DNA of 64,000 bases from NCBI GenBank assembly GCA_965655095.1, contig OZ296648.1, positions 154,628,001 through 154,692,000 on the forward strand, given 5' to 3'. Positions 1 to 64,000 of the stretch are shown piece after piece. Numbering within the stretch: the first letter of the stretch is position 1; the number at the start of each line of letters is the position of its first letter. Source of the stretch: Haplodiscus bocki. Its lineage: Eukaryota. The notes under the pieces were generated by a model. It searched no databases. It saw only the letters and a program-made list of their open reading frames with translations, and had not been told where the DNA came from. The position numbers and the translations under genes are program-made.

Positions 1-329
1 GAAGGTGGACTCTTTAGTCGGGAGGTAAAATCAGTACACGCTGTTGAAAATAAGCCAATGCTGCGACGAAGAAGAAAAAAAACGAAATATGCACGATGAT
101 ACAAATTCAGTGGACATTGGAAAAAAACCATTGCAGAAAAAATCAACGTTATCACTACCCCAACAGGTGAAAATGGAAAAAAAGCAGTAATGGTGGGTTT
201 GACTAAAAGCAACGGAATTAAAAACAACCAACAGCACCAAATGTAATGCTACTTATGTTTACAAATGAGAACCATACTTTGCCACAAAACAGAGATGACA
301 ATTAAAGTGTTCTACAAATTAAATTACAA

Positions 330-2100
330 AGTCTCAAATGTCACGAAAGTGAACTTGTTCTTTTTCTTGGAACTTTCCGGTAACAGCCAGATAGAATAGC
401 AGTAACAGAAACTGGGCTCACGAAGGATGATAATCTGGCTGAAAATTAATTTCAAGGTTATAAACCAATTGAGTCACGGCATCGGAGGAATGCGAAAAGA
501 CGTTCTGGATGTGTTGCTTTTCGTTAGGAGGCGATTAAATTATGACTCGATTGAAATTGAATCCGATATAGAATGCTACTTATCTGAAGTGAAGGTTGAT
601 GAAGGAAACACAGGAGTTTCTTGTGTCATATGCAGACCAGATGCTTGTCCAACGACTCAGTTTTTACCAAAATTTGATGCTATGCTCCACTTTTTGAAGT
701 CTCTCAAATGTTTTTTTTTGGTTTTTGGTGTATCCGACATTGATACTCAGAAGGAGCATCAGGTTGGAACATCCTATGAAAATCTCCTCTCGGCATGTGT
801 TCCGGATGTTCACAGTTTTGATTCAACTAGAGTTAAAGTTAAAACTAAAAGTTGAATCGATGATGTATATCAAGTATTCAAATACAAGCAGAAACGGTAC
901 TAGCAACGATTGGTGAACAATACACAAAAATAGGTAGATTTCCATCGTTAGTCTCCGAGAGCTAAACTACTGAAAGCAGCCTTTTTTCCATAAAAAGAAA
1001 TTCAAAAAACTAAAAAAATTAAGTCGCTCCAATTTTTTTCCAATAATCCTTTGCAATAAAGAATGATCAATATTTTGGTTGAAAACAAACTGTTAACTTT
1101 TGCTGAGTATAGTTTCAGACCAAAAATGTCTTGCATTAATTCTATGAATCAAGTAATTGAGGATATGGGAGATAGAATTGATCTTAAATGTATTGGACGA
1201 GCTGGCTTCATAGATCACAAAGAAGCTTTTGATACATTACATCAAAGAATTTTTTTGACCAAACAGTCTTACTATGATTTTCAGTGGAACTATAAAGGAA
1301 CTGCTAACGAGTTTTTCAAACAATCGGAAGCAGTACATCAGCAGGACTCGGCCAAAATCTTGATTACAAAAAATAACCATAAGTGAACTTCAAGGATCGG
1401 TTTTGGAACTATTCTTTTTTTCGTTTTTTATCAATGACTTGGAAATATTATAGAAGGTAGTCAAATAGCGATGTTTGCAGAGGATACTACCATGATCGAG
1501 TGTAAGTAAAACGTCAAGCCATTATAGGATATATGCCGTGGGTCAGAATGTATCGCTGAAAATGAATTAACAGCCAATGTAGAGGAGTGTGAAACAATGT
1601 TTTTTTGGATCAAAGCAACCGAACGATGTTTTTCTGATAGGGAAAGCATTAACTTATCTGAAGTCATGCAAATATCTTGGAATACATCTGGATAGTGGCT
1701 TTAGATCCAGGGAAAACATTGATTGAGTTGTTAAAAATTTAAACAACCTTTGTAGATTGATGTGAAGGGTTCAACAATTGTACCCAAGAATGTGCTCTCT
1801 AATGTTTTACAGTTTGCTAAATCTGTGATTTGAATTGGTCCTAGTGTAAATGGAACAGCTGCGAAAACAAGTTCGAAAAAGTCGAGACTTCCAAGAAAAG
1901 AAATATAAAAGCAATATTTTTTCGGAGAAAATTGGATTCGCCGGCCGACATCGTAGAAGAGAAGAAAACTTTCACAGCCTTTGAACTGTCATAAACGAAA
2001 TAATTTGAAAACCTTTTCAAATAACTACGCTGCGAGGGACCAGCACAAAATATTGATGTTTTAAAAAATAACTCCAGTCAGTATCCCACTCGATGGAATT
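330..2100 (+). mobile_element. Degenerate non-LTR retrotransposon (CR1/L2/Jockey group) ORF2: APE endonuclease plus reverse transcriptase remnants
   Basis: Decayed motifs occur in the expected order across frames. Endonuclease: IAVTETGL (~396-420, cf. TETWL), VICRPD (cf. YRPP), FGVSDID (cf. GDFN), STRV...IDDV (cf. PTR...IDH). RT: EYSFRPK (QxGFR), FIDHKEAFDTL (DxxKAFD), LQGSVLE (PQGSVLGP), FINDL, MFAEDT (FADD), KYLGIHLD (~1672). Many stops and frameshifts; the EN-RT linker is largely missing. Confidence 0.85.
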
Positions 2101-3955
2101 TAAAAAGACTTCTCCCATCTAATTACATCGAACGGTTCTAAAGAAAAAATCATAAGAAAATACTCTGCGGAAAGCTTACAACTCGCTCGAATATATGGAT
2201 TTAATACCATAAAACTGTAAGCAGTTGAGCCGAGCTCATGTTGGAAACATCGTCGCGAAAATTGGACAAATTTATGTTTAATATGAAAAGGAACTCTTCT
2301 CAATTTTCTACTGATGGCATTGTTTCAACATACAGCAAACTGAATTTTTTTCGATTTGCCTAATTGTACCGGAACGGTACAATAACTTTTTAATGAGACA
2401 TTATTTTTGTACCAAAAGTGGTTCTCCATGGCGGTGACTCAAAGAGGATTTCAGCTCCTTCCTCGTCCCTATTGCATATGTTTTCAAATATGATTTTCAA
2501 AATTTCCTATCTAATCATATTCAATGTATTTAGCTCTTCTTTTTTTCGGCTGATGCTTCAGCTTTTCTAGTCGTTAAACGAAAATGATCATCACAAAACT
2601 GAAGAAATTACGAGTTTTCTCCAACTATTGTCATGACAAACTTCTTCGAAAGGAGTCTGCTGCACTCAGAAATACTTTGTCAAGATAAGCCACGGTAGAC
2701 TGTTGCTTCAATTGTGTTGGAGCCTGTTTGGACTACAGTTTCTAACTCTTACATTATTTTTGCACTCAAATATAATATTGATTTTTCTTCTCCAACGTTC
2801 CAATAAACTAGAGCATAGATTTTTTGTTCTTTAAATTGGAACTTTACTTACTATAGTACTATAGCACAATTTAGGACACCTGCGCTCCCTGAAATAACCG
2901 GAAATGCACTTTAGAAGAATAAACGGTTGAAAAACAATGAAATCTTGACTCAGACCAATCGGGAATATTACCAAGGGAAAAATAACGAATATTGATGGTG
3001 AAGGTACAACTGGCTTGCCGATGCAAAAACTGTGAACTGTATTCCCCGATTTCTGGCTTGTTCCTATTGCTTCATTAATTTTGAAACATGGCTCGTCAAT
3101 TTGTTTGTGCTAGCGCAAATTCAGCCGCATTCACTGCAAGTTTTGCAAATTATACTCCCAAATTTTCAAGCCTGCTGCTTTAGGATGATCGAAGAAGCTT
3201 TTAGATTCGAAATCTGATACTAGGGGTGAAGTTGTTAGTGAAGAAGATTCGATGGAGGGAGATACAACGTGGATGATGAAATTTAATTTTCATGAAATGA
3301 TTTTAAACTTTCTAAATATTTAAATGGATAAAAATTTTCAAAGATCTTTGCATTTTGAACAAAGAGCGTAACAATAATTTCAAACACTTGTTTATTTTTG
3401 AAAAACATTTAGAGCTTTGATCAAAGTTTTTGCTCACTGATCCTGTCATGAAGCTTAATGTCTGTTGTAACACGACATTTGGTTGGAGTAAAATTCTCTA
3501 AAATAGCGAACAAAAGTTAAGTTCAATTTCGAAAATGAAAAAACGGCAGTAGAACCAGTTAAAGGTGTCATTTTGAATCAGAGGTGATACCAAGAACATC
3601 AAACTGATAGACGACGGAGTGCAGAAATCGTAATGTATTCGGACACGAAAACTCTTCCGAGTGAAAATTGAAGTGACGAGAGGATGTTATGATTACTTGT
3701 ACAAATCAGTAGGCGGTCACAGTCAATGAAAAAAACGCTGAATGCTATTAATGCACATGTAGTTATCGACAATCTGTTTTTGACTGAAGTCAACTTTGCA
3801 AATGACTCTTCTGAAACGATGCGCTTAAAAGGAACGTTGATCGGTCGTTTTTGACTAAACTAACAGTAGAATTAAGAAGTTAAAATTTTTGGTCACAAGG
3901 CTGTTATATATATAACTTTCTGTGTGTTTTCTATGTTTCACATCTGATAGCCAAT

Positions 3956-4117
3956 NNNNNNNNNNNNNNNNNNNNNNNNNNNNNNNNNNNNNNNNNNNNN
4001 NNNNNNNNNNNNNNNNNNNNNNNNNNNNNNNNNNNNNNNNNNNNNNNNNNNNNNNNNNNNNNNNNNNNNNNNNNNNNNNNNNNNNNNNNNNNNNNNNNNN
4101 NNNNNNNNNNNNNNNNN
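3956..4117. other. Assembly gap (162 N)
   Basis: Run of N bases in the sequence. Confidence 1.
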
Positions 4118-5066
4118 AAGGATAGCTGACACTTAATATACAATAAAGTGTGAATGATTTATGCATCAAGCATAAATGATTTTATCAATGTATTACAAAC
4201 GCATTGGGTTATTTGAAGCAGAAATCACGCCAAGTATTGGCTAAATGTACAAGGACTGTATTAGACTCACTTAAAAGGAAACTTTTCAGTCTACTTTTGA
4301 GTACCTGAAGATTTACACTTGTATCTCGCTTACTTAAGGGCAGTGAGTTCCACTTTTTAAAGAAATCTGTTGAAAGAAACATTTGGAGGAAGATGAAACA
4401 GATGGTACCTTCCCCGAAAGAATTATTTGAATCGAACGTTTGTTCAATCGGAAATTTGCGGTGGATAACTTTATCCTGTCTACAAATGCTTCTTTTCTAT
4501 TGTTAACATACTGGAAAAAATAGGTCAATGACTTCAGTTCAATATGTTGCCGAAGGCCGAGTACACTTTTGTGTATTCTTAAATCAAATGAACTTTTGAT
4601 ACAGGAACGAAAATAAACAGACTTTAAAGCCCAATTCATCTGTTTCTCTAACGATAGTAATAACGTTGAGGTCATTTGCACCAGAAATGAAGCAGAATAT
4701 TCAAAATGACTCAAAACAAGAGCTTGGAAAAGCATGAGAAGATCTGTAGTTGGAAACTTATGTTGTATGGTTTCGATGGTTTTGATACCCACAGCCATTT
4801 TCTTCCACACTTTTTGGTTTCAGTCTGAAAATCTAGGTGCTTATCAATTGTTACAGCTAGATACTTACACTGATTCGATTTTTCAATTCTAGATGAGCCT
4901 ACTGCAACTGTTTCTGAGTTCTGCAGATGTTTATCATTTTTACGAGAAAAAGTGATGAATTTTATTTTACTGTCGTTCAAGTTCAATCGGTTAAAAGGGA
5001 AGTATTTTTTCAGTTTAACTATATTTTCCTGTAAGCGGTCAAGTGCAATCTCCGATTCAATATCTT
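4118..5066 (-). mobile_element. 5'-truncated LINE (CR1/L2 group), C-terminal part of RT ORF and 3' UTR
   Basis: ORFs 4711-4986 and 4334-4810, joined by a frameshift, give NRLNLNDSKIKFI...CKYLAVTIDKHLDF...ALVLSHFEY...LEKQMNWALK, and KWNSLP (frameshifted) lies near 4340. These match the LxLNxxKT, KYLGV, SxLxY and WNxLP signatures. Truncated just downstream of the YADD region. Confidence 0.85.
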
Positions 5067-5843
5067 AAATTACTAATAATCAATTCAACAGCGGTGCTTC
5101 ATTAATTGCAAAATTCAAAGTTTCCTTCAAAAAACACTTGCAATGTTTTTATTGCCATGTTTTGTTTCCTCCAAATTTTACTTTAAGCCCTCAATGACAC
5201 CGTGCCGTGAACGAGCTGATACAGCAACAGGACGTGGTCGGGAAAACTATTAGAGATTTGGATGGAAAAAGCAACGGAAGGTTGGTGAGATAAGGTTGAC
5301 ACAGATTCAAAGGAGACGATTATGTGCGGAATGCATATACTGCTGGGCGGTTTTCAATGCTGCGTAACGAATCCTGCTGAACAGTTTCAATTGCGTAATC
5401 CCTCTTCGGTGATAAAGGTTATTGCTGCGATGATTCATGACGAACCTGATTTGTGCCGACACGACTGGGAAATATGATTATGATTAAGTTGAGCAGTCAA
5501 TTCAAATGAACAGAATTTCGTCCGTCAAATTTGTCTGCTTAAACTGAAAGGCTAATCAAGTTTGGACTGCGATTCTGAAAGTCGTTATCCAACGAGATTA
5601 ATATCGTCGTTATTCACTATCGGCATAAAAATGTGTCCGTTGAAAGAACGAAAACTACTGTATTTAACAAAATGGAAGGTTACGTAAGTTATTTGACTGA
5701 ATGGAAGTCAGTTGTGTAGCAAGGAAGAGTCTTTGCTTGACAGAGATGTGAACTGAACAAGCAAGGCGTTGTGATTGAGACTACAGTAGTGTTTTAAAGA
5801 AATGGAGTTTCTATGCATAAATTGACCAACTGTAGACTAGAGG

Positions 5844-6255
5844 TACACTCATTATCTTTTATAAGAACAATTTTATAAGAACATGAGGGTCTGAAAATTT
5901 TCTTGATTAAGAACACTCAAGAACAATTCAGGCTCAAATTTATTCAAAAAGTGTTATAAGACAAAATGTAATTCTGAATTTCCAATTCTAATTCCTAATT
6001 AAATGCAGTTTTTGTTTGTCCGAGGAAATTAGCAGCGGCACAATTTTGTTAGCTGAATTACACGTAGCAGCCGCAGAGCTGCACTAATTAATAGCTGCTT
6101 TACTACTCAATATTTTCATAGACTGAACGAGAATTACGTCATACATGTAGACTAAGAACACTTTAAGAACAATTGAGCCTCAATTCGCTGTTTTCGTCAA
6201 GAACAAATGAGGCTCGATTTCAATAAGTGTGTTCTTATGAGGGATAATGAGTGTA
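5844..6255. mobile_element. ~410-bp MITE with ~26-bp TIRs and TA flanks
   Basis: Left end tacactcattatcttttataagaaca. Right end tgttcttatgagggataatgagtgta, whose reverse complement is tacactcattatccctcataagaaca (3 mismatches). Internal aagaaca repeats. Confidence 0.8.
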
Positions 6256-6783
6256 CATAACTTCTCGGAAAAGTTTTTTCTAACTTGTTCAAAGTTCAAA
6301 ACACGACAAAGATTGCTAAAATTGGCAAATATTAACCAATGAGATTGCAAATTGAGAGCAAATAACGAGATCCTATTGGCTGAAAAGCGTCAGTTAATGC
6401 TCTTTCGCTCCATTCTTTTAAGAGACTACAGTTTCGCGCTGTAGTGAGGAAGTGATTTTAAATAGCAACACGATGAGACTACACTGGCACTTGTTAGTGA
6501 TTTGAACTGAATAGCAACGCATTGTTACTTTCAAGTTTTGACGGAAGTGGACAACAGTGCAGTAACCATTAACTGGACTCAACAGACTACGTCTAATGTC
6601 AAAACTACTAACAAATACGGAATTTTGCGGCTACACCTATGCGGTATCTTTTTTTTCTCAAAAACGGTACTGAATTCTCTCTGTACATGTAGAATTGTAC
6701 TCACTAATTGTATTGCTTGTGAAACCACCCACACTAATTGAAAAACATGTTTCCAAAAAAATCAAAACGTTAAGATTTATGTT

Positions 6784-7610
6784 CAGGGCTTCCTATTATT
6801 GTATTGCAATATTATTGTTCGCTGAAAATAAAAATTGCTTGAGCCTATTGGGCAAAAATATAATAATTGCCGCTTTCTCTTTCGCAAAAAAATAATTGCA
6901 ATAATTTTTTATTATTGCTCGACAAATTTACTTATCACGTCAATATCCCAAAATCTTTCATTTATGTACAAAAACAGGGTTTCTTCTAAGTTCATTGGAA
7001 GCATAGACATTCGATGGTCAGAGAGGACCATTTTTGCCCGACTTAAAAGTCTTTCCTACCACGTTCGATGTCGGATTCAGCCATTCCATGGGTTGATACT
7101 CATAGTTTATTTCCTTTGTATTTTTTGCCATGAGCAAGGCCCGGTGACAAAGGGATAGGGGCGCGCCATTTTCAGAAGTAACAACGATTTCCGTACGGAA
7201 TCGAGCTACCACGAATTTTTCTTCAGCCGTCATGATCCCATTTTTTCCCGGTTCTCATTTCTTCATAACGAAAATCAACGATATTTTCGTTTTTAGTAAC
7301 GTTTGAGGCCATTTAGTAAGGATATAGCAGCTAGACGGTAAAGCGGTAGCACTGCAAGTAAGCAAACACACATGTGTTGGAAGGTGTTAGCAAAGCAAGC
7401 GAACGCTATTGGTTGTCTCCTTTTATCTAGGGCACACGCGGCATGATGCGTAAAGACCGCTTAATGCTTCATTATTGTTTTTCGAAAAATAAATTTTGCA
7501 AATTAAAAACCCGGGAAATAATTATTGTCCTGTCTGAATTACTCAAAAAGAATAATTTCTGCAATAATATTGCAATAGTTTTTCCCAAAATAACTTTTTA
7601 GGCAGCCTTG
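6784..7610. mobile_element. Non-autonomous hAT-like element (827 bp)
   Basis: Ends are cagggcttccta and taggcagccttg (reverse complement caaggctgccta). Subterminal inverted tattgcaatattattg. The 8-bp flanks tttatgtt and tgtatgtt match at 7/8, consistent with an 8-bp hAT target-site duplication. Confidence 0.7.
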
Positions 7611-7619
7611 TGTATGTTA

Positions 7620-7774
7620 TACACTGTAAAATTGATTGCCTGTGGTTGCAGATAGAATTACCTGCAACCTCTAGAGACGCAGGTAAACAGCCTATAGGTT
7701 CACAACTCAAACGGGCTGTAGGTAAGTCTTCCAGCTCTTTCAGGTAAATACAGCCGAACCAATTTTACAGTGTA
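7620..7774. mobile_element. 151-bp MITE with CACTG termini and TA flanks
   Basis: Perfect 15-bp inverted ends tacactgtaaaattg and caattttacagtgta. Internal hairpin ggttgcag...ctgcaacc. Confidence 0.8.
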
Positions 7775-9539
7775 CTCGAGGCATGAAGAGTCTGGTTGAA
7801 TTAGGAAATTGCCTCACTTCATGAGAAAACTAGCAATTATCTAGCTCGCAGTTTAATTTGGATCACAAACTTCAATTGGTACCTTCTAACTGCTGTCCAT
7901 CAATCAGAGTGCGATTGCTTGACCTCTCCGAGTTGCTCTGATCTTGCTGGAAAAAGGTTTTTGGAAATAGTCAGGGTTTTTTCCCGAGTTCATCTAATGT
8001 TTTGTGACTACATTTCCAATTTTCTTCCACCAAAATCACCGAGGTCAAAATCGTTTTCGTCGAAATCTGCCATAGTAAAGACTAAAAGGCAAATCAACGC
8101 AAGATAACTTGCTTTGTCTATCACAATGGAAAGTTTTCATAACTCGAAAACTGCTAAACTTGTATTTACGCGTTTACAATAAAACAGACAAAATGAATCA
8201 AGCTAAGGTAGTGCGCTCAAATATTACGCAACATTCGACTTGTACTTTCCGTTCGCTGCAGCGGTGCCGTTAATCCAGGCATTTATAACGGCATTTCAAG
8301 AGCATTCGGACTTGCTTTACAATGGCGTCGAAAAAATCGAAGAGAGGTTCAGCGTGAGCTTACTGAAGTACGGTACCATATTTTTAAACATGAGAAATCC
8401 TGAAAGCCAACTTATTATGAATCCTAAAGCCGGTTTGTGCGTTCTGATTCATGATATTTCACATTTCTGACCTTCAGAATCTTCCTGCAAAAATCAAGAC
8501 TTTTTACATCGAATTCTGAAAGAAATCTAGAGAGTTTCAAATTTTAAGTATGTTGCAATCAACAATTTAGGAAAAATGCTCCTCTAAGAGGTTGGTTGCT
8601 TCCATTTTCATGCTTTCTGGTTTCATGGGCATAGTTTTATTAGGGCTACATGGAAAAATGATTGGCAGTAGTATTAAGTTTTCAGGACGCAACGGGTGTC
8701 TGTAAGTAGAAACATGCTAAGACATCAAATAGAAAACATATTGAATCAACAACGGGAACGCTTGTTTGGGCATTGATAATTGAACACAATTAATTTCAAA
8801 TACCTTCGGTTAGCTGGCTACAGTTGCGCATGCATTGCCCGTTTACAGCGACGTGTCTTTCGAATTGTCAAGTTTATCTGGCTTCTTCAACTCCGGGATC
8901 AAATAAAGAGCAATAAAGTGTTGGAAAGTTGGTGATGGTATCTCCGCCAGAGCTAATAGTTGTTTCAAAACAGAATTGTTTGAGGGATCGGTAAATGCAA
9001 AGAAGAGTTGTTATGCGTAACTGTTTTTTGAACCTTCGAAACCCATATAAAAGGGAGTGTATTTTAGTTTTAACCAAAAGACTGTGCTCAAAATTCAAGT
9101 TCGCGGCAAATCATATTCAACTCAACGACCAAATTGCAAAATCAGTAGCCTTCGGAGCTACGTTCTGTCAGTTTTTTTAACATGAGATTCACGTTAGGTG
9201 CTAATTTACGCAGAGTTTTTTTCGGTTACTTGCATTACTTCCGGTGCACGGATGTGAAACAGGCTTCCGTGGTAATTAACAAAAAACCAAGAACCGGAAC
9301 TCAGTTGTTAACTAGTTTACTTCTTCGGAGGAGATTTCAGGTCAGAAGGTTTTGTCTGAGCAGGTTTTGAACTACTGAGAGATTTTAGGGTAGGGGGTTT
9401 TCGCCAAGGTGAGTGTTATCTCAGAACAAAATCTGAAACAAGAGGCACAGTCGCACTGCACATTTTCCGTCAAGACGGCACGGAAATGATAGATTGAACA
9501 TACAACAATTAATTTTAAAAAAGAAACGCATTTTTGAAA

Positions 9540-11760
9540 GAAAAAAATTGTCGATGGAGATGTTGATGGAAGAATTCAAGCCAATGCAACGAACAAAACC
9601 AGAGTTTCTTCAATGTAGGAGTCCTGTAGTAATAGTATGAAAGCGTCAATTCAGAACTTGGTACATTAACTCAAGGCTGAAGTTTTCGAGATAGATAATT
9701 TCGAATTTCGAGACACGTCTGATCTAAAAGCAGTTTTGCCACTTCTGGCCTATTAGGATTCCAGTTGCGATGTAGAGATCATTTGTCAAGATACGTAGAA
9801 ACGAGCAGTCCGCTTCAAGAAATACGCTATGGAGATTGTCATCTTGATGGGAAAAAAACGAAAAAGGCAGAGTTGAAGAAGTATAAGTTTGAATACCGAC
9901 GTGTGCCGAGACTAAATGCAGTTTCTGGAAAATCTGCACCACCAAGATTCTACAGAAGTAAAAATCCAAACGATTTCCTTATCAGACGTTCTAACTCAAA
10001 CTGGAAGCAGTAGGTTGAGATCTTGAAGGAAAAAATCAAGTTAGGAGTTATGGTGAAACGCGGGTTAGAAAGTCGAGAAGACTCCATATTGAAAATTACT
10101 TCTTGAATTTTTTGGCCTATCAGAAGTCATTCGCAAGGAATAGAAAGTGTAGTTAAAATCATTAACTTTCTTCAAAAGCGAAAATTTTTTGGTTGCCATC
10201 TTGGTGGAAGAAATGATGTTTGTAGTTGCGGTCAAGGACGACTTTGCTTGCCGAGAGAAATCAAAAGTAATAGCATATTTTAGAAATTTGGGACTATCAA
10301 GATTCTGATGCGAGGAAAAAACCCTTCATTTGATTTTTCAATCAATCTCTACATGTTCTCAGCTTTCAGCAGAAACCGAGATGGAAGATACCAAGCCTCT
10401 AGTTACGGAGAAATGAGAGTTTCAACATTGAGATGAAACATCATAATTAGCTTTAATTGGAAGATCGGAAGGTCAGTATTCTAGTGCAAGGGACAAAATC
10501 GACAAAAACTCCATCGAGATTGTTTCTGCAACTGAAAAACTTTTGGTTGACAAATTGATGGAACAGCTGAAGCTTTTACTTATGGGTGACAAAGGAGGAT
10601 GAGTTTGAATCTCGAAAAAAGTTTTAGAGAGGTTCGAAATTTTTGGACTATTTTGAGTCTGATGCAGAGAACAAAATGAACAGTTTCCAACCTCAATAGT
10701 CCTCTACAAGTGTTCTGTTTTAAATTAAGTTTTTGACGAAAGGATTGAACCTTGTAATTGCTGAGGAAAAACTTTGAATACTGAGCGAAGTGAATAAAAT
10801 TAGCACCTTTGGAATTTTCGGATTGTCAAGACATTGATGCAGGGAACACAAATTGACAATCATCCCGTCGAAAGATTCTCCACGGTTAAGAAATTCTCGA
10901 TGCTCGATGCTGTTTTTGCAGAACAAGATAAAACCTGTAGTTTTGGTGAAAATGAGTTTGGATTTCGAGAAAAAGTAGAAGCTAATTTTTTTATATGGAA
11001 CTTTCAGATTATCAAGATTGTGAAGGAAGGGAGAAAAACAATGACTTCAGGTTGAAGACCCGTCTACAAGTGCTGTTTTCGACTGAGATTTTAATGGACA
11101 AAATCGAACTTGTAGTGGCCCAGAATTAAAAGTTTGATTATCGAGCGAAATCTTACAGAAAAGCACATTTTGAATATTTGGACTGTCACGAATCCGTTGC
11201 ATGGATCAAAACAGAAAGTTTGTTTTTCGAATTGCCGTCCGCATGTAGAGATTTTCCGATGGAGACCTTAGTTGGAGAAATCATACCTGTAGTTAGTGAA
11301 AAATATGAGTTTGATTATCGAGATAAATCGAAAATAAGAAACGTTTTTTGAATTTTCCGCTTACGGGGAATGTAATGGAAGTTTCAGAAATGTATAATTT
11401 TTGAATCGAATCATCCTCCACAGAGGTCAAGTTTTCAGCTGGGAACTTGATGGAAGAAGTCAAGCTCATAGTTGTTGAGGAGTAAGTGTTTGAAGTTTTG
11501 GTAAAAAACACTTTAAATGGCACTTTTTATTATTTTATTACTGTCAGGATTCTGATGCCAGGAACCAAAATCGATACATTGCGAAGAAAAAACACTTCAC
11601 CAACAGTGGAAAACATCCCATTGAGACCTAGATTAGAAATTTAAACGTGTATTTTCGCAGAAATGTGAGTTTCAAATTCAAGGAACTTCAATACTAATCG
11701 TCTTTTTGGCATTATCTCAATGTCGATATCCTAGAACAATTCGATGCAGCGGACATATTT
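9540..11760. repeat. Highly diverged ~178-bp tandem satellite, ~11-12 copies
   Basis: The motif ttgatggaag(a)...aagc/ttgtagtt recurs at 9844, 10023, 10201, 10378, 10555, 10733, 10916, 11091, 11268, 11447 and 11628. A second motif, ggactatcaagattctgatgc, recurs at the same spacing. Confidence 0.7.
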
Positions 11761-13561
11761 TCGAAAAAAACATGCAATTTTTGTCTGTGAATAGATAAGG
11801 TAAGGATAAAAAACTAATATATAAAAACCATAAAGCTGGAAAAATTTGTAGAATGATTTATTCTTGTGAAAAGACATTAACAGACTTTTTAACAGACTTA
11901 TGACTTTCAAACTTTTTTTGGTTTCTTTAAGGAAAATCGAATTTTTTTGTCAAATTAAAAAAAAATTGAAAAAGAACAATTTGTTTCAATTACGTCGTAA
12001 ACGGCGTAATTTTTGAGAAAAAAAGCCTAATTACCAAAAAACCCTATATACTTGTCCGAAAAACATTCATTTTTGTTGTTAAAAAATAGGAGCGTGTTAA
12101 CGAGTACCTAAAAAGACGTAAAATATGGTCGATAGCGGGCTTTGAATCCGCCACCTCTGGCTTCCGAACCGCGATGACACCCGACATTTGTATTATACAA
12201 GGCACCAACTCTGCAGACTTGAATTCTGCGCGTCATGGGCATTTTCAGGAAAAGGAAAACACCGAATACTGAATTGAACTTTTTTCTTTGGAAAAAACAT
12301 TTCGACGGAAAATAACAATCAGCTTGCATCTACAGCAATGACAAAGTTTTTATTATCGAATTAGCAACGAATGTAAAAACTATCAGGCTAGAGTTCGACA
12401 AATTATTACATTTTTACGAAGCTTGACAAACAGCAATAGCTGTTAATTTGAATTGAAAAGGTCCGTCATTATGTGAAATGGTTATGATAGTAGCTCGCAA
12501 TCGACATCAGACTGGACGACTGCAAACAGGAAAGTATAATATTGAGCAACACCGAATCACTTGGTCGCGGTTGTAGGAATCTGTTGGTCGTTTTTGAAAA
12601 TTGGAGGGGATTCGTTACGCAGATGAAAAATTCAGCAGACCGACTAAAAAGCAGAATATTATTCCGCTTCTTATTCTTTTCCATGTTATTCTGTTCTTTC
12701 AGATTCTCAAAGTCTTCCTCGAATGATCGTCGTGGAAGTTATTACACAGTATAGATAGTTGCGCCATTTAACCGGAACGTATGAGAGGTCTACTTCTGAA
12801 ACTCCAATAAGAAGTTCGAGAACCAAATTGAAGTGAACTGCTCCAGATTGATTTATGGAAATCCCACTCGACAATGTAAGCAATTTTTATATGTTTTTCT
12901 TTGTTACTAAGAAGCTATTTGAATGATTTCAGATGATTTCAACAAAATCTTTCACGCCTACGTTTTTATGTGTTCTGTTGACATTTTCTAAGTTTCTTTG
13001 GCGTTTCATGTCACCTGCAAAATCTGAATGCCAAAACATTGAATATTGTTAAGTTTTATGCAAATGAAACCATTTTACATGTAGCAGACACGTTTCTATT
13101 TTTACCGTGCTTTTCAGCTGAAGTAATTAAAGTTGACTGGATGATATTCTCGTCAGCGCCATTTATGAAAAAATATTAGACTAACGGACAAAGATTCAGT
13201 GATGTAATAAGTTTTACTAGCAAGTATGGAGTAGCAGTGATGGAATCAAAGAAGCAAAGTATTTGATTTTTTATTGCAAATTGCGGAAACTCGAACAATC
13301 TTTAGATGCAGCAGAAAAAACTTTGAGAAATCATGTATGGTGAATTTGTGAGTTTTCTATGTTTTATAATTTTTTTGCTAGTACACATCAATGAAGCAAA
13401 CAAAAGTTTCATTGAAGTTCAGCTAAAGACGATCGTTTCTCAATAGGACAGCTCCAGTACTTATCCTGCTTGGATTCAGCCAGCTTTCATTAATGCGTCA
13501 CATTGGGCACGCGATTGTCATAATGGAATGAATTCAATCAAGAACTTCAATGCTTTTTAAC

Positions 13562-13979
13562 TTAACTGCTGTTGTGGCGTTTTTCTGGGCCAGAGTTTTG
13601 CGTCATCTGGTTTTGGAAGATGCCTGCTTCAGGATGAGCATCGCTCTGGGAGTCGTCCTCATTCGTTCCCTGGCTTGTACTCAATGCGTTCCGGGACGTC
13701 TCCGGAGTGGTTCTGGAGTGCCCCTGAATTAGCGGGTTCATGAGAAAGTCGTCAAGGCGTGCTAATGCTCCTAATATGCGGCTTTCAGTTCTGCTAAACT
13801 CTTATGACAACTTTTTTGTGACTCTTTCCTCAATTTCCTCAGAAACTTGAGTTATGTAGTCCTCTTCCGATCTGGGAACATTAGAGTTTTGCGCCAAGTT
13901 ATTCCTAGGATGTTCCTCACTGAACATCATTTTTTTTGTTCAGTGCTGCCAATTTATTCTTGTTTCTAAGAGTTGCCAT
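13562..13979 (-). pseudogene. Disrupted ORF, probably the N-terminus of a retroelement gag-like protein
   Basis: MATLRNKNKLAALNKK / (frameshift) EEHPRNNLAQNSNVPRSEEDYITQVSEEIEERVTKKLS*EFSRTESRILGALARLDDFLMNPLIQGHSRTTPETSRNALSTSQGTNEDDSQSDAHPEAGIF... It is protein-like, with one frameshift and one stop. The family assignment is inference only. Confidence 0.5.
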
Positions 13980-14722
13980 TTTCTACGGAAAACTAATGAT
14001 CAGCCGATAATAATACTTGATTATCTTTTTGCTGAAGGAAAATCAATTTGAGTTTTAACAGTTTCCAATAATACAATGTATGGAATTAACAATACTGGGT
14101 TTTATCATCAGTACTACAAAAAATAATAACAATTGTCTTTTTTGTACTTTCATTTCTCCTATTTATACCTTTTCCTGGCGGGAAACATAATTGTTTACAC
14201 GCCAAGTCAAGGTACAAAATAGGGGAAAATACTTTATACATTATCACATCAAAGTCAGGAATGCCGACTCTGGCGAGAAATAAACAACTTTTCCATCCAT
14301 CTCTTCCTTCATAGGACGCGCCTTTTCTATCTTTCGACAGAAAATGGACGGACCTAATCCGTCGGAGATGGACATCAAAGTGTTTATTCCCGCGCCGACA
14401 TGTTGTTTACAGTCCTGATATTACGAATTTCTTTAATGACGAAAGGAAAATAAAAAAACTAAATGGAAAAATGAAAAATTAGAATAAAATGCAAAATACA
14501 GGACTTTAGTTCAAAAATACATTTAATCATGATCTTCATGCTCTTTTCATCATCAGTTAACCTTTTTGACTTCTACTCTTTTAGAAAAGAGGAGAAACTA
14601 GTAGCACTATTAGTTCTAGTTTACTCCTCGTTCCGAAGAGTAGCTACTACTGGTATCCGGAACAGCTCCGTAGCCACTATTAGTATTAGTTGAATTTAAG
14701 TAAGCCGTGCTCAATTGAGGAG

Positions 14723-15145
14723 TGAATACGGAGTCACTCCGTATTCAGCAAAGCACTGCAGCACGGCATAGTTGGAATAGTTTTAGTGACGTCACCAGAC
14801 TAGTGACGACGGAACACGTACGGAACAAATATTCACTCCGAAAGTCAATTTTATTGCAAACAAGTCACGCTACTTCTAGCACTAAATTGAATAAAAGCAC
14901 CACTGTAAACTGCACTTCTTGCAATCAATCACCGTGTTTGTTCCGAAAGGTTGGATTTATATTTAATAACTAAATAAAGAGATTAATAGAAAAATGGCAC
15001 CTTTAAGGTTAAAAATGCTCTATGAATACTTGTTTGTTCCGTAACGGTTCCGTCCTAGTCTGGATCAGTTCAGTAAAGTGTTCCGTTTGAAATACGTACC
15101 ACTAAAATTATGTACTTGTTATGGATACGTATTCGATACGTATCC
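14723..15145. repeat. Cluster of hairpins and an inverted repeat
   Basis: tgaatacggagt-c-actccgtattca (14723-14747). Imperfect ~40-bp inverted repeat at 14795-14835 and 15023-15063. ggatacgtat-tcg-atacgtatcc (15123-15145). Confidence 0.65.
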
Positions 15146-17799
15146 GTATATATGTAATGATTAAAAATAGTCTAAGAGTAATTAGTTAAGAGTTTGATTA
15201 CTAGTTTTAGAGTTTGAGTTTCTCCTTGAGCATTAGGGTGCCTTTTTGGCTGGTAGGGGCTGGCCGCATGCCTCGCAGGTGTGCTGCGACAACTTCTTTT
15301 CCAAAAAATTGAAACATCTGATTCGCGATCCGACTATGCATAAAATTGAGCAAATGTGCACCTCATAATTCAAGCAATTACGCAATTTTGGTGCCAAACC
15401 ATTAAGTTTCCACATTTGAAAAATAATACTTCCACAAGTCAGTACTACCCCAGGGAATCTCCAGCCATATTTTAAAAAAGCGTTATCAAATTAACCGCTC
15501 ATCACGTGTGTCGCGATGAACAGCTCGACTGGAATGTTCCGTTGAAGTTTGAAGTGCAGTCGGGGATTTTATGATCTGACAACAAGCAACTTGGTAACAA
15601 CGCAGTGCTTGTAATAAAAAACCCGGAACAAACCAAGTCCGCATCAGCTGCATGGGTTAAAAAACTCATAGGACAGGAGGTTTCTGAAAAGTTTTGGAAG
15701 TTCAGGAAAAAGTTCTCAAAGTTTTACGATTTTTTGGTCAACATTTATTCAGTGCCAATTATTTTGCTGAGAGATTTTTGGAACTTTATACCTTTTTCAC
15801 AGATTCTGACGGAAAGGAAGAATGTGCATTGGAAACCAGCTTACGTACAGATTTTTTATTCTGTCGAAAACTTGCATTTTGCAACGTCATCAGAGAGTCT
15901 AGTCATCTAAATTAAACGGTCCACAAGGACCATTTTTGAAAAATCTTGGAAGCTACTTGTTTATTTTCGCGTTCTGAAAAGTGCAGAATTTTTGAAAATT
16001 TGTCTGAAAAATGAACAACAGCGTTCTAAAAGGTAATGTTTCACATAGTAATGTTATGAATATGAGAGTGAGAAGTGTATTAGGTGTATCCAAATAACGT
16101 TACATGTATAAACTTTGAGTTCTCAAATTTCAAACTGGTTAATATTGATAAACAAGAAATCGGAACTTCTCTTAAGTCGGTACATACCGCCTGCCAATAA
16201 ACAAGCTTGAAACATGACCTGATTCTCAAATTGCGAAAATTTGGGTTCATGCTATGAAAGTTGTTTACACTTGTTTGACAGAACTTCTGCAATTTTTTTT
16301 GACGTTGCAATTAAAAGTCACAAATTCTCATGATTGACAAGTCAGATAAGAAAATTTTTGACGTGGTTCTGAGGTCTTGTTGACTAATATCAGCTATTCC
16401 GAGAGTTATTATTTTTTTGCGTTGTTTACTGTGTAAATCGTTTGAACATTAGGCAACCAATTGGCGATTCTTGAAAGACTTGATTGACAGATCGAGTTTT
16501 AAACTATTAGACACCGTGACAGGTACTGGTCTCAATTGGACTTTTGGGAACAAACTTTTGATAGAGAGAAGGCGTTGTGTTTCTTAGAGTGTCAACTATG
16601 TATCCTATCAAAGTTCAAAAGTCTCAGCACCTGTAATCTGTCAACTTTATCTTTGACATCAACTGAAAAGTCAGAATGTGTTGCGAAGTTCCACTTCGCC
16701 TCTGTGTATAAAACTCAGACATTGGTTAAATCGTATTGCCTTTCAGAGTATTGACTTTCCAAAGCGATTACAAAGAAACTTCTCTGCCGTGTACTCCATC
16801 AGCACGCTTTTGGAGTATGCAAGAAAACAATACGAAACACTCGATTTTCGGGTTTGGCCTAACCTAGGATGATGTTCGAGATATTTCGAAAATGCATCGA
16901 TTCGAATGGAGCAGCGCGTGCGTCTTAACAAGTAAACAAAACTGAGTGGAAAGCGTCAATTAAAAAGCTGTCAGCATGTTTGCTAAAAAAGACTTTCCAT
17001 TCTTTCTCAAGGACAGGGCGAACGAATCACGTTCTGAACTGTGATTAAAGCTTACTGCTTCTCCCATTTTTGTTGATTTTTCGAAGATCAATCAAAAATC
17101 CCAGCTGTAAGAACAAACTTTTCGACATTATAGGATATCGTTAAGATTTTCCGCGTCAGCTAATACGAAGTTTGTATTTTTCAGCTAATTAATTTTGAAA
17201 GTATTTCCCATCAGATATTCAGAGCATTTTTGATTTAAAATATGTCGGCAAAATTTATCTAATGATTTTTGAAGGTATCATAAAACTCTTGACAGAAATC
17301 TTTAGCTCTTTCAAGTGACCTGCAAAAAAAAGAAGATTGCTTGGAAAGCAGGAAATTTTAAGTGTCACAGGGTGGCAGTTCTGCAGATGATCTGTAATAC
17401 AGTTGGCATTATTACTGTTGTTGAAAGTAAATGCTCTTTCTGAAGTTGATCTCATTCATTTTTGCTGAACGAGCCATGAAATTATTACATTTTTGTTTTT
17501 TTTTTCAAAAAATTGATAATGCGATAACATGGCGCTGCGATGTGAGCAAATAAGAAAAACAACGCGATTGCGGGCCTCCCTATAATTTGGCAAGACCAAA
17601 AAATGGAACCGAAAAGAAGATAGTAGAGCGGGCAAGATCTATTCACAGTAGCAATGACTGCAAATAGAAATAAATTGCGTAGACAAGAGAACAAGAACAG
17701 GAGGGGGACGAGTGGTGCTGTTGGGATCTTTAAACGTACTAGCCGCCGAAAAAAAAGCTTTAATTTTTTGAACTTCAGAGAAACTACTAGAGAAACATT

Positions 17800-18745
17800 G
17801 GTAGACGGAAAACCCAGTCTTCCAAATTCAGACCATTAAACTCAAGGAAATTTGAAGGTAGCATAAGAAGCATTCGAGAAGCCGAAACACAGAACCATGG
17901 AAGGATTCAATGTTTTCACAAAAGCAGAAGAAGAGAGAGTTAATAGAACAAACATTTTCGGAATTCGTAATGTGCTCAATTGACTAATAATAGCAAATTG
18001 TGAGTTCGGTTTTTTAGCAAAAAGCCATTCTTGCGAAATATTCAAACTTAAAATGCATAACTTGGTCGTACGAGGAAACTTATGCACGCTGCCGGAGGAA
18101 AACCCCAACCTTGTTTGCCGTACAATCTGCAATAGCCACTGATTAACCGAACAGAAAAAAAACATCAAAAATGAATTGATGGTTAAAACAGCGCCTTTAC
18201 TGATAGTGGAGAATTCATGCTTCTGATGTGGACCAAATTTCAACATGCCCCATCTCCAAAGATATGCATCAAAAATGAAAAATGCATCAAACTTAGAATC
18301 ATGGGATATTTTGGAAAGAGCTGCCGCACAAAAAAAAACAAACTGGAAAAAGTAAACGTCGTCCAAAAGAAGCCAAAGTATGAGTGGGACGATGAGACTT
18401 AGAAATACAATTGTTGTCAGTGGGAAACAAATGAGGCAGCAACGGCAGCAGTTTCGGAAAGAAAAGTCAATGGAAAGCCTGTCCATGCACTGGTGGACAC
18501 CGGATCACCGATGAAAATGTTGAAACAAAGATTATTTGCATTAACTTGTAGGAAAGCACTACTTAATTAAAAAAGATGGGTGAATAAGATTGGTATGTAG
18601 TTTCTAACAAAAAATTAAAATTCTCGGGTCGGACAATTGTGAATGTAAATGCAAGTGTAAAGTCAACAAGAGTCGCAGCCCCACTGCAATTTTTTTGTCA
18701 AGGAGGTGCAAGTAGTTATCGGTCGAGAACTTTAGGTAAAATTCA
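17800..18745 (+). mobile_element. Degenerate Ty3/Gypsy LTR retrotransposon gag-protease fragment
   Basis: Gag-like ANCEFG (~17995). Decayed double zinc knuckle CF*CG...H...KNEKCIKLRIMGYFGKSCRTKK (18218-18335). Aspartic protease KVNGKPVHALVDTGSP (DTG at 18496-18504) and VIGRE (~18715-18730, cf. LGRD). No RT follows. Confidence 0.8.
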
Positions 18746-19079
18746 ATCCCCTATTTCCTTGATTGATTCATTCTCTTGTATTTTTTTTACAATTAATTTA
18801 TGATGTAAATGTATTATACTGTTAAAGGCAGTGTTACATGAGAGAAGAGATTTTGAAAATAGGATTTTGAAGACCGACAAAACAACAAGCGTTGCACTTT
18901 TCGGCAATTTCGGCCTATCATGATGATTTTAGATTGTATAAAAAATGAGACATTTGAAACGAAACACTGCTCTTCACATACGAAGCTACCTTGACGTGAG
19001 CAGTGAAATCAATAGTACGGAAAAGAGAAAATAACTAGGCGCGAAGTTAAAAACTACTATATAATTTTTTTGCATTTTT

Positions 19080-19285
19080 TGACTATCAAGATTCCGACGT
19101 GAAGACTGATGTTTATCGTTTTCTATCAAGTAGTCCTCTTTAGTTAAAGAAGTGTTGCTTGAGCTCTTGATGGAAGAATTCAAGCTCGTAGTAAGGGAGA
19201 AAAATGATTTCGAATGCCTAGATGTAACTTTGAAAACATTTTTGGCATTTCCGGCCGGTCACGAATCTGAAGCAAAGAAAAAACA
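19080..19285. repeat. Orphan ~1.2 copies of the 178-bp satellite
   Basis: gactatcaagattc at 19081 and ttgatggaagaattcaagc at 19167, the latter identical to 9563. Confidence 0.55.
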
Positions 19286-19749
19286 TACGCACCTAGGGCT
19301 CGGTGCCAGGCTCGCAGTATGATTCTCTCGAAAAATAAGAATCCGTGCCATCAATTTTTGAACTAGATTTTGGTGGCTTATGGATAATTTAACTTAACGC
19401 TTTTGAAAAGTACTCAATTTGTATCGATTTCAAAGTTTCTTGGGAAAATCTATGGGCGAAAAAATGACTGACACAACAATTTAGCGTGCAATACGCAGAA
19501 AAATCTTTGTTTTTGCTAAGCAAAGTCGGTCTCAACCTTGGGGCTTGCAAGCGGGATTTAGGACGACAGGTTGGCAAAACTTTGTTTTGGGTAGAAAATC
19601 CCAATAAGGAAGTTTGTTTGGTTAAAATTTGTTTTGAAAAACATTGTAAAACAGAAACGATAGGTAGAAATCTGCAACCTCCGTGTAAGAACAATCAAGA
19701 TTTTCATTGTTTTCTGATATAACTGCCCGATGATAATGAAAAATGACAA

Positions 19750-21600
19750 TGACTTCCAAATTTGAAAACTAACTCGATTATCAAGTTGTGTTTCCGAAAA
19801 ACTGGCAAAACATGCCTGACCCCAACTTTGGGTTCATAGTAAAAAAAGTCTGTCCATAATATGGCAATGGCGATTCTGGGCGTTTTTCAGCCCAATCTTT
19901 TGAGACACAGTACCAAAACTGACGAAAACAAATCAAATTAGCAATTAACTTATTTTTCAGGTTTCTTTCATTAAAGAAACTTTCGAAAAGCTCTTTATTC
20001 CGTGACCGCAGCCAAACCTTAAAATTTAGTCTGCATACCTCGCATATTAGCCCAGATTTACAGAAAGATTCTTTTGAGACCTACTTTCAGTCTATGCGAC
20101 TTCAGAGTGACAAAAAAATGTCAAAAAACTCAACTTTCAATTAATTCCGGCGCGCGAAAACCTCTTGAGAAACATTAACACTGAAACCAATTGCTACCAA
20201 TTCACAAATGGATGTCATTTAGAAAAACTATACCAACTGCTAGTACATTGACGGCCTACGTGCCAATATTGGAGACTTCGGATTGAATTACTTTTTCGCA
20301 AGACCAAAATAAGCTCGACTTTCAAGACCCCTTCGTGCGAAGCCCATGGAAAATTGTTTTCTCAGCAATACATCTCAGCTAGTTTAATATTTGTTTACTT
20401 TTCTTGACGCCGAGACACGCAAGGGGTTTTTTGGAGTTGCTTCTTGCACAGGGGAATAAAAGTTTAGAGGAAAAGTTGAAAAAAGCTCGATTTTTAGGAT
20501 CTGCTCGCAAGACAACCTCTGGAAGAAATTGGTCACCTCACCTAAGAGAAACTATTCCATAGAATTGAGCTCTGCTATTATGGCTGTTGAACACTTTAAT
20601 AAATAACAAACTAGGTACAAAAATAAAAGACTTGAAAGTCCCACAAACTTCAGAAAAACCCAAAAAAATCTTGATTCTTAAGATTCTTTCGCAGAAAAGC
20701 CATATCAAAAAAACATCGTCGGATCGCAACTGAAACTGACAGTTCATAAAAAGTCCTATTGTAGAGGTTTAACAAAATTGAAGCAATTTGGAATCCTGCT
20801 TGCAGAAAAGGGCGACTGATTTCATGACAGTTGATGTCAAAGTAGTTGGAATTAGGTTAAGTTCTTTCTCTTAAAAAACAATAAAAATAATGTTGTGCTC
20901 GCAACTAAAACTCAGTGTGAGATAGAATGGAGTCTCGTCAGTAAGTTTTTGCAAAACTTGGAGCAACTTTTAGCAATTAAGTGAGCTATAAAAAGTCAAA
21001 TATTGTGTCCAAGTTGACAAAATTGGCTCGATTCAGAAGTTTTTTCACAGAGGAAAACCGGACCACTCCTGAAATTTAACGTCTGACGAAAAAAGTTTCC
21101 AGTTCAGCCCATGCAAAATCCCGGCAGTTTCAAGGGCATCATGTGGCATTAAACGAACCGTAATATGGCAACTTTGGTTGGACTGTCCAAAAATAGCTCG
21201 GTTTCCAAATGTCTACGGCAAACGAAACTTTGAAAAAAAACTGCAAAAAAATTGTAGTGTGCGATTGAAAAAATTCTTTACATTAAGCTCAATTAGGACG
21301 CACCCATTACAGAGCCCCATATGGTGAATGAAGTTGCTTATAAAAATAAAATTTGTGACCAATCCGACCGAATGGGCTCAATTTTCAAAAACTTTCCGCA
21401 GAGAACACATCAAAAGAGCATCAGAAAACAACAACAAAAACAACCCGAAATGAATGTGCTAAAGAAAAAAGTTCTTTCGATCAGTTTGAGAAAAATTCAA
21501 GCAATTTGGATCCGGCATGCGGAAATTGAAAACCTAGAATTTGACAACTTTGGTCGAATCGGCCCAAACTAGTTCGGCATTCAAGTTTCTATTTCAAAGA
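19750..21600. repeat. Possible very old tandem repeat (~90 or ~175-bp period)
   Basis: An aaaatagctcgattttcaag-like motif recurs near 19770, 20128, 20311, 20485, 21026, 21196 and 21375. The period was judged by eye only. Confidence 0.3.
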
Positions 21601-24554
21601 GGACTTCTGAAAAAGTAGAGCACTGCAACCAAAAACAACGGAGATTGAGAAAAAATTTTTCGATGGGGTTGTCAAAGCTGCATGCTACGTGCTACGTATG
21701 AAGAGGAACACATTAGGAGAAAAATAATTTTCCGGGAAAAGCAAAAAACTTGGATTTTTTTCGAAACTTGAGTGGAAAATATCCAGGTTTTGGACAGGAG
21801 TTTCTCGAGCAAAAAATCTCCAAACTAGAAATCATGTGTCCACGGGAAAAATTTGGCTCAAAAAGTTTTTTCAGAAGACGTCATTTTCTGGGACTATGAC
21901 TGGAAAATTTTCGAAGGTGCTGGGAAAACTTTTCAAGCTTGTCCAATCACCATTCTATGGGTCCATTGGAATATTTTGTATTAAAAAAGGACTTGTTCAC
22001 TCCTAATGGACAAGTTCCTGAGAAAAAAGTCAACCTACTGAGAGATTGATTTTGCTTTCGTAAAACATTCCGACGGAAGAAATTAAGAAAAACATGAGCA
22101 TCTGCTGTGAGTAGTGGAATGAGGATCTATTGAATGTGTGCCCAGGGATTGAAACTGAGCGCAGTACAACAAAAAGTTTGTTGGTAGGTAACTTTGAAAT
22201 TGGACGACTTTCCGAAATTATGGAAAAGAGGAGCTGAAACGAGTACAAATGGACATCAAGTCTAAGAAGTAAATAGGACGGTTTGTTTTCAAATCAGAAT
22301 AAAATGTGTTTTGGGTAGCAAAAGCATGTTTTATGAAACTAGGGTTTTCAAAGAAAGATGTCACTAGGGACGATTTCAAGGTGAACAGAGAAAAAAACAG
22401 ATAACTCGTTTAGCAAAAAAAGGTGCGAGTCAAGCGGAACAAGAGAAAAAACTATAACCAAAGCACTTAAATTGGAAAAAGTACAAAATGAGTCGGTCAA
22501 TGAAGTTCTCGTGATCAATGATTTTGAGGCAGTGGATCCTGGAACGCAAAAAGACTGTGCAGAAGTTCGGTCATCAGTGACTTTTGAACAGAAGTTGAAC
22601 GGAGCTGTCGAGTGCAAAGAGCCCCTGCAGTCATAGGAAAAGCCGTCTCTTGATGAAATACATAGCAGAACTTGGAGACAAACCTCAAAAACAGCAATTG
22701 AAAAAATATATAAGCTAGCAAATTGAAACTTCTTAACTCACTTTTTGAGTCAAGTTAAACATTTTGTTTCTGAACTTCTGTTTTAAAGCGCCTGATTTTG
22801 CCGCAATTGAAAACTAGTAAAATAAAAAGGTTTACCGAATTGGGGGAGTGCCACAGAAAGACTTGAAGAAGATTTTGTATCGTTTTTGTTGCTGCCACAC
22901 ACTCAGTACTATTCCTGAGGTTTTTCCAATTCAGCTTAGTCGAACAAGCGTTGAGATTATTACTTTCATCCAAATTAATTTAATAAAAAACCACCTAACG
23001 AAGAGACAAAAAGTCTTTGCACTCGAAAGCCCTTGTTGTTTTTTTTCCTATGTAATTACAAGTTTTGATAAATTGCACCTCAAGTTTTTCTACATGGAAT
23101 GTTTTTACCTGGATTTCTCGGCTACTTTTCCACTTTGTCATTTTGTGTGCGTTTGGACAAGCACTGGATGGCCACAATACAAGCAGTATTGTTTCAAAGA
23201 AACAACTCCGAGAAGGCCAAAAAAACTACCAGACAAGATATTTTGCGTGGAAAGTACATAACTGGGCTTTACTGCACTTCGGTCACTTCTGCATAATGCC
23301 AGTAACTGAATGGGATCTAGGTGGTCAGAATCCAACAAAAAGATTTCGAAAAAGGGCTTTCAGTGAAAGAAAGCCTGTAAAATTTCAAAAAAATCGAGAC
23401 TACAAGTCCTTAAATTTGGCGTGGAACGTATGTTGCTGAAATTCCAGCATCTCAATTTTCGGAGATTTTGAATGAGCGCCTGATGGCGGCAATCCAATTG
23501 GTGTTTTCTGAAAACTCAAATTGACAAAATACCTGGCCTCCATTTTCCTGTCAATGTTTTGGAAACAACACACTTTTGAACAGGTACATACCGGAAACAG
23601 CAAGTTTTGAATTATTATAGAAGAAATTAAACATAGGCCGGTTGACGATGCACATTCCTGTTTTCTTTCAGATTATGTGAAAAAACTGGAGTTTATGAAC
23701 TCGATTCTCAATGAAGAAAAAATAATTTGATCAATTTCAGCAAATTTTACATTGCGTCAAAGACCTAGATCTTTGAGAGTTACGTCACATTTCAAAATTT
23801 TCAAGAATGGAATTTGAGAGTCAACAATTTTCGGACGCGACGGAAGGTCATTGTGTTGAAAAAGTGAACATGAAAGTACTTTTTCAAAAGACATATCTGA
23901 GAATATTTGAAAGTATCAATTACCAGCTGGAATCAGAAAAGTGAATTACAAAAAGTGGGATCGGACCAGTTTTAAGTGACCGGGATTGAAAAAAACATAA
24001 AAAACTATTGGGCGAATTATTAAGCGTTAAAGATGCTTCAAGAAGCATTTTGACTTGCGCAAATAAATCTCTTTGAAAACTACAAACCAATTGAACGTCC
24101 AAAAATTTGAAACTTTGAAACATTGAATGATCTACTGGTAATTCTTTTATTTTATGGAAAAGTTGCTGTTTTTTGACATTTCAGGAATCAAAAATTTTTG
24201 GACGCAATGTCACCATCTTGAAAAAAGTCCTAGAATAAAATGCGAACAATTGTGACAGTCTGAGGAAACCCAATCTGAGTACTTGCTTATTTAAATCAAC
24301 GCTCCCACCAACACAAGTACTTGGAATCAAAGACAAAACAGTGACGCTCTCTCTAGCTTGGGGGACAAAGGAAAGTAAAAACAGATAAAGTAAACAACAA
24401 ACAGGAACCATTCAGGTTCACTCTAGGAATCAGCTTCGCCCAGTCGGTCAATCGCGGGTCACCTACAAAGAAATTGTAAAACCTATACGCTTTAAAATTG
24501 ATTTATTGCCGAAAAGTTTATTTAAAACATTGTGATTGTTTGGATTTGCAAATA

Positions 24555-25377
24555 GCTAAATTTATATTTTTTTCCGCCTGCTTTTTTGATAATTAAGAAA
24601 AATCATAATTTCTGCGCAGTGCGTTTCTTTTACGTTCCCTTGTCACCATGAACGGAAGACGATTATGAATTCGAAAAATTTTCTAACACAAAATAATAGA
24701 AGATTTGCCGTATAATGCAACTGATTTGGTAGGATTTCCAAATGGGTACGAAAACTGGGATTTTTCGAGAAAAAATTTGTTTTTGAACAAATGCGCTTTT
24801 CATTAAAATCGTGTTTTGCTCTCGTTACTTTCTGTTCCATATTGTAGGTATAGAAAATATTTCAATGGATAGTGCCGTCTTAAGTTTTCAGCATTATTTC
24901 AAATACACTGAAAATGACGTAAAAACGTGGGCGTGAGTTCCACCGTTCGGATTCAAAAGTCACACGCCATAGACGGATCCAATCCTAAACCTGCAGGTAC
25001 AAATGTTGAATCCGTATCAAACAATTGGGTCGGCTACCGCCAGCACATTTTCCGCTTTCCCCTTTTGGTAAAGATGCCTTTAAAGGAATCCAAGCGGTTT
25101 TTTTCAAAACACATTCTTTTGAGTGATGGCCAAAAAACCTCTTAGTTAACGTGAACATCTTCTGAAAAACAATATAATTTGATGTGTTTTCTACAGCAAA
25201 CTTGCTGCCGTCAGTGACTTTGAAGTAAGTCAATTCATTTTCGGAAAAAGCCGATCATTTTTTCAACAGAAAACTCCAATTTTGGAACGGTTGGAGAACT
25301 GTTACATTTTCAGCCGTATTCTACGCCAAATTTGCTATAATTAGTTTATGAGCGATTTTCAATTTCGGAATCGTCTT
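24555..25377. mobile_element. Foldback/MITE-like cassette in monomer 1 (right arm truncated at the monomer junction); representative of the internal monomers
   Basis: The left arm aagacgattatgaattc...tagaagatttgccgtataatgc...aaaactgggattttt is the inverted complement of the right arm aaaactccaattttgg...gtattctacgccaaatttgcta...tttcggaatcgtctt. Confidence 0.75.
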
Positions 25378-27616
25378 AAGAGAACGAGTTCACGGTAAAA
25401 AGAGAAAGGGACAGATATCTTGTTTACCAAGAAACGTGGTGCAGGTCAAGGGGAACAAGACAGAAATACTTTAGGCAACGCACTCAAATGGGGAAAAGTA
25501 CATAAAGAGTCGGTGAATGAAGTTCTCGAGCTCATTGATTTTGAGACAGTGGATCATAGAACCCGAAAAAATGTGCAGAAGTTCTCTCATCAGTGACTTT
25601 GAAGACATTGGACGAAGTTGTCGACCGCAAAGAGCCCCGGGATTTATGGGAAAAGCTGTCTTCCTAGAAAATCGAAAGCGAAAAACGGAGACAACTGTCG
25701 CAATTAGCATTTGAAAAAAACTGATTAGCTAACAACTTGAAACTTGTTAACACTTTTTTGAGTCAAGTTAACCTTTTTGTAAGTAATCTTCCGTTTTAAT
25801 GCGCCTGATTTTGAGGCAAAAAATTACTTCTAAAACAAGTATGTTTTACTGAATTCAGAGAGGGCCACAGATTGATTTGAAATAGATTTGGTATCGCTTA
25901 TGTTGCTGCCAAACACTCAGTACTACTAGTGAAGTTTTTCTGATTAGTTGTTGTCGAACGAGCATTGAGATTAACTTTCTTTCAAACAAATTGATTTAAA
26001 AAAATATCGCTTAACAAAGTGAAAAAAAACCTTTGCACTCGGAAATCCTTGTTGTTTTTTTCTTATAAAACTACAAAATTTGATGAAATATGGTTCAAGT
26101 TAACGTGCAAGGAACGTATTTAGCTGGGTTTCAGGGTTACTCCTCCCTTTTGCTTTTTGTGGGCTTTTGGACAAACACTGGATGGCCACAATACAAACAG
26201 TATTGCTTCAGAAGCACAACTCATTGAAGACAAAAAATATTGGTGTTTGAAATTACAAGACAAAATATTTTGCGTGGAAAGTACATAACGGGACTTTACT
26301 GTCTTTCTATTGATTTTGCAAATTGCGAGCAAGTGCATGGGATCTAGATGGTCAGAATCCAACGAATAATCTTCGAAGAAGTGCTTTCAGTGAAAAAAAT
26401 CAATCAAACTAATACAACTTTGAGACTGGAAATCCAATAACTTGGCTTGGAAGGTATGTGGTTAAAATCCAGCATCTCAATTTTTCAAGAATCGAATTTG
26501 AGAATCAACAATTTTCGAACGCATTAAGATTGCGTAATCTATTGACAAAACTGAGCATATTTGAGAGTATAAATTACCAGTTGGAGCTGAAAAAGTGATT
26601 TGCTGAGAGTGGGTTTGCACTAGTTTCGAGAGAGCGGGGGTAAAAAACAAATAGGAACCAATAGTGGGATTCATTAGGCGCTACGAATGGTTGAAAAACC
26701 AATTGGACTTTCGCAAAATTTTATTGCGTTGGAAACTACAGTACAATCAAACGTTCAAAAATTTGAAACTCCGAAGCAATCAATGGTCTTCTGGTAAACT
26801 TTTTTGTATTTTCAAAAAATTGCAGTTTTTGGACCCGTCCCGAAACAAAAAATTCCGGATGCAATGAGCGTCACCATCTTGGAAAAGGTCGAAGAATAAG
26901 ATGCGAAACATTGTGATAGTTGTGAGAAAACTGAACCTGAGTACTTGCATATTTGAGTCAAATGCTCCCACTACCACAAGTACTTGGAATCTAAGACTAA
27001 ACAGTGATGCTCTCTCTAGCTTGAAGACAAGGGGTAGCAAAAACAGATAAAATAATCGACAAGCAGGTACCATTCTGATTCCCTCAAGCAATCAACCTTG
27101 CCCCATCGGTCAATCAATGGCCCTTTGGGAAGAAAAAGTAAAATCTATATGCAATAAATTTGACTTAATGCAGAAAAGAAATCATCTGAAATATTGTGAT
27201 TGCTTCGATTGGATAAGAACAAAATTTAGAATTTTTTCCGCCTTTTTTTATGATAAGGAAGGAAAATCATCCTTTCAGCGCAGTCCATTGTTTTATATTC
27301 ACCTGCTAGCATGTCCAGAAACCAATTCTGAATTTGAAAAACTTTCTAACACAAAAGAATAGCAAATTTGCCGTAAACCGCAAGTGATTTAGGATTTCTC
27401 AACTGGGTACGAAAACTGGGATTTTTTGAGAACAAAGTTTTTTTTAATGAAATTCCAGTTTTCCTTAAAATTGTACCTTGCTCTCGTTACTTTCTGTCCC
27501 GTAGTGTAAGAAAAGAAAATGTTTCAATGCAAAGTGCCGTTTTAAGTTTTCAGCAAAAATTCAACTTCTCTGAAAATGACATAAGTTTGCGGGCGTGAAT
27601 TTTACCATCCGGAAGC

Positions 27617-27705
27617 AAAATTACACGCCATGGACGGATCGAACCCTAAACTTGCAGGTTAATGTGTTAAAGCCGTATCAAACAAGAGGGTCAGCTACCG
27701 CCGGC
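27617..27705 (-). ncRNA. tRNA-like putative Pol III cassette (monomer 2)
   Basis: Same cassette with intact GGTTCGATCC, TAGCTGA at the A-box position, a possible D-stem GCTG/CGGC, and T4 downstream. Confidence 0.4.
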
Positions 27706-30700
27706 ACTTTTTCCGCCTTCCCATTTTGGTGAAGTTGCCTTTAAAAGATTCCAAACGCTTTTTTTCAAAACACTCTGTTTTGAGTGAGGGCCAATAAACC
27801 TCAGAATTAACGTGAACATTTTTCAAAAAACAATATCGTTTGATATGCTTTTCACAGCAAAATTGCTGCTTCCCGTGATTTTGAAACATATCAAACTATT
27901 TTTCGAAAAATCCGATGTTTTTCAACAAAAAAACCCAATTTCTGCACGGTTTGAGAAATGTTACATTTTCAATCGTAGTCTACGCAAAATTTGCTATAAA
28001 TAATTGAAGAGAGATTCAATTTCTGAATCGTCTTAAGAGAACGATTCCAATGTAAAAAGAGAAAAGCACAGATATTCGTTCACCAATAAACACGGTGCAA
28101 GTCAAGAGGAACAAGAGGAAAATACTTGAAGCAAAGCACTCAAATAGGAAAAAGTACAAAGAGTCGGTGGAAGAATTTCTCGGGGTCCTTGAATTTGAGA
28201 CAGTGGATGCTAGAACGCAAATAAATTGTGCAGAAGTTCTCTCATCAGTGACTTTTGAAGAGATTGGACGAAGTTGTCGAGCGCAAAGAGCCCCTGGAAC
28301 CATAGGAAAAGCTATGTTCTTATAAAATTGAGAGCGAAAAGCGGAGACAACTGTCAAAATTAGCATTTGAAAAAACTGATAAGCTAGCAAAATCAAACTT
28401 GTCAACTCATTTTTTGAGTTAAGTCAAACTTTTTGTGTCTAAACTTCTGTTTCAATGCGCCTGAAATTGGAGCTAAAACACTTCAAAAACAGGTCTGTTT
28501 ACCGAATTCGGGGATAAACACCGACTGATTTGAAATAGATTTGGTATCGCTATTGTTGCTGCCAGACACTCAGTACTTTTACTGAGGTTTTTCCGATTAA
28601 TTCTTGTCGAACGACAATTGAGAACGTTACTTTTTCGTCGAACGAGCATTGAGATTTTTAATCTTGCAAACAAACTGATTTTTAAAATTATCACATAACA
28701 AAGTGACAAAAAACCTTTGCACTCGAAAGTCCTTGTGGCTTTTTTTAAAAAAAACTACACGTTTTGATAAAACACGGCTCAAGTTTATCTGCAAGAAATG
28801 TATTTAGCTGGGTTTCAGAGCTAATCCTACCTGTTGTCTGTTTGTTGGCATCTGGAAAAGCACTGGATGGCCACAATACAACCAGTCTTTTTTTCAGAAG
28901 AACAATATAACAACTCCAAGAAGACGTAAAAGAATGGTTACTGAAATAACAAGACAAAATATTTTGCGTGGAAAGTACATAACGGGACTTCACTGAATTT
29001 ATGTCGGTTCTGCATAATGCGAGCAACTGAATGGGGTTTAGATGGCCAGAAGCCAACGAATATTCTTCGACAAAAGGCTTTTACTGAAAAAAAGCCAGAA
29101 AATCATATACAAAGTTGAGACTACTAGTCCATATATTTGGCGTGGAAAATATGTGACTAAAAATCCAGCATCTTAATTTTTGGGGATTTTGAATGAGCGC
29201 CTGATGGCGGCAATCCAATTGGTGTTTTCTGAAAACTCAAAATGACAAAATACCTGGCCTCCATTTTCCTGTCAATGTTTTGGAAACAACACACTTTTGA
29301 ACAGGAATCAAAATAATTTTGGATGCAATGAGTGGTCACCATCTTGGAAAACAGCCCAAAACAGGATGCGATTAAATGTAACAATTATGAAGAAACTGAA
29401 TCTGAGTACTTCATATTTGAATGGATGCTCCCACCACCAGAAGTACTTGGAATCTGAGATTAAACAGTGATGCTCCCTCTAGCTTGGGGGACAAGGGAGA
29501 GCAAAAACAGATAAAATAAACGACAAGCAGGTACCATTCTGATTCACTCAAGCAATTGGTTTTGCCTTGTCGGTCAATCAAGGGCGGTTTACGAAGAAAA
29601 ATCAAAATCTATATGCATTAAGTTTGACTAAATGCCGAAAAAATTTATCTGAAAAATTGTGATTGTTTCGATTTGAAAAGAGCTAACTTTATATTTTCTT
29701 CCACCTACTTTTATGATAAGGAAGGAGAATTATCCTCTCAGCGCGGTGCGTTTATTTGACGTTCACTTGCCAGCGTTCTACGCCAAATTTGCTGTAGTTA
29801 GTTGCTGAGACTTTTTCAATATGAGGATCGTCTTAAGGGAACGAGTTCAAGGTAAAAAGAGAAGGGGACAGATATCTCATTTACCACGAAAAATAGTGCA
29901 AGTCAAGGGGACCAAGAAAGAAAACCTTGAAGCAAAGCACTCAAACGGATAAAAAATGTTTTTTGAGTCAGTCAATGAAGTTTTGGAGCCCAATAAAATT
30001 GAGACAGTGGATCCCGGAACAAAAACAAGCTGTGAAGTTCTGTCATCAGTGACTTTTGAAGATATTGGACGACAGTGCAAGGAGCCCCTTGAATCACAAA
30101 AAAAGCTGTCTCCTTAAAAAAATTATAAACAAAAATGGAAACAAATGTCAAAACAGCATTTGAAAAAATTGATAAGCTAACAACTTGATACATGTTAACT
30201 CAAATTTTGAGTCAAGTTACACTTTTTTTCTAAACTTCTGTTTCAAAGCGCCTGACTTCATCGCAAAAGATCACACTAGAACAAGTAGGTTTACTGAATT
30301 GAGGGAGTGTCTTAGAGTGAGTTGAAACATACTTTGGTATCGCTTTTGTTGCTGCCAGACACTCAGTACTACCCCCGAAGTTCTTCTAATTCTTTTTTTT
30401 GCCGAACAAGCATTGAGAATATTACTCTTTCAAACAACCTAATCTAAAAAAGTACCAAATAAAAAAGTGACAGAAAACCTTTGCACTCGAAATTCTTTGT
30501 TGTTTGTTTGATTTAACTACAAGTTTTGAAAAAATGCACCTCAAGTTCTCCCGCAGGGAAAGTATTTAGCTGGATTCCTCGGCTACTCCTCCAATTTGCC
30601 AATTTCTGGGCGCTCAGACAAGCACTGGATAGCCACAATACAAACGGTTTTCTGTCAAAAGAACAACTCCGAGAAGACATAAAAGAATGGTTCTTCAAAG

Positions 30701-33700
30701 TACAAGACAAAATATTTTGCGTGGAAAGTACATAACAGGACTTTACTGTCTTTCTGTTGATATTGAAAATTGCGAGGAAGTGAATGGGTTCTAGATGTCA
30801 GACTCTAACGAAGACTCTTCGAAAGAGTGTTTTCAATGAAAAAAACCAGTGAAACTAACAAAAATTTCAGACTAGAAGTCCATAACATTGGCTTGTAAGG
30901 TATGTGACTAAAAAACCAGCATCTCAAATTTCTGGGGTTTCATATAAGTGTCTGATGGTGGCAACTCAATTGATGTTCTTTGAGCATTCAAAATCACAAA
31001 AAATGACCTCCATTTTGCTGCTCAATGTTTACGAAGCTTGCGCAGCAAACAACGCGAATTGAAAAAGTACTTTTCAAAAGCTGCAGGTTTTGGATAGTAT
31101 AAAAGAAATTAGGCATAGGCCGGTTGACGATGCGCAATCCTGTTTTCATTTCAAATCTTCTGGAAAAACTGGAATTTATGCGACCGATTTTCAATGAAAA
31201 AATGATTTAACCGAATTCAGTAATATCAACATTGCGTCAAACGCTCAGAGCGTTGAGAAATACGTGATTTTTCAAACTTTTCAAGAATAGAATTTGAGAG
31301 TCAACAAATTTTGAACGCGACGCAGGGTTATAATTTTGAAAAAGCAAAAATTAGATTGCGCTCTCCAATGACAAAACTGAGCAGATTTGAGAGTTTAAAT
31401 TACCATTTGGAATCGACGAAGCTAATAGCGGAGAGCAAGTTCAGACTAGTTTCGAGGGAGCGGGGTTAATTTGCTATAGGAACCAATAGTGGGATTCATT
31501 AAGCGCTGGGAATGGTTGAAAAACAAATTGGACTTTCGCACAATTTTTTTGCGTTGAAAACTACAAAACTATCAAACGTCCAAATTTTTTGAAACTCCGA
31601 AGCAATCAATGATCTACTGGTAAACTTTTTTGTTTTTTGAAAAAACTGCTGTTTTTGGACCCGTCCCGAAACAAAAACTTCCGGATGCAATGAGCGTCAA
31701 CATCTTGGAAAAAATGGGAGAATAGGACGCGAATAATTGTGACAATTCTGAGTAAACTGAATCGGAGTACCTGCATATTTGAGTCGATGCTCCCACCACC
31801 ACGAGTATTTGGAATCTAAGATTAAACAGTGACGTTCTCTCTAGCTTGGGGGACAAGGGAGAGCAAAAACAGATAAAAGAATTGACAAGCAGGTACCATT
31901 CTGATTCACTCACGCAATCACAAGAAAAAGTTAAATCTACATGCACTAAGTTTGATTTATTGCCGAAAAATTTTTCTGAAATTTTGAGAATGTTTTGATT
32001 TGAAAAGAGCCAACTTTGTATTTCTTTCCGCCTTTTTCTATGATAAGGAAGGAAAATCATCCGGTCAGCGCGGTACATTTCTCTTAAGTTCACTTGCCAG
32101 CATGACCGGAAAACGATTCTGAATTCGAAAAACTTTGAACACAAAATGAGAGAAAATTTGCCGTATAATGCAACTGATTTAGTAGGACTTCTCAAACGGG
32201 TACGAAAACTGGCATTTTTTGACAAAAAATGTTTTTTTTGAAGAAAGCCGATTTTGCTTAAAATTATACTTTGCTCTCGTTACTTTCGGTCCCACATTGT
32301 GAGAATAGAAAATATTTCAAAGGATAGTGCCATTTTAGGTTTTCAGCAAATTTTTAAATTCACTGAAAGTCACGTGAAATTGTGGGCGTGCACTTTACCA
32401 TTCGGATGCAAAAATTACACGCCATAGACGGATCAGAAGCTGAACTTGCAAGTTCAAAAGTTGAAGCCGTATCAAACAAGAGGGTCAGCTACCGCCGGCA
32501 CTTTTTCCGCTTTCCCAATTTGGTAAAGTTGCCTTTAAAAGAATTGAAACGCTTTTTTTTTCAAAACACTGTTGTGAGTGAGGGCCAAAAAACTTCATAA
32601 TTAACGCGAACGTTTTTAATAAAACAATATAAATTGATATGCTTCTACAGAAATTTTGCTGCCTTCAGTGATTTTGAAACTATTCAATTTATTTTTCGGA
32701 AAAACCAATCAATTTTTCAACAGAGAATCCCAATTTTTGTACGGTTGGTGAAATATTACACTTCCATTCGTTCTCTACGGCAAACTTGTTGTAGTTAGTT
32801 GATGAGATTTTTTCAATTTGAGGATCGTCCTAAAAGAACGAGTTTAAGGTAAAAAGAGAAAGGGACAGATAAGTCGTTTACTAAGAAAAATGGTGCAGGT
32901 CAAGGGAAGCAAGAGAGAAATACTAGAAGCAAAGCACTCAAATGGGGAAAAGTACACAGAGAGTCGGTGAATGAACTTTTCGAGCTCAATAAATTTGAGA
33001 CAGTGGATCCCAGAGCCCGAACAAATTTTGCGGAAGTTCTCTCATCAATAAATTTTGAAGAGATCGGACGAAGGTGTCGAGCGCAAAAAGCCCCTGGGTA
33101 CATAGGAAAAGCTGTCTCCTTAAAAAATGGAAAGCGAAAAACGGACACAACTGTCAAAATCAGCAGTTGAAAAAACTGATAAGCTACCAACTTGAAATTT
33201 GTTAACTCATTTTTTAAGTCAAGTTAAAGTTTTTGTTTCTAAACTTCTGGTTTAATGAGCCTGATTTGAGGCAAAAAAAAATACTACTAAAGCAAGTATG
33301 TTTACCGAATTCCAGGATAGCCACCGAGTGATTTCGAATAGATTCGGTATCGCTATTGTTAGTGCCAGACACTCAGTACTATTACTGATGTTTTTCTGAT
33401 TAATTTTTGTCGAACGAGCCTTGACATTATTACTCTTTCAGGCAAACTGATTTTTAAAATCACAAAACAAAGTGAAAAAAAAACCTTTGCACTCAGAAAT
33501 CCTTGTTGTTTTTTTTTCTTATAAAACTACAAAATTTGATAAAATGCGGCTCAAGTTTACCGGAAAGCAAGGTAATTAGCTGGGTTTCACGGCCTCTCCT
33601 CCCTTTTGCCTTTTTGTGGGCTTTTGGACAAACACTGGATGGCCACAATACAAACAGTATCGTTTCAGAAAAACAACTCCGAGAAGACATAAAAGAATGG

Positions 33701-36700
33701 TGTTTGAAATTACAAGACAAAATATTTTGGGTGGAAAGTAAATAAGGGGATTTACTGTTTTTCCGTTGATTTTGCAATTTGCGAGCAAGTGAATGGCATC
33801 TAGTTGGTCAGAGTCTAACGAATATTCTTCCAAAAGGTGCTTTCAGTGAAAAAAACCATTGGAACTAACATAAATTTTAGACTGCAAACCCATAAATTTG
33901 GCTGAAAAGTATGTGACTAAAAATCCAGCATCTCAAATTTCTGGGGTTTTATTTAAGTGCCTGATGGTGGCAATTCAATTGGGGTTCTTCGAGCATTCAA
34001 AATCCCAAAAAATTTGCCTCCACTTTGCGGCTCAATGTTTACGAAGCTTGCGCAGTAGACAACGCGACTTGAACAAGTACCTGCCAAAAACTGCAGGTTT
34101 TGGATATTATAAAAAAATTATGCAAAAACCGATTGACGATGCACATTCCTGTTTTCATTCAGAATATGTGGAAAAACTGGAATTTATGAGAGCGATTCTC
34201 AATGAAAAAATGATTTGATCGAATTCAGTAATATCAACATTGCGTCAAACGCTCAGAGTGTTGAGAAATACGTGATTTTTCAAACTTTGCATGAATGCAG
34301 TTTGAGAGTCAACTTTTTTCGAACGCGATGCAGGGTCATAATTTTGAAGAAATGAAAACTAGATTGCGTAATCCAGTGACAAAACTGAGCATATTTGAGA
34401 GTATAAATTACCGGTTGGATTCAAAGAAGTGACTAGCGGAGAGCGGGTTCGGACTAGTTTCGAGAGAGCGGGGGTAAAAGAGATATCGGAGCCAATAGTG
34501 GAATTGATTAGGCGCTACAAATGGTTGACAAACATATTGGACTTTCGCACAATTTCATTGCATTTGAAACTACAAAACAACCAAACGTACAATTTTTTGA
34601 AACTCCGAAGCAATCAATGGTCTACTGGTAAAATTTTTGCACTTTCAAAAACTTGCAGTTTTTGGACCCGTCTGGAAACAAAAAATTCCGGACGCAAAGA
34701 GTGTCACTATCTTGGAAGAAGTCGAAGAATAGGATGCAAAAAGTAGTGACAGTTCTGAGGAAACTGAATCTGAGTACTTGCATATTCGAATCGATGCTTC
34801 CGCCACCACAAGTACTTGGAATCTCAGCCTAAAGAGAGACGCTTTCTCTAGCTTCGGGACGAGGTAAAGTGCAAACAGATAAAATGAACAACAAGCAGGT
34901 ACCACTCTGATTCACTCAAGCAATCAGCCTTGCCCTGTCGGTCAAGGACGGGCCGTTTGCAAAAGAAAAAAACTCTATATGCATTAAGTTTGAATTAATG
35001 CCGAAAAAAAGATAGATGAAACATTGTTTTTTTGTCGATTTGAAACGAGCTAAATTTATATTTTTTCCCGCCTGTTTTAATATTAAAAAAAGCAAAGTCA
35101 TCATTTTGGCGCGGTGAGTTTTTTTGCGTTTAGTCGCCAGCATGGTCGGAAACCGATTGTGAATTCGAAAAACTTTCTAACACAAAAGAATAGCAAATTT
35201 GCCGTATAATGCAAGTGATTTAGGATTTCTCAACTGGGTACGAAAACTGGGATTTTTTGAGAACAAAGTTTTTTTTAATGAAATTCCAGTTTTCCTTAAA
35301 ATTGTACCTTGCTCTCGTTACTTTCTGTCCCGTAGTGTAAGAAAAGAAAATGTTTCAATGCAAAGTGCCGTTTTAAGTTTTTAGCAAGTTTTCAACTTCA
35401 CTGAAAATGACATTAGTTTGCGGGCGTGAATTTTACCATCCGGATGCAAAATCAGACGCCATCGACGAATCGAACCCTAAACCTGCAGGTTAATTTGTTG
35501 AAGCCTTATCAAGCAAGAGGGTCGGCTACCGCCGGCACATTTTCCGCTTTCCCATTTTGGTAAAAATGCCGTTAAAGGAATCCAAGGCCTTTTATATCAA
35601 AACACTCACTTTTGAGTGGGGGCGAAAAAAATTCACAATTAGCGTGAAAGTTTTTTTTAGAAAACAAAATAATCTGACATATTTTTACAGCAAATTTGCT
35701 GCCTCCCGTGATTTTGAAACACTTCACACTGTTTTTCGAAAAATACAATCGGCTTTCCTACAGAAAACCCCAATTTTTGTACGGTTTGTGAAATGTTACA
35801 TTTTCATTCGTATTCTACGCCAAATTTGCCATACTTAGTTGATGAGAGTTTTTCAGTTTCAGAATCGTCCTAAGCGAACGAGTTCAAGGTAAAAAGAGAA
35901 AGAGACATATCTCGTTTACCAAGAAAAACGTTGCATGTCAAGGGGAAAAAGAGAGAACTACTTGAAGCAAAGTACTCAAATGGGGAAAACTACATAAACA
36001 GTCTGTGGATGAACTTTTCGAGCGCATTGTTTTTGACACAGTGGATACTAGAACCCGAACAAATTGTGCAGAAATTCTCCCAACAGGGACTTTTGAAGAG
36101 ATTGGACGAAGGTGTTGAGCTTAAAGAACCCCTAGAATCATAGGAAAAGCTGTCTTCCTAAAAAATCGAAAGCCAAAAACGGGGACAACTGTCAAAATAG
36201 GCATTTGAAAAAACTGATGAGCTAGCAATTTGAAACTTTTGAACTCATTTTTTGAATCAAGTTAAATTTTTGTTTCTAAACTTCTGTTTCAATGCGCCTG
36301 ACTTTTGAGCTAAAAAAACTTCTAAAACAAGTACGCTTACCGAATTTGGGGAGGACTACAGAGTGATTTGAAAAAAAATTGGTATCACTATTGTTGCTGC
36401 CAGACACTCAGTACTTTTACTGATAATTTTCTGATCAGTAAATACTTTTACTGATTCGATTCTTTTTGTCGAACGAGCCTTGAGATTATTACACTTTCAA
36501 ACAAACTGATTTATTAAAATATCACATAACGAAGTGACAAAGAAGCTTTGCACTCGAAAGTCCTTGTTGTTTTTTTTCTTACAAAACTACAAGTTTTGAT
36601 AAAATGCGGCTCAAGTTTACCTGCAAGCAATGTATTTAGCTGGGTTTCACGGCCACTCCACCCTTTTGTCATTTTGTGGGCTTTTGGACAAACACTGGAT

Positions 36701-39700
36701 GGCCACAATACAAGCAGTTTTTTTCAGAAAAACAACAAAACAACTCCAAGAAGACATAAAAGATTGGTTATTGAAATAACAAGACAAAAAATTTCGCGTG
36801 GAAAATACATAACGGGACTTTATTGTCTTTTTGTTGATTTTACATATTGCAAGCAAGTGAATGGGATGTAGATGGTCAAAATCCAACGAAGAATTTTCAA
36901 AAAAGTGCTTTCATTGAAAAAAACCCAGTAAAATTAACACAATTTTTAGACTAGAAGTCGATAAATTTGACTTGGAAGGTACGTGACTAAAAATCCAGCA
37001 ACTCAAATTTCTGGGGTTTTATTTAAGTGCCTGATGGTGGCAATTCAATTGGGGTTCTTCGAGCATTCAAAATCCCAAAAAATTTGCCTCCACTTTGCGG
37101 CTCAATGTTTACGAAGCTTGCGCAGTAGACAACGCGACTTGAACAAGTACCTGCCAAAAACTGCAGGTTTTGGATATTATAAAAAAATTATGCAAAAACC
37201 GATTGACGATGCACATTCCTGTTTTCAGAATATGTGGAAAAACTGGAATTTATGAGAGCGATTCTCAATGAAAAAATGATTTGATCGAATTCAGCATTAT
37301 TAACATTGCGTCAAACGCTGATAGCGTTGAAAAATACGTGATATTTCAAACTTTGCAAGAATGCAATTTGAGAGTCAACTATTTTCGAACTCGACGCAGG
37401 GTCATTGATTTGAAAAAACGGAAACTAGATTGCGTAATCCAATGACGAAAATGAGCATATTTGAGAGTACAAATTACCAATCGGATTTGAAGGAGTGACT
37501 AGCGGAGAGCGGCTTCGCACTAGTTTCGAAGGAGTGGGGGTAAAAAAAGATATGGAAACCAAGAGTGGGAATCTTTTGGGCGCCACCAGGGGTTGAAAGA
37601 CTAATTGGACTTTCCCACAATTTTATTGCGTTGAAAACTACAGTACAATCAAACGTCCAAAAACTTGAAACTCCGAAGCAATCAATGGTCTTCTGGTAAA
37701 CTTTTTTGTATTTTCAAAAAATTGCAGTATTTGGACCCGTCCCGAAACAAAAAATTCCGGATGCAATGAGCGTCACCATCTTGGAAAAGGTCGAAGAATA
37801 AGATGCGAAACATTGTGATAGTTGTGAGAAAACTGAACCTGAGTACTTGCATATTTGAGTCAAATGCTCCCACTACCACAAGTACTTGGAATCTAAGACT
37901 AAACAGTGATGCTCTCTCTAGCTTGAAGACAAGGGGTAGCAAAAACAGATAAAATAATCGACAAGCAGGTACCATTCTGATTCCCTCAAGCAATCAACCT
38001 TGCCCCATCGGTCAATCAATGGCCCTTTGGGAAGAAAAAGTAAAATCTATATGCAATAAATTTGACTTAATGCAGAAAAGAAATCATCTGAAATATTGTG
38101 ATTGCTTCGATTGGATAAGAACAAAATTTAGAATTTTTTCCGCCTTTTTTATGATAAGGAAGGAAAATCATCCTTTCAGCGCAGTCCATTGTTTTATATT
38201 CACCTGCTAGCATGTCCAGAAACCAATTCTGAATTTGAAAAACTTTCTAACACAAAAGAATAGCAAATTTGCCGTAAACCGCAAGTGATTTAGGATTTCT
38301 CAAATGGGTACGAAAACTGGGATTTTTTGAGAAATGTTTTTTTTAAGAAATTCCGGTTTTGCTCATAATCGTACCTTGCTCTCGTTACTTTTTGTCCCAT
38401 ATTCTAAGAATAGAAAATATTTCAATGGATAGTGCCGTCTTAAGTTTTCAGCATTATTTCAAATTCACTGAAAATGACGTAAAAATGTGGGCGTGAGTTC
38501 CACTGTTCGGATTCAAAAGTTACACGCCATAGACGGATCCAACCCTAAACCTGCAGGTACAAATGTTGAATCCGTATCAAACGATTGGGTCGGCTACCGC
38601 TAGCACATTTTCCGCTTTCCCCTTTTGGTAAAGATGCCTTTAAAGGAATTCAAGCGCTTTTTTTTCAAAAAACTGTCTTTTCAGTGATGGCCTAAAAACC
38701 TCACAATTAAGGTAATTGTTTTTTTTGAAAAATAATATAAATTGATATGTTTTCTGCAGCAAAATTGCTGCCGTCAATGATTTCGAAACAATTCAATTTT
38801 TTTTTTGAAAAGTCCGATCAATTTTTCAACAGAAAGCCCCATTTTTTTGTACGATTTGTGAATTGTTATATTTCCCTTCGTAATCTACGCCAAATTTGCC
38901 ATACTTAGTTGATAAGAGCTTTTCAATTTCAGAATCGTCCTAAGAGAACGAGTTCAAGGTAAAAAGAGAAAGAGACAGATATCTCGTATACCAAGAAAGA
39001 TGGTGCAGGTCAAAGAGAACAAGAGAGAAATGTTTGAAGCAAAGCACTCAAAGGCGGAAAACTACACAAACAGTCTGTGGATGAACTTTTCGAGCGCATT
39101 GTTTTTGACACAGTGGATACTAGAACCTGAACAAATTGTGACGAAACTCTCCCAAGTGACTTTTGAACGGATTGGACGAAGGTGTCGAGCGAAAAGAACC
39201 CCTAGAATCAAAGGAAAAGCTGTCTTCTTAAAATCGAAAGCGAAAAACGGATACGGCTGTCGAAATCAGCATTTTAAAAAATTGATTAGCTTGCAAATTG
39301 AAACTTGATAACTCATTTTTTAAGTCCAGTTAATCTTCTTGTTTCCTAACTTCTGTTTCAATCCGCCTGACTTTGAAGCCAAAATTACTTCTAAAACAAG
39401 TATGTTTACCGAACTCGGGGAGGGCCACAGGGTGATTTGAAAAAAAAATGCGGTATCGCTTTTGTTCTTGCCAGACACTCAAGACTTTTACTGATGTTTT
39501 TCTGATCAATTTTTGTCGAACGAGCTTTGAATATATTACTCTTTCAAACAAACTGATTTAATAAAAAATCACATAACGAACTGACAAAGAACCTTGGCAC
39601 TCAAAAGTCCTTGTTATTTTTTTTCAAACAAAAATTTAGGTTTTGATAAGAACCGGCTCAAGTTTACCTGCAAGGAATGTATTTAGCTGGGTTTCAGGGT

Positions 39701-42700
39701 TACTCCTCCCTTTTGCTTTTTGTGGGCTTTTGGACAAACACTGGATGGCCACAATACAAACAGTATTGCTTCAGAAGCACAACTCATTGAAGACAAAAAA
39801 TATTGGTGTTTGAAATTACAAGACAAAATATTTTGCGTGGAAAGTACATAACGGGACTTTACTGTCTTTCTATTGATTTTGCAAATTGCGAGCAAGTGCA
39901 TGGGATCTAGATGGTCAGAATCCAACGAATAATCTTCGAAGAAGTGCTTTCAGTGAAAAAAATCAATCAAACTAATACAACTTTGAGACTGGAAATCCAA
40001 TAACTTGGCTTGGAAGGTATGTGGTTAAAATCCAGCATCTCAATTTTTCAAGAATCGAATTTGAGAATCAACAATTTTCGAACGCATTAAGATTGCGTAA
40101 TCTATTGACAAAACTGAGCATATTTGAGAGTATAAATTACCAGTTGGAGCTGAAAAAGTGATTTGCTGAGAGTGGGTTTGCACTAGTTTCGAGAGAGCGG
40201 GGGTAAAAAACAAATAGGAACCAATAGTGGGATTCATTAGGCGCTACGAATGGTTGAAAAACCAATTGGACTTTCGCAAAATTTTATTGCGTTGGAAACT
40301 ACAGTACAATCAAACGTTCAAAAATTTGAAACTCCGAAGCAATCAATGGTCTTCTGGTAAACTTTTTTGTATTTTCAAAAAATTGCAGTTTTTGGACCCG
40401 TCCCGAAACAAAAAATTCCGGATGCAATGAGCGTCACCATCTTGGAAAAGGTCGAAGAATAAGATGCGAAACATTGTGATAGTTGTGAGAAAACTGAACC
40501 TGAGTACTTGCATATTTGAGTCAAATGCTCCCACTACCACAAGTACTTGGAATCTAAGACTAAACAGTGATGCTCTCTCTAGCTTGAAGACAAGGGGTAG
40601 CAAAAACAGATAAAATAATCGACAAGCAGGTACCATTCTGATTCCCTCAAGCAATCAACCTTGCCCCATCGGTCAATCAAGGGCCCTTTGGGAAGAAAAA
40701 GTAAAATCTATATGCAATAAATTTGACTTAATGCAGAAAAGAAATCATCTGAAATATTGTGATTGCTTCGATTGGATAAGAACAAAATTTAGAATTTTTT
40801 CCGCCTTTTTTATGATAAGGAAGGAAAATCATCCTTTCAGCGCAGTCCATTGTTTTATATTCACCTGCTAGCATGTCCAGAAACCAATTCTGAATTTGAA
40901 AAACTAACACAAAAGAATAGCAAATTTGCCGTAAACCGCAAGTGATTTAGGATTTCTCAAATGGGTACGAAAACTGGGATTTTTTGAGAAATGTTTTCTT
41001 AAGAAATTCCGGTTTTGCTCATAATCGTACCTTGCTCTCGTTACTTTTTGTCCCATATTGTAAGAATAGAAAACATTTCAATGGATAGTGCCGTCTTAAG
41101 TTTTCAGCATTATTTCAAATACACTGAAAATGACGTAAAAACGTGGGCGTGAGTTCCACCGTTCGGATTCAAAAGTCACACGCCATAGACGGATCCAATC
41201 CTAAACCTGCAGGTACAAATGTTGAATCCGTATCAAACAATTGGGTCGGCTACCGCCAGCACATTTTCCGCTTTCCCCTTTTGGTAAAGATGCCTTTAAA
41301 GGAATCCAAGCGGTTTTTTTCAAAACACATTCTTTTGAGTGATGGCCAAAAAACCTCTTAGTTAACGTGAACATCTTCTGAAAAACAATATAATTTGATG
41401 TGTTTTCTACAGCAAACTTGCTGCCGTCAGTGACTTTGAAGTAAGTCAATTCATTTTCGGAAAAAGCCGATCATTTTTTCAACAGAAAACTCCAATTTTG
41501 GAACGGTTGGAGAACTGTTACATTTTCAGCCGTATTCTACGCCAAATTTGCTATAATTAGTTTATGAGCGATTTTCAATTTCGGAATCGTCTTAAGAGAA
41601 CGAGTTCACGGTAAAAAGAGAAAGGGACAGATATCTCGTTTACCAAGAAACGTGGTGCAGGTCAAGGGGAACAAGACAGAAATACTTTAAGCAACGCACT
41701 CAAATGGGGAAAAGTACATAAAGAGTCGGTGAATGAAGTTCTCTAGCTCATTGATTTTGAGACAGTGGATCATAGAACCCGGAAAAATGTGCAGAAATTC
41801 TCTCATCAGTGACTTTTGAAGAGATTGGACGCATGTGTTGAGCGCAGAGAGCCCCTGGAATTATAGGAAGAGCTGTATTCTTATAAAATTGTAAGCGAAA
41901 AACGGCGACATTTGTCAAAATAGGCATTTGAAGAAACTGATAAGCTAGCAATTTGAGACTTGTTAACTCATTTTTTGAATCAAGTTAAATTTTTGTTTCT
42001 AAACTTCTGTTTCAATGCGCCTGACTTTGGAGCTAAAAAAACTTCTAAAACAAGCATGTTTACCGAAGTCCGGGAGGGCCACAGAGTGATTTGAAGTAGA
42101 TTTGGTATCGCTATTCTTGCTGCCAGAGACTCAATACTTCTAATGAGGTTTATCTGATTATTTTTTGTCGAAAGAGCATTGAGAAAATTACTCTTTCAAA
42201 GAAACTGATTTATCAATTTATCACATCATAATGTAACAAAAAACCTTTGCATTCGAGAGTCCTTGTGGTTTTTTTCTAACAAAAACTTAAGGTTTGATAA
42301 AATCCGGCTCAAGTTTACATGCAAGGAATGTATTTAGCTGGGTTTCCCGGCTACTCCTCCCTTTTGCCTCTTTTGTTGGCATTTGGACAAGCACTGGATG
42401 GTCATAATACAAGCAGTATTGTTTCAGAAAAACAACTCCGACAAGACATAGAAAAACGGTTTTCCAAACTGCAAGACAAGATTTTGTACGTGGAAAGAAA
42501 ATAACGGGACTTCACTGCCTTTCTGTTGATTTTGCAAATTGCGAGCAACCGACTGGGATCTAGATGGTCAGAATCCAACGAATAATCTTCGAAGAAGTGC
42601 TTTCAGTGAAAAAAATCAATCAAACTAATACAACTTTGAAACTGGAAATCCAAAAACTTGGCTTGGAAGGTATGTGGTTAAAATCCAGCATCTCACTTTT

Positions 42701-44239
42701 CTGGGATTTTGTATAAGCGCCCGATGGCGGCAATCCCACTGGTGTTTTTGAGGACTCAAAATCACAAAATATTTCTCCTCCATTTTGCTGCTGAATGTTT
42801 AGGAAGCTTGCTAGCTGCAAACAACGAAAAATTGAACAAGTGTTTGCCAAAAACTGCAAGTTTTGATTATCATAAAAGAAATTAAAGATAGGCCGGTTGA
42901 CGATGCACATTCCTGTGCTCATTCAGATTATGTGGAAAAACTGAAAATTATGCGACCGATTCTCAACCAAAAAATGATTTGATCGAATTCAGCAATAATA
43001 ACACTGAGTCAAATGCTCAATGCTTTGAGAACTACGTGATATATCAAAGCTTTCAAGATTAGAATTTGAGAATCAACAATTTTCGGACGCGACGCAGGGT
43101 CATAAATTTGAAATAGCGAAAATTAGGTTGCGTAATCCAATGACAGAACTGAGCATATTTGAGAGTTTAAATTACCATTTGGATTCGACGAAGCTAATAG
43201 CGGAGAGCAAGTTCAGACTAGTTTCGAGGGAGCGGGGTTAAATTGCTATAGGAACCAATAGTGGGATTCATTAAGCGCTGGGAATGGTTGAAAAACCAAT
43301 TGGACTTTCGCACAATTTTTTTGCGTTGAAAACTACAAAACAATCAAACGTCCAAATTTTTTGAAACTCTGAAGCAATCAATGGTCTACTGCTAAACTTT
43401 TTTGTTTTTTGAAAAAACTGCAGTTTTTGGACCTGTCTGGAAACAAAAAATTCCGGATGCAATGAGCGTCACCATCTTGGAAAAGGTCGAAGAATAAGAT
43501 GCGAAACATTGTGATAGTTGTGAGAAAACTGAACCTGAGTACTTGCATATTCGAATCGGTGCTCCCACCACTACAAGTCTATGGAATCTAAGACTAAACA
43601 GTGACGCACTCTCTAGCTTGGAGGACAAGGGAAAGTAAAAACAGATAAAACAAAAGACAAACAGGTACCATTCTGATTCACTCAAGCAATCAGCCTTGCC
43701 CCGTCGGTCAATCAAGGGCCGTTTGGGAAGTGAAAGTAAAATCTATTTGCAATAAATTTGACTGATTGCAGGAAAAAATTTTTTCTGAAGTATTGTGATT
43801 GCTGCGATTTGAAGAGAGCAAAACTTATATTTTTTTCCGCCTTTTTTTATGATAAGGAAGGAAAATCATCCTTTCAGCGCGGTCCGTTTTTTTAAATTCG
43901 TTTGCCAGCATTACCAGAAAACAATTCTGAATTCGAAAAACTTTTAACACAAAATAATAGCAAATTTGCTGTAAAATGCAATTGATTTAGTAGGATTTCT
44001 CAAATGGGTACGAAAACTGGGACTTTTAGAGAAAAAATCATTTTTGGAAGAAATCTGGTTTTCCTTATTGGAAGAAATCTGGTTTTCCTTAAAAATGAAC
44101 ATTGCTCTCGTTACTTTTTTGTCCAGTTTCTAAGAATAAAAATATTTTATTGGGCAGCGCCGTTTTGAGTTTTCAGGAAATTTTCCAATTCATTAAAAGT
44201 GACTTAAACTTGCGGGCGTGAACTTTACCATTCAGATGC

Positions 44240-44329
44240 AAAAATTACACGCCGTAGACGGATCGAACCCTAAACCTACAGGTTCGAAAGTTGAAGCCGT
44301 ATCCAACGAGAAGGTAGGCTACCGCCGGC
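44240..44329 (-). ncRNA. tRNA-like putative Pol III cassette (monomer 8)
   Basis: Same cassette with intact GGTTCGATCC and a T5 run. Confidence 0.4.
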
Positions 44330-47300
44330 ACATTCTCCGCTTTCCCATTTTGGTAAAGATGCCTTTAAAGGAAAGCAAGCGGTTTTTTTCAAAACACTCT
44401 CTTCTGAGTGAGGGCCAAAAAAGCTCATAATTTAACCGAACGTTTTCTTTAAGGACAATATAAAGCATTGTTTTTTATAAAAAGTTGCCACAATCAATGA
44501 TTTTTAAGCAATTCAGTTTATTTTTTAAAAAAAATCGATCAATTTATTAACAGAAAACCCCAATTTTTGTACGGTTTGTGAAATGTTACACCTTCATTCG
44601 TATTCTACGCCAAACTTCTATAATTAGTTGATGGGAGCTTTTCATTATCAGAATCGTCTTAAGAGAACGAGTTCAAGGTAAAAAAAAGAAAAAGACAGAT
44701 CTCTCGTATAGCAAGAAAGATGATGCAGGTCAAGAAGAACAAGAGACATAAACTTGAAGCAAAGCACTCAAATGGGAAAAAATACATAAAGAGTCCGTGA
44801 ACGAACTTTTCGAACTCCATGAATTTGAGACAGTGGACACTGGAACCCTAAAAAATTGTGCAGAAGTTCTCTCATCAGTGACTTTTGAAGAGATTGAACG
44901 AAGTTGTTGAGCGCAAAGAGCCCCTGGAATCATAGAAAAAACTATCTTTTTAAAAAATCGAAAACGAAAATCGGAGACAATTGTCAAATTTAGCATTTGG
45001 AAAAACTGTTAGGCAAGCAACTTCAAATTTGTTAGCTCATTTTTTGAGTCCAGTGAAACTTTTTTTAATAAACTTCTGTTTTAATGCGCCTGACTTTGAT
45101 GCAAAAAACTAATTCTAAAACAAATATGTTTACCGAATTCAGAGAAGGCCACAGAGTGATTTGAAATAGATTTGGTATCGCTATTGTTACTGCCAGACAC
45201 TCAGTACTATTACTGAGGTTTTTCCTATTAAATCTTGTCGAACGACAATTGAGAACGTTACTTTTTCAGACAAACTGCTTTGAAAAAATATCACAGAAAA
45301 AAGTGACAAAAAACCTTTGCACAGGAAAGTCTTTGTTGTTTTTTTTCCTAACAAATTACAAAATTTGGTAGAATGCAGCTCAAGTTTACCTGCAAGGAAA
45401 GTATTTAGCTGGGTTTCACGGCTATTCCTCCCTTTTGTCTTGTTGTGGGCTTTTGGACAAGCAGTGGATCTCCACAATACAAGCAGTATGGTTTCAGAAA
45501 CGCAACTTCTAGAAGACATAAAAGAACGGTATTTGAAATCACAAGACAAGATAGTTTGCGTGGGAAGTACATAACGGGACACTACTGCCTTTCTGTTGAT
45601 TTTGCAAATTGCTAGCAATTGCCTGGGATCTAGATGGTCAGATCGCAACGAATAATTTTCGAAAAAGTGTTTTTAGTTTGAAAAAAAGGCCAGAAAAACT
45701 AACAAAAATTTGAGACTAGAAGTCCATAGATTTGGCTTGGAATGCATGTGACTAAAGGTCCAGCATCTCATTTTTCTGGCATTTTCTATAAGCGCCTGAT
45801 GGCGGCAATCCAATTGGTGTTTTTTGGGAACCCAGAATCACAAAATTATTGGTCTCCATTTTGCTGCTGAACCTTTAGGAAGCTTGCTAGCAGCACACAT
45901 TGGAAAATTGAAAAAGTAAATGCTGAAAACTGCAACTTTTGAATGTTGTAAAAGAAATTAAGTATAGGCCGTATAGGCCAGTTGATGATGCACATTCCTG
46001 TTGTTTTTCAGACTTTGTGGACCAACTGGTGTTTATGAAACCGATTCTCAGTGACAAAAAAATGATTTGATCCAATTCAGCAATTCTCACAATACGTCAA
46101 ACACTCAGAGCGTTGAGAATTACGTGACATTTCAAAAGCTTCGAGAAAGGAAACTGAGAGTCGACAATTTTTGGACGGGACGAAGGGTCATCATTTTGAA
46201 AAAACTATCATCAAGGTGCATATTCTAATCACAAATTCAAGCATATTTGAGAGAATCAATTACCAGTTGGTGTCAAAAAAGCGAATGGCGAAGAGTGGGT
46301 GTGGACTAGATTTGAGTGAGTGAGAGCAAAGAAGACATTGGACCAATGGTACGAGTCTTTAAGCGCTACGAATGTTTAAAAAACTGATTGGACTTTCGCT
46401 AAAAGATATTGCGTTGAAAGCTACAAACTAATCGAACGTCCCAACTTCTGATATTTCGCAGCATTCAATGGTCTGCTCGTAAAAGTTTTATGTTTTGGAA
46501 AAATTGCAGTTCTTGGCCCCTTCAGGAATCAAAATAGTTTTGGACGCAATGAGTGGTCACAATCTTGGAAAACAGCCGAAAATAAGATGCGATTAAATTT
46601 GACAATTATGAGGAAACTGAATCTGAGTACTTGCATATTTGAATTGAAGCTCCCAACGCCACAATCGCTAAAATCTAAGACTAAACATTGACGCTTTTAG
46701 CATGGGGGACAAAAGATAGCAAAAACAGATAAAATAATCGACAAGCAGGTACCATTCTGATTCTCTCAAGCAATCAGCCTTGCCCTGTTGGTCAATCAGT
46801 GGCCGTTTGGGAAGAAAAAGTAAAATCTATATGCAATAAATTTGACTGAATGCCGAAAAAAATCATCTGAAATATTGTGATTGCTTCGATTGGAAAAGAA
46901 CAAAATTTAGAATTTTTTCCGCCTTTTTTATGATAAGGAAGGAAAATCATCCTTTCAGCGCGAACCGTTTGTTTTACATTCACCTGCTAGCATGTCCAGA
47001 AACCAATTCTGAATTTGAAAAACTTTTTAACACAAAATATTAGCAAATTTGCCGTAAACTGCAAGTGAATTAGGATTTCTCAAATTGGTACGAAAACTGG
47101 GATTTTTTGAGAAAAAATGTTTTTTTTTAAGAAATTCCGGTTTTGCTTATAATCGTACCTTGCTCTGGTTACTTTCTGTCCCTTATTGTAAGAATAGAAA
47201 ACATTTCAATGGATAGTGCCGTCTTAAGTTTTCAGCATTATTTCAAATTCACTGAAAATGACGTAAAAATGTGGGCGTGAGTTCCACCGTTCGGATTCAA

Positions 47301-48734
47301 AAGTCACACGCCATAGACGGATCCAACCCTAAACCTGCAGGTACAAATGTTGAATCCGTATCAAACATTTGGGTCGGCTACCGCCAGCACAATTTCCGCT
47401 TTCCCCTTTTGGTAAAGATGCCTTTAAAGGAATCCAAGCGCTTTTTTTCAAAACACACTTTTGAGTGATGGCCAAAAAACCTCCTAGTTAACGTGAACAT
47501 CTTCTGAAAAACAATATAATTTGATGTGCTTTCTACAGCAAACTTGCTGCCGTCAGTGACTTTGAAGTAAGTCAATTCATTTTCGGAAAAAGCCGATCAT
47601 TTTTTCAACAGAAAACTCCAATTTTGGAACGGTTGGAGAACTGTTACATTTTCAGCCGTATTCTACGCCAAATTTGCTATAATTAGTTTATGAGCGATTT
47701 TCAATTTCGGAATCGTCTTAAGAGAACGAGTTCACGGTAAAAAGAGAAAGGGACAGATATCTCGTTTACCAAGAAACGTGGTGCAGGTCAAGGGGAACAA
47801 GACAGAAATACTTTAGGCAACGCACTCAAATGGGGAAAAGTACATAAAGAGTCGGTGAATGAAGTTCTCGAGCTCATTGATTTTGAGACAGTGGATCATA
47901 GAACCCGAAAAAATGTGCAGAAGTTCTCTCATCAGTGACTTTGAAGACATTGGACGAAGTTGTCGACCGCAAAGAGCCCCGGGATTTATGGGAAAAGCTG
48001 TCTTCCTAGAAAATCGAAAGCGAAAAACGGAGACAACTGTCGCAATTAGCATTTGAAAAAAACTGATTAGCTAACAACTTGAAACTTGTTAACACTTTTT
48101 TGAGTCAAGTTAACCTTTTTGTAAGTAATCTTCCGTTTTAATGCGCCTGATTTTGAGGCAAAAAATTACTTCTAAAACAAGTATGTTTTACTGAATTCAG
48201 AGAGGGCCACAGATTGATTTGAAATAGATTTGGTATCGCTTATGTTGCTGCCAAACACTCAGTACTACTAGTGAAGTTTTTCTGATTAGTTGTTGTCGAA
48301 CGAGCATTGAGATTAACTTTCTTTCAAACAAATTGATTTAAAAAAATATCGCTTAACAAAGTGAAAAAAAACCTTTGCACTCGGAAATCCTTGTTGTTTT
48401 TTTCTTATAAAACTACAAAATTTGATGAAATATGGTTCAAGTTAACGTGCAAGGAACGTATTTAGCTGGGTTTCACGGCGATTCCTCCCCTTTTGTCTCG
48501 TTGTGGGCTTTTGGACAAGCAGTGGATTTCCACAGTACAAGCAGTATGGTTTCAGAAACGGAACTTCTAGAAAACAAAAAGAACGGTTTTTGAAATCACA
48601 AGACAAGACAGTTTGCGTGGGAAGTACATAACGGGACAATACTGCCTTTCTGTTGATTTTGCAAATTGCGAGCAACCGACTGGGATCTAGATGGTCAGTA
48701 CCGAACGAATAATCTTCGAAAAAGAGCTGTCAGT

Positions 48735-51700
48735 GAAAAAAGCCAGAAAAACTAACACAAGTTTGAGACTAGGCGTCCATATAATTAGTTCAGCTGCTAT
48801 AAAACTGAAAATCCAGCATCCCAAGTTTTTGGGATTTTGAATGAGCATCTGATGGCGGCAATCCAGTTTGTTTTTTGAGAACTCAAAATCACAGCACAAT
48901 TGGCCTCCATTTTGCCGCTGAACGTTTAGGAATCTTGCTACCAGCAAACAACGAAAAATTGTACAAGTGCTTGCCAAAAACTGCAAGTTTTGAAAATTAT
49001 AAAAGAAATTAAGTAAAAGCCGGTTGACGAGGCACGTTCCTGTTTTTTCTTCAGATTCTGTGGAAAAACTGGAATTTATGAAACCGGTTCTCAATAAAGA
49101 AAAATGATTTGATGCAATTCAGAACAATTTACATTGCGTCAAACATCTAGAGCCTTGAGAATTAAGTGAAATTTCAAAATATTCAAGGATGGAATATATG
49201 AGTTAACTTTTTTCGGACCCGACGAAGGGTCATCTTTCTGAAAAAGAGAATATTAAGGTGCGTATTCTAATGACAAATCTGAGCACAATTGAGAGTATCA
49301 ATTACTAGTTGGAGTCGAAGAAGTGAATAGCGGAGAGTGAGTTCGGAGTAGCTACGAGCGAGCGGGAGTAGAAAAGACATAGTAACCAATGGTGCGAGTC
49401 ATTAAGCGCTACGGTTAAAAACCAATTGGACTTTCGAAAAATGACTTTGCGTTGAAAATTGCCAACTAATGAAACGTCCAATTTTTTTGATATTTCGCAG
49501 CATTCAATGGTTTACTCGTTTACGAAGTTTTGGAAAAAATTCAGTTCTTGGACCCTTCAGGAATCAACTTTTTTTGGACGCAATGAGTGGTCACCATCTT
49601 GGAAAACAGCCGAAAATAGGATGCGATTAAATGTGATCGTGAAGAAACTGAATCTGAATACTTGCATATTTGAACCGAAGCTCGCACCACCACAAGTAAT
49701 TGGAATCTACGACTAAACAGTGACGCTCTTTCTAGCTTGGGGGACAAAGGAAAGTAAAAACAGATGAAGTAAACAACAAGGAGGTGCCATTCAGGTTCAC
49801 TCTAGCAATCAGCTTTGCCCAGTCCGTCAATCACGGGTCGTTCGCAAAGAAAAAGTAAAATCTATACGCTTTAAGTTTAACTGATTGCCGAAGAAAATTC
49901 ATTTGAAAGATTGTGATTGTTTCGATTTGAAAATAGCTAAATTGATAATTTCCGCTAACATTTTTGATAAAGGAAGAAAATCATCATTTCTCCGCGATGC
50001 GTTTCTTTCACGTTCCCTTGCAAGCATGGCCGGAAGACGATTCTGAATTGGAGTGTTTGACACCAATTGATAGCAAATTTGCCGTATAATGCGATTGAAT
50101 TAGTAAGATTTCTCAAATGGGCATAAACTTGGGGTTTTTCTCAAAATCGTACTTTAATCTTGAAACTTTTTGTCCCATACTGTAAAATTAGAAAAAATTT
50201 CAACGGATGGTGCCGTTTTAAATTTTCAGGCAATTTGCCAATTCACTGAAAGTGACGTTAATTTGAAAGAGTGAAATTTACCTTTCGGATGCAAAAATTA
50301 CACGCCATAGAGGGAGCGAACCCTCAACCTGCAGGTTAATATGTTGCAGCCTTATCAAGCAAGAGAGTCGGCTACCTCCGGCACATTTTCCTCTTCCCCA
50401 TTTTGGTAAAGATGCCTCTAAAAGAATGCAAGCGGTCTTTTTCCAAAACACTTTCCTTTGCGTGAGGGCTAAAAAACCTCACAATTAACGTGAACATTTG
50501 TTGAAAAAGTACAATTTGATATGCGTTCTACAGCAAACCTGCTGCCATCAGTGACTTTAAAACAAGTCAATGTGTTTATCGAAAAATCCCATCTATTTTT
50601 TCAACAGAAAACCCCAAATTTCTAAGGTTTGGAGAAATCCTACAATTTCAGTCCTATTCTACGCCAAATTTGCTTGATTTTGTTTTTGAGAAGTTTTCAA
50701 ATTCAGACTGGACTTAGTTGGACAATTTCAAGGTAAAAAGAAAAGGACAGATACCTCATTTATCAAAAAAAATGGTGCAGGTCAAGGGGGAACAAGAGAG
50801 AAATGTTTGAAGCAAAGCACTCAAATGGGGAAAAGTACAAAGAGTCGTTTCAAGAACTTTTCCGAGCTCGTTGAATTTGAGACAGTGGGTCCCAGAACCC
50901 GAACAAATAGTGCGGAGTTCTGCCACCAGTAACTTTTGAAAAGAGATTGGACGAAGTTGTCGAGCGCAAAGAGCCCCTGGAACCATAGGAAAAGCTACCT
51001 TCTTATAAAATTGAGAGCGAAAAGCGGAGACAACTGTCAAAATTAGCATTTGAAAAAACTGATAATCTAGCAAAATGAAACTTGTCAACTCATTTTTTGA
51101 GTCAAGTTAAACTTTTTGTGTCTGAACTTCTGTTTCAATGCGCCTGAAATTGGAGCTAAAACACTTCAAAAACAGGTCTGTTTACCGAATTCGGGGATAA
51201 ACACCGACTGATTTGAAATAGATTTGGTATCGCTATTGTTGCTGCCAGACACTCAGTACTTTTACTGAGGTTTTTCCGATTAATTCTTGTCGAACGACAA
51301 TTGAGAACGTTACTTTTTCGTCGAACGAGCATTGAGATTTTTAATCTTGCAAACAAACTGATTTTTAAAATTATCACATAACAAAGTGACAAAAAACCTA
51401 TGCTCTCGAAAGTCCTTGAGGCTTTTTTTAAAAAAAAACTACAAGTTTTGATAAAACGCGGCTCAAGTTTACCTGCAAGGAATGAATTTAGCTGGGTTTC
51501 AGAGCTAGTCCTACCTTTTGTCTTTTCTTTGGCATTTGGAAAAGCACTGGATGGCCACAATACAACCAGTTTTTTTTTCAGAAGAACAACATAACAACTC
51601 CAAGGAGACATAAAAGAATGGTTACTGAAATAACAAGACAAAATATTTTGCGTGGAAAGTACATAACGGGACTTCACTGAATTTCTGTCGGTTCTGCATA

Positions 51701-54700
51701 ATGCGAGCAACTGAATGGGGTCTAGATGGCCAGAAGCCAACGAATATTCTTCGACAAAACGCTTTTACTGAAAAAAAGCCAGAAAATCATATACAAAGTT
51801 GAGACTACTAGTCCATATATTTGGCGTGGAAATTATGTGACTGAAAATCCAGCATCTTAATTTTTGGGGATTTCGAATGAGCGCCTGATGACGGCAATCC
51901 AATTTGTTTTTTTTCTGGGAACTCAATCACAAATTAATTAGCCTTAATTTTGCTGCTCAATGTTGAGGAAGCTTGCGCAGCAAACAACGGAAAATTGAAC
52001 AAGTACTTGCCAAAAACTGCAAGTTTTGAAAATTATAAAAGAAATTAAGCAAAAGCCGGTTGATCATCCACATTCCCGTTTTCTTTCAGACTATGTGAAA
52101 AAACAGGAGGTTGTGAACTCGATTCTCAATGAAAATGATTTGATCGAAATCGCCAATATTCACATTGCGTCAAACACTCAGAGCGTTGAAAATTACGTGA
52201 CATTTCAAAATTTTCAAGAAAGGAAATTGAGAGTCGACAAATTTCGGACGCGACAAAGGGTCATCTTTTTCAAAAAGCGAACATTCAGGTGCGTATTCGA
52301 ATGACAAATTTAAGCGTATTTGAGAGTATCAGTTACCAGTTGGAGTCGAAAAAGTGAAAAGCGAAGAGTGGGTTCGGACTAGTTTTGAGTGAGCGGGAGA
52401 GAAAAACATAGAAACCAATGGTGCGAGTCGATAAGCGCTAAGAATGGTTAAAAAACCAATTGCAATTACGCAAAAGGATATTGCGTTGAAAACTACAAAC
52501 TAATCAAACGTCCAGGAATTCGAAATTTCGACGCATTCATTGGTCTACTGGTAAATTCTCTTGTTTTAAAAAAGTTGCAGTTTTTAGACCCTTCAGGAAT
52601 CAATTTTTTTTGGACGCAATGTGTAGTCACAATCTTAGAAAAAAGCCGAAAGTAAGATGCGAATCATAGTGACAGTTCTGAGAAGACTGTATCTCAGTAG
52701 TTGCATATTCGAATCGAAGCTCCTACTACAACAAGTTCCTGGAATCGGAGACTAAACGGTGACGCCCTCTCTATCTTGAGGGACGAGGGAAAGTAAAAAC
52801 AGATGAAGTAAACAACAAGGAGGTGTCATTCAGGTTCACTCTAGCAATCAGCTTTGCCCAGTCCGTCAATCACGAGCCGTTTGCTAAGAAAAAGTAAAAT
52901 CTATACCTCTGAAGTTTGACTGATTGCCGAATAAAAGTCATTTGATACATTGTGATTGTTTCGACTTGATAATAGCTAGAACTACATTCTCCGTTTACCT
53001 TTTTGATATGGAAAATCATCAATTCTGCGCGATGCGTTTCTTTTACGTTTCCTTGTCAGCATGGCCGGCAGGCGATTCTGAATTGAAAATCAAAACAATT
53101 TATAACAAATTTGACGTATAATACGACCAATTTATTTAGTAGGGTTTTTCAAGTGGGTACGAAAAATGTGGTTTCTCAAAAAAGGATCTCGTTTTTTTTT
53201 CAAAAAATCCGATTTTTCTCAAAATCGCACTTTAATATTGTTACTTTTTGTTCCATACTGTAAAATTAGAATTTAATTTAAGGGCTGGTACCGTTTTGAA
53301 TTTTTAGGAAATTTGCCAACTCTCTGAGAGTGACGTAAATATACGGGCGTAAAAATTACCTTTCGGATGCAAAAATTACACGCCATGGACGTACCGAACC
53401 CTCAATTTTCAGGCTCATATGTTGAAGCCTTATCTTGCAAGAGGATCGGCCACTGCTTGGAAGTTTTTCGTATTCCCATTTTGGATTCTCCCATTCTCAT
53501 TATGTCTTCAAATGAATCCAAGCGTTTTTTTCGAAACACTCTTTTGAGTGATGGCCAAAAAACCTCTGAGTTAACGTGAACATCTTTTGAAAAACAATAT
53601 AATTTGATGTGCTTTCTACAGCAAACTTGCTGCCGTCAATGACTTTGAAGTAAGTCAATTTATTTTCGGAAAAAGCCGATCATTTTTTCAACAGAAAACT
53701 CCAATTTTGGAACGGTTGGAGAACTGTTACATTTTCAGCCGTATTCTACGCCAAATTTGCTATAATTAGTTTATGAGCGATTTTCAATTTCGGAATCGTC
53801 TTAAGAGAACGAGTTCACGGTAAAAAGAGAAAGGGACAGATATCTCGTTTACCAAGAAACGTGGTGCAGGTCAAAGGGAACAAGACAGAAATACTTTAAG
53901 CAACGCACTCAAATGGGGAAAAGTACATGAAGAGTCGGTGAATGAAGTTCTGGAGCTCATTGATTTTGAGACAGTGGATCATAGAACCCGAAAAAATGTG
54001 CAGAAGTTCTCTCATCAGTCACTTTGAAGACATTGGACGAAGTTGTCGACCGCAAAGAGCCCCTGAAATCATCGGAAAAGCTGTCTTCCTAAAAAATCGA
54101 AAGCGAAAAACGGAGACAACTGTCGCAATTAGCTTTTGAAAAAAAACTGATTAGCTAGCAACTTGAAACTTGTTAACTCATTTTCTGAGTCAAGTTAAAC
54201 TTTTTGTTTGTAAACTTCCATTTCAATGCGCCTGATTTTGAGGCAAAAAATTACTTCTAAAACAAGTATGTTTTACTGAATTCAGAGAGGGCCACAGATT
54301 GATTTGAAATAGATTTGGTATCGCTTATGTTGCTGCCAAACACTCAGTACTACTAGTGAAGTTTTTCTGATTAGTTGTTGTCGAACGAGCATTGAGATTA
54401 ACTTTCTTTCAAACAAATTGATTTAAAAAAATATCGTCTAACAAAGTGAAAAAAAACCTTTGCACTCGGAAATCCTTGTTGTTTTTTTCTTATAAAACTA
54501 CAAAATTTGATGAAATAAGGCTCAAGTTAACGTGCAAGGAAAGTATTCAGCTGGGTTTCACGGCTATTCCTCCCTTTTGTTTTGTCGGGGCTTTTGGACA
54601 AGCAGTGGATCCCCACAAAACAAGCAGTAAGGTTTCAGGAACACAACTTCTAGAAGACATAAAAGAATGATTTTTGAAATTACAATAAAAGATAGTTTGC

Positions 54701-57700
54701 GTGGGAAGTGCATAACGGGACGTTACTGCCTTTCTGTTGATTTTGCAAATTGCGAACAATTGGCTGAGATCTAGATGGTCAGAACCCAACGAATAATCTT
54801 CGAAAATTGCTCCCAGTGAAAAAAGCCAGAAAAACTAACACAAGTTTGAGACTAGGCGTCCATATAAATAGTTCAGCTGCTATAAAACTGAAAATCCAGC
54901 ATCCCAAGTTTTTGGGATTTTGAATGAGCGTCTGATGGCAGCAATCCAGTTTGTGTTTTTTGAGAACTCGAAATCACAGCACAATTGGCCTCCATTTTGC
55001 CGCTGAACGTTTAGGAATCTTGCTACCAGCAAACAACGAAAAATTGAACAAGTGCTTGCCAAAAACTGCAAGTTTTGAAAATTATAAAAGAAATTAAGGA
55101 AAAGCCGGTTGGCGAGGCACGTTCCTGTTTTTTCTTCAGATTCTGTGGAAAAACTGGAATTTATGAAACCGGTTCTCAATGAAGAAAAACGATTTGATGC
55201 AATTCAGAACAATTTACATTGCGTCAAACATCTAGAGCCTTGAGAATTAAGTGAAATTTCAAAATATTCAAGGATGGAATATATGAGTTAACTTTTTTCG
55301 GACCCGACGAAGGGTCATCTTTCTGAAAAAGAGAATATTAAGGTGCGTATTCTAATGACAAATCTGAGCACAATTGAGAGTATCAATTACTAGTTGGAGT
55401 CGAAGAAGTGAATAGCGGAGAGTGAGTTCGGAGTAGCTACGAGCGAGCGGGAGTAGAAAAGACATAGTAACCAATGGTGCGAGTCATTAAGCGCTACGGT
55501 TAAAAACCAATTGGACTTTCGAAAAATGACTTCGCGTTGAAAATTGCCAACTAATGAAACGTCCAATTTTTTTGATATTTCGCAGCATTCAATGGTTTAC
55601 TCGTTTACGAAGTTTTGGAAAAAATTCAGTTCTTGGACCCTTCAGGAATCAACTTTTTTTGGACGCAATGAGTGGTCACCATCTTGGAAAACAGCCGAAA
55701 ATAGGATGCGATTAAATGTGATCGTGAAGAAACTGAATCTGAATACTTGCATATTTGAACCGAAGCTCGCACCACCACAAGTAATTGGAATCTACGACTA
55801 AACAGTGACGCTCTTTCTAGCTTGGGGGACAAAGGAAAGTAAAAACAGATGAAGTAAACACCAAGGAGGTGCCATTCAGGTTCACTCTAGCAATCAGCTT
55901 TGCCCAGTCCGTCAATCACGGGTCGTTCGCAAAGAAAAAGTAAAATCTATACGCTTTAAGTTTAACTGATTGCCGAAGAAAATTCATTTGAAAGATTGTG
56001 ATTGTTTCGATTTAAAAATAGCTAAATTGATAATTTCCGCTAACATTTTTGATAAAGGAAGAAAATCATCATTTCTCCGCGATGCGTTTCTTTCACGTTC
56101 CCTTGCAAGCATGGCCGGAAGACGATTCTGAATTGGAGTGTTTGACACCAATTGATAGCAAATTTGCCGTATAATGCGATTGAATTAGTAAGATTTCTCA
56201 AATGGGCATAAACTTGGGGTTTTTCTCAAAATCGTACTTTAATCTTGAAACTTTTTGTCCCATACTGTAAAATTAGAAAAAATTTCAACGGATGGTGCCG
56301 TTTTAAATTTTCAGGCAATTTGCCAATTCACTGAAAGTGACGTTAATTTGAAAGAGTGAAATTTACCTTTCGGATGCAAAAATTACACGCCATAGAGGGA
56401 GCGAACCCTCAACCTGCAGGTTAATATGTTGCAGCCTTATCAAGCAAGAGAGTCGGCTACCTCCGGCACATTTTCCTCTTCCCCATTTTGGTAAAGATGC
56501 CTCTAAAAGAATGCAAGCGGTCTTTTTCCAAAACACTTTCCTTTGCGTGAGGGCTAAAAAACCTCACAATTAACGTGAACATTTGTTGAAAAAGTACAAT
56601 TTGATATGCGTTCTACAGCAAACCTGCTGCCATCAGTGACTTTAAAACAAGTCAATGTGTTTATCGAAAAATCCCATCTATTTTTTCAACAGAAAACCCC
56701 AAATTTCTAAGGTTTGGAGAAATCCTACAATTTCAGTCCTATTCTACGCCAAATTTGCTTGATTTTGTTTTTGAGAAGTTTTCAAATTCAGACTGGACTT
56801 AGTTGGACAATTTCAAGGTAAAAAGAAAAGGACAGATACCTCATTTATCAAAAAAAATGGTGCAGGTCAAGGGGGAACAAGAGAGAAATGTTTGAAGCAA
56901 AGCACTCAAATGGGGAAAAGTACAAAGAGTCGTTTCAAGAACTTTTCCGAGCTCGTTGAATTTGAGACAGTGGGTCCCAGAACCCGAACAAATAGTGCGG
57001 AGTTCTGCCACCAGTAACTTTTGAAAAGAGATTGGACGAAGTTGTCGAGCGCAAAGAGCCCCTGGAACCATAGGAAAAGCTACCTTCTTATAAAATTGAG
57101 AGCGAAAAGCGGAGACAACTGTCAAAATTAGCATTTGAAAAAACTGATAATCTAGCAAAATGAAACTTGTCAACTCATTTTTTGAGTCAAGTTAAACTTT
57201 TTGTGTCTGAACTTCTGTTTCAATGCGCCTGAAATTGGAGCTAAAACACTTCAAAAACAGGTCTGTTTACCGAATTCGGGGATAAACACCGACTGATTTG
57301 AAATAGATTTGGTATCGCTATTGTTGCTGCCAGACACTCAGTACTTTTACTGAGGTTTTTCCGATTAATTCTTGTCGAACGACAATTGAGAACGTTACTT
57401 TTTCGTCGAACGAGCATTGAGATTTTTAATCTTGCAAACAAACTGATTTTTAAAATTATCACATAACAAAGTGACAAAAAACCTATGCTCTCGAAAGTCC
57501 TTGAGGCTTTTTTTAAAAAAAAACTACAAGTTTTGATAAAACGCGGCTCAAGTTTACCTGCAAGGAATGAATTTAGCTGGGTTTCAGAGCTAGTCCTACC
57601 TTTTGTCTTTTCTTTGGCATTTGGAAAAGCACTGGATGGCCACAATACAACCAGTTTTTTTTTCAGAAGAACAACATAACAACTCCAAGGAGACATAAAA

Positions 57701-58877
57701 GAATGGTTACTGAAATAACAAGACAAAATATTTTGCGTGGAAAGTACATAACGGGACTTCACTGAATTTCTGTCGGTTCTGCATAATGCGAGCAACTGAA
57801 TGGGGTCTAGATGGCCAGAAGCCAACGAATATTCTTCGACAAAACGCTTTTACTGAAAAAAAGCCAGAAAATCATATACAAAGTTGAGACTACTAGTCCA
57901 TATATTTGGCGTGGAAATTATGTGACTGAAAATCCAGCATCTTAATTTTTGGGGATTTCGAATGAGCGCCTGATGACGGCAATCCAATTTGTTTTTTTTC
58001 TGGGAACTCAATCACAAATTAATTAGCCTTAATTTTGCTGCTCAATGTTGAGGAAGCTTGCGCAGCAAACAACGGAAAATTGAACAAGTACTTGCCAAAA
58101 ACTGCAAGTTTTGAAAATTATAAAAGAAATTAAGCAAAAGCCGGTTGATCATCCACATTCCCGTTTTCTTTCAGACTATGTGAAAAAACAGGAGGTTGTG
58201 AACTCGATTCTCAATGAAAATGATTTGATCGAAATCGCCAATATTCACATTGCGTCAAACACTCAGAGCGTTGAAAATTACGTGACATTTCAAAATTTTC
58301 AAGAAAGGAAATTGAGAGTCGACAAATTTCGGACGCGACAAAGGGTCATCTTTTTCAAAAAGCGAACATTCAGGTGCGTATTCGAATGACAAATTTAAGC
58401 GTATTTGAGAGTATCAGTTACCAGTTGGAGTCGAAAAAGTGAAAAGCGAAGAGTGGGTTCGGACTAGTTTTGAGTGAGCGGGAGAGAAAAACATAGAAAC
58501 CAATGGTGCGAGTCGATAAGCGCTAAGAATGGTTAAAAAACCAATTGCAATTACGCAAAAGGATATTGCGTTGAAAACTACAAACTAATCAAACGTCCAG
58601 GAATTCGAAATTTCGACGCATTCATTGGTCTACTGGTAAATTTTCTTGTTTTAAAAAGTTGCAGTTTTTAGACCCTTCAGGAATCAATTTTTTTTTGGAC
58701 GCAATGTGTAGTCACAATCTTAGAAAAAAGCCGAAAGTAAGATGCGAATCATAGTGACAGTTCTGAGGAGACTGTATCTCAGTAGTTGCATATTCGAATC
58801 GAAGCTCCTACTACAAGTTCCTGGAATCGGAGACTAAACGGTGACGCTCTCTCTATCTTGAGGGACGAGGGAAAGTA
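48735..58877 (+). repeat. Higher-order (dimer) duplication, period 6,085 bp
   Basis: Identical ORF translations at offset 6085: 49459/55544, 49541/55626, 50756/56841, 51156/57241, 51400/57485 and 52026/58111. Confidence 0.95.
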
Positions 58878-59040
58878 GAAAAAAGAGTAAAGTAAACAAC
58901 AAGCAGGTACCATTTAGGTTCACTCTAACAATAAACCTTGCCCAGTCGGTCAATCACAGGCCGTTGGCGAAGAGAATGTAAGTTCTATATTGCCGACTAA
59001 AATTTATTTGAAACCTTGTGATTGTTTCCATTTGAAAATA

Positions 59041-59958
59041 GCTAAATTTATATTATATTCCGCCTATATTTATGATAAGGAAAGAAAATTATCCTTTCAG
59101 CGCGGTGCGTTTGTTTCACGTTCACTTGCCGGCACGGCCGGAAGACAATTCTGAATTTCAAATTTTTTCAACACAAAATTGAAGTAAGTTTGCCCTATAA
59201 TTCGCCTCAAATAGTAGGATTTCTCAAATGGGTACGAAAGTTGGGGTTTTCCAAAAAAAAGTTGGGTGTTGCTTGAAAAAATCCTATTTTTTTTTCAAAA
59301 TCGTACTTTGCTCTTGTTACTTCGTCCGAAATTGCAAAAGTAGAAAATAATTTATTGCATAAAGCCGTTTTACTTTTTCAGGAAATTTTGCGAATTATCT
59401 AAAAGTGACTTGAAATTGCGGGCGTGAATTTTACCTTTCGGATGCAAAAATTACACGCCATAGACGGATCGAACCCTCAAACTGCAGGTTAATATGTTGC
59501 AGCCTTATCAAGCAAGAGGGTCGGCTACCGCCGGCACATTTTCCGCTTTCCCATTTTGGTAAAGATGCCTTTAAAAGAATCCAAGCGCTTTTTTTTCAAA
59601 ACATTATTTTTTGAGTGAGGGCCAAAAAACCTCACAATTAACGTGAACGTTTTTTCAAAAAACAATATAACTTGATATGCTTTCTACAGCAAATTTGCTA
59701 CCTTCAGTGATTTTGAAACAATTCATTTTTCAAAGAATCTCATTTTTTTTCAACAGAAAACCCCAATTTTTGAACGTTTTGAGAAATCTTAATTTGTCGT
59801 ATTCTACGGCAAATTTGCTATCAAATTTGTAATGTCCTGGTCAGAACCAGAGACAAGTGTCAATTGGCAAGTGAGCGTGAAAAAACGTCGGATTTGATCG
59901 TTTTGAGTGAATTATTTTCCTTCCAAATTGTAAATATGCCCGGAAAATATCAATTGTA
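59041..59958. mobile_element. Complete ~920-bp foldback/MITE-like element with ~200-bp imperfect TIRs, ending the array
   Basis: The right arm ...ttctacggcaaatttgcta...tggcaagtgagcgtgaaaaaacg...attttccttcc...ccggaaaatatcaatt is inverted to the left-arm consensus gctaaattkata..ttccgcc...ggaaggaaaatcatcc...cgtttttttacgttcacttgcca...tagcaaatttgccgta. Confidence 0.75.
59446..59535 (-). ncRNA. tRNA-like or SINE-head-like putative Pol III cassette (monomer 13)
   Basis: Minus strand: GCCGGCGG TAGCCGA ccctcttgcttgata AGGC tgcaac atattaa cctgc agttt gag GGTTCGATCC gtctatGGCG tgtaa TTTTT. This gives an A-box-like motif, a B-box and a T5 terminator. The T-stem and acceptor stem are imperfect. Confidence 0.45.
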
Positions 59959-60257
59959 GAGAAATAGATATAACACATGCATGCATATGTTTAATTGATA
60001 ATTGCATGTCACTCTATGGCGATATATTGTGGCCACATATTCGCAAGCCAAAATACCTTGGTGACAACTGGGGCTCTTGCATAACTTTTACACCGATTTT
60101 CGAGGATCAATAAGAAATCTTTTTTACATGCTAATGGTTTTAAAATGTAGATATTTTGATTTGCTTGCAAGACATGTGCGCATTGAAAATTAACAAGAAC
60201 ATGTTCCAGTAAACTGGAGATGGGACTCCAATTTTTCAATCCCACCCGGGTCGACCA

Positions 60258-60397
60258 CCCAAGGATGACACAGGGCATTCTTAGTAAGACAGAGATGGGG
60301 TACAGGGGAACCAGGGATGACTTAGTACGGTCCCAGGGATGCACCCATGGGGTCTACTAAGTTATCCCTGGGACTGTAGTAAGTTATCTATGGGCCC
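60258..60397. repeat. GC-rich cluster of a ~17-bp motif in direct and inverted orientation
   Basis: ccagggatgacttagta (60311) pairs with tactaagttatccctgg (60355-60371; 1 mismatch). Further partial copies at 60258, 60332 and 60378. Confidence 0.6.
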
Positions 60398-63300
60398 AGT
60401 GCATACACATTACATAATTGAGTAACGTTTTGATAATTTATGCATTTCACCAGAAATGAAGAATAATCAAACATTGGAGGTGAAATCTGATCAAGTTTAT
60501 ACCTATTGAAGATATTTTGTCAACCAGCATGTTTAAAAGCATCAGGAATAAGGAGTTTTCTAAAAACATATGCTTTGTAATGACAATCTGACTGAAGAGA
60601 AATACAAAATGAAACAATATTTTTCTCGTAATTACCTAATCTCGTCTTTTTGGATCAGATCATTCTTGTCGATTTCAAAAGCATCGCGAAATGTTTCGTT
60701 CTGAATCGACTGTTAGATTCTTTATACATTTAGGTACAGAAAAACACAATACCTAGAAAAAAAAGCATCTTGATCCGCAATTTCTGCAATAGGTTACAGG
60801 TCATTCTTACTAGGGCCATCCATGGAACCAGGGCTTTCTTAACAAGTTCTTGTTACGAGTTTTGCCAGGGACAGGGATGGTGAATTTCACCAGGAAGATT
60901 GCAGTTTTCTTCAAGACTTAATTGGAAAACCTGTAGTTTTTCAGCCCATGTCGACATGTAATCCAATTATCCTTGGTTCCTAGTCAGACTGTTAGTAAGT
61001 AGTTGATTAGTAGTAAATTGAGCTTTTGTAGAAAAAATCAGTCAATTGAAGGTTGAAAAAAATGTGCCAATCATTGTGTTGACGCAACGCTATATTTATA
61101 ATCACTAATTCAATGTTTCTTTATACATGGCTGCAGTCATATAGAAAAGTACAAAATTTAAAGTAAACACTGACATCGCAACAAAATCACTATTCTTTGA
61201 CACTTACTATTCTGAAAAACAAATTTTTGATTTTTGTCCCCTTTTTCTGGTCCAACCGTTCCCCGACCAATAAATTTACTATCGTTTCAAAATTCAATAA
61301 TCGTGTTCTATGGAATAAGCTGTGCAATCGCATTTTTTGACAACATACGTCATTACTTCTCCCAAAGTGACCCATAGTTATCAAATTTTGACTCAAATCT
61401 ACTATAATCTGTTTTTTTTCAGGAAACATTTTCAGGTTAAAAACCGCCACATGACTCGAATAAGGAGCGTTTTGCAAAATGCCAGAAATTTGCGCTCCAC
61501 CTTCAGATGCTTTTTTCTGCTTTGATCACTCAAACTACCAAAAAATCTCTCCGACCCAAAAAAATACATAGTATGAGTCAATGGAAAAATTGTACAGCTT
61601 TGTGGATCGAAAAAAGAAAAGGCATTATTTTTCCACTACAAATATTCGGCCTGTCTCATACACTTCACGTTTTTGACCACTTGAGTGCCAATTTTGTTTT
61701 TTTTTCATGGAAGCAACAATAATTGGTGCCAGTCTAGTATGCGGTCTACATTTTATGAAAGTGTGAAAACTATCAGACAAAAAAGCTCTCGCCCAATAAT
61801 AATTGAGCAAGTTCGGCGCACCGGAAGGAAAACACCGATTTCAACAGAAGATCGCGGATTTTTGTAGACAAGCACCCAATATTTTTTGTTTTGATTCCAT
61901 TTCTGATCAGTTGATGCCAATGTACAGTTAAGATAATTGAAGTGTTTGGGAATGATATATAATAATAAATATAATATAACTTAACCAATCAATCAGTTCA
62001 GTAACCATTCATCAAAAAGATATGAGCATTTTCATGCGCTGGAATAATTTAGCAAATTGGGATGAAGTCAAGTCTACTGCAGAGGATGTAAAGTGAGAAA
62101 AAGATGAAGAACTGCTGCTGTTCTGTTTTGTCTGTCAAATGTCGCCTCGCCTCGACAGTCAAGTCAGCACAATAGATTACATCACATTAGATTAGATCAC
62201 ATTAGAAGTAGCCAGCATTTCCTTGAAACCCACAGCAGCTGTCTACAAACCAACCGAACTCCAAATTTAAACGCCAACTTGCATCTTTTCTGTTAATTCT
62301 CCCCCACAGTAGAAGCTCAAAATTCAAATCCCCCTCACGCAGAAACGAACTCGTCTCCGATTGGCTAAAGTTCACTCGCGCGTGAGTTAAAACATTACGC
62401 CACTTATTATTACGCATATCCATCATAGTGTGGGGAGTAATTAAATCAGTGGGGGGGGGGGGAATTAAAAGAAAAGATCCGCAAACTTTTTCATCAATTT
62501 GATACCACGCCTAAAATTTTCCTTCTCACTGCCATAATTTCAATCAGATTTCAAGGAATGAAGTCAAAAAGTTTCAAGTATGAAAATATTTTTTGAAACG
62601 GCATAAATAGAGGGTCGTTGTTCCTAACGGAATTGGCGGTGGTTTTTTTCGAAGTCTGGTTGTTTCGGTTGTAAACACAGATGAACAGTGGCCATTGTGA
62701 GTACATTTAGAAAATCATAAGGAAGCCTTGCGTTTGATCAAGAATAAATACATGTATTGCTGAGGAGGAATTGTTAGGACAAAATTACAGCTGGGTGGAT
62801 AGGGTATCTCTGGGCACGAATACGAATAGAAAAGAATTTAAATCACTCACTCAATAAAGTATTATTTTCATTGTAATTAATGAGGCGATCAAGTAAATTA
62901 TAAAACTATAAATCAAATGATAATCATCCAGCTAATGTGATTTTAAATAGGCATTAAGTATTCAAAGATTTTGTATAGTTGATTCTTTGGCGTATAATTT
63001 CGATTTCAATCATTTTTTACATCAAAACCTGCAATCAAACAATTTATCAAAATGTTACACTACCAAATTCTCCTCTTTTGAAAAGTTGCAGTCAATGCAT
63101 GAGATTGGTGGCACATTCAATGGGCTGAGCCTTCGGCGGTGACTATGACGTCACAGTTATTTTTTCCTGATTATGTGACAGTCATTATCAAGAGTAGAAA
63201 CTACTCAAAAATACTTCTACTGGGCAGTATCCATAGAAGTGGCGGTTGATTCCAGTACGAGAAAAAATGGCGTAAAAGGTAAGAGAGGCCATGGAGCGTA

Positions 63301-63435
63301 CTTGTAAAGTATAAGATGGTCTAGGGGTGTTTTAATCAGCAATCGTAGCGTCTTCTCAGGTAAAGTTATTATGAGAGGTTAGGGTTAGTTATGACAGTGA
63401 GTAGTAGAAGTTATGAGTTGTTGAGCTGACGACCA

Positions 63436-63513
63436 CTACATGAAATAGTTGGCCAGGTAAGCAACTACAATTACCACCAGGACAGCTCCACATGCCATCA
63501 TCATCAGCTTCTT
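63436..63513 (-). CDS. Probable terminal coding exon encoding a C-terminal membrane anchor (syntaxin/SNARE-like)
   Basis: A strong acceptor (long T-rich tract ending gctaacag) is followed in phase 0 by KKLMMMACGAVLVVIVVAYLANYFM*: a basic pair, ~21 hydrophobic residues, then a stop. ATTAAA lies ~100 nt downstream (63331-63336). Confidence 0.6.
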   Translation of the reverse strand, partial: KKLMMMACGAVLVVIVVAYLANYFM

Positions 63514-63876
63514 CTGTTAGCAAAAAAAAGCAAAAAGTTAGTTATTACCATCATTAATTGAATATATCCATTGAAGGGAGAAGTTTGAAGTAAGAGTTGA
63601 CATTCACAAACAGATATTAAGGTTCACTACATTGAGTTTACTTCATGGGTTTGGGTACACTCAAAGCTCGTCAAAGAAGTAAAACATGATGTGAAAATGG
63701 AACCGTACAGAACATGCAAACTCTTCACCTAATGCTCAAAAAATTACCAAAGAATTTTCATCCAAACTTTTATTACATGAAAAACATATTTGCTTCAGAC
63801 AAGAAAATTCTATTCTGAAGCTAAATTGGAGAATGCTTTTTACGGGAAGATTTGCAATACTTGAGTAAGCGGAAGA

Positions 63877-63999
63877 TTATATGTCGAGAACCGGGGTATT
63901 GGATCGCGAACTTCCTTCTCGAATAAATGTTCTGGCATTATCTTCTACTGGGTCGGGAGAAGCAGCTGGAATTTCGGAATATTCTGGAACCTCTTGTAA
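63877..63999 (-). CDS. Possible 3' end of a coding exon running off the window
   Basis: Open frame LQEVPEYSEIPAASPDPVEDNARTFIREGSSRSNTPVLDI*, more GC-rich than its flanks. AATAAA on the minus strand at 63769-63774. Confidence 0.35.
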   Translation of the reverse strand, partial: LQEVPEYSEIPAASPDPVEDNARTFIREGSSRSNTPVLDI

Positions 64000-64000
64000 A

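What the first reader, a model, noticed from the sequence alone, without database searches (positions are those of the whole stretch)
22345..59958. 37.6-kb array of a ~3-kb composite unit (anonymous body plus foldback element)
Seen: 13 tandem monomers, visibly diverged from each other (roughly one base in five by eye), each made of ~2.2 kb of anonymous sequence plus an inverted-repeat cassette. Established: kb-scale macrosatellites can arise from transposon-containing units. Inference: this is a TE-seeded macrosatellite or a tandemly replicated non-autonomous element. I do not recognise the family.
Basis: partly seen in the sequence, partly recalled or inferred. Interest (0 to 1): 0.7.

Follow-up and report, generated by a model that had tools for sequence, protein, structure and literature searches.

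The report
Old 13-copy 3-kb tandem DNA array
A 3-kb stretch of ordinary non-coding animal DNA, which already held a few small dead transposons, was copied head to tail 13 times in place and has since decayed; it is a real but ordinary macrosatellite-like array with no sign of a gene or a function.

Summary
Window ~22344-59819 is a head-to-tail array of 13 units of about 3.06 kb: ten full, two sharing one ~400-bp deletion, one truncated. Units are typically 75-80% identical (median K2P 0.24).

The unit is not a mobile element. Its ~1.2-kb body and the ~220-bp centre of the "foldback" occur nowhere else in the 1.5-Gb genome. The foldback is two inverted copies, one partial, of a high-copy ~420-445-bp MITE-like repeat. 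The unit junction cuts through the right copy, and only the last unit runs on for 130 bp into the flank to complete it. The transposons are therefore passengers, or at most the site of a breakpoint, in an in-place tandem duplication.

Conservation along the unit is flat. There are no Pfam, Rfam or tRNA hits, the ORFs are broken in sister units, and the B-box-like motif is decayed. This looks like neutral DNA.

The array still exchanges sequence. One ~5-kb tract, spanning most of two adjacent units, is present twice and is near-identical over about 3.6 kb. Many 96-99% identical patches link non-adjacent units.

Earlier follow-ups of this scan report several other kb-unit, transposon-containing arrays in the same genome, so this is a further, unusually diverged, example of a known kind.

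The parts
22344..59819 (+). Whole tandem array: 13 units of ~3.06 kb. The left end is uncertain by about 20 bp.
22368..25318 (+). M01, full unit. Its last ~500 bp are 99% identical to the tail of M07.
25319..27978 (+). M02, with a ~400-bp deletion after 26482 that has the same breakpoints as in M07. It is a mosaic: head ~99% like M10, middle and tail ~99% like M07 and M06.
27979..29775 (+). M03, truncated unit. Reference positions ~1315-1937 are missing, and so is the whole inverted-repeat cassette apart from its first ~90 bp.
29776..32773 (+). M04, full unit
32774..35812 (+). M05, full unit
35813..38883 (+). M06, full unit
38884..41534 (+). M07, with the same ~400-bp deletion (after 40045) as M02
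41535..44602 (+). M08, full unit. It carries a private 24-bp tandem duplication at 44044-44091.
44603..47660 (+). M09, full unit
47661..50656 (+). M10, full unit, 98% identical to M12
50657..53743 (+). M11, the unit used as reference. Its first ~2.1 kb are 99.6% identical to M13.
53744..56741 (+). M12, full unit
56742..59819 (+). M13, the last unit. It is the only one whose right inverted arm continues into the flank.
48100..52794 (+). Copy A of the recently exchanged or duplicated tract. It is near-identical (0.99-1.00 in every 100-bp bin) at ~48900-52500 to the sequence 6085 bp downstream.
54185..58876 (+). Copy B of the same tract. Short-read contigs here have about twice the depth of contigs in the unique M13 tail.
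59054..59949 (.). The only complete inverted-repeat ('foldback') structure. Left arm 59054-59303, centre 59304-~59504, right MITE-like copy ~59505-59949. The last 130 bp lie outside the array.
59304..59504 (.). Centre of the cassette. It is found only in the 12 array copies, nowhere else in the genome, and it holds the decayed B-box-like motif at ~59464-59477 on the minus strand.
52441..52946 (.). A dispersed ~450-bp interspersed repeat inside the unit (coordinates in M11). Many copies on other chromosomes are 66-75% identical to it.
51947..52371 (.). Short pieces of further dispersed repeats inside the unit (M11 reference positions 1291-1450 and 1465-1715)
50717..51946 (.). Locus-specific 'anonymous body' (coordinates in M11). 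It has no other copy in the 1.5-Gb genome.

Best explanation
This is an old, single-locus, non-coding tandem array (macrosatellite-like) made by in-place tandem duplication of an ordinary ~3.06-kb stretch of DNA. Before the first duplication, that stretch already held ~1.2 kb of unique sequence, a ~450-bp interspersed repeat, smaller repeat pieces, and two inverted copies of a high-copy MITE-like repeat. The first duplication joined a point inside the right MITE copy (window 59819) to a point ~3.06 kb upstream (~22344). I infer that a replication or repair error did this, possibly helped by the hairpin-prone inverted repeat and a short microhomology. I also infer that unequal sister-chromatid or homologue exchange then raised the copy number to 13. 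What is shown: the units then diverged neutrally to 20-25%; two units share a deletion and one lost its cassette; and sporadic exchange between units (gene conversion or unequal crossing-over) continues, most recently over most of a two-unit block. The array most likely has no function.
For: - Array and unit boundaries.
- The body and the cassette centre are unique to this locus. In one search all 17 candidates were scored: 13 lie in the array and 4 are ~70-bp scraps. In one search there are 12 matches, all in the array.
- About 40% of the unit matches dispersed repeats.
- Dispersed copies of the arm repeat align to 59505-59949, which runs 130 bp beyond the array end, so the junction cuts the repeat and only the last copy is whole.
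- Conservation is flat along the unit, ~0.8 in every 60-column bin. The best 20-column windows reach 0.95 against a mean of 0.82 and sd of 0.076.
- No Rfam family or tRNA was found, and none of the 16 array ORFs tested passes a Pfam threshold.
- The two longest ORFs tested match only other units, at 37-57% amino-acid identity in most units (82-92% in M03) with one to nine stops in nearly every match, as expected for neutral DNA at ~78% nucleotide identity.
- Exchange patches of 96-99% identity sit on a 75-80% background, and one ~5-kb tract is present twice.
- Short-read contigs from two samples bridge a unit junction and the array end.
Against: - No long reads were available, so the copy number and the reality of the identical duplicated tract rest on the assembly plus a rough twofold contig depth.
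- No RNA run holds the stretch, so transcription, for example as a piRNA or lncRNA source, is untested.
- The microhomology at the breakpoints is only suggestive after 20% decay.
- Short exons or a very old degraded gene in the body cannot be excluded by ORF-wise Pfam scans.
- Dfam and Repbase were not available.
Confidence: 0.8

Rival explanations
1. The unit is itself a non-autonomous transposon that multiplied in tandem, by rolling-circle read-through (Helitron-like) or by repeated insertion into itself, as in the double-insertion route to satellites.
For: The unit contains inverted repeats and transposon pieces. Tandem transposon dimers and a ~16-copy hobo array are documented in Drosophila (PMC5932611).
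Against: The body and the cassette centre have no copy outside the array. The junction lies inside the right arm, 130 bp short of its terminus, and the last copy runs on uninterrupted into the flank. The junction sequence shows no Helitron-type ends.
Confidence: 0.05
2. The array is a tandem cluster of genes or pseudogenes, either protein-coding with short exons or a Pol III / small-RNA gene in each cassette.
For: Long ORFs of up to 203 aa lie on the minus strand of several units. A B-box-like GGTTCGATCC sits on the minus strand at ~59464-59477.
Against: The ORFs lie at different unit positions, are interrupted by stops in sister units and have no Pfam match. The minus strand is pyrimidine-rich across the whole window, which by itself lengthens chance ORFs. 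ARAGORN found nothing and Rfam gave no tRNA match even at E up to 10. The B-box-like motif is mutated in most units. Conservation is flat.
Confidence: 0.05
3. The array is a functional non-coding macrosatellite, such as a chromatin boundary, a TFIIIC/insulator array or a piRNA cluster, kept by selection on copy number rather than on sequence.
For: Human DXZ4 and D4Z4 show that ~3-kb arrays can act on chromatin (my background knowledge; D4Z4 is mentioned in PMC5932611). The array has persisted long enough to diverge by 24%.
Against: No motif or segment stands out from neutral decay. No RNA holders were found, though that is weak evidence. Earlier notes of this scan, which I did not check, say many similar arrays in this genome look functionless.
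Confidence: 0.07
4. All or part of the array is an assembly artefact.
For: A ~3.6-kb stretch is present twice with near-perfect identity (0.99-1.00 in every 100-bp bin), 6085 bp apart, a pattern that mis-assembly can create. No long-read check was possible.
Against: Twelve of the thirteen units differ from one another by 7-25%, which assembly errors cannot produce. Independent short-read contigs from two samples bridge the M12/M13 junction, the end of the identical tract and the array end, and contigs in the identical tract have about twice the depth of the unique M13 tail in runs X1 and X3.
Confidence: 0.03

Closest known systems
Macrosatellites (kb-unit tandem arrays such as human D4Z4, 3.3 kb, and DXZ4, 3 kb)
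   Same: The unit is about 3 kb, arranged head to tail at a single locus, and is a composite that includes older interspersed repeats.
   Different: Units here are only 75-80% alike, against near-identical units in the human arrays (my background knowledge). No gene (D4Z4 carries DUX4) and no conserved protein-binding motif was found. Copy-number polymorphism is untested.
Satellite DNAs born from transposons (reviews PMC12628747, PMC9659126 and PMC6947457; Tetris foldback of Drosophila virilis, PMC4079207; MITE-derived arrays in Xenopus)
   Same: Transposon sequence, including an inverted-repeat structure, is part of the repeated unit. The array's growth by unequal exchange, and its birth by microhomology-mediated repair, are both among the mechanisms listed in PMC12628747.
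   Different: In those cases the repeated unit is the transposon itself or an internal piece of it. Here more than half of the unit is unique DNA, the MITE-like copy is cut by the junction, and nothing points to transposition in the array's birth.
Tandem transposon dimers and arrays by double insertion (McGurk and Barbash 2018, PMC5932611)
   Same: A moderate copy number of the same order as the ~16-copy hobo array described there.
   Different: That route gives junctions at element termini. Here the junction is internal to the repeat and the unit is not a transposon.
Other kb-unit arrays reported by this scan in the same genome (s1-366627 hAT, s1-376443 MULE, s1-369379 LINE tail, s1-385923 gypsy piece, s1-376587)
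   Same: The genome is the same, as is the pattern of one segment (a transposon piece plus neighbouring DNA) amplified in place into tens of kb.
   Different: Judging only from those notes' short summaries, their units are mostly transposon sequence. Here the transposon share is about 40% and copy number is lower. I did not compare divergence.

Membership tests
Macrosatellite / kb-unit tandem array | Unit of at least 1 kb repeated head to tail | tested here: met
   13 units of 2.65-3.09 kb, plus one of 1.8 kb
Macrosatellite / kb-unit tandem array | Confined to one or a few loci | tested here: met
   The body matches only C1:154.650-154.688 Mb in the 1.5-Gb genome
Macrosatellite / kb-unit tandem array | Units kept alike by concerted evolution | tested here: not met
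   Typical identity is 75-80%. Only patches, and one ~5-kb tract spanning most of two units, are at least 96% alike.
Macrosatellite / kb-unit tandem array | Copy number varies between individuals | not testable with these tools
   Only short-read contigs from two samples were available
Transposon-derived satellite | The unit is a transposon or a piece of one | tested here: not met
   About 40% of the unit matches dispersed repeats. The 1.2-kb body and the cassette centre are unique.
Tandem transposon multimer (double insertion or rolling circle) | Junctions fall at element termini | tested here: not met
   The junction is 130 bp inside the right arm, and the last copy continues into the flank
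Foldback / long-TIR MITE | Long terminal inverted repeats | tested here: met
   Arms 59054-59303 and ~59700-59949, with segments 71-90% complementary
Foldback / long-TIR MITE | The whole structure is dispersed as one mobile unit | tested here: not met
   Dispersed copies are single ~420-445-bp elements without a second arm. The centre is found only in the array.
Foldback / long-TIR MITE | Target-site duplication | tested here: inconclusive
   A TA on both sides is possible at 59054/59949, but it is not distinguishable from chance in AT-rich DNA
tRNA gene or tRNA-derived SINE | tRNA-like fold with A and B boxes | tested here: not met
   ARAGORN found none. Rfam gave no tRNA match at E up to 10. 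The B-box-like motif is mutated in most units.
Tandem protein-coding gene cluster | A reading frame conserved across units | tested here: not met
   Stops in sister units, 37-57% amino-acid identity in most units, no Pfam hit, flat conservation

The most novel reading that the evidence does not exclude
The hairpin-prone inverted MITE pair is not a mere passenger. It would be the recurrent trigger of fork stalling and template switching at this locus. More broadly, this genome (an acoel, according to earlier notes I did not check) would have an unusually active in-place amplification process that turns arbitrary 1-3-kb segments next to inverted repeats into arrays. This array would then be an old, decayed product that still undergoes exchange.
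Probability: 0.12. Interest if true: 0.5.

Novelty: new member of a known kind. Interest (0 to 1): 0.2.

Why it matters
On its own it matters little: it is one more non-coding kb-unit array. It is useful as a clean, datable example. One breakpoint can be read to within a few bases, because the last unit completes a repeat that every inner junction truncates. That shows the array was born by local duplication and not by transposition.

Its mix of deep divergence (24%) with 99-100% identical patches records how slowly and patchily exchange acts on a small interstitial array. Together with the other arrays noted in this genome, it could feed a genome-wide study of how such arrays arise and decay in this lineage.

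Tried and rejected
- TRF finds nothing at this scale, because its longest period is 500.
- Rfam at gathering thresholds over the whole window, and at E up to 10 over the cassette, gave only noise. ARAGORN found no tRNA.
- Pfam scans of 16 array ORFs and 12 flank ORFs gave only sub-threshold noise. This includes the DAD (E 0.017), GtgE and DUF4495 hits.
- Own-genome protein searches with two array ORFs hit only sister units, with stops.
- I looked for a remnant of the arm repeat in the left flank, which would have pointed to unequal crossing-over between two direct copies. No similarity was found beyond the array start.
- I looked for a Helitron-type end at the junction and found none.
- I looked for monomer-specific transposon insertions and found none longer than 24 bp.
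- The sequencing-run search returned four coded runs of one study and no RNA run. Their contigs are 250-800 bp, so they could not test copy number.
- I did not use the large protein searches, the structure tools or the Atlas, because no ORF showed any sign of being real.
- Dfam and Repbase are not among the tools.
- I built no consensus of the unit; all searches used natural copies by reference.
Full report
**Observation**

A self-comparison of the window and a comparison of one unit (50657-53743) with the window show 13 head-to-tail units between 22368 and about 59820. Ten are 2.95-3.09 kb. M02 (25319-27978) and M07 (38884-41534) are 2.65 kb and lack the same ~400 bp, with identical breakpoints. 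M03 (27979-29775) is a 1.8-kb remnant.

- Pairwise identity is mostly 75-85%, with a median K2P distance of 0.24 and a transition/transversion ratio near 1.
- Tandem Repeats Finder reports nothing only because its longest period is 500.
- The window has one gap of 162 N at 3956-4117, far from the array.

**Ends of the array**

Local alignment of the flanks with inner junctions places the right end at 59819. The left end is at about 22344, and weak similarity may reach ~22326. The true unit is therefore about 3060 bp, for example 56760-59819.

**Content of the unit**

Searches of the window's own 1.5-Gb genome split the unit into two kinds of sequence.

- **Unique parts.** The first ~1.2 kb of the body matches only the 13 array copies. 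In one search all 17 candidates were scored: 13 were array copies and 4 were ~70-bp scraps. The ~220-bp centre of the inverted-repeat cassette matches only 12 array copies.
- **Dispersed repeats.** These parts match many copies on other chromosomes at 66-80% identity:
  - reference positions 1291-1450 and 1465-1715, which are short pieces;
  - positions 1785-2290, a ~450-bp element;
  - the two arms of the cassette (with 3987 first-look candidates).

The very high short-read word depth over 59401-59800 and 56001-56200 agrees with a high-copy family.

**The 'foldback'**

Inverted arms are real: 59054-59303 pairs with ~59700-59949, with segments 71-90% complementary. However, sixteen dispersed copies fetched with 1-kb flanks are single elements of about 420-445 bp. 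They correspond to 59505-59949, carry only an ~11-bp subterminal inverted repeat (TATTTTCCGCC / GGCGGAAAATA), and have no second arm. The left arm of the cassette is an inverted partial copy of the same family.

The cassette is therefore two inverted copies of a MITE-like repeat around unique DNA, not one mobile foldback. A TA on both sides is compatible with a target-site duplication but proves nothing in this AT-rich DNA.

**The key anatomical point**

Six dispersed copies align to the window up to 59947-59949, which is 130 bp beyond the array end. The twelve inner junctions stop at the position equivalent to 59819 and switch to the start of the body.

The array is thus in phase with its right flank, which is what in-place tandem duplication predicts. 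A multimer of a mobile element, or re-integration of an amplified circle, would not give this. A short imperfect match (CAAA..GC.AT) at both breakpoints may be a microhomology, but after 20% decay this cannot be shown.

**No sign of a gene or other function**

- Conservation among 11 non-redundant units is flat, at 0.72-0.88 in every 60-column bin. The best 20-column windows (0.95) lie within two standard deviations of the mean of 0.82.
- No Rfam family reaches its threshold over the window. No tRNA was found. No tRNA or other credible match appears in the cassette at E up to 10.
- The B-box-like GGTTCGATCC on the minus strand at ~59464-59477 is mutated in most units. In addition, only one half of the proposed tRNA-like stretch belongs to the dispersed repeat. 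The 'Pol III cassette' note (s1-369416) is not supported.
- Sixteen array ORFs give no Pfam hit above threshold.
- The two ORFs tested against the genome match only sister units, at 37-57% amino-acid identity in most units (82-92% in M03) with one to nine stops in nearly every match. That is what neutral DNA at ~78% nucleotide identity gives.
- The long minus-strand ORFs are explained by the purine excess of the plus strand across the whole window.

**Dynamics**

The array is a mosaic.

- At an offset of 6085 bp, 48100-52794 equals 54185-58876. Every 100-bp bin from ~48900 to ~52500 scores 0.99-1.00. This makes M10 about 98% identical to M12, and makes the first 2.1 kb of M11 match M13 at 99.6%.
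- Many other 150-1000-bp patches of 96-99% identity link non-adjacent units. Examples are the tails of M01 and M07, the head of M02 with M10, M02 with M07, and M06 with M07. They sit on a 75-80% background in which most units are unique in most segments.
- This is the signature of occasional gene conversion or unequal exchange without overall homogenisation.
- No unit has acquired an insertion longer than 24 bp.

**Independent support**

Four coded runs from one study and two samples hold 78-87% of the sampled words; none is on record as RNA.

- Their contigs, 250-800 bp long, bridge the M12/M13 junction (56421-56904), the end of the identical tract (58105-58847) and the array end (59764-60000).
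- In runs X1 and X3, contigs within the identical tract have about twice the depth of the unique M13 tail. This is weak evidence that the tract is truly present twice.
- Copy number could not be checked with long reads.

**Comparison with known kinds**

The closest kinds are macrosatellites and satellites born from transposons (PMC12628747; PMC5932611; PMC4079207, PMC9659126 and PMC6947457).

- It works like the duplication-plus-unequal-exchange route described there.
- It fails the defining features of a transposon-derived satellite: the unit is not a transposon, and the junction is not at a terminus.
- It lacks the homogeneity of classical macrosatellites.

Earlier follow-ups of this scan describe several kb-unit arrays in the same genome, which one note calls an acoel flatworm. 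I did not test those. They suggest that this genome is rich in such arrays.

**Verdict**

The array is a real feature and an ordinary kind: an old, decaying, single-locus tandem duplication array with passenger transposon pieces. Confidence is about 0.8 and interest is low.

Noticed in passing
window 59446-59535: The neighbouring note's 'tRNA-like Pol III cassette' is not supported. ARAGORN and Rfam do not see a tRNA, the B-box-like motif on the minus strand (~59464-59477) is mutated in most units, and only ~59505-59535 belongs to the dispersed repeat while the rest is array-specific.
   Followed up: yes
window 427-1386 (+) and 4334-4986 (-): By eye these ORFs look like remnants of a non-LTR retrotransposon, with a motif typical of the C-terminal part of a LINE reverse transcriptase. 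Pfam gives no hit above threshold. A 162-N gap at 3956-4117 sits between them.
   Followed up: partly
window 17842-18486 (-): This 214-aa ATG ORF is the longest in the window. It has no Pfam hit and is single-copy in the genome, with one weak, stop-ridden match on C2. It is rich in F, L and S, and is probably a chance ORF on the pyrimidine-rich strand.
   Followed up: partly
window 1-64000: The plus strand is richer in both G and A across nearly the whole window, flanks included; the cumulative GC skew rises steadily to 1.73. This may reflect a long transcription unit or replication asymmetry. The cause was not determined.
   Followed up: no
window 60311-60371: A 61-bp imperfect palindrome, 81% self-complementary, lies just right of the array.
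   Followed up: no
window 44044-44091: A perfect 2-copy tandem duplication of 24 bp, private to M08, inside the left arm region of its cassette.
   Followed up: no
L029-L044 (dispersed copies, e.g. L031:1001-1444): The arm repeat is a high-copy family (about 4000 first-look candidates) of ~420-445 bp. It has a constant left end (AACAAGACGGCCGGCTACC...), an 11-bp subterminal inverted repeat and no poly-A tail. Its class was not determined: MITE-like, not a typical SINE.
   Followed up: partly
window 15793-15880 vs 34088-34175 (inverted); 17434-17493 vs 33379-33433 and 36459-36497: Short, weak similarities (72-85%, 40-88 bp) link the left flank and the unit body. They are probably scraps of shared old repeats.
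   Followed up: no

What the first reader, a model, noticed from the sequence alone, without database searches (positions are those of the whole stretch)
59041..59958. Monomer junction lies inside the right arm of the foldback element, and only the last copy is complete
Seen: in internal monomers the inverted match stops at ...cagaatcgtctt and the next monomer begins (aagagaacgagttc; e.g. 25377, 28034, 41593, 44660). In monomer 13 the right arm continues ~100 bp further (tggcaagtgagcgtgaaaaaacg...attttccttcc...ccggaaaatat), mirroring the outer left arm. Monomer 1 begins without a clear arm. Inference: the founding duplication broke within the palindrome arm, pointing to a hairpin/cruciform-initiated or rolling-circle origin.
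Basis: partly seen in the sequence, partly recalled or inferred. Interest (0 to 1): 0.7.

Follow-up and report, generated by a model that had tools for sequence, protein, structure and literature searches.

The report
Tandem array breakpoint inside a transposon copy
A 13-copy, 3-kb tandem repeat was founded by a duplication whose right breakpoint fell inside an old transposon copy, so only the last repeat keeps that copy's final 100 bases; this is ordinary and does not point to a hairpin or rolling-circle origin.

Summary
The window (a 1.5-Gb animal-like genome) has 13 head-to-tail monomers of about 3 kb at 22364-59848. All 12 internal junctions share one breakpoint. Only monomer 13 continues about 100 bp further (59849-59950), and that stretch mirrors the outer left arm (0 of 2000 shuffles reach the score).

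The "920-bp foldback element" is not one element. It is two copies of a dispersed 440-510-bp repeat, here called R, with more than 4000 first-look candidates genome-wide. One copy is inverted and partial (59046-303) and one is full (59513-950). They flank about 200 bp found only in this array.

Solo R copies have a single arm, are nearly all full length, and none ends at "cgtctt". R has the layout of HINE/DINE-1-type non-autonomous rolling-circle elements.

The two arms match each other no better (60-69%) than they match unrelated R copies (63-72%), and about 405 nt separate them. The left breakpoint lies in unique DNA. All monomers are direct repeats.

Best reading: an ordinary non-homologous tandem duplication with one breakpoint inside a transposon copy, later expanded and patchily homogenised by unequal exchange. 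A hairpin, cruciform or rolling-circle origin is unsupported but not strictly excluded. Interest is low.

This junction had not been reported before.

The parts
22364..59848 (+). Tandem array of 13 head-to-tail monomers. Starts: 22364, 25378, 28035, 29835, 32832, 35872, 38942, 41594, 44661, 47720, 50715, 53803, 56800. Lengths 2.65-3.09 kb; monomer 3 is 1.8 kb.
   Evidence: Self-BLAST. Junction alignment. Monomer identity matrix 75-98%.
22347..22368 (.). Left edge of the array. Homology to the monomer heads starts here, and the DNA to its left (22108-22367) is unique in the genome.
   Evidence: The junction profile aligns from 22368, with its envelope from 22347. No R hit in 22080-22520. 22108-22420 has no other genome match.
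53793..53816 (+). Example internal junction (monomer 11 to 12): the truncated R copy ends ...GAATCGTCTT and the next monomer head begins AAGAGAACGAGTTC. The same breakpoint occurs at all 12 junctions.
56800..59848 (+). Monomer 13, the last copy. Its first ~2 kb are about 100% identical to monomer 11; its R region is at most 90% like any other monomer.
58487..58976 (.). A second, unrelated dispersed repeat present in each monomer.
   Evidence: Genome matches cover only query 1684-2177 of 56800-59040.
59046..59303 (+). Left arm: a partial copy of R (profile 475 down to 221), inverted relative to the right copy. In R's own 5'-to-3' sense it lies on the + strand, keeps the 5' end and lacks the 3' half.
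   Evidence: nhmmer 59303-59056, minus relative to the profile, E=3e-35. 5'-end motif.
59304..59512 (.). Array-specific centre between the two R copies. It has only 12 copies in the genome, all inside this array.
59513..59950 (-). Right arm: a full-length copy of R (profile 3-474). R's own 5' end is at 59950 and its 3' hairpin end is near 59513.
   Evidence: nhmmer E=6e-94. Alignment with 10 solo copies. Termini.
59849..59950 (.). Outer ~100 bp of the right R copy (profile ~376-476), kept only in the last monomer. It is the undisturbed continuation of the pre-duplication locus.
   Evidence: Contigs spanning 59764-60282 with 0 differences. 59950-60243 is unique flank.
29698..29834 (.). Monomer 3 remnant. 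The outer ~80 nt of the left arm are joined at 29772/29773 to the last ~60 nt of the truncated right arm, with ~700 bp of interior deleted.

Best explanation
Proposed history:
1. Two copies of an abundant non-autonomous transposon (R, HINE/DINE-1-like) inserted independently, in opposite orientation, about 200 bp apart in single-copy DNA. The left copy is, or became, truncated.
2. A later tandem duplication of about 3 kb joined a point inside the right R copy (about 100 nt from its outer end) to unique DNA about 3 kb upstream. No extended homology was involved, so this was end-joining or a replication template switch.
3. Every later monomer inherited that one junction.
4. Unequal crossing-over and gene conversion raised the copy number to 13 and left a mosaic of identical patches.
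5. The last monomer simply runs on into the untouched remainder of R and the original flank.

Shown: the anatomy, the single shared junction, the family membership of both arms, the unique left breakpoint, and the mosaic. Inferred: the repair pathway and the order of amplification steps.
For: - One colinear junction in all 12 cases.
- R direct copies stop at profile 374-378 internally and at 474 in monomer 13.
- Sixteen of the solo copies examined span profile 1-2 to 474-475, and none ends near 375.
- The centre and the 1.7-kb monomer head are found nowhere else in the genome.
- The left flank has no R and is unique.
- Monomer heads are not R tail: z from -1.8 to +1.7 against shuffles.
- Arm-arm identity is 60-69%, arm-solo 63-72% and solo-solo 75%.
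- There is no inverted monomer.
- Patches of 100% identity between non-adjacent monomers sit on a background that is 20-24% diverged, and a recent 6-kb dimer duplication links monomers 10-11 to 12-13.
- There is no conserved ORF, codon periodicity or Pfam domain.
- Both the edge and a junction are confirmed in short-read contigs.
Against: - The exact breakpoint cannot be read to the base after ~22% divergence. About 43 nt before the junction align confidently to neither edge with the junction profile.
- In monomers 10 and 12 nhmmer extends R weakly to profile 418.
- A contribution of the inverted repeat to the break cannot be excluded from one locus. As single strands the arms do pair (z=-7.9 and -5.1).
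- A second rearrangement in the array, the monomer 3 deletion, also has both ends in the arms.
Confidence: 0.78

Rival explanations
1. One reading: the inverted repeat formed a hairpin or cruciform. That structure caused the break or fork stall which founded the duplication, so the breakpoint lies in the arm for a mechanistic reason.
For: The breakpoint is inside the right arm. The arms pair end to end in single-strand folds, z=-7.9. The monomer 3 deletion removes the interior of the inverted repeat with both ends in the arms.
Against: - The arms are now 60-69% alike. My rough back-calculation puts them at 75-87% at founding (inference).
- About 405 nt separate the arms.
- In yeast, instability of inverted repeats in double-stranded DNA drops about 300-fold when the spacer grows from 12 to 100 bp, and is lost at 75% homology. 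In single-stranded DNA the product is an inverted dimer (PMC10164571). Here all copies are direct.
- The break is neither at the loop nor at the stem base.
- The arms make up about 15% of the unit, so a chance hit is not unlikely.
Confidence: 0.1
2. A ~3-kb extrachromosomal circle was excised with the junction, amplified by rolling-circle replication, and reintegrated by homologous recombination at its own locus.
For: It would give the same end structure: one junction type, with the last copy continuing into the flank. The genome is rich in rolling-circle transposons (at least 147 Helitron_like_N matches).
Against: - Sequence cannot tell this apart from ordinary duplication plus unequal exchange.
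- Monomer identities range from 75 to 98% with nested recent duplications, which indicates stepwise growth rather than one burst.
- The only "goes back 3068" joint in the reads is a paralogue mapping artefact: 75 of 79 bases identical between 56421-56499 and 59489-59567.
- The junction is not at an R terminus, so R's own rolling-circle machinery is not implicated.
Confidence: 0.05
3. Non-allelic homologous recombination between two direct R copies flanking the unit created the duplication.
For: A weak R-like fragment lies upstream in the same orientation, at 21863-22078, E=2.5e-5.
Against: That fragment ends ~290 bp before the array. 22108-22367 is unique and absent from the internal junctions. 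The internal junction holds a truncated R, not a hybrid full-length one.
Confidence: 0.03
4. Each 3-kb monomer is itself a mobile rolling-circle element, and the array is a head-to-tail train like others reported in this genome.
For: The junction carries CGTCTT, as does the R 3' terminus (CGTCTTGTT). Earlier notes on this genome describe Helitron-like trains.
Against: The 1.7-kb head and the centre occur nowhere else in the genome. The last monomer continues colinearly into the rest of R instead of ending at the supposed terminus.
Confidence: 0.02

Closest known systems
Locus-specific tandem segmental duplication arrays (macrosatellite-like), grown by unequal crossing-over and gene conversion
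   Same: Kilobase-sized direct monomers. One shared founding junction. The terminal copy continues into the flank. Edge monomers are the most diverged. Converted patches form a mosaic. No coding signal.
   Different: The background divergence (20-24%) is unusually deep alongside patches of 100% identity. The unit is built partly from three transposon fragments.
HINE / DINE-1-like non-autonomous Helentrons (Thomas et al. 2014, PMC4067079)
   Same: For the R family: 440-510 bp and non-coding. An 11-nt inverted repeat (TATTTTCCGCC) sits 1 nt from the 5' end and its partner 26 nt from the 3' end. A short GC palindrome lies ~9 nt from the 3' end. Both termini are TT. There is no target-site duplication. 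Head-to-tail abutting copies occur.
   Different: The 3' inverted repeat is closer to the end than the 38-60 nt reported for the mite families. The hairpin is intact in only 5 of 16 decayed copies. No autonomous partner sharing the termini was identified here. Earlier notes attribute a GIY-YIG/SLX1-type nuclease, rather than the Helentron endonuclease, to this genome's Helitron-like elements (not checked here).
Foldback (FB-type) transposons and long-TIR MITEs
   Same: Two ~250-nt inverted arms around a non-repeated centre. As single strands they fold arm to arm.
   Different: The composite is not found anywhere else. The centre is array-specific. The arms are not closer to each other than to unrelated family members. 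One arm is a partial copy and the other a full copy of a one-armed element.
Palindrome- or inverted-repeat-induced rearrangements (Alu inverted repeats in yeast, PMC10164571)
   Same: An inverted transposon pair lies at a rearrangement breakpoint, and a second deletion is bounded by the arms.
   Different: The spacer is ~405 nt and the arms 60-69% identical. The product is a direct tandem duplication, not an inverted dimer. The partner breakpoint is in unrelated unique DNA.

Membership tests
Tandem segmental duplication array | Direct head-to-tail monomers that all share one junction | tested here: met
   The 12 junctions are colinear. There are no inverted monomers.
Tandem segmental duplication array | The terminal copy continues colinearly into pre-existing flank sequence, and the first copy starts in unrelated flank | tested here: met
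   R profile 3-474 is contiguous in monomer 13. The left flank is unique and has no R.
Tandem segmental duplication array | The unit is locus-specific, not a dispersed mobile unit | tested here: met
   The head (56800-58480) and the centre (59296-59512) match only within the array.
Foldback transposon / long-TIR MITE (the 920-bp composite) | The composite (arm-centre-arm) recurs as a unit elsewhere in the genome | tested here: not met
   Outside the array no hit covers query 264-465, and solo copies are one-armed.
Foldback transposon / long-TIR MITE (the 920-bp composite) | The arms of one element are more alike to each other than to other family members | tested here: not met
   Arm-arm identity is 60-69% against 63-72% for arm-solo.
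HINE / DINE-1-like non-autonomous Helentron (the R family) | Subterminal inverted repeats of about 12-15 bp, a few nt from the 5' end and tens of nt from the 3' end | tested here: met
   An 11-nt repeat is complementary at 9 or more of 11 positions in 12 of 16 full copies. It sits 1 nt from the 5' end and 26 nt from the 3' end. Criteria are from PMC4067079.
HINE / DINE-1-like non-autonomous Helentron (the R family) | A short palindrome 8-35 nt from the 3' terminus | tested here: inconclusive
   Most copies read GCCGG-N6-CCGGC about 9 nt from the end, but a perfect stem of 4 bp or more survives in only 5 of 16.
HINE / DINE-1-like non-autonomous Helentron (the R family) | T-rich or TT termini, insertion within TT, no target-site duplication | tested here: inconclusive
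   The first two nt are TT in 13 of 16 copies and the last two are TT in 16 of 16. There is no consistent duplication of 2-8 nt. No empty site was examined.
HINE / DINE-1-like non-autonomous Helentron (the R family) | An autonomous Rep/helicase element sharing the same termini | not tested
Cruciform- or hairpin-induced rearrangement | Highly similar arms with a short spacer | tested here: not met
   The arms are 60-69% identical and ~405 nt apart. Thresholds are from PMC10164571.
Cruciform- or hairpin-induced rearrangement | Inverted (fold-back) duplication product, or a break at the stem tip or base | tested here: not met
   All monomers are direct. The break lies ~100 nt from the outer end and ~150 nt from the inner end of the arm.

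The most novel reading that the evidence does not exclude
The inverted pair of rolling-circle-type elements acts as a weak fragile site. It stalled replication and seeded both the founding tandem duplication and the later monomer 3 deletion. If so, inverted HINE-like pairs in this repeat-rich genome would be a recurrent source of kilobase tandem arrays.
Probability: 0.1. Interest if true: 0.4.

Novelty: new member of a known kind. Interest (0 to 1): 0.15.

Why it matters
The main value is as a correction. What reads as a foldback element with a telling junction is a chance inverted pair of an abundant transposon, cut by an ordinary duplication breakpoint. That removes a candidate "hairpin-born" or "rolling-circle-born" satellite.

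Two by-products may be useful:
- A defined, abundant HINE-like family (R), with its termini, for annotating this genome.
- A dated example of a noncoding 3-kb array that keeps exchanging identical patches despite 20-24% background divergence.

Tried and rejected
1. Monomer heads as a diverged R tail. By eye they looked similar, and nhmmer extends to profile 418 in monomers 10 and 12. Local-alignment scores against 11 R tails do not differ from shuffles, with z from -1.8 to +1.7. Rejected. This leaves up to ~17 nt of uncertainty in the breakpoint.
2. An R copy hidden in the left flank. nhmmer with --max and E<=100 on 22080-22520 found nothing.
3. tRNA or a known RNA in the element. ARAGORN found 0 and Rfam 0.
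4. Coding potential of the monomer. No Pfam hit for the longest ORFs. No ORF is conserved across monomers and substitutions show no 3-periodicity.
5. TRF finds no array because the period exceeds 500.
6. Linking R to an autonomous Helitron-like partner.
7. A circle-like joint in the reads ("goes back 3068"). It is explained by a contig end laid on the 95%-identical paralogous stretch.
8. A words search of earlier findings found nothing.

Full report
**What is there.** The window is G000:C1:154628001-154692000 of a 1.5-Gb, 36% GC eukaryotic genome. Self-comparison shows one repeated block at 22367-59824, all on the same strand. It consists of 13 head-to-tail monomers starting at 22364, 25378, 28035, 29835, 32832, 35872, 38942, 41594, 44661, 47720, 50715, 53803 and 56800. 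Monomers are 2.65-3.09 kb, except monomer 3 at 1.8 kb. TRF misses the array because its period limit is 500.

**The observation.**
- The 12 internal junctions align colinearly, so they all descend from one founding junction.
- In monomer 13 the sequence continues for about 100 bp (59849-59950) where internal monomers switch to the next head.
- That extra stretch aligns with the reverse complement of the outer left arm (59041-59150). The score is 38 against a shuffle mean of 15.2 and sd of 2.4, and 0 of 2000 shuffles reach it.
- Monomer 1 has no arm in front of it.
- Contigs from short-read runs of two samples (one study, possibly the assembly's own source) cover 59764-60282 and 56500-56904 without a difference. 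The right edge and a junction are therefore not assembly artefacts.

**What the "foldback element" is.** A genome search with 59041-59958 gave more than 4000 first-look candidates.
- The dispersed copies match only 59505/59513-59949. On the other strand, the same DNA matches the left arm.
- An alignment of ten solo copies with flanks defines a discrete element of 440-510 bp, which I call R.
- A profile built from those ten copies, with the window excluded, finds two R pieces in every monomer. One is an inverted partial copy (profile ~220-475) and one is a direct copy. The direct copy ends at profile 374-378 of 476 in internal monomers and reaches 474 in monomer 13.
- Sixteen solo copies are full length (profile 1-2 to 474-475), and none ends near 375.
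- The ~200 bp between the two copies (59296-59512) has only 12 copies in the genome, all in this array.
- The first 1.7 kb of the monomer also occurs only here.

So the composite is not a mobile foldback element. It is two R insertions in opposite orientation around local DNA.

The two arms of one monomer are 60-69% identical over shared profile columns. Each arm is 63-72% identical to unrelated solo copies, and solo copies are 75% identical to one another. Nothing suggests the arms were copied from each other. Inverted and direct R neighbours also occur at other loci (L020, L023), so the family tends to cluster.

**What R is.** In its own orientation, R is on the minus strand for the right copy and on the plus strand for the left copy.
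- R begins TTATTTTCCGCC.
- An 11-nt inverted partner (GGCGGAAAATA) lies 26 nt from the 3' end.
- A short GC palindrome (GCCGG-N6-CCGGC) follows it.
- R ends CGTCTTGTT.
- Both ends are TT in 13 and 16 of 16 copies respectively.
- There is no consistent target-site duplication.
- Some copies abut head to tail, sharing the TT (L016, L024).

This is the architecture described for HINE/DINE-1-like non-autonomous Helentrons (PMC4067079). The genome holds at least 147 Helitron_like_N matches with open frames up to about 2,780 aa. I could not fetch full elements to compare termini, so the assignment rests on architecture only. I put it at about 65%.

**Where the breakpoints lie.**
- Right: inside the direct R copy at profile ~375, which is about 59848 in monomer 13. 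That is ~100 nt from R's outer end and ~150 nt from the inner limit of the inverted homology.
- BLAST and the junction profile lose monomer 13 at 59821-59841 because of indels in a variable part of R.
- Left: at 22347-22368, in DNA that is unique in the genome and has no R homology.
- I tested whether the monomer heads might be a diverged R tail, which would move the breakpoint or imply recombination between R copies. Scores do not differ from shuffles.
- A weak R-like fragment at 21863-22078 ends ~290 bp before the array. The intervening DNA is absent from internal junctions. Homologous recombination between R copies is therefore rejected.

**Mechanism.** The simplest account is a non-homologous tandem duplication (end-joining or template switching) of a ~3-kb segment whose right end happened to fall inside R. 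Unequal exchange then expanded it.

Later history is visible in the array:
- Most monomer pairs are 75-85% identical.
- Monomers 10-11 and 12-13 are a recent ~6-kb duplication (97.6% and 93% identical).
- Many 250-bp windows are 100% identical between non-adjacent monomers, for example 2/10, 2/7, 1/7 and 11/13. The array is a conversion mosaic.
- The monomers carry no conserved ORF, no codon-periodic substitution and no Pfam domain.

That the last copy alone is "complete" follows from the geometry of any tandem duplication.

**The hairpin, cruciform and rolling-circle inference.**
- In favour: as single-stranded DNA the arms pair (z=-7.9 for monomer 13 and -5.1 for monomer 11). Monomer 3 also carries a ~700-bp deletion whose ends lie in the two arms.
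- Against, from the arms: they are separated by ~405 nt and are only 60-69% alike now. My rough back-calculation from monomer and family divergence gives 75-87% at founding (inference).
- Against, from yeast data: instability of inverted repeats in duplex DNA falls about 300-fold between 12- and 100-bp spacers and vanishes at 75% homology. Interaction in single-stranded DNA yields inverted dimers (PMC10164571). This array is purely direct.
- Against, from position: the break is at neither the tip nor the base of the potential stem. The arms make up about 15% of the unit, so a chance hit is unremarkable.
- A circle plus rolling-circle route cannot be told apart by sequence. The wide range of monomer ages argues for stepwise growth.
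- The one circle-like joint in the reads is a paralogue artefact.
- R's own rolling-circle transposition is not implicated, because the junction is not at an R terminus. The monomer is not a mobile unit.

**Verdict.** The break is in the arm, but the foldback is a chance inverted pair and the mechanistic inference lacks support. This is an ordinary tandem array with a transposon-internal breakpoint, so novelty and interest are low. The HINE-like family definition and the conversion mosaic are the reusable by-products.

Noticed in passing
window 22364-59848: The monomers form a mosaic. Many 250-bp windows are 100% identical between non-adjacent monomers (2/10, 2/7, 2/6, 1/7, 5/6, 11/13, 10/12) on a background that is 20-24% diverged. 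This means either very recent gene conversion or duplication among old paralogues, or local assembly collapse.
   Followed up: partly
window 29698-29834 (monomer 3): A ~700-bp deletion joins the outer left arm to the end of the truncated right arm at 29772/29773, removing the interior of the inverted repeat. Monomer 3 also lacks the equivalent of about 58021-58744.
   Followed up: partly
window 25378-28034 and 38942-41593 (monomers 2 and 7): Both monomers are 2.65 kb and share the same ~420-bp deletion, equivalent to about 57950-58375 of monomer 13. They are 100% identical over about 1.5 kb.
   Followed up: no
window 59446-59535: This is the stretch another note calls a tRNA-like Pol III cassette. 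ARAGORN and Rfam find no tRNA there. Its right part (59513-59535) is the 3'-terminal hairpin region of the R copy, and its left part is array-specific spacer with a B-box-like GGTTCGATCC on the minus strand.
   Followed up: partly
L016:1499-2086, L024:1333-2277, L020:1-576, L023:399-1926: R copies often sit head to tail with nothing between them (...CGTCTTG-TT-ATTTTCC...) or in mixed-orientation clusters. This resembles the Helitron-like trains that earlier notes report for this genome.
   Followed up: partly
G000:C3:133.75-134.31 Mb; also C9:18.6-19.0 Mb, C1:134.8-135.0 Mb, C23: Helitron_like_N hits with open frames of 1,800-2,780 aa recur about every 15 kb. These look like long tandem trains of large rolling-circle elements.
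   Followed up: no
window 60244-60700: A younger dispersed repeat of ~450 bp lies 300 bp beyond the array, with 2163 first-look candidates at 80-87% identity.
   Followed up: no
window 58487-58976 and 21837-22107: A second old dispersed repeat sits inside every monomer (matches 67-74% identical). A weak R-like fragment lies ~290 bp upstream of the array.
   Followed up: partly
window 3956-4117: A run of 162 N (assembly gap or masked stretch). It was left untouched.
   Followed up: no

What the first reader, a model, noticed from the sequence alone, without database searches (positions are those of the whole stretch)
59446..59535. tRNA-like Pol III cassette at the centre of each foldback element: a possible tandem array of small-RNA genes or TFIIIC sites
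Seen: a well-conserved, relatively GC-rich part of the cassette reads on the minus strand (consensus) GCCGGCGG-TAGCCGA...CGGC...TTAA-CCTGC-AGGTT-TAGGG-TTCGATCC...GGCG-tgtaa-TTTTT. The B-box is intact in monomers 2, 8 and 13, reads GGTTCGATTC in 5, and is altered in the others (monomer 3 lacks the cassette). Established: A box plus B box plus T-run defines Pol III type-2 units, and the 3' spacing matches a tRNA anticodon loop, variable loop and T loop. Inference: a SINE-like head carried within a TIR element and amplified 12-fold could yield an ~85-nt RNA or act as a periodic chromatin boundary. It is not a canonical tRNA (long D loop, weak T-stem).
Basis: partly seen in the sequence, partly recalled or inferred. 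Interest (0 to 1): 0.7.

Follow-up and report, generated by a model that had tools for sequence, protein, structure and literature searches.

The report
Transposon end fused to tRNA relic
The "tRNA-like Pol III cassette" is a dead composite, the hairpin end of a very abundant rolling-circle-type transposon butted against a decayed 3' piece of a tRNA-Arg gene, copied 12 times only because it sits inside a 3-kb tandem repeat.

Summary
A 90-nt GC-rich segment recurs 12 times on the minus strand, once per ~3.07-kb monomer of a tandem array (window 22368-59819). The B box GGTTCGATCC is exact in monomers 2, 8 and 13.

The cassette has two unrelated origins.
That element has thousands of copies genome-wide and HINE/Helentron-like ends. 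None of 37 dispersed copies examined carries the rest of the cassette.
- The remainder (59440-59509) is a decayed copy of positions 18-73 plus 14 nt of 3' trailer of this genome's tRNA-Arg(TCG) genes. nhmmer gives E = 5e-6 for the best copy, and 0 of 3000 shuffles reach the consensus score. The B box and T-run are therefore real by descent.

Nothing supports function.
- ARAGORN and Rfam find no tRNA, even at E <= 10.
- There is no covariation.
- The B box is less conserved than the average 10-mer of the monomer (40th percentile).
- The tRNA-like part occurs nowhere else in the genome.
- No RNA data exist.

Verdict: an ordinary tRNA pseudogene fragment beside a transposon end, passively amplified in a macrosatellite. 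Low interest.

The parts
22368..59819 (.). Tandem array (macrosatellite) of ~3.07-kb monomers: 13 monomers, 12 with the cassette. Pairwise identity is 75-90%. A recent 6-kb two-monomer duplication makes monomers 10/12 97.0% and 11/13 94.8% identical.
   Evidence: Self-BLAST; monomer lengths; identity matrix
59446..59535 (-). The other copies are at 24955-25044, 27617-27705, 32410-32499, 35448-35536, 38515-38604, 41171-41260, 44240-44329, 47299-47388, 50293-50382, 53372-53461 and 56378-56467.
59510..59952 (-). Right arm: a full-length copy (consensus positions 1-495) of a dispersed ~495-bp HINE/Helentron-like non-autonomous element. In internal monomers it is cut at consensus position ~99 by the array junction.
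   Evidence: Alignment with 8 and then 29 dispersed copies; BLAST of the consensus against the window
59510..59535 (-). 3' terminal hairpin (GCCGG-N6-CCGAC, consensus CCGGC) plus the tail CCTCTTGCTT of the right-arm element. It matches the family consensus at 22 of 26 positions.
   Evidence: the identity count is read directly from the consensus and the sequence
59454..59509 (-). Decayed relic of tRNA-Arg(TCG) positions 18-73: the 3' part of the D arm, the anticodon arm, the variable loop, the T arm (with a 1-nt deletion in the loop) and the 3' acceptor strand.
   Evidence: nhmmer with profiles built from this genome's own tRNA-Arg genes; shuffle control; BLAST to the tRNA loci
59466..59475 (-). 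B box / T-loop motif GGTTCGATCC. It is exact in 3 of 12 copies. Mean pairwise identity is 0.788, the 40th percentile of 10-nt windows in the monomer.
59489..59495 (-). Position equivalent to the anticodon loop. It reads ATATTAA here. The copy at 44240-44329 still reads TTTCGAA, with the TCG anticodon.
   Evidence: HMM alignments
59440..59453 (-). 3' trailer with the T-run. It is homologous to the trailer gtaacttttgaattc of the real tRNA-Arg genes. Copy 38509-38522 keeps TAACTTTTGAAT exactly.
   Evidence: Flanks of 23 real tRNA-Arg genes; flank-inclusive HMM alignments
59421..59459 (-). Imperfect hairpin GGCGTGTAATTTT / AAAATTCACGCC. It uses the tRNA 3' end and the T-run as one arm.
   Evidence: Read from the sequence and the alignment
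59304..59439 (.). Centre sequence between the left arm and the tRNA relic. It is found only in this array and is the least conserved part of the foldback (0.768, 6th percentile).
59054..59303 (+). Left arm: consensus positions 1-257 of the same HINE-like family, in the orientation opposite to the right arm. It lacks a recognisable 3' half.

Best explanation
The cassette is a non-functional composite of two unrelated pieces that happen to lie end to end.

1. The 5' 26 nt are the 3' terminus (stem-loop plus a T-rich tail) of a very abundant ~495-bp non-autonomous element whose ends look like those of Helentron-derived HINEs. This is shown.
2. Directly after that exact terminus comes a decayed fragment of a tRNA-Arg(UCG) gene, positions 18-73 plus its natural 3' trailer and T-run. 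This is shown by profile homology to the genome's own tRNA-Arg genes.
3. Together with an inverted partial copy of the same transposon and other repeat fragments, this junction lay in a ~3-kb stretch of non-coding DNA. That stretch was tandemly duplicated, with one breakpoint inside the right-hand transposon copy, and expanded to 13 monomers. The structure is shown. Unequal crossing-over or replication slippage as the cause is inferred.
4. Since then the copies have drifted apart at the same rate as the rest of the monomer. This is shown.

The B box, loop spacing and terminator are inherited from the tRNA gene. The A-box-like TAGCCGA and the apparent D stem are accidents of the transposon hairpin. 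The most likely present activity is none, which is inferred because no expression data exist.
For: Transposon end:
- 8 of 8 and then 29 of 29 dispersed copies align up to the same terminus ...GCCGGTGGTAGCCGGCCGTCTTGTT. Their flanks differ from there on.
- The first look found 7710 candidates for this family.
- In the array the terminus falls at 59510.
- The family has HINE-like architecture when compared with the description in PMC4067079. An 11-nt subterminal inverted repeat ATTTTCCGCCC / GGGCGGAAAAT lies 5 nt from the 5' end and 38 nt from the 3' end. A 5-bp palindrome lies 9 nt from the 3' end. Ts flank both boundaries. Two of 29 copies form head-to-tail junctions.

tRNA relic:
- A profile of this genome's tRNA-Arg(TCG) genes hits the cassettes as the top matches in the window, with a best score of 16.1 bits and E = 4e-4. 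Lys and Thr profiles hit nothing there.
- With gene flanks included, the best copy scores 21.6 bits (E = 5e-6) and 7 copies have E < 0.01. The alignment always runs from tRNA position 18 into the trailer.
- 118 kb of other sequence from this genome gives at most 6.7 and 9.0 bits.
- The majority consensus scores 12.2 and 15.6 bits, against a maximum of 6.7 and 7.3 in 3000 dinucleotide shuffles.

No sign of function:
- ARAGORN finds 0 tRNAs. Rfam finds nothing at gathering thresholds or at E <= 10 on the three copies with an intact B box.
- The RNAalifold covariation term is +0.13 with 0 compensatory pairs.
- On the homology-based cloverleaf 70% of cells pair, equal to the shuffle mean.
- Conservation percentiles are 40 for the B box and 89 for the whole cassette.
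- The single-copy fold has z = -1.57.

Locus-specific:
- The cassette and the 209-nt centre occur only in this array.
- The monomers are non-coding. There is no Pfam hit, no third-codon-position excess, and the longest ORF is open only in two sister monomers.
Against: - Three copies keep a B box that fits GGTTCGANNC, with a T4-5 run 12-15 nt after the tRNA 3' end and an A-box-like TAGCCGA about 51 nt upstream. Pol III transcription or TFIIIC binding cannot be excluded from sequence alone.
- The cassette is slightly better conserved than the monomer average (+1.2 sd).
- At relaxed ARAGORN thresholds more copies than shuffles get a call: 3 of 12 against 2.2% at 70%, and 6 of 12 against 7.2% at 60%.
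- Only three tRNA families (Arg-TCG, Lys-TTT, Thr) could be compared, so another isoacceptor might match better.
- The tRNA 5' half is not found on the far side of the transposon in the last, complete copy. A simple insertion into an intact tRNA gene is therefore not demonstrated.
- The autonomous partner of the transposon family was not identified.
Confidence: 0.8

Rival explanations
1. Chimeric but working Pol III unit or TFIIIC site. The transposon hairpin supplies an A-box-like element, and the tRNA relic supplies the B box and terminator. At least the three copies with an intact B box would then be transcribed into an ~85-nt RNA, or would bind TFIIIC as extra-TFIIIC-type sites spaced 3 kb or multiples of it apart.
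For: - The B box is exact in 3 of 12 copies.
- T4-5 runs follow in all copies.
- TAGCCGA matches the first 5 specified positions of the A-box consensus TRGCNNAGTGG (from general knowledge), and the A-to-B spacing of ~51 nt is within the tolerated range.
- The cassette is mildly above average in conservation.
Against: - Nine of 12 B boxes are mutated, and the B box is at the 40th percentile of conservation.
- The last four A-box positions do not match.
- In the transposon consensus the A-box-like motif reads TAGCCGG, so its fit is an accident of one substitution.
- There is no structure, no covariation and no covariance-model hit.
- It occurs at a single locus.
- There are no expression data either way.
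Confidence: 0.07
2. Composite mobile element. A HINE copy that sat next to (or in) a tRNA-Arg gene read through its own 3' end and carried the tRNA fragment and trailer to this locus, ending at the next hairpin (59421-59459). The tRNA relic would then have arrived as transduced cargo rather than being resident DNA. This concerns origin only and is compatible with the main explanation.
For: - The junction is exactly at the transposon's 3' terminus.
- The tRNA 5' half is absent on the other side of the element in the complete last copy.
- A hairpin follows the relic directly.
- Rolling-circle elements are known to capture 3' flanks (general knowledge).
- Head-to-tail junctions in 2 of 29 copies suggest that termination sometimes fails.
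Against: - No second copy of the composite and no source junction exist anywhere in the genome. A pattern search for the junction finds only the array copies plus chance partial matches.
- The centre is unique.
- The tRNA-Arg array spacers contain no HINE sequence.
Confidence: 0.15
3. Pure chance. The segment has no tRNA ancestry, and the B-box-like 10-mer and T-run are coincidences in AT-rich repeat DNA.
For: - One ancestral event only.
- A <=1-mismatch B box is expected ~1.7 times per 64 kb.
- Rfam and ARAGORN find nothing.
Against: - Homology extends over 70 nt, including the non-structural trailer. It is specific to the Arg profile and exceeds 3000 of 3000 shuffles and 118 kb of background.
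- Different copies retain different tRNA-matching states: TCG in copy 44240-44329, GATAAGGC in five copies, and TAACTTTTGAAT in copy 38515-38604.
Confidence: 0.04

Closest known systems
tRNA pseudogene / tRNA gene fragment (relic of a tandemly arrayed tRNA-Arg(UCG) gene family)
   Same: It is collinear with tRNA positions 18-73 and the 3' trailer. It has a B box, the anticodon-loop position with TCG kept in one copy, and a T-run terminator.
   Different: It lacks positions 1-17. The anticodon stem pairs in 48% of cells and the T stem in 60%. The T loop has a 1-nt deletion. It sits on a different chromosome-scale contig (C1) from the real gene array (C7).
HINE / DINE-1-type non-autonomous Helentrons (Thomas, Vadnagara and Pritham 2014, PMC4067079)
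   Same: The flanking ~495-bp family has subterminal inverted repeats, a short 3' palindrome a few nt from the end, T-rich boundaries, no visible target-site duplication, very high copy number and occasional head-to-tail copies.
   Different: The 5' subTIR starts 5 nt from the terminus, against 2-4 in the mite families. No central tandem repeats were seen. The autonomous partner was not identified here.
tRNA-derived SINEs
   Same: A tRNA-related segment with a B box lies next to unrelated sequence and is present in many copies.
   Different: The copies are tandem at one locus and not dispersed. There is no tRNA 5' half or true A box, and no SINE body or tail. The multiplicity comes from segmental duplication.
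Macrosatellites (kilobase-unit tandem arrays such as D4Z4 or DXZ4) and extra-TFIIIC (ETC) sites / tDNA insulators
   Same: A ~3-kb unit is repeated about 13 times. Isolated B boxes can in principle bind TFIIIC.
   Different: No coding or conserved element stands out in the unit. Most B boxes are mutated. No chromatin or binding data exist.

Membership tests
Functional tRNA gene (Rfam RF00005 / cloverleaf) | Scores as a tRNA with a covariance model or ARAGORN | tested here: not met
   ARAGORN finds 0 genes in the window. Rfam finds 0 at gathering thresholds and 0 at E <= 10 on the copies at 59380-59600, 44215-44360 and 27590-27735. Real tRNA-Arg genes of this genome score 68.7 bits with the same model.
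Functional tRNA gene (Rfam RF00005 / cloverleaf) | Four-arm cloverleaf maintained, with compensatory changes between copies | tested here: not met
   The homology-based cloverleaf pairs in 70% of cells, equal to the shuffle mean. The anticodon stem pairs in 48% and the T stem in 60%. RNAalifold finds 0 compensatory pairs.
tRNA-derived sequence (descent from a tRNA gene) | Significant collinear sequence similarity to bona fide tRNA genes of the same genome | tested here: met
   For positions 18-73 plus the trailer, E = 5e-6 for the best copy and 7 copies have E < 0.01. 0 of 3000 shuffles reach the consensus score. This is not met for positions 1-17, which are transposon sequence.
Pol III type-2 transcription unit | B box GGTTCGANNCC | tested here: met
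   It is exact as GGTTCGATCC in 3 of 12 copies. The other 9 carry 1-3 changes.
Pol III type-2 transcription unit | A box TRGCNNAGTGG about 30-60 nt upstream of the B box | tested here: inconclusive
   TAGCCGACCCT fits 5 of 9 specified positions at about 51 nt upstream. The motif belongs to the transposon hairpin, whose consensus reads TAGCCGG.
Pol III type-2 transcription unit | Run of >=4 T shortly downstream | tested here: met
   T4-T5 in all 12 copies. It is inherited from the tRNA-Arg trailer.
Pol III type-2 transcription unit | Transcript or Pol III/TFIIIC occupancy | not testable with these tools
   No RNA run holds the stretch. The 4 holders come from one study and behave as genomic DNA contigs.
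tRNA-derived SINE | Dispersed copies at many loci | tested here: not met
   All 12 matches of the cassette and of the 209-nt centre lie in this array.
Foldback / TIR transposon carrying the cassette | The unit of arms plus centre recurs elsewhere with the same internal sequence | tested here: not met
   The arms are separate copies of a ~495-bp family that occurs singly elsewhere. The centre is unique.
HINE (non-autonomous Helentron), for the flanking element | 11-15-bp subterminal inverted repeats, the 3' one roughly 38-60 bp from the end | tested here: met
   ATTTTCCGCCC lies 5 nt from the 5' end. GGGCGGAAAAT starts 38 nt from the 3' end. The criteria are from PMC4067079.
HINE (non-autonomous Helentron), for the flanking element | Short palindrome 8-35 bp from the 3' terminus | tested here: met
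   GCCGG-TGGTAG-CCGGC is followed by a 9-nt tail, CGTCTTGTT.
HINE (non-autonomous Helentron), for the flanking element | T-rich / TT insertion sites with Ts at both boundaries and no target-site duplication | tested here: met
   Positions -5, -4, -2 and -1 are T in 20-23 of 26 copies. Positions +1 and +2 are T in 26-27 of 28 copies. No duplication is visible. No empty site was examined.
HINE (non-autonomous Helentron), for the flanking element | Autonomous Helentron (Rep/helicase/endonuclease) with the same termini | not tested
   The genome has 147 Helitron_like_N matches with open frames up to 2780 aa.
Macrosatellite | Head-to-tail array of a kilobase-scale unit | tested here: met
   13 monomers of ~3.07 kb at 75-97% identity.

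The most novel reading that the evidence does not exclude
The accidental fusion of a transposon hairpin (pseudo-A box) with a tRNA-Arg 3' fragment (B box plus terminator) created a new Pol III-competent or TFIIIC-binding unit. Tandem amplification then turned it into a periodic 3-kb array of TFIIIC sites or small-RNA genes. This would be a macrosatellite with built-in tDNA-like boundary elements, of which three copies are still intact.
Probability: 0.05. Interest if true: 0.6.

Novelty: new member of a known kind. Interest (0 to 1): 0.15.

Why it matters
Mostly as a caution. A sequence that shows an A box, a B box, tRNA-like spacing and a T-run, repeated 12 times, can still be a dead mosaic. 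Here the promoter halves come from two unrelated sources and the repetition comes from segmental duplication.

Two by-products are useful for annotating this genome:
- a very abundant ~495-bp HINE/Helentron-like family with clearly defined ends;
- evidence that fragments of the tandemly arrayed tRNA-Arg(UCG) genes have been scattered to other chromosomes.

If the small residual chance of Pol III or TFIIIC activity were real, the array would be a natural example of a promoter born from a transposon end plus a gene relic.

Tried and rejected
- Tandem Repeats Finder saw no array because its period limit is 500. Self-BLAST was needed.
- Extension of the left arm into the centre: the global-local alignment to the family consensus is good only to position ~257 and looks random beyond it. 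I do not claim that the centre is a diverged 3' half.
- Whether the transposon's 3' region is itself related to the tRNA-Arg 5' flank and 5' half. They share the 11-mer AAATGGGAAAG and GCCG..TAGCC, and two copies align there. I rejected this as chance. 38 dispersed copies give no hit to that part of the profile, and the tRNA-Arg array spacers share nothing with the transposon.
- A source junction (transposon end followed by GATAAGGC) elsewhere in the genome: only chance partial matches were found.
- The tRNA 5' half beyond the transposon's 5' end (59953 onwards): no profile hit.
- Coding potential of the monomer: no Pfam hit, no codon-position signal, and the ORF is not kept open.
- Expression: no RNA runs. 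The four runs found are DNA-like contigs from one study, probably the assembly's own sample. They do confirm two cassette variants, and their contigs break at 59511, the inferred transposon terminus.
- Earlier scan notes searched by words (tRNA, Helentron and others): nothing.
- Literature search for Helentron plus tRNA plus tandem: nothing specific to such junctions.
- The N run at 3956-4117 was left untouched.

Full report
**Setting.** The window is G000:C1:154628001-154692000 of a 1.5-Gb eukaryotic genome with about 37% G+C. Self-BLAST shows a head-to-tail array of ~3.07-kb monomers from about 22368 to 59819. There are 13 monomers. One is truncated (27711-29775) and lacks the segment in question. 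Monomers are 75-90% identical. A recent 6-kb two-monomer duplication makes monomers 10/12 97.0% and 11/13 94.8% identical. The monomer is non-coding. Its ORFs have no Pfam match and no third-position excess of substitutions, and the longest ORF is open only in two sister monomers.

**Observation.** The B-box 10-mer GGTTCGATCC is exact in monomers 2, 8 and 13 and reads GGTTCGATTC in monomer 5. The GC-rich 5' 15-mer is present in 11 copies with <=3 mismatches. A whole-genome search finds 12 copies of the segment, all in this array. The 12 copies are one evolutionary event, however, and the segment is only mildly better conserved than the monomer as a whole: 0.833 against 0.803 mean pairwise column identity, the 89th percentile.

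**First component: a transposon terminus.**
- Searching the genome with a whole monomer showed that the two inverted arms are copies of a dispersed repeat with thousands of first-look candidates.
- Eight and then 29 dispersed copies were aligned with their flanks. The family is ~495 bp long.
- It starts with TTATTATTTTCCGCCCATAT... and ends with ...GGGCGGAAAATATGCCGGTGGTAGCCGGCCGTCTTGTT. Beyond these points the flanks are unrelated between copies.
- The 11-nt ATTTTCCGCCC near the 5' end is the inverse complement of GGGCGGAAAAT, which starts 38 nt from the 3' end.
- A 5-bp palindrome (GCCGG/CCGGC, 6-nt loop) lies 9 nt from the 3' end.
- Both boundaries are T-rich, and no target-site duplication is visible.
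- Two of 29 copies are joined head to tail with another copy.
- These features fit the description of HINEs, the non-autonomous derivatives of Helentrons, in PMC4067079.
- The genome also encodes at least 147 Helitron_like_N matches with open frames up to 2780 aa. I could not fetch them to compare termini.
- In the array the right-hand copy of this family lies on the minus strand at 59510-59952. It is complete only in the last monomer. Internal monomers are cut at consensus position ~99 by the array junction.
They match the family consensus at 22 of 26 positions.
- The left arm (59054-59303, plus strand) is positions 1-257 of the same family.

**Second component: a tRNA-Arg relic.**
- A scan of the genome with the Rfam tRNA model returned large tandem arrays of real tRNA genes. 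One is a tRNA-Arg(TCG) array on contig C7 with ~566-bp spacing.
- A profile HMM built from those Arg genes hits the cassettes on the minus strand as the best matches in the whole window, with 16.1 bits and E = 4e-4 for the best copy. Profiles of the Lys and Thr arrays hit nothing there.
- When 30 nt of 5' flank and 40 nt of 3' flank of the real genes are included, the best copy reaches 21.6 bits (E = 5e-6) and seven copies have E < 0.01.
- In every copy the alignment runs from tRNA position 18 (GATAAGGC) through the anticodon arm, variable loop, T arm and acceptor 3' strand, and then 14 nt into the trailer gtaacttttgaattc.
- Background sequence from the same genome (118 kb) gives at most 6.7 and 9.0 bits.
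- The majority consensus of the 12 copies scores 12.2 and 15.6 bits, against a maximum of 6.7 and 7.3 in 3000 dinucleotide shuffles.
- Different copies keep different tRNA-matching states, as expected for independent decay from a more tRNA-like ancestor. The copy at 44240-44329 keeps the TCG anticodon, five copies keep GATAAGGC, and the copy at 38515-38604 keeps TAACTTTTGAAT.
- The relic begins exactly where the transposon ends (59509/59510).

**What the cassette is not.**
- It is not a tRNA. ARAGORN finds none. Rfam finds nothing at gathering thresholds or at E <= 10 on each of the three copies with an intact B box.
- At strongly relaxed ARAGORN thresholds, calls are somewhat more frequent than in shuffles: 3 of 12 against 2.2%, and 6 of 12 against 7.2%. 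This is what a relic with a T-loop motif would give.
- The single-sequence fold is unremarkable, with z = -1.57.
- RNAalifold finds no covariation. On a cloverleaf drawn by homology to tRNA-Arg, 70% of cells pair, exactly the shuffle mean. The anticodon stem pairs in 48% and the T stem in 60%.
- The B box itself is at the 40th percentile of conservation among 10-nt windows of the monomer. The tRNA relic is at the 87th percentile and the transposon end at the 58th.
- It is not a SINE head and not cargo of a mobile foldback element. The cassette and the 209-nt centre exist only in this array, and none of 37 dispersed transposon copies is followed by tRNA-like sequence.
- The pattern of the junction occurs elsewhere only as chance partial matches.

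**How the junction arose.** This remains open. The transposon end is precise, which points to a transposition event rather than a random break. However, the tRNA 5' half is not on the other side of the element in the complete last copy. Either the target was already a fragment, or the tRNA piece was carried along by read-through past the transposon's 3' end, possibly terminating at the hairpin at 59421-59459. No second copy exists to test this.

**Expression.** This could not be addressed. The only public runs that hold the stretch are four DNA-like contig sets from one study. Laid on 58900-60100, they confirm the sequence and a second cassette variant that matches the sister monomers. Their contigs break at 59511, the inferred transposon terminus.

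**Verdict.** The "cassette" is a dead composite of a HINE-like transposon end and a tRNA-Arg pseudogene fragment, multiplied by tandem duplication of a 3-kb non-coding segment. A residual possibility (about 5-7%) remains that the three copies with an intact B box bind TFIIIC or are transcribed.

Noticed in passing
G000 contigs C7:23.68-23.78 Mb, C4:107.93-108.14 Mb, C11:32.11-32.18 Mb (loci L063-L090): There are large tandem arrays of real tRNA genes: Arg(TCG) at ~566-bp spacing on C7, Lys(TTT) at ~480-bp spacing on C4, and Thr(TGT/AGT) at ~757-bp spacing on C11. The Lys array includes variants read as Arg(TCT) and as a TTA 'stop' anticodon. The first look counted ~138,000 tRNA-like candidates.
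   Followed up: partly
G000, e.g. C3:133.75-134.31 Mb, C9:18.63-18.98 Mb, C23:0.10-0.31 Mb: There are 147 matches to Helitron_like_N, many in open frames of 2,000-2,780 aa and clustered at ~15-kb spacing. These look like tandem or clustered autonomous rolling-circle elements and could include the partner of the HINE-like family.
   Followed up: no
window 45082-45106 (+) and 45147-45165 (-), and the same monomer positions (~721-805) in other monomers: Weak matches to the tRNA-Arg profile recur here, to positions 20-48 on one strand and 54-72 on the other, with E of 0.4-3 each. The sequences read GCGCCTGACTTTGATGCAAAA and CTCTGTGGCC. They may be further, more decayed tRNA-Arg debris or chance.
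   Followed up: partly
window 58487-58972 (monomer positions 1988-2473): A second dispersed repeat lies inside the monomer, with 68-70% matches at C1:21048032, C2:48304767, C5:106040245 and elsewhere. The monomer is therefore a mosaic of several repeat families.
   Followed up: no
L059 and L060 (G000:C1:174.58 Mb, C2:20.74 Mb): Head-to-tail junctions of two HINE-like copies (...GTCTTGTT directly followed by TATTA/TAATA...), as expected if rolling-circle termination sometimes fails.
   Followed up: partly
window ~24800-25200 versus ~41015-41415: About 300 nt around the cassette are identical between monomers 1 and 7, although these monomers are only 77.6% identical overall. This suggests patchy gene conversion or mosaic duplication within the array.
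   Followed up: no
G000:C3:78942409-78948668: Three HINE-like 3' ends with the same flank (…CCTCTTGCTTGATATGAC) lie within 6 kb. This may be another small tandem duplication that includes a copy of the family.
   Followed up: no
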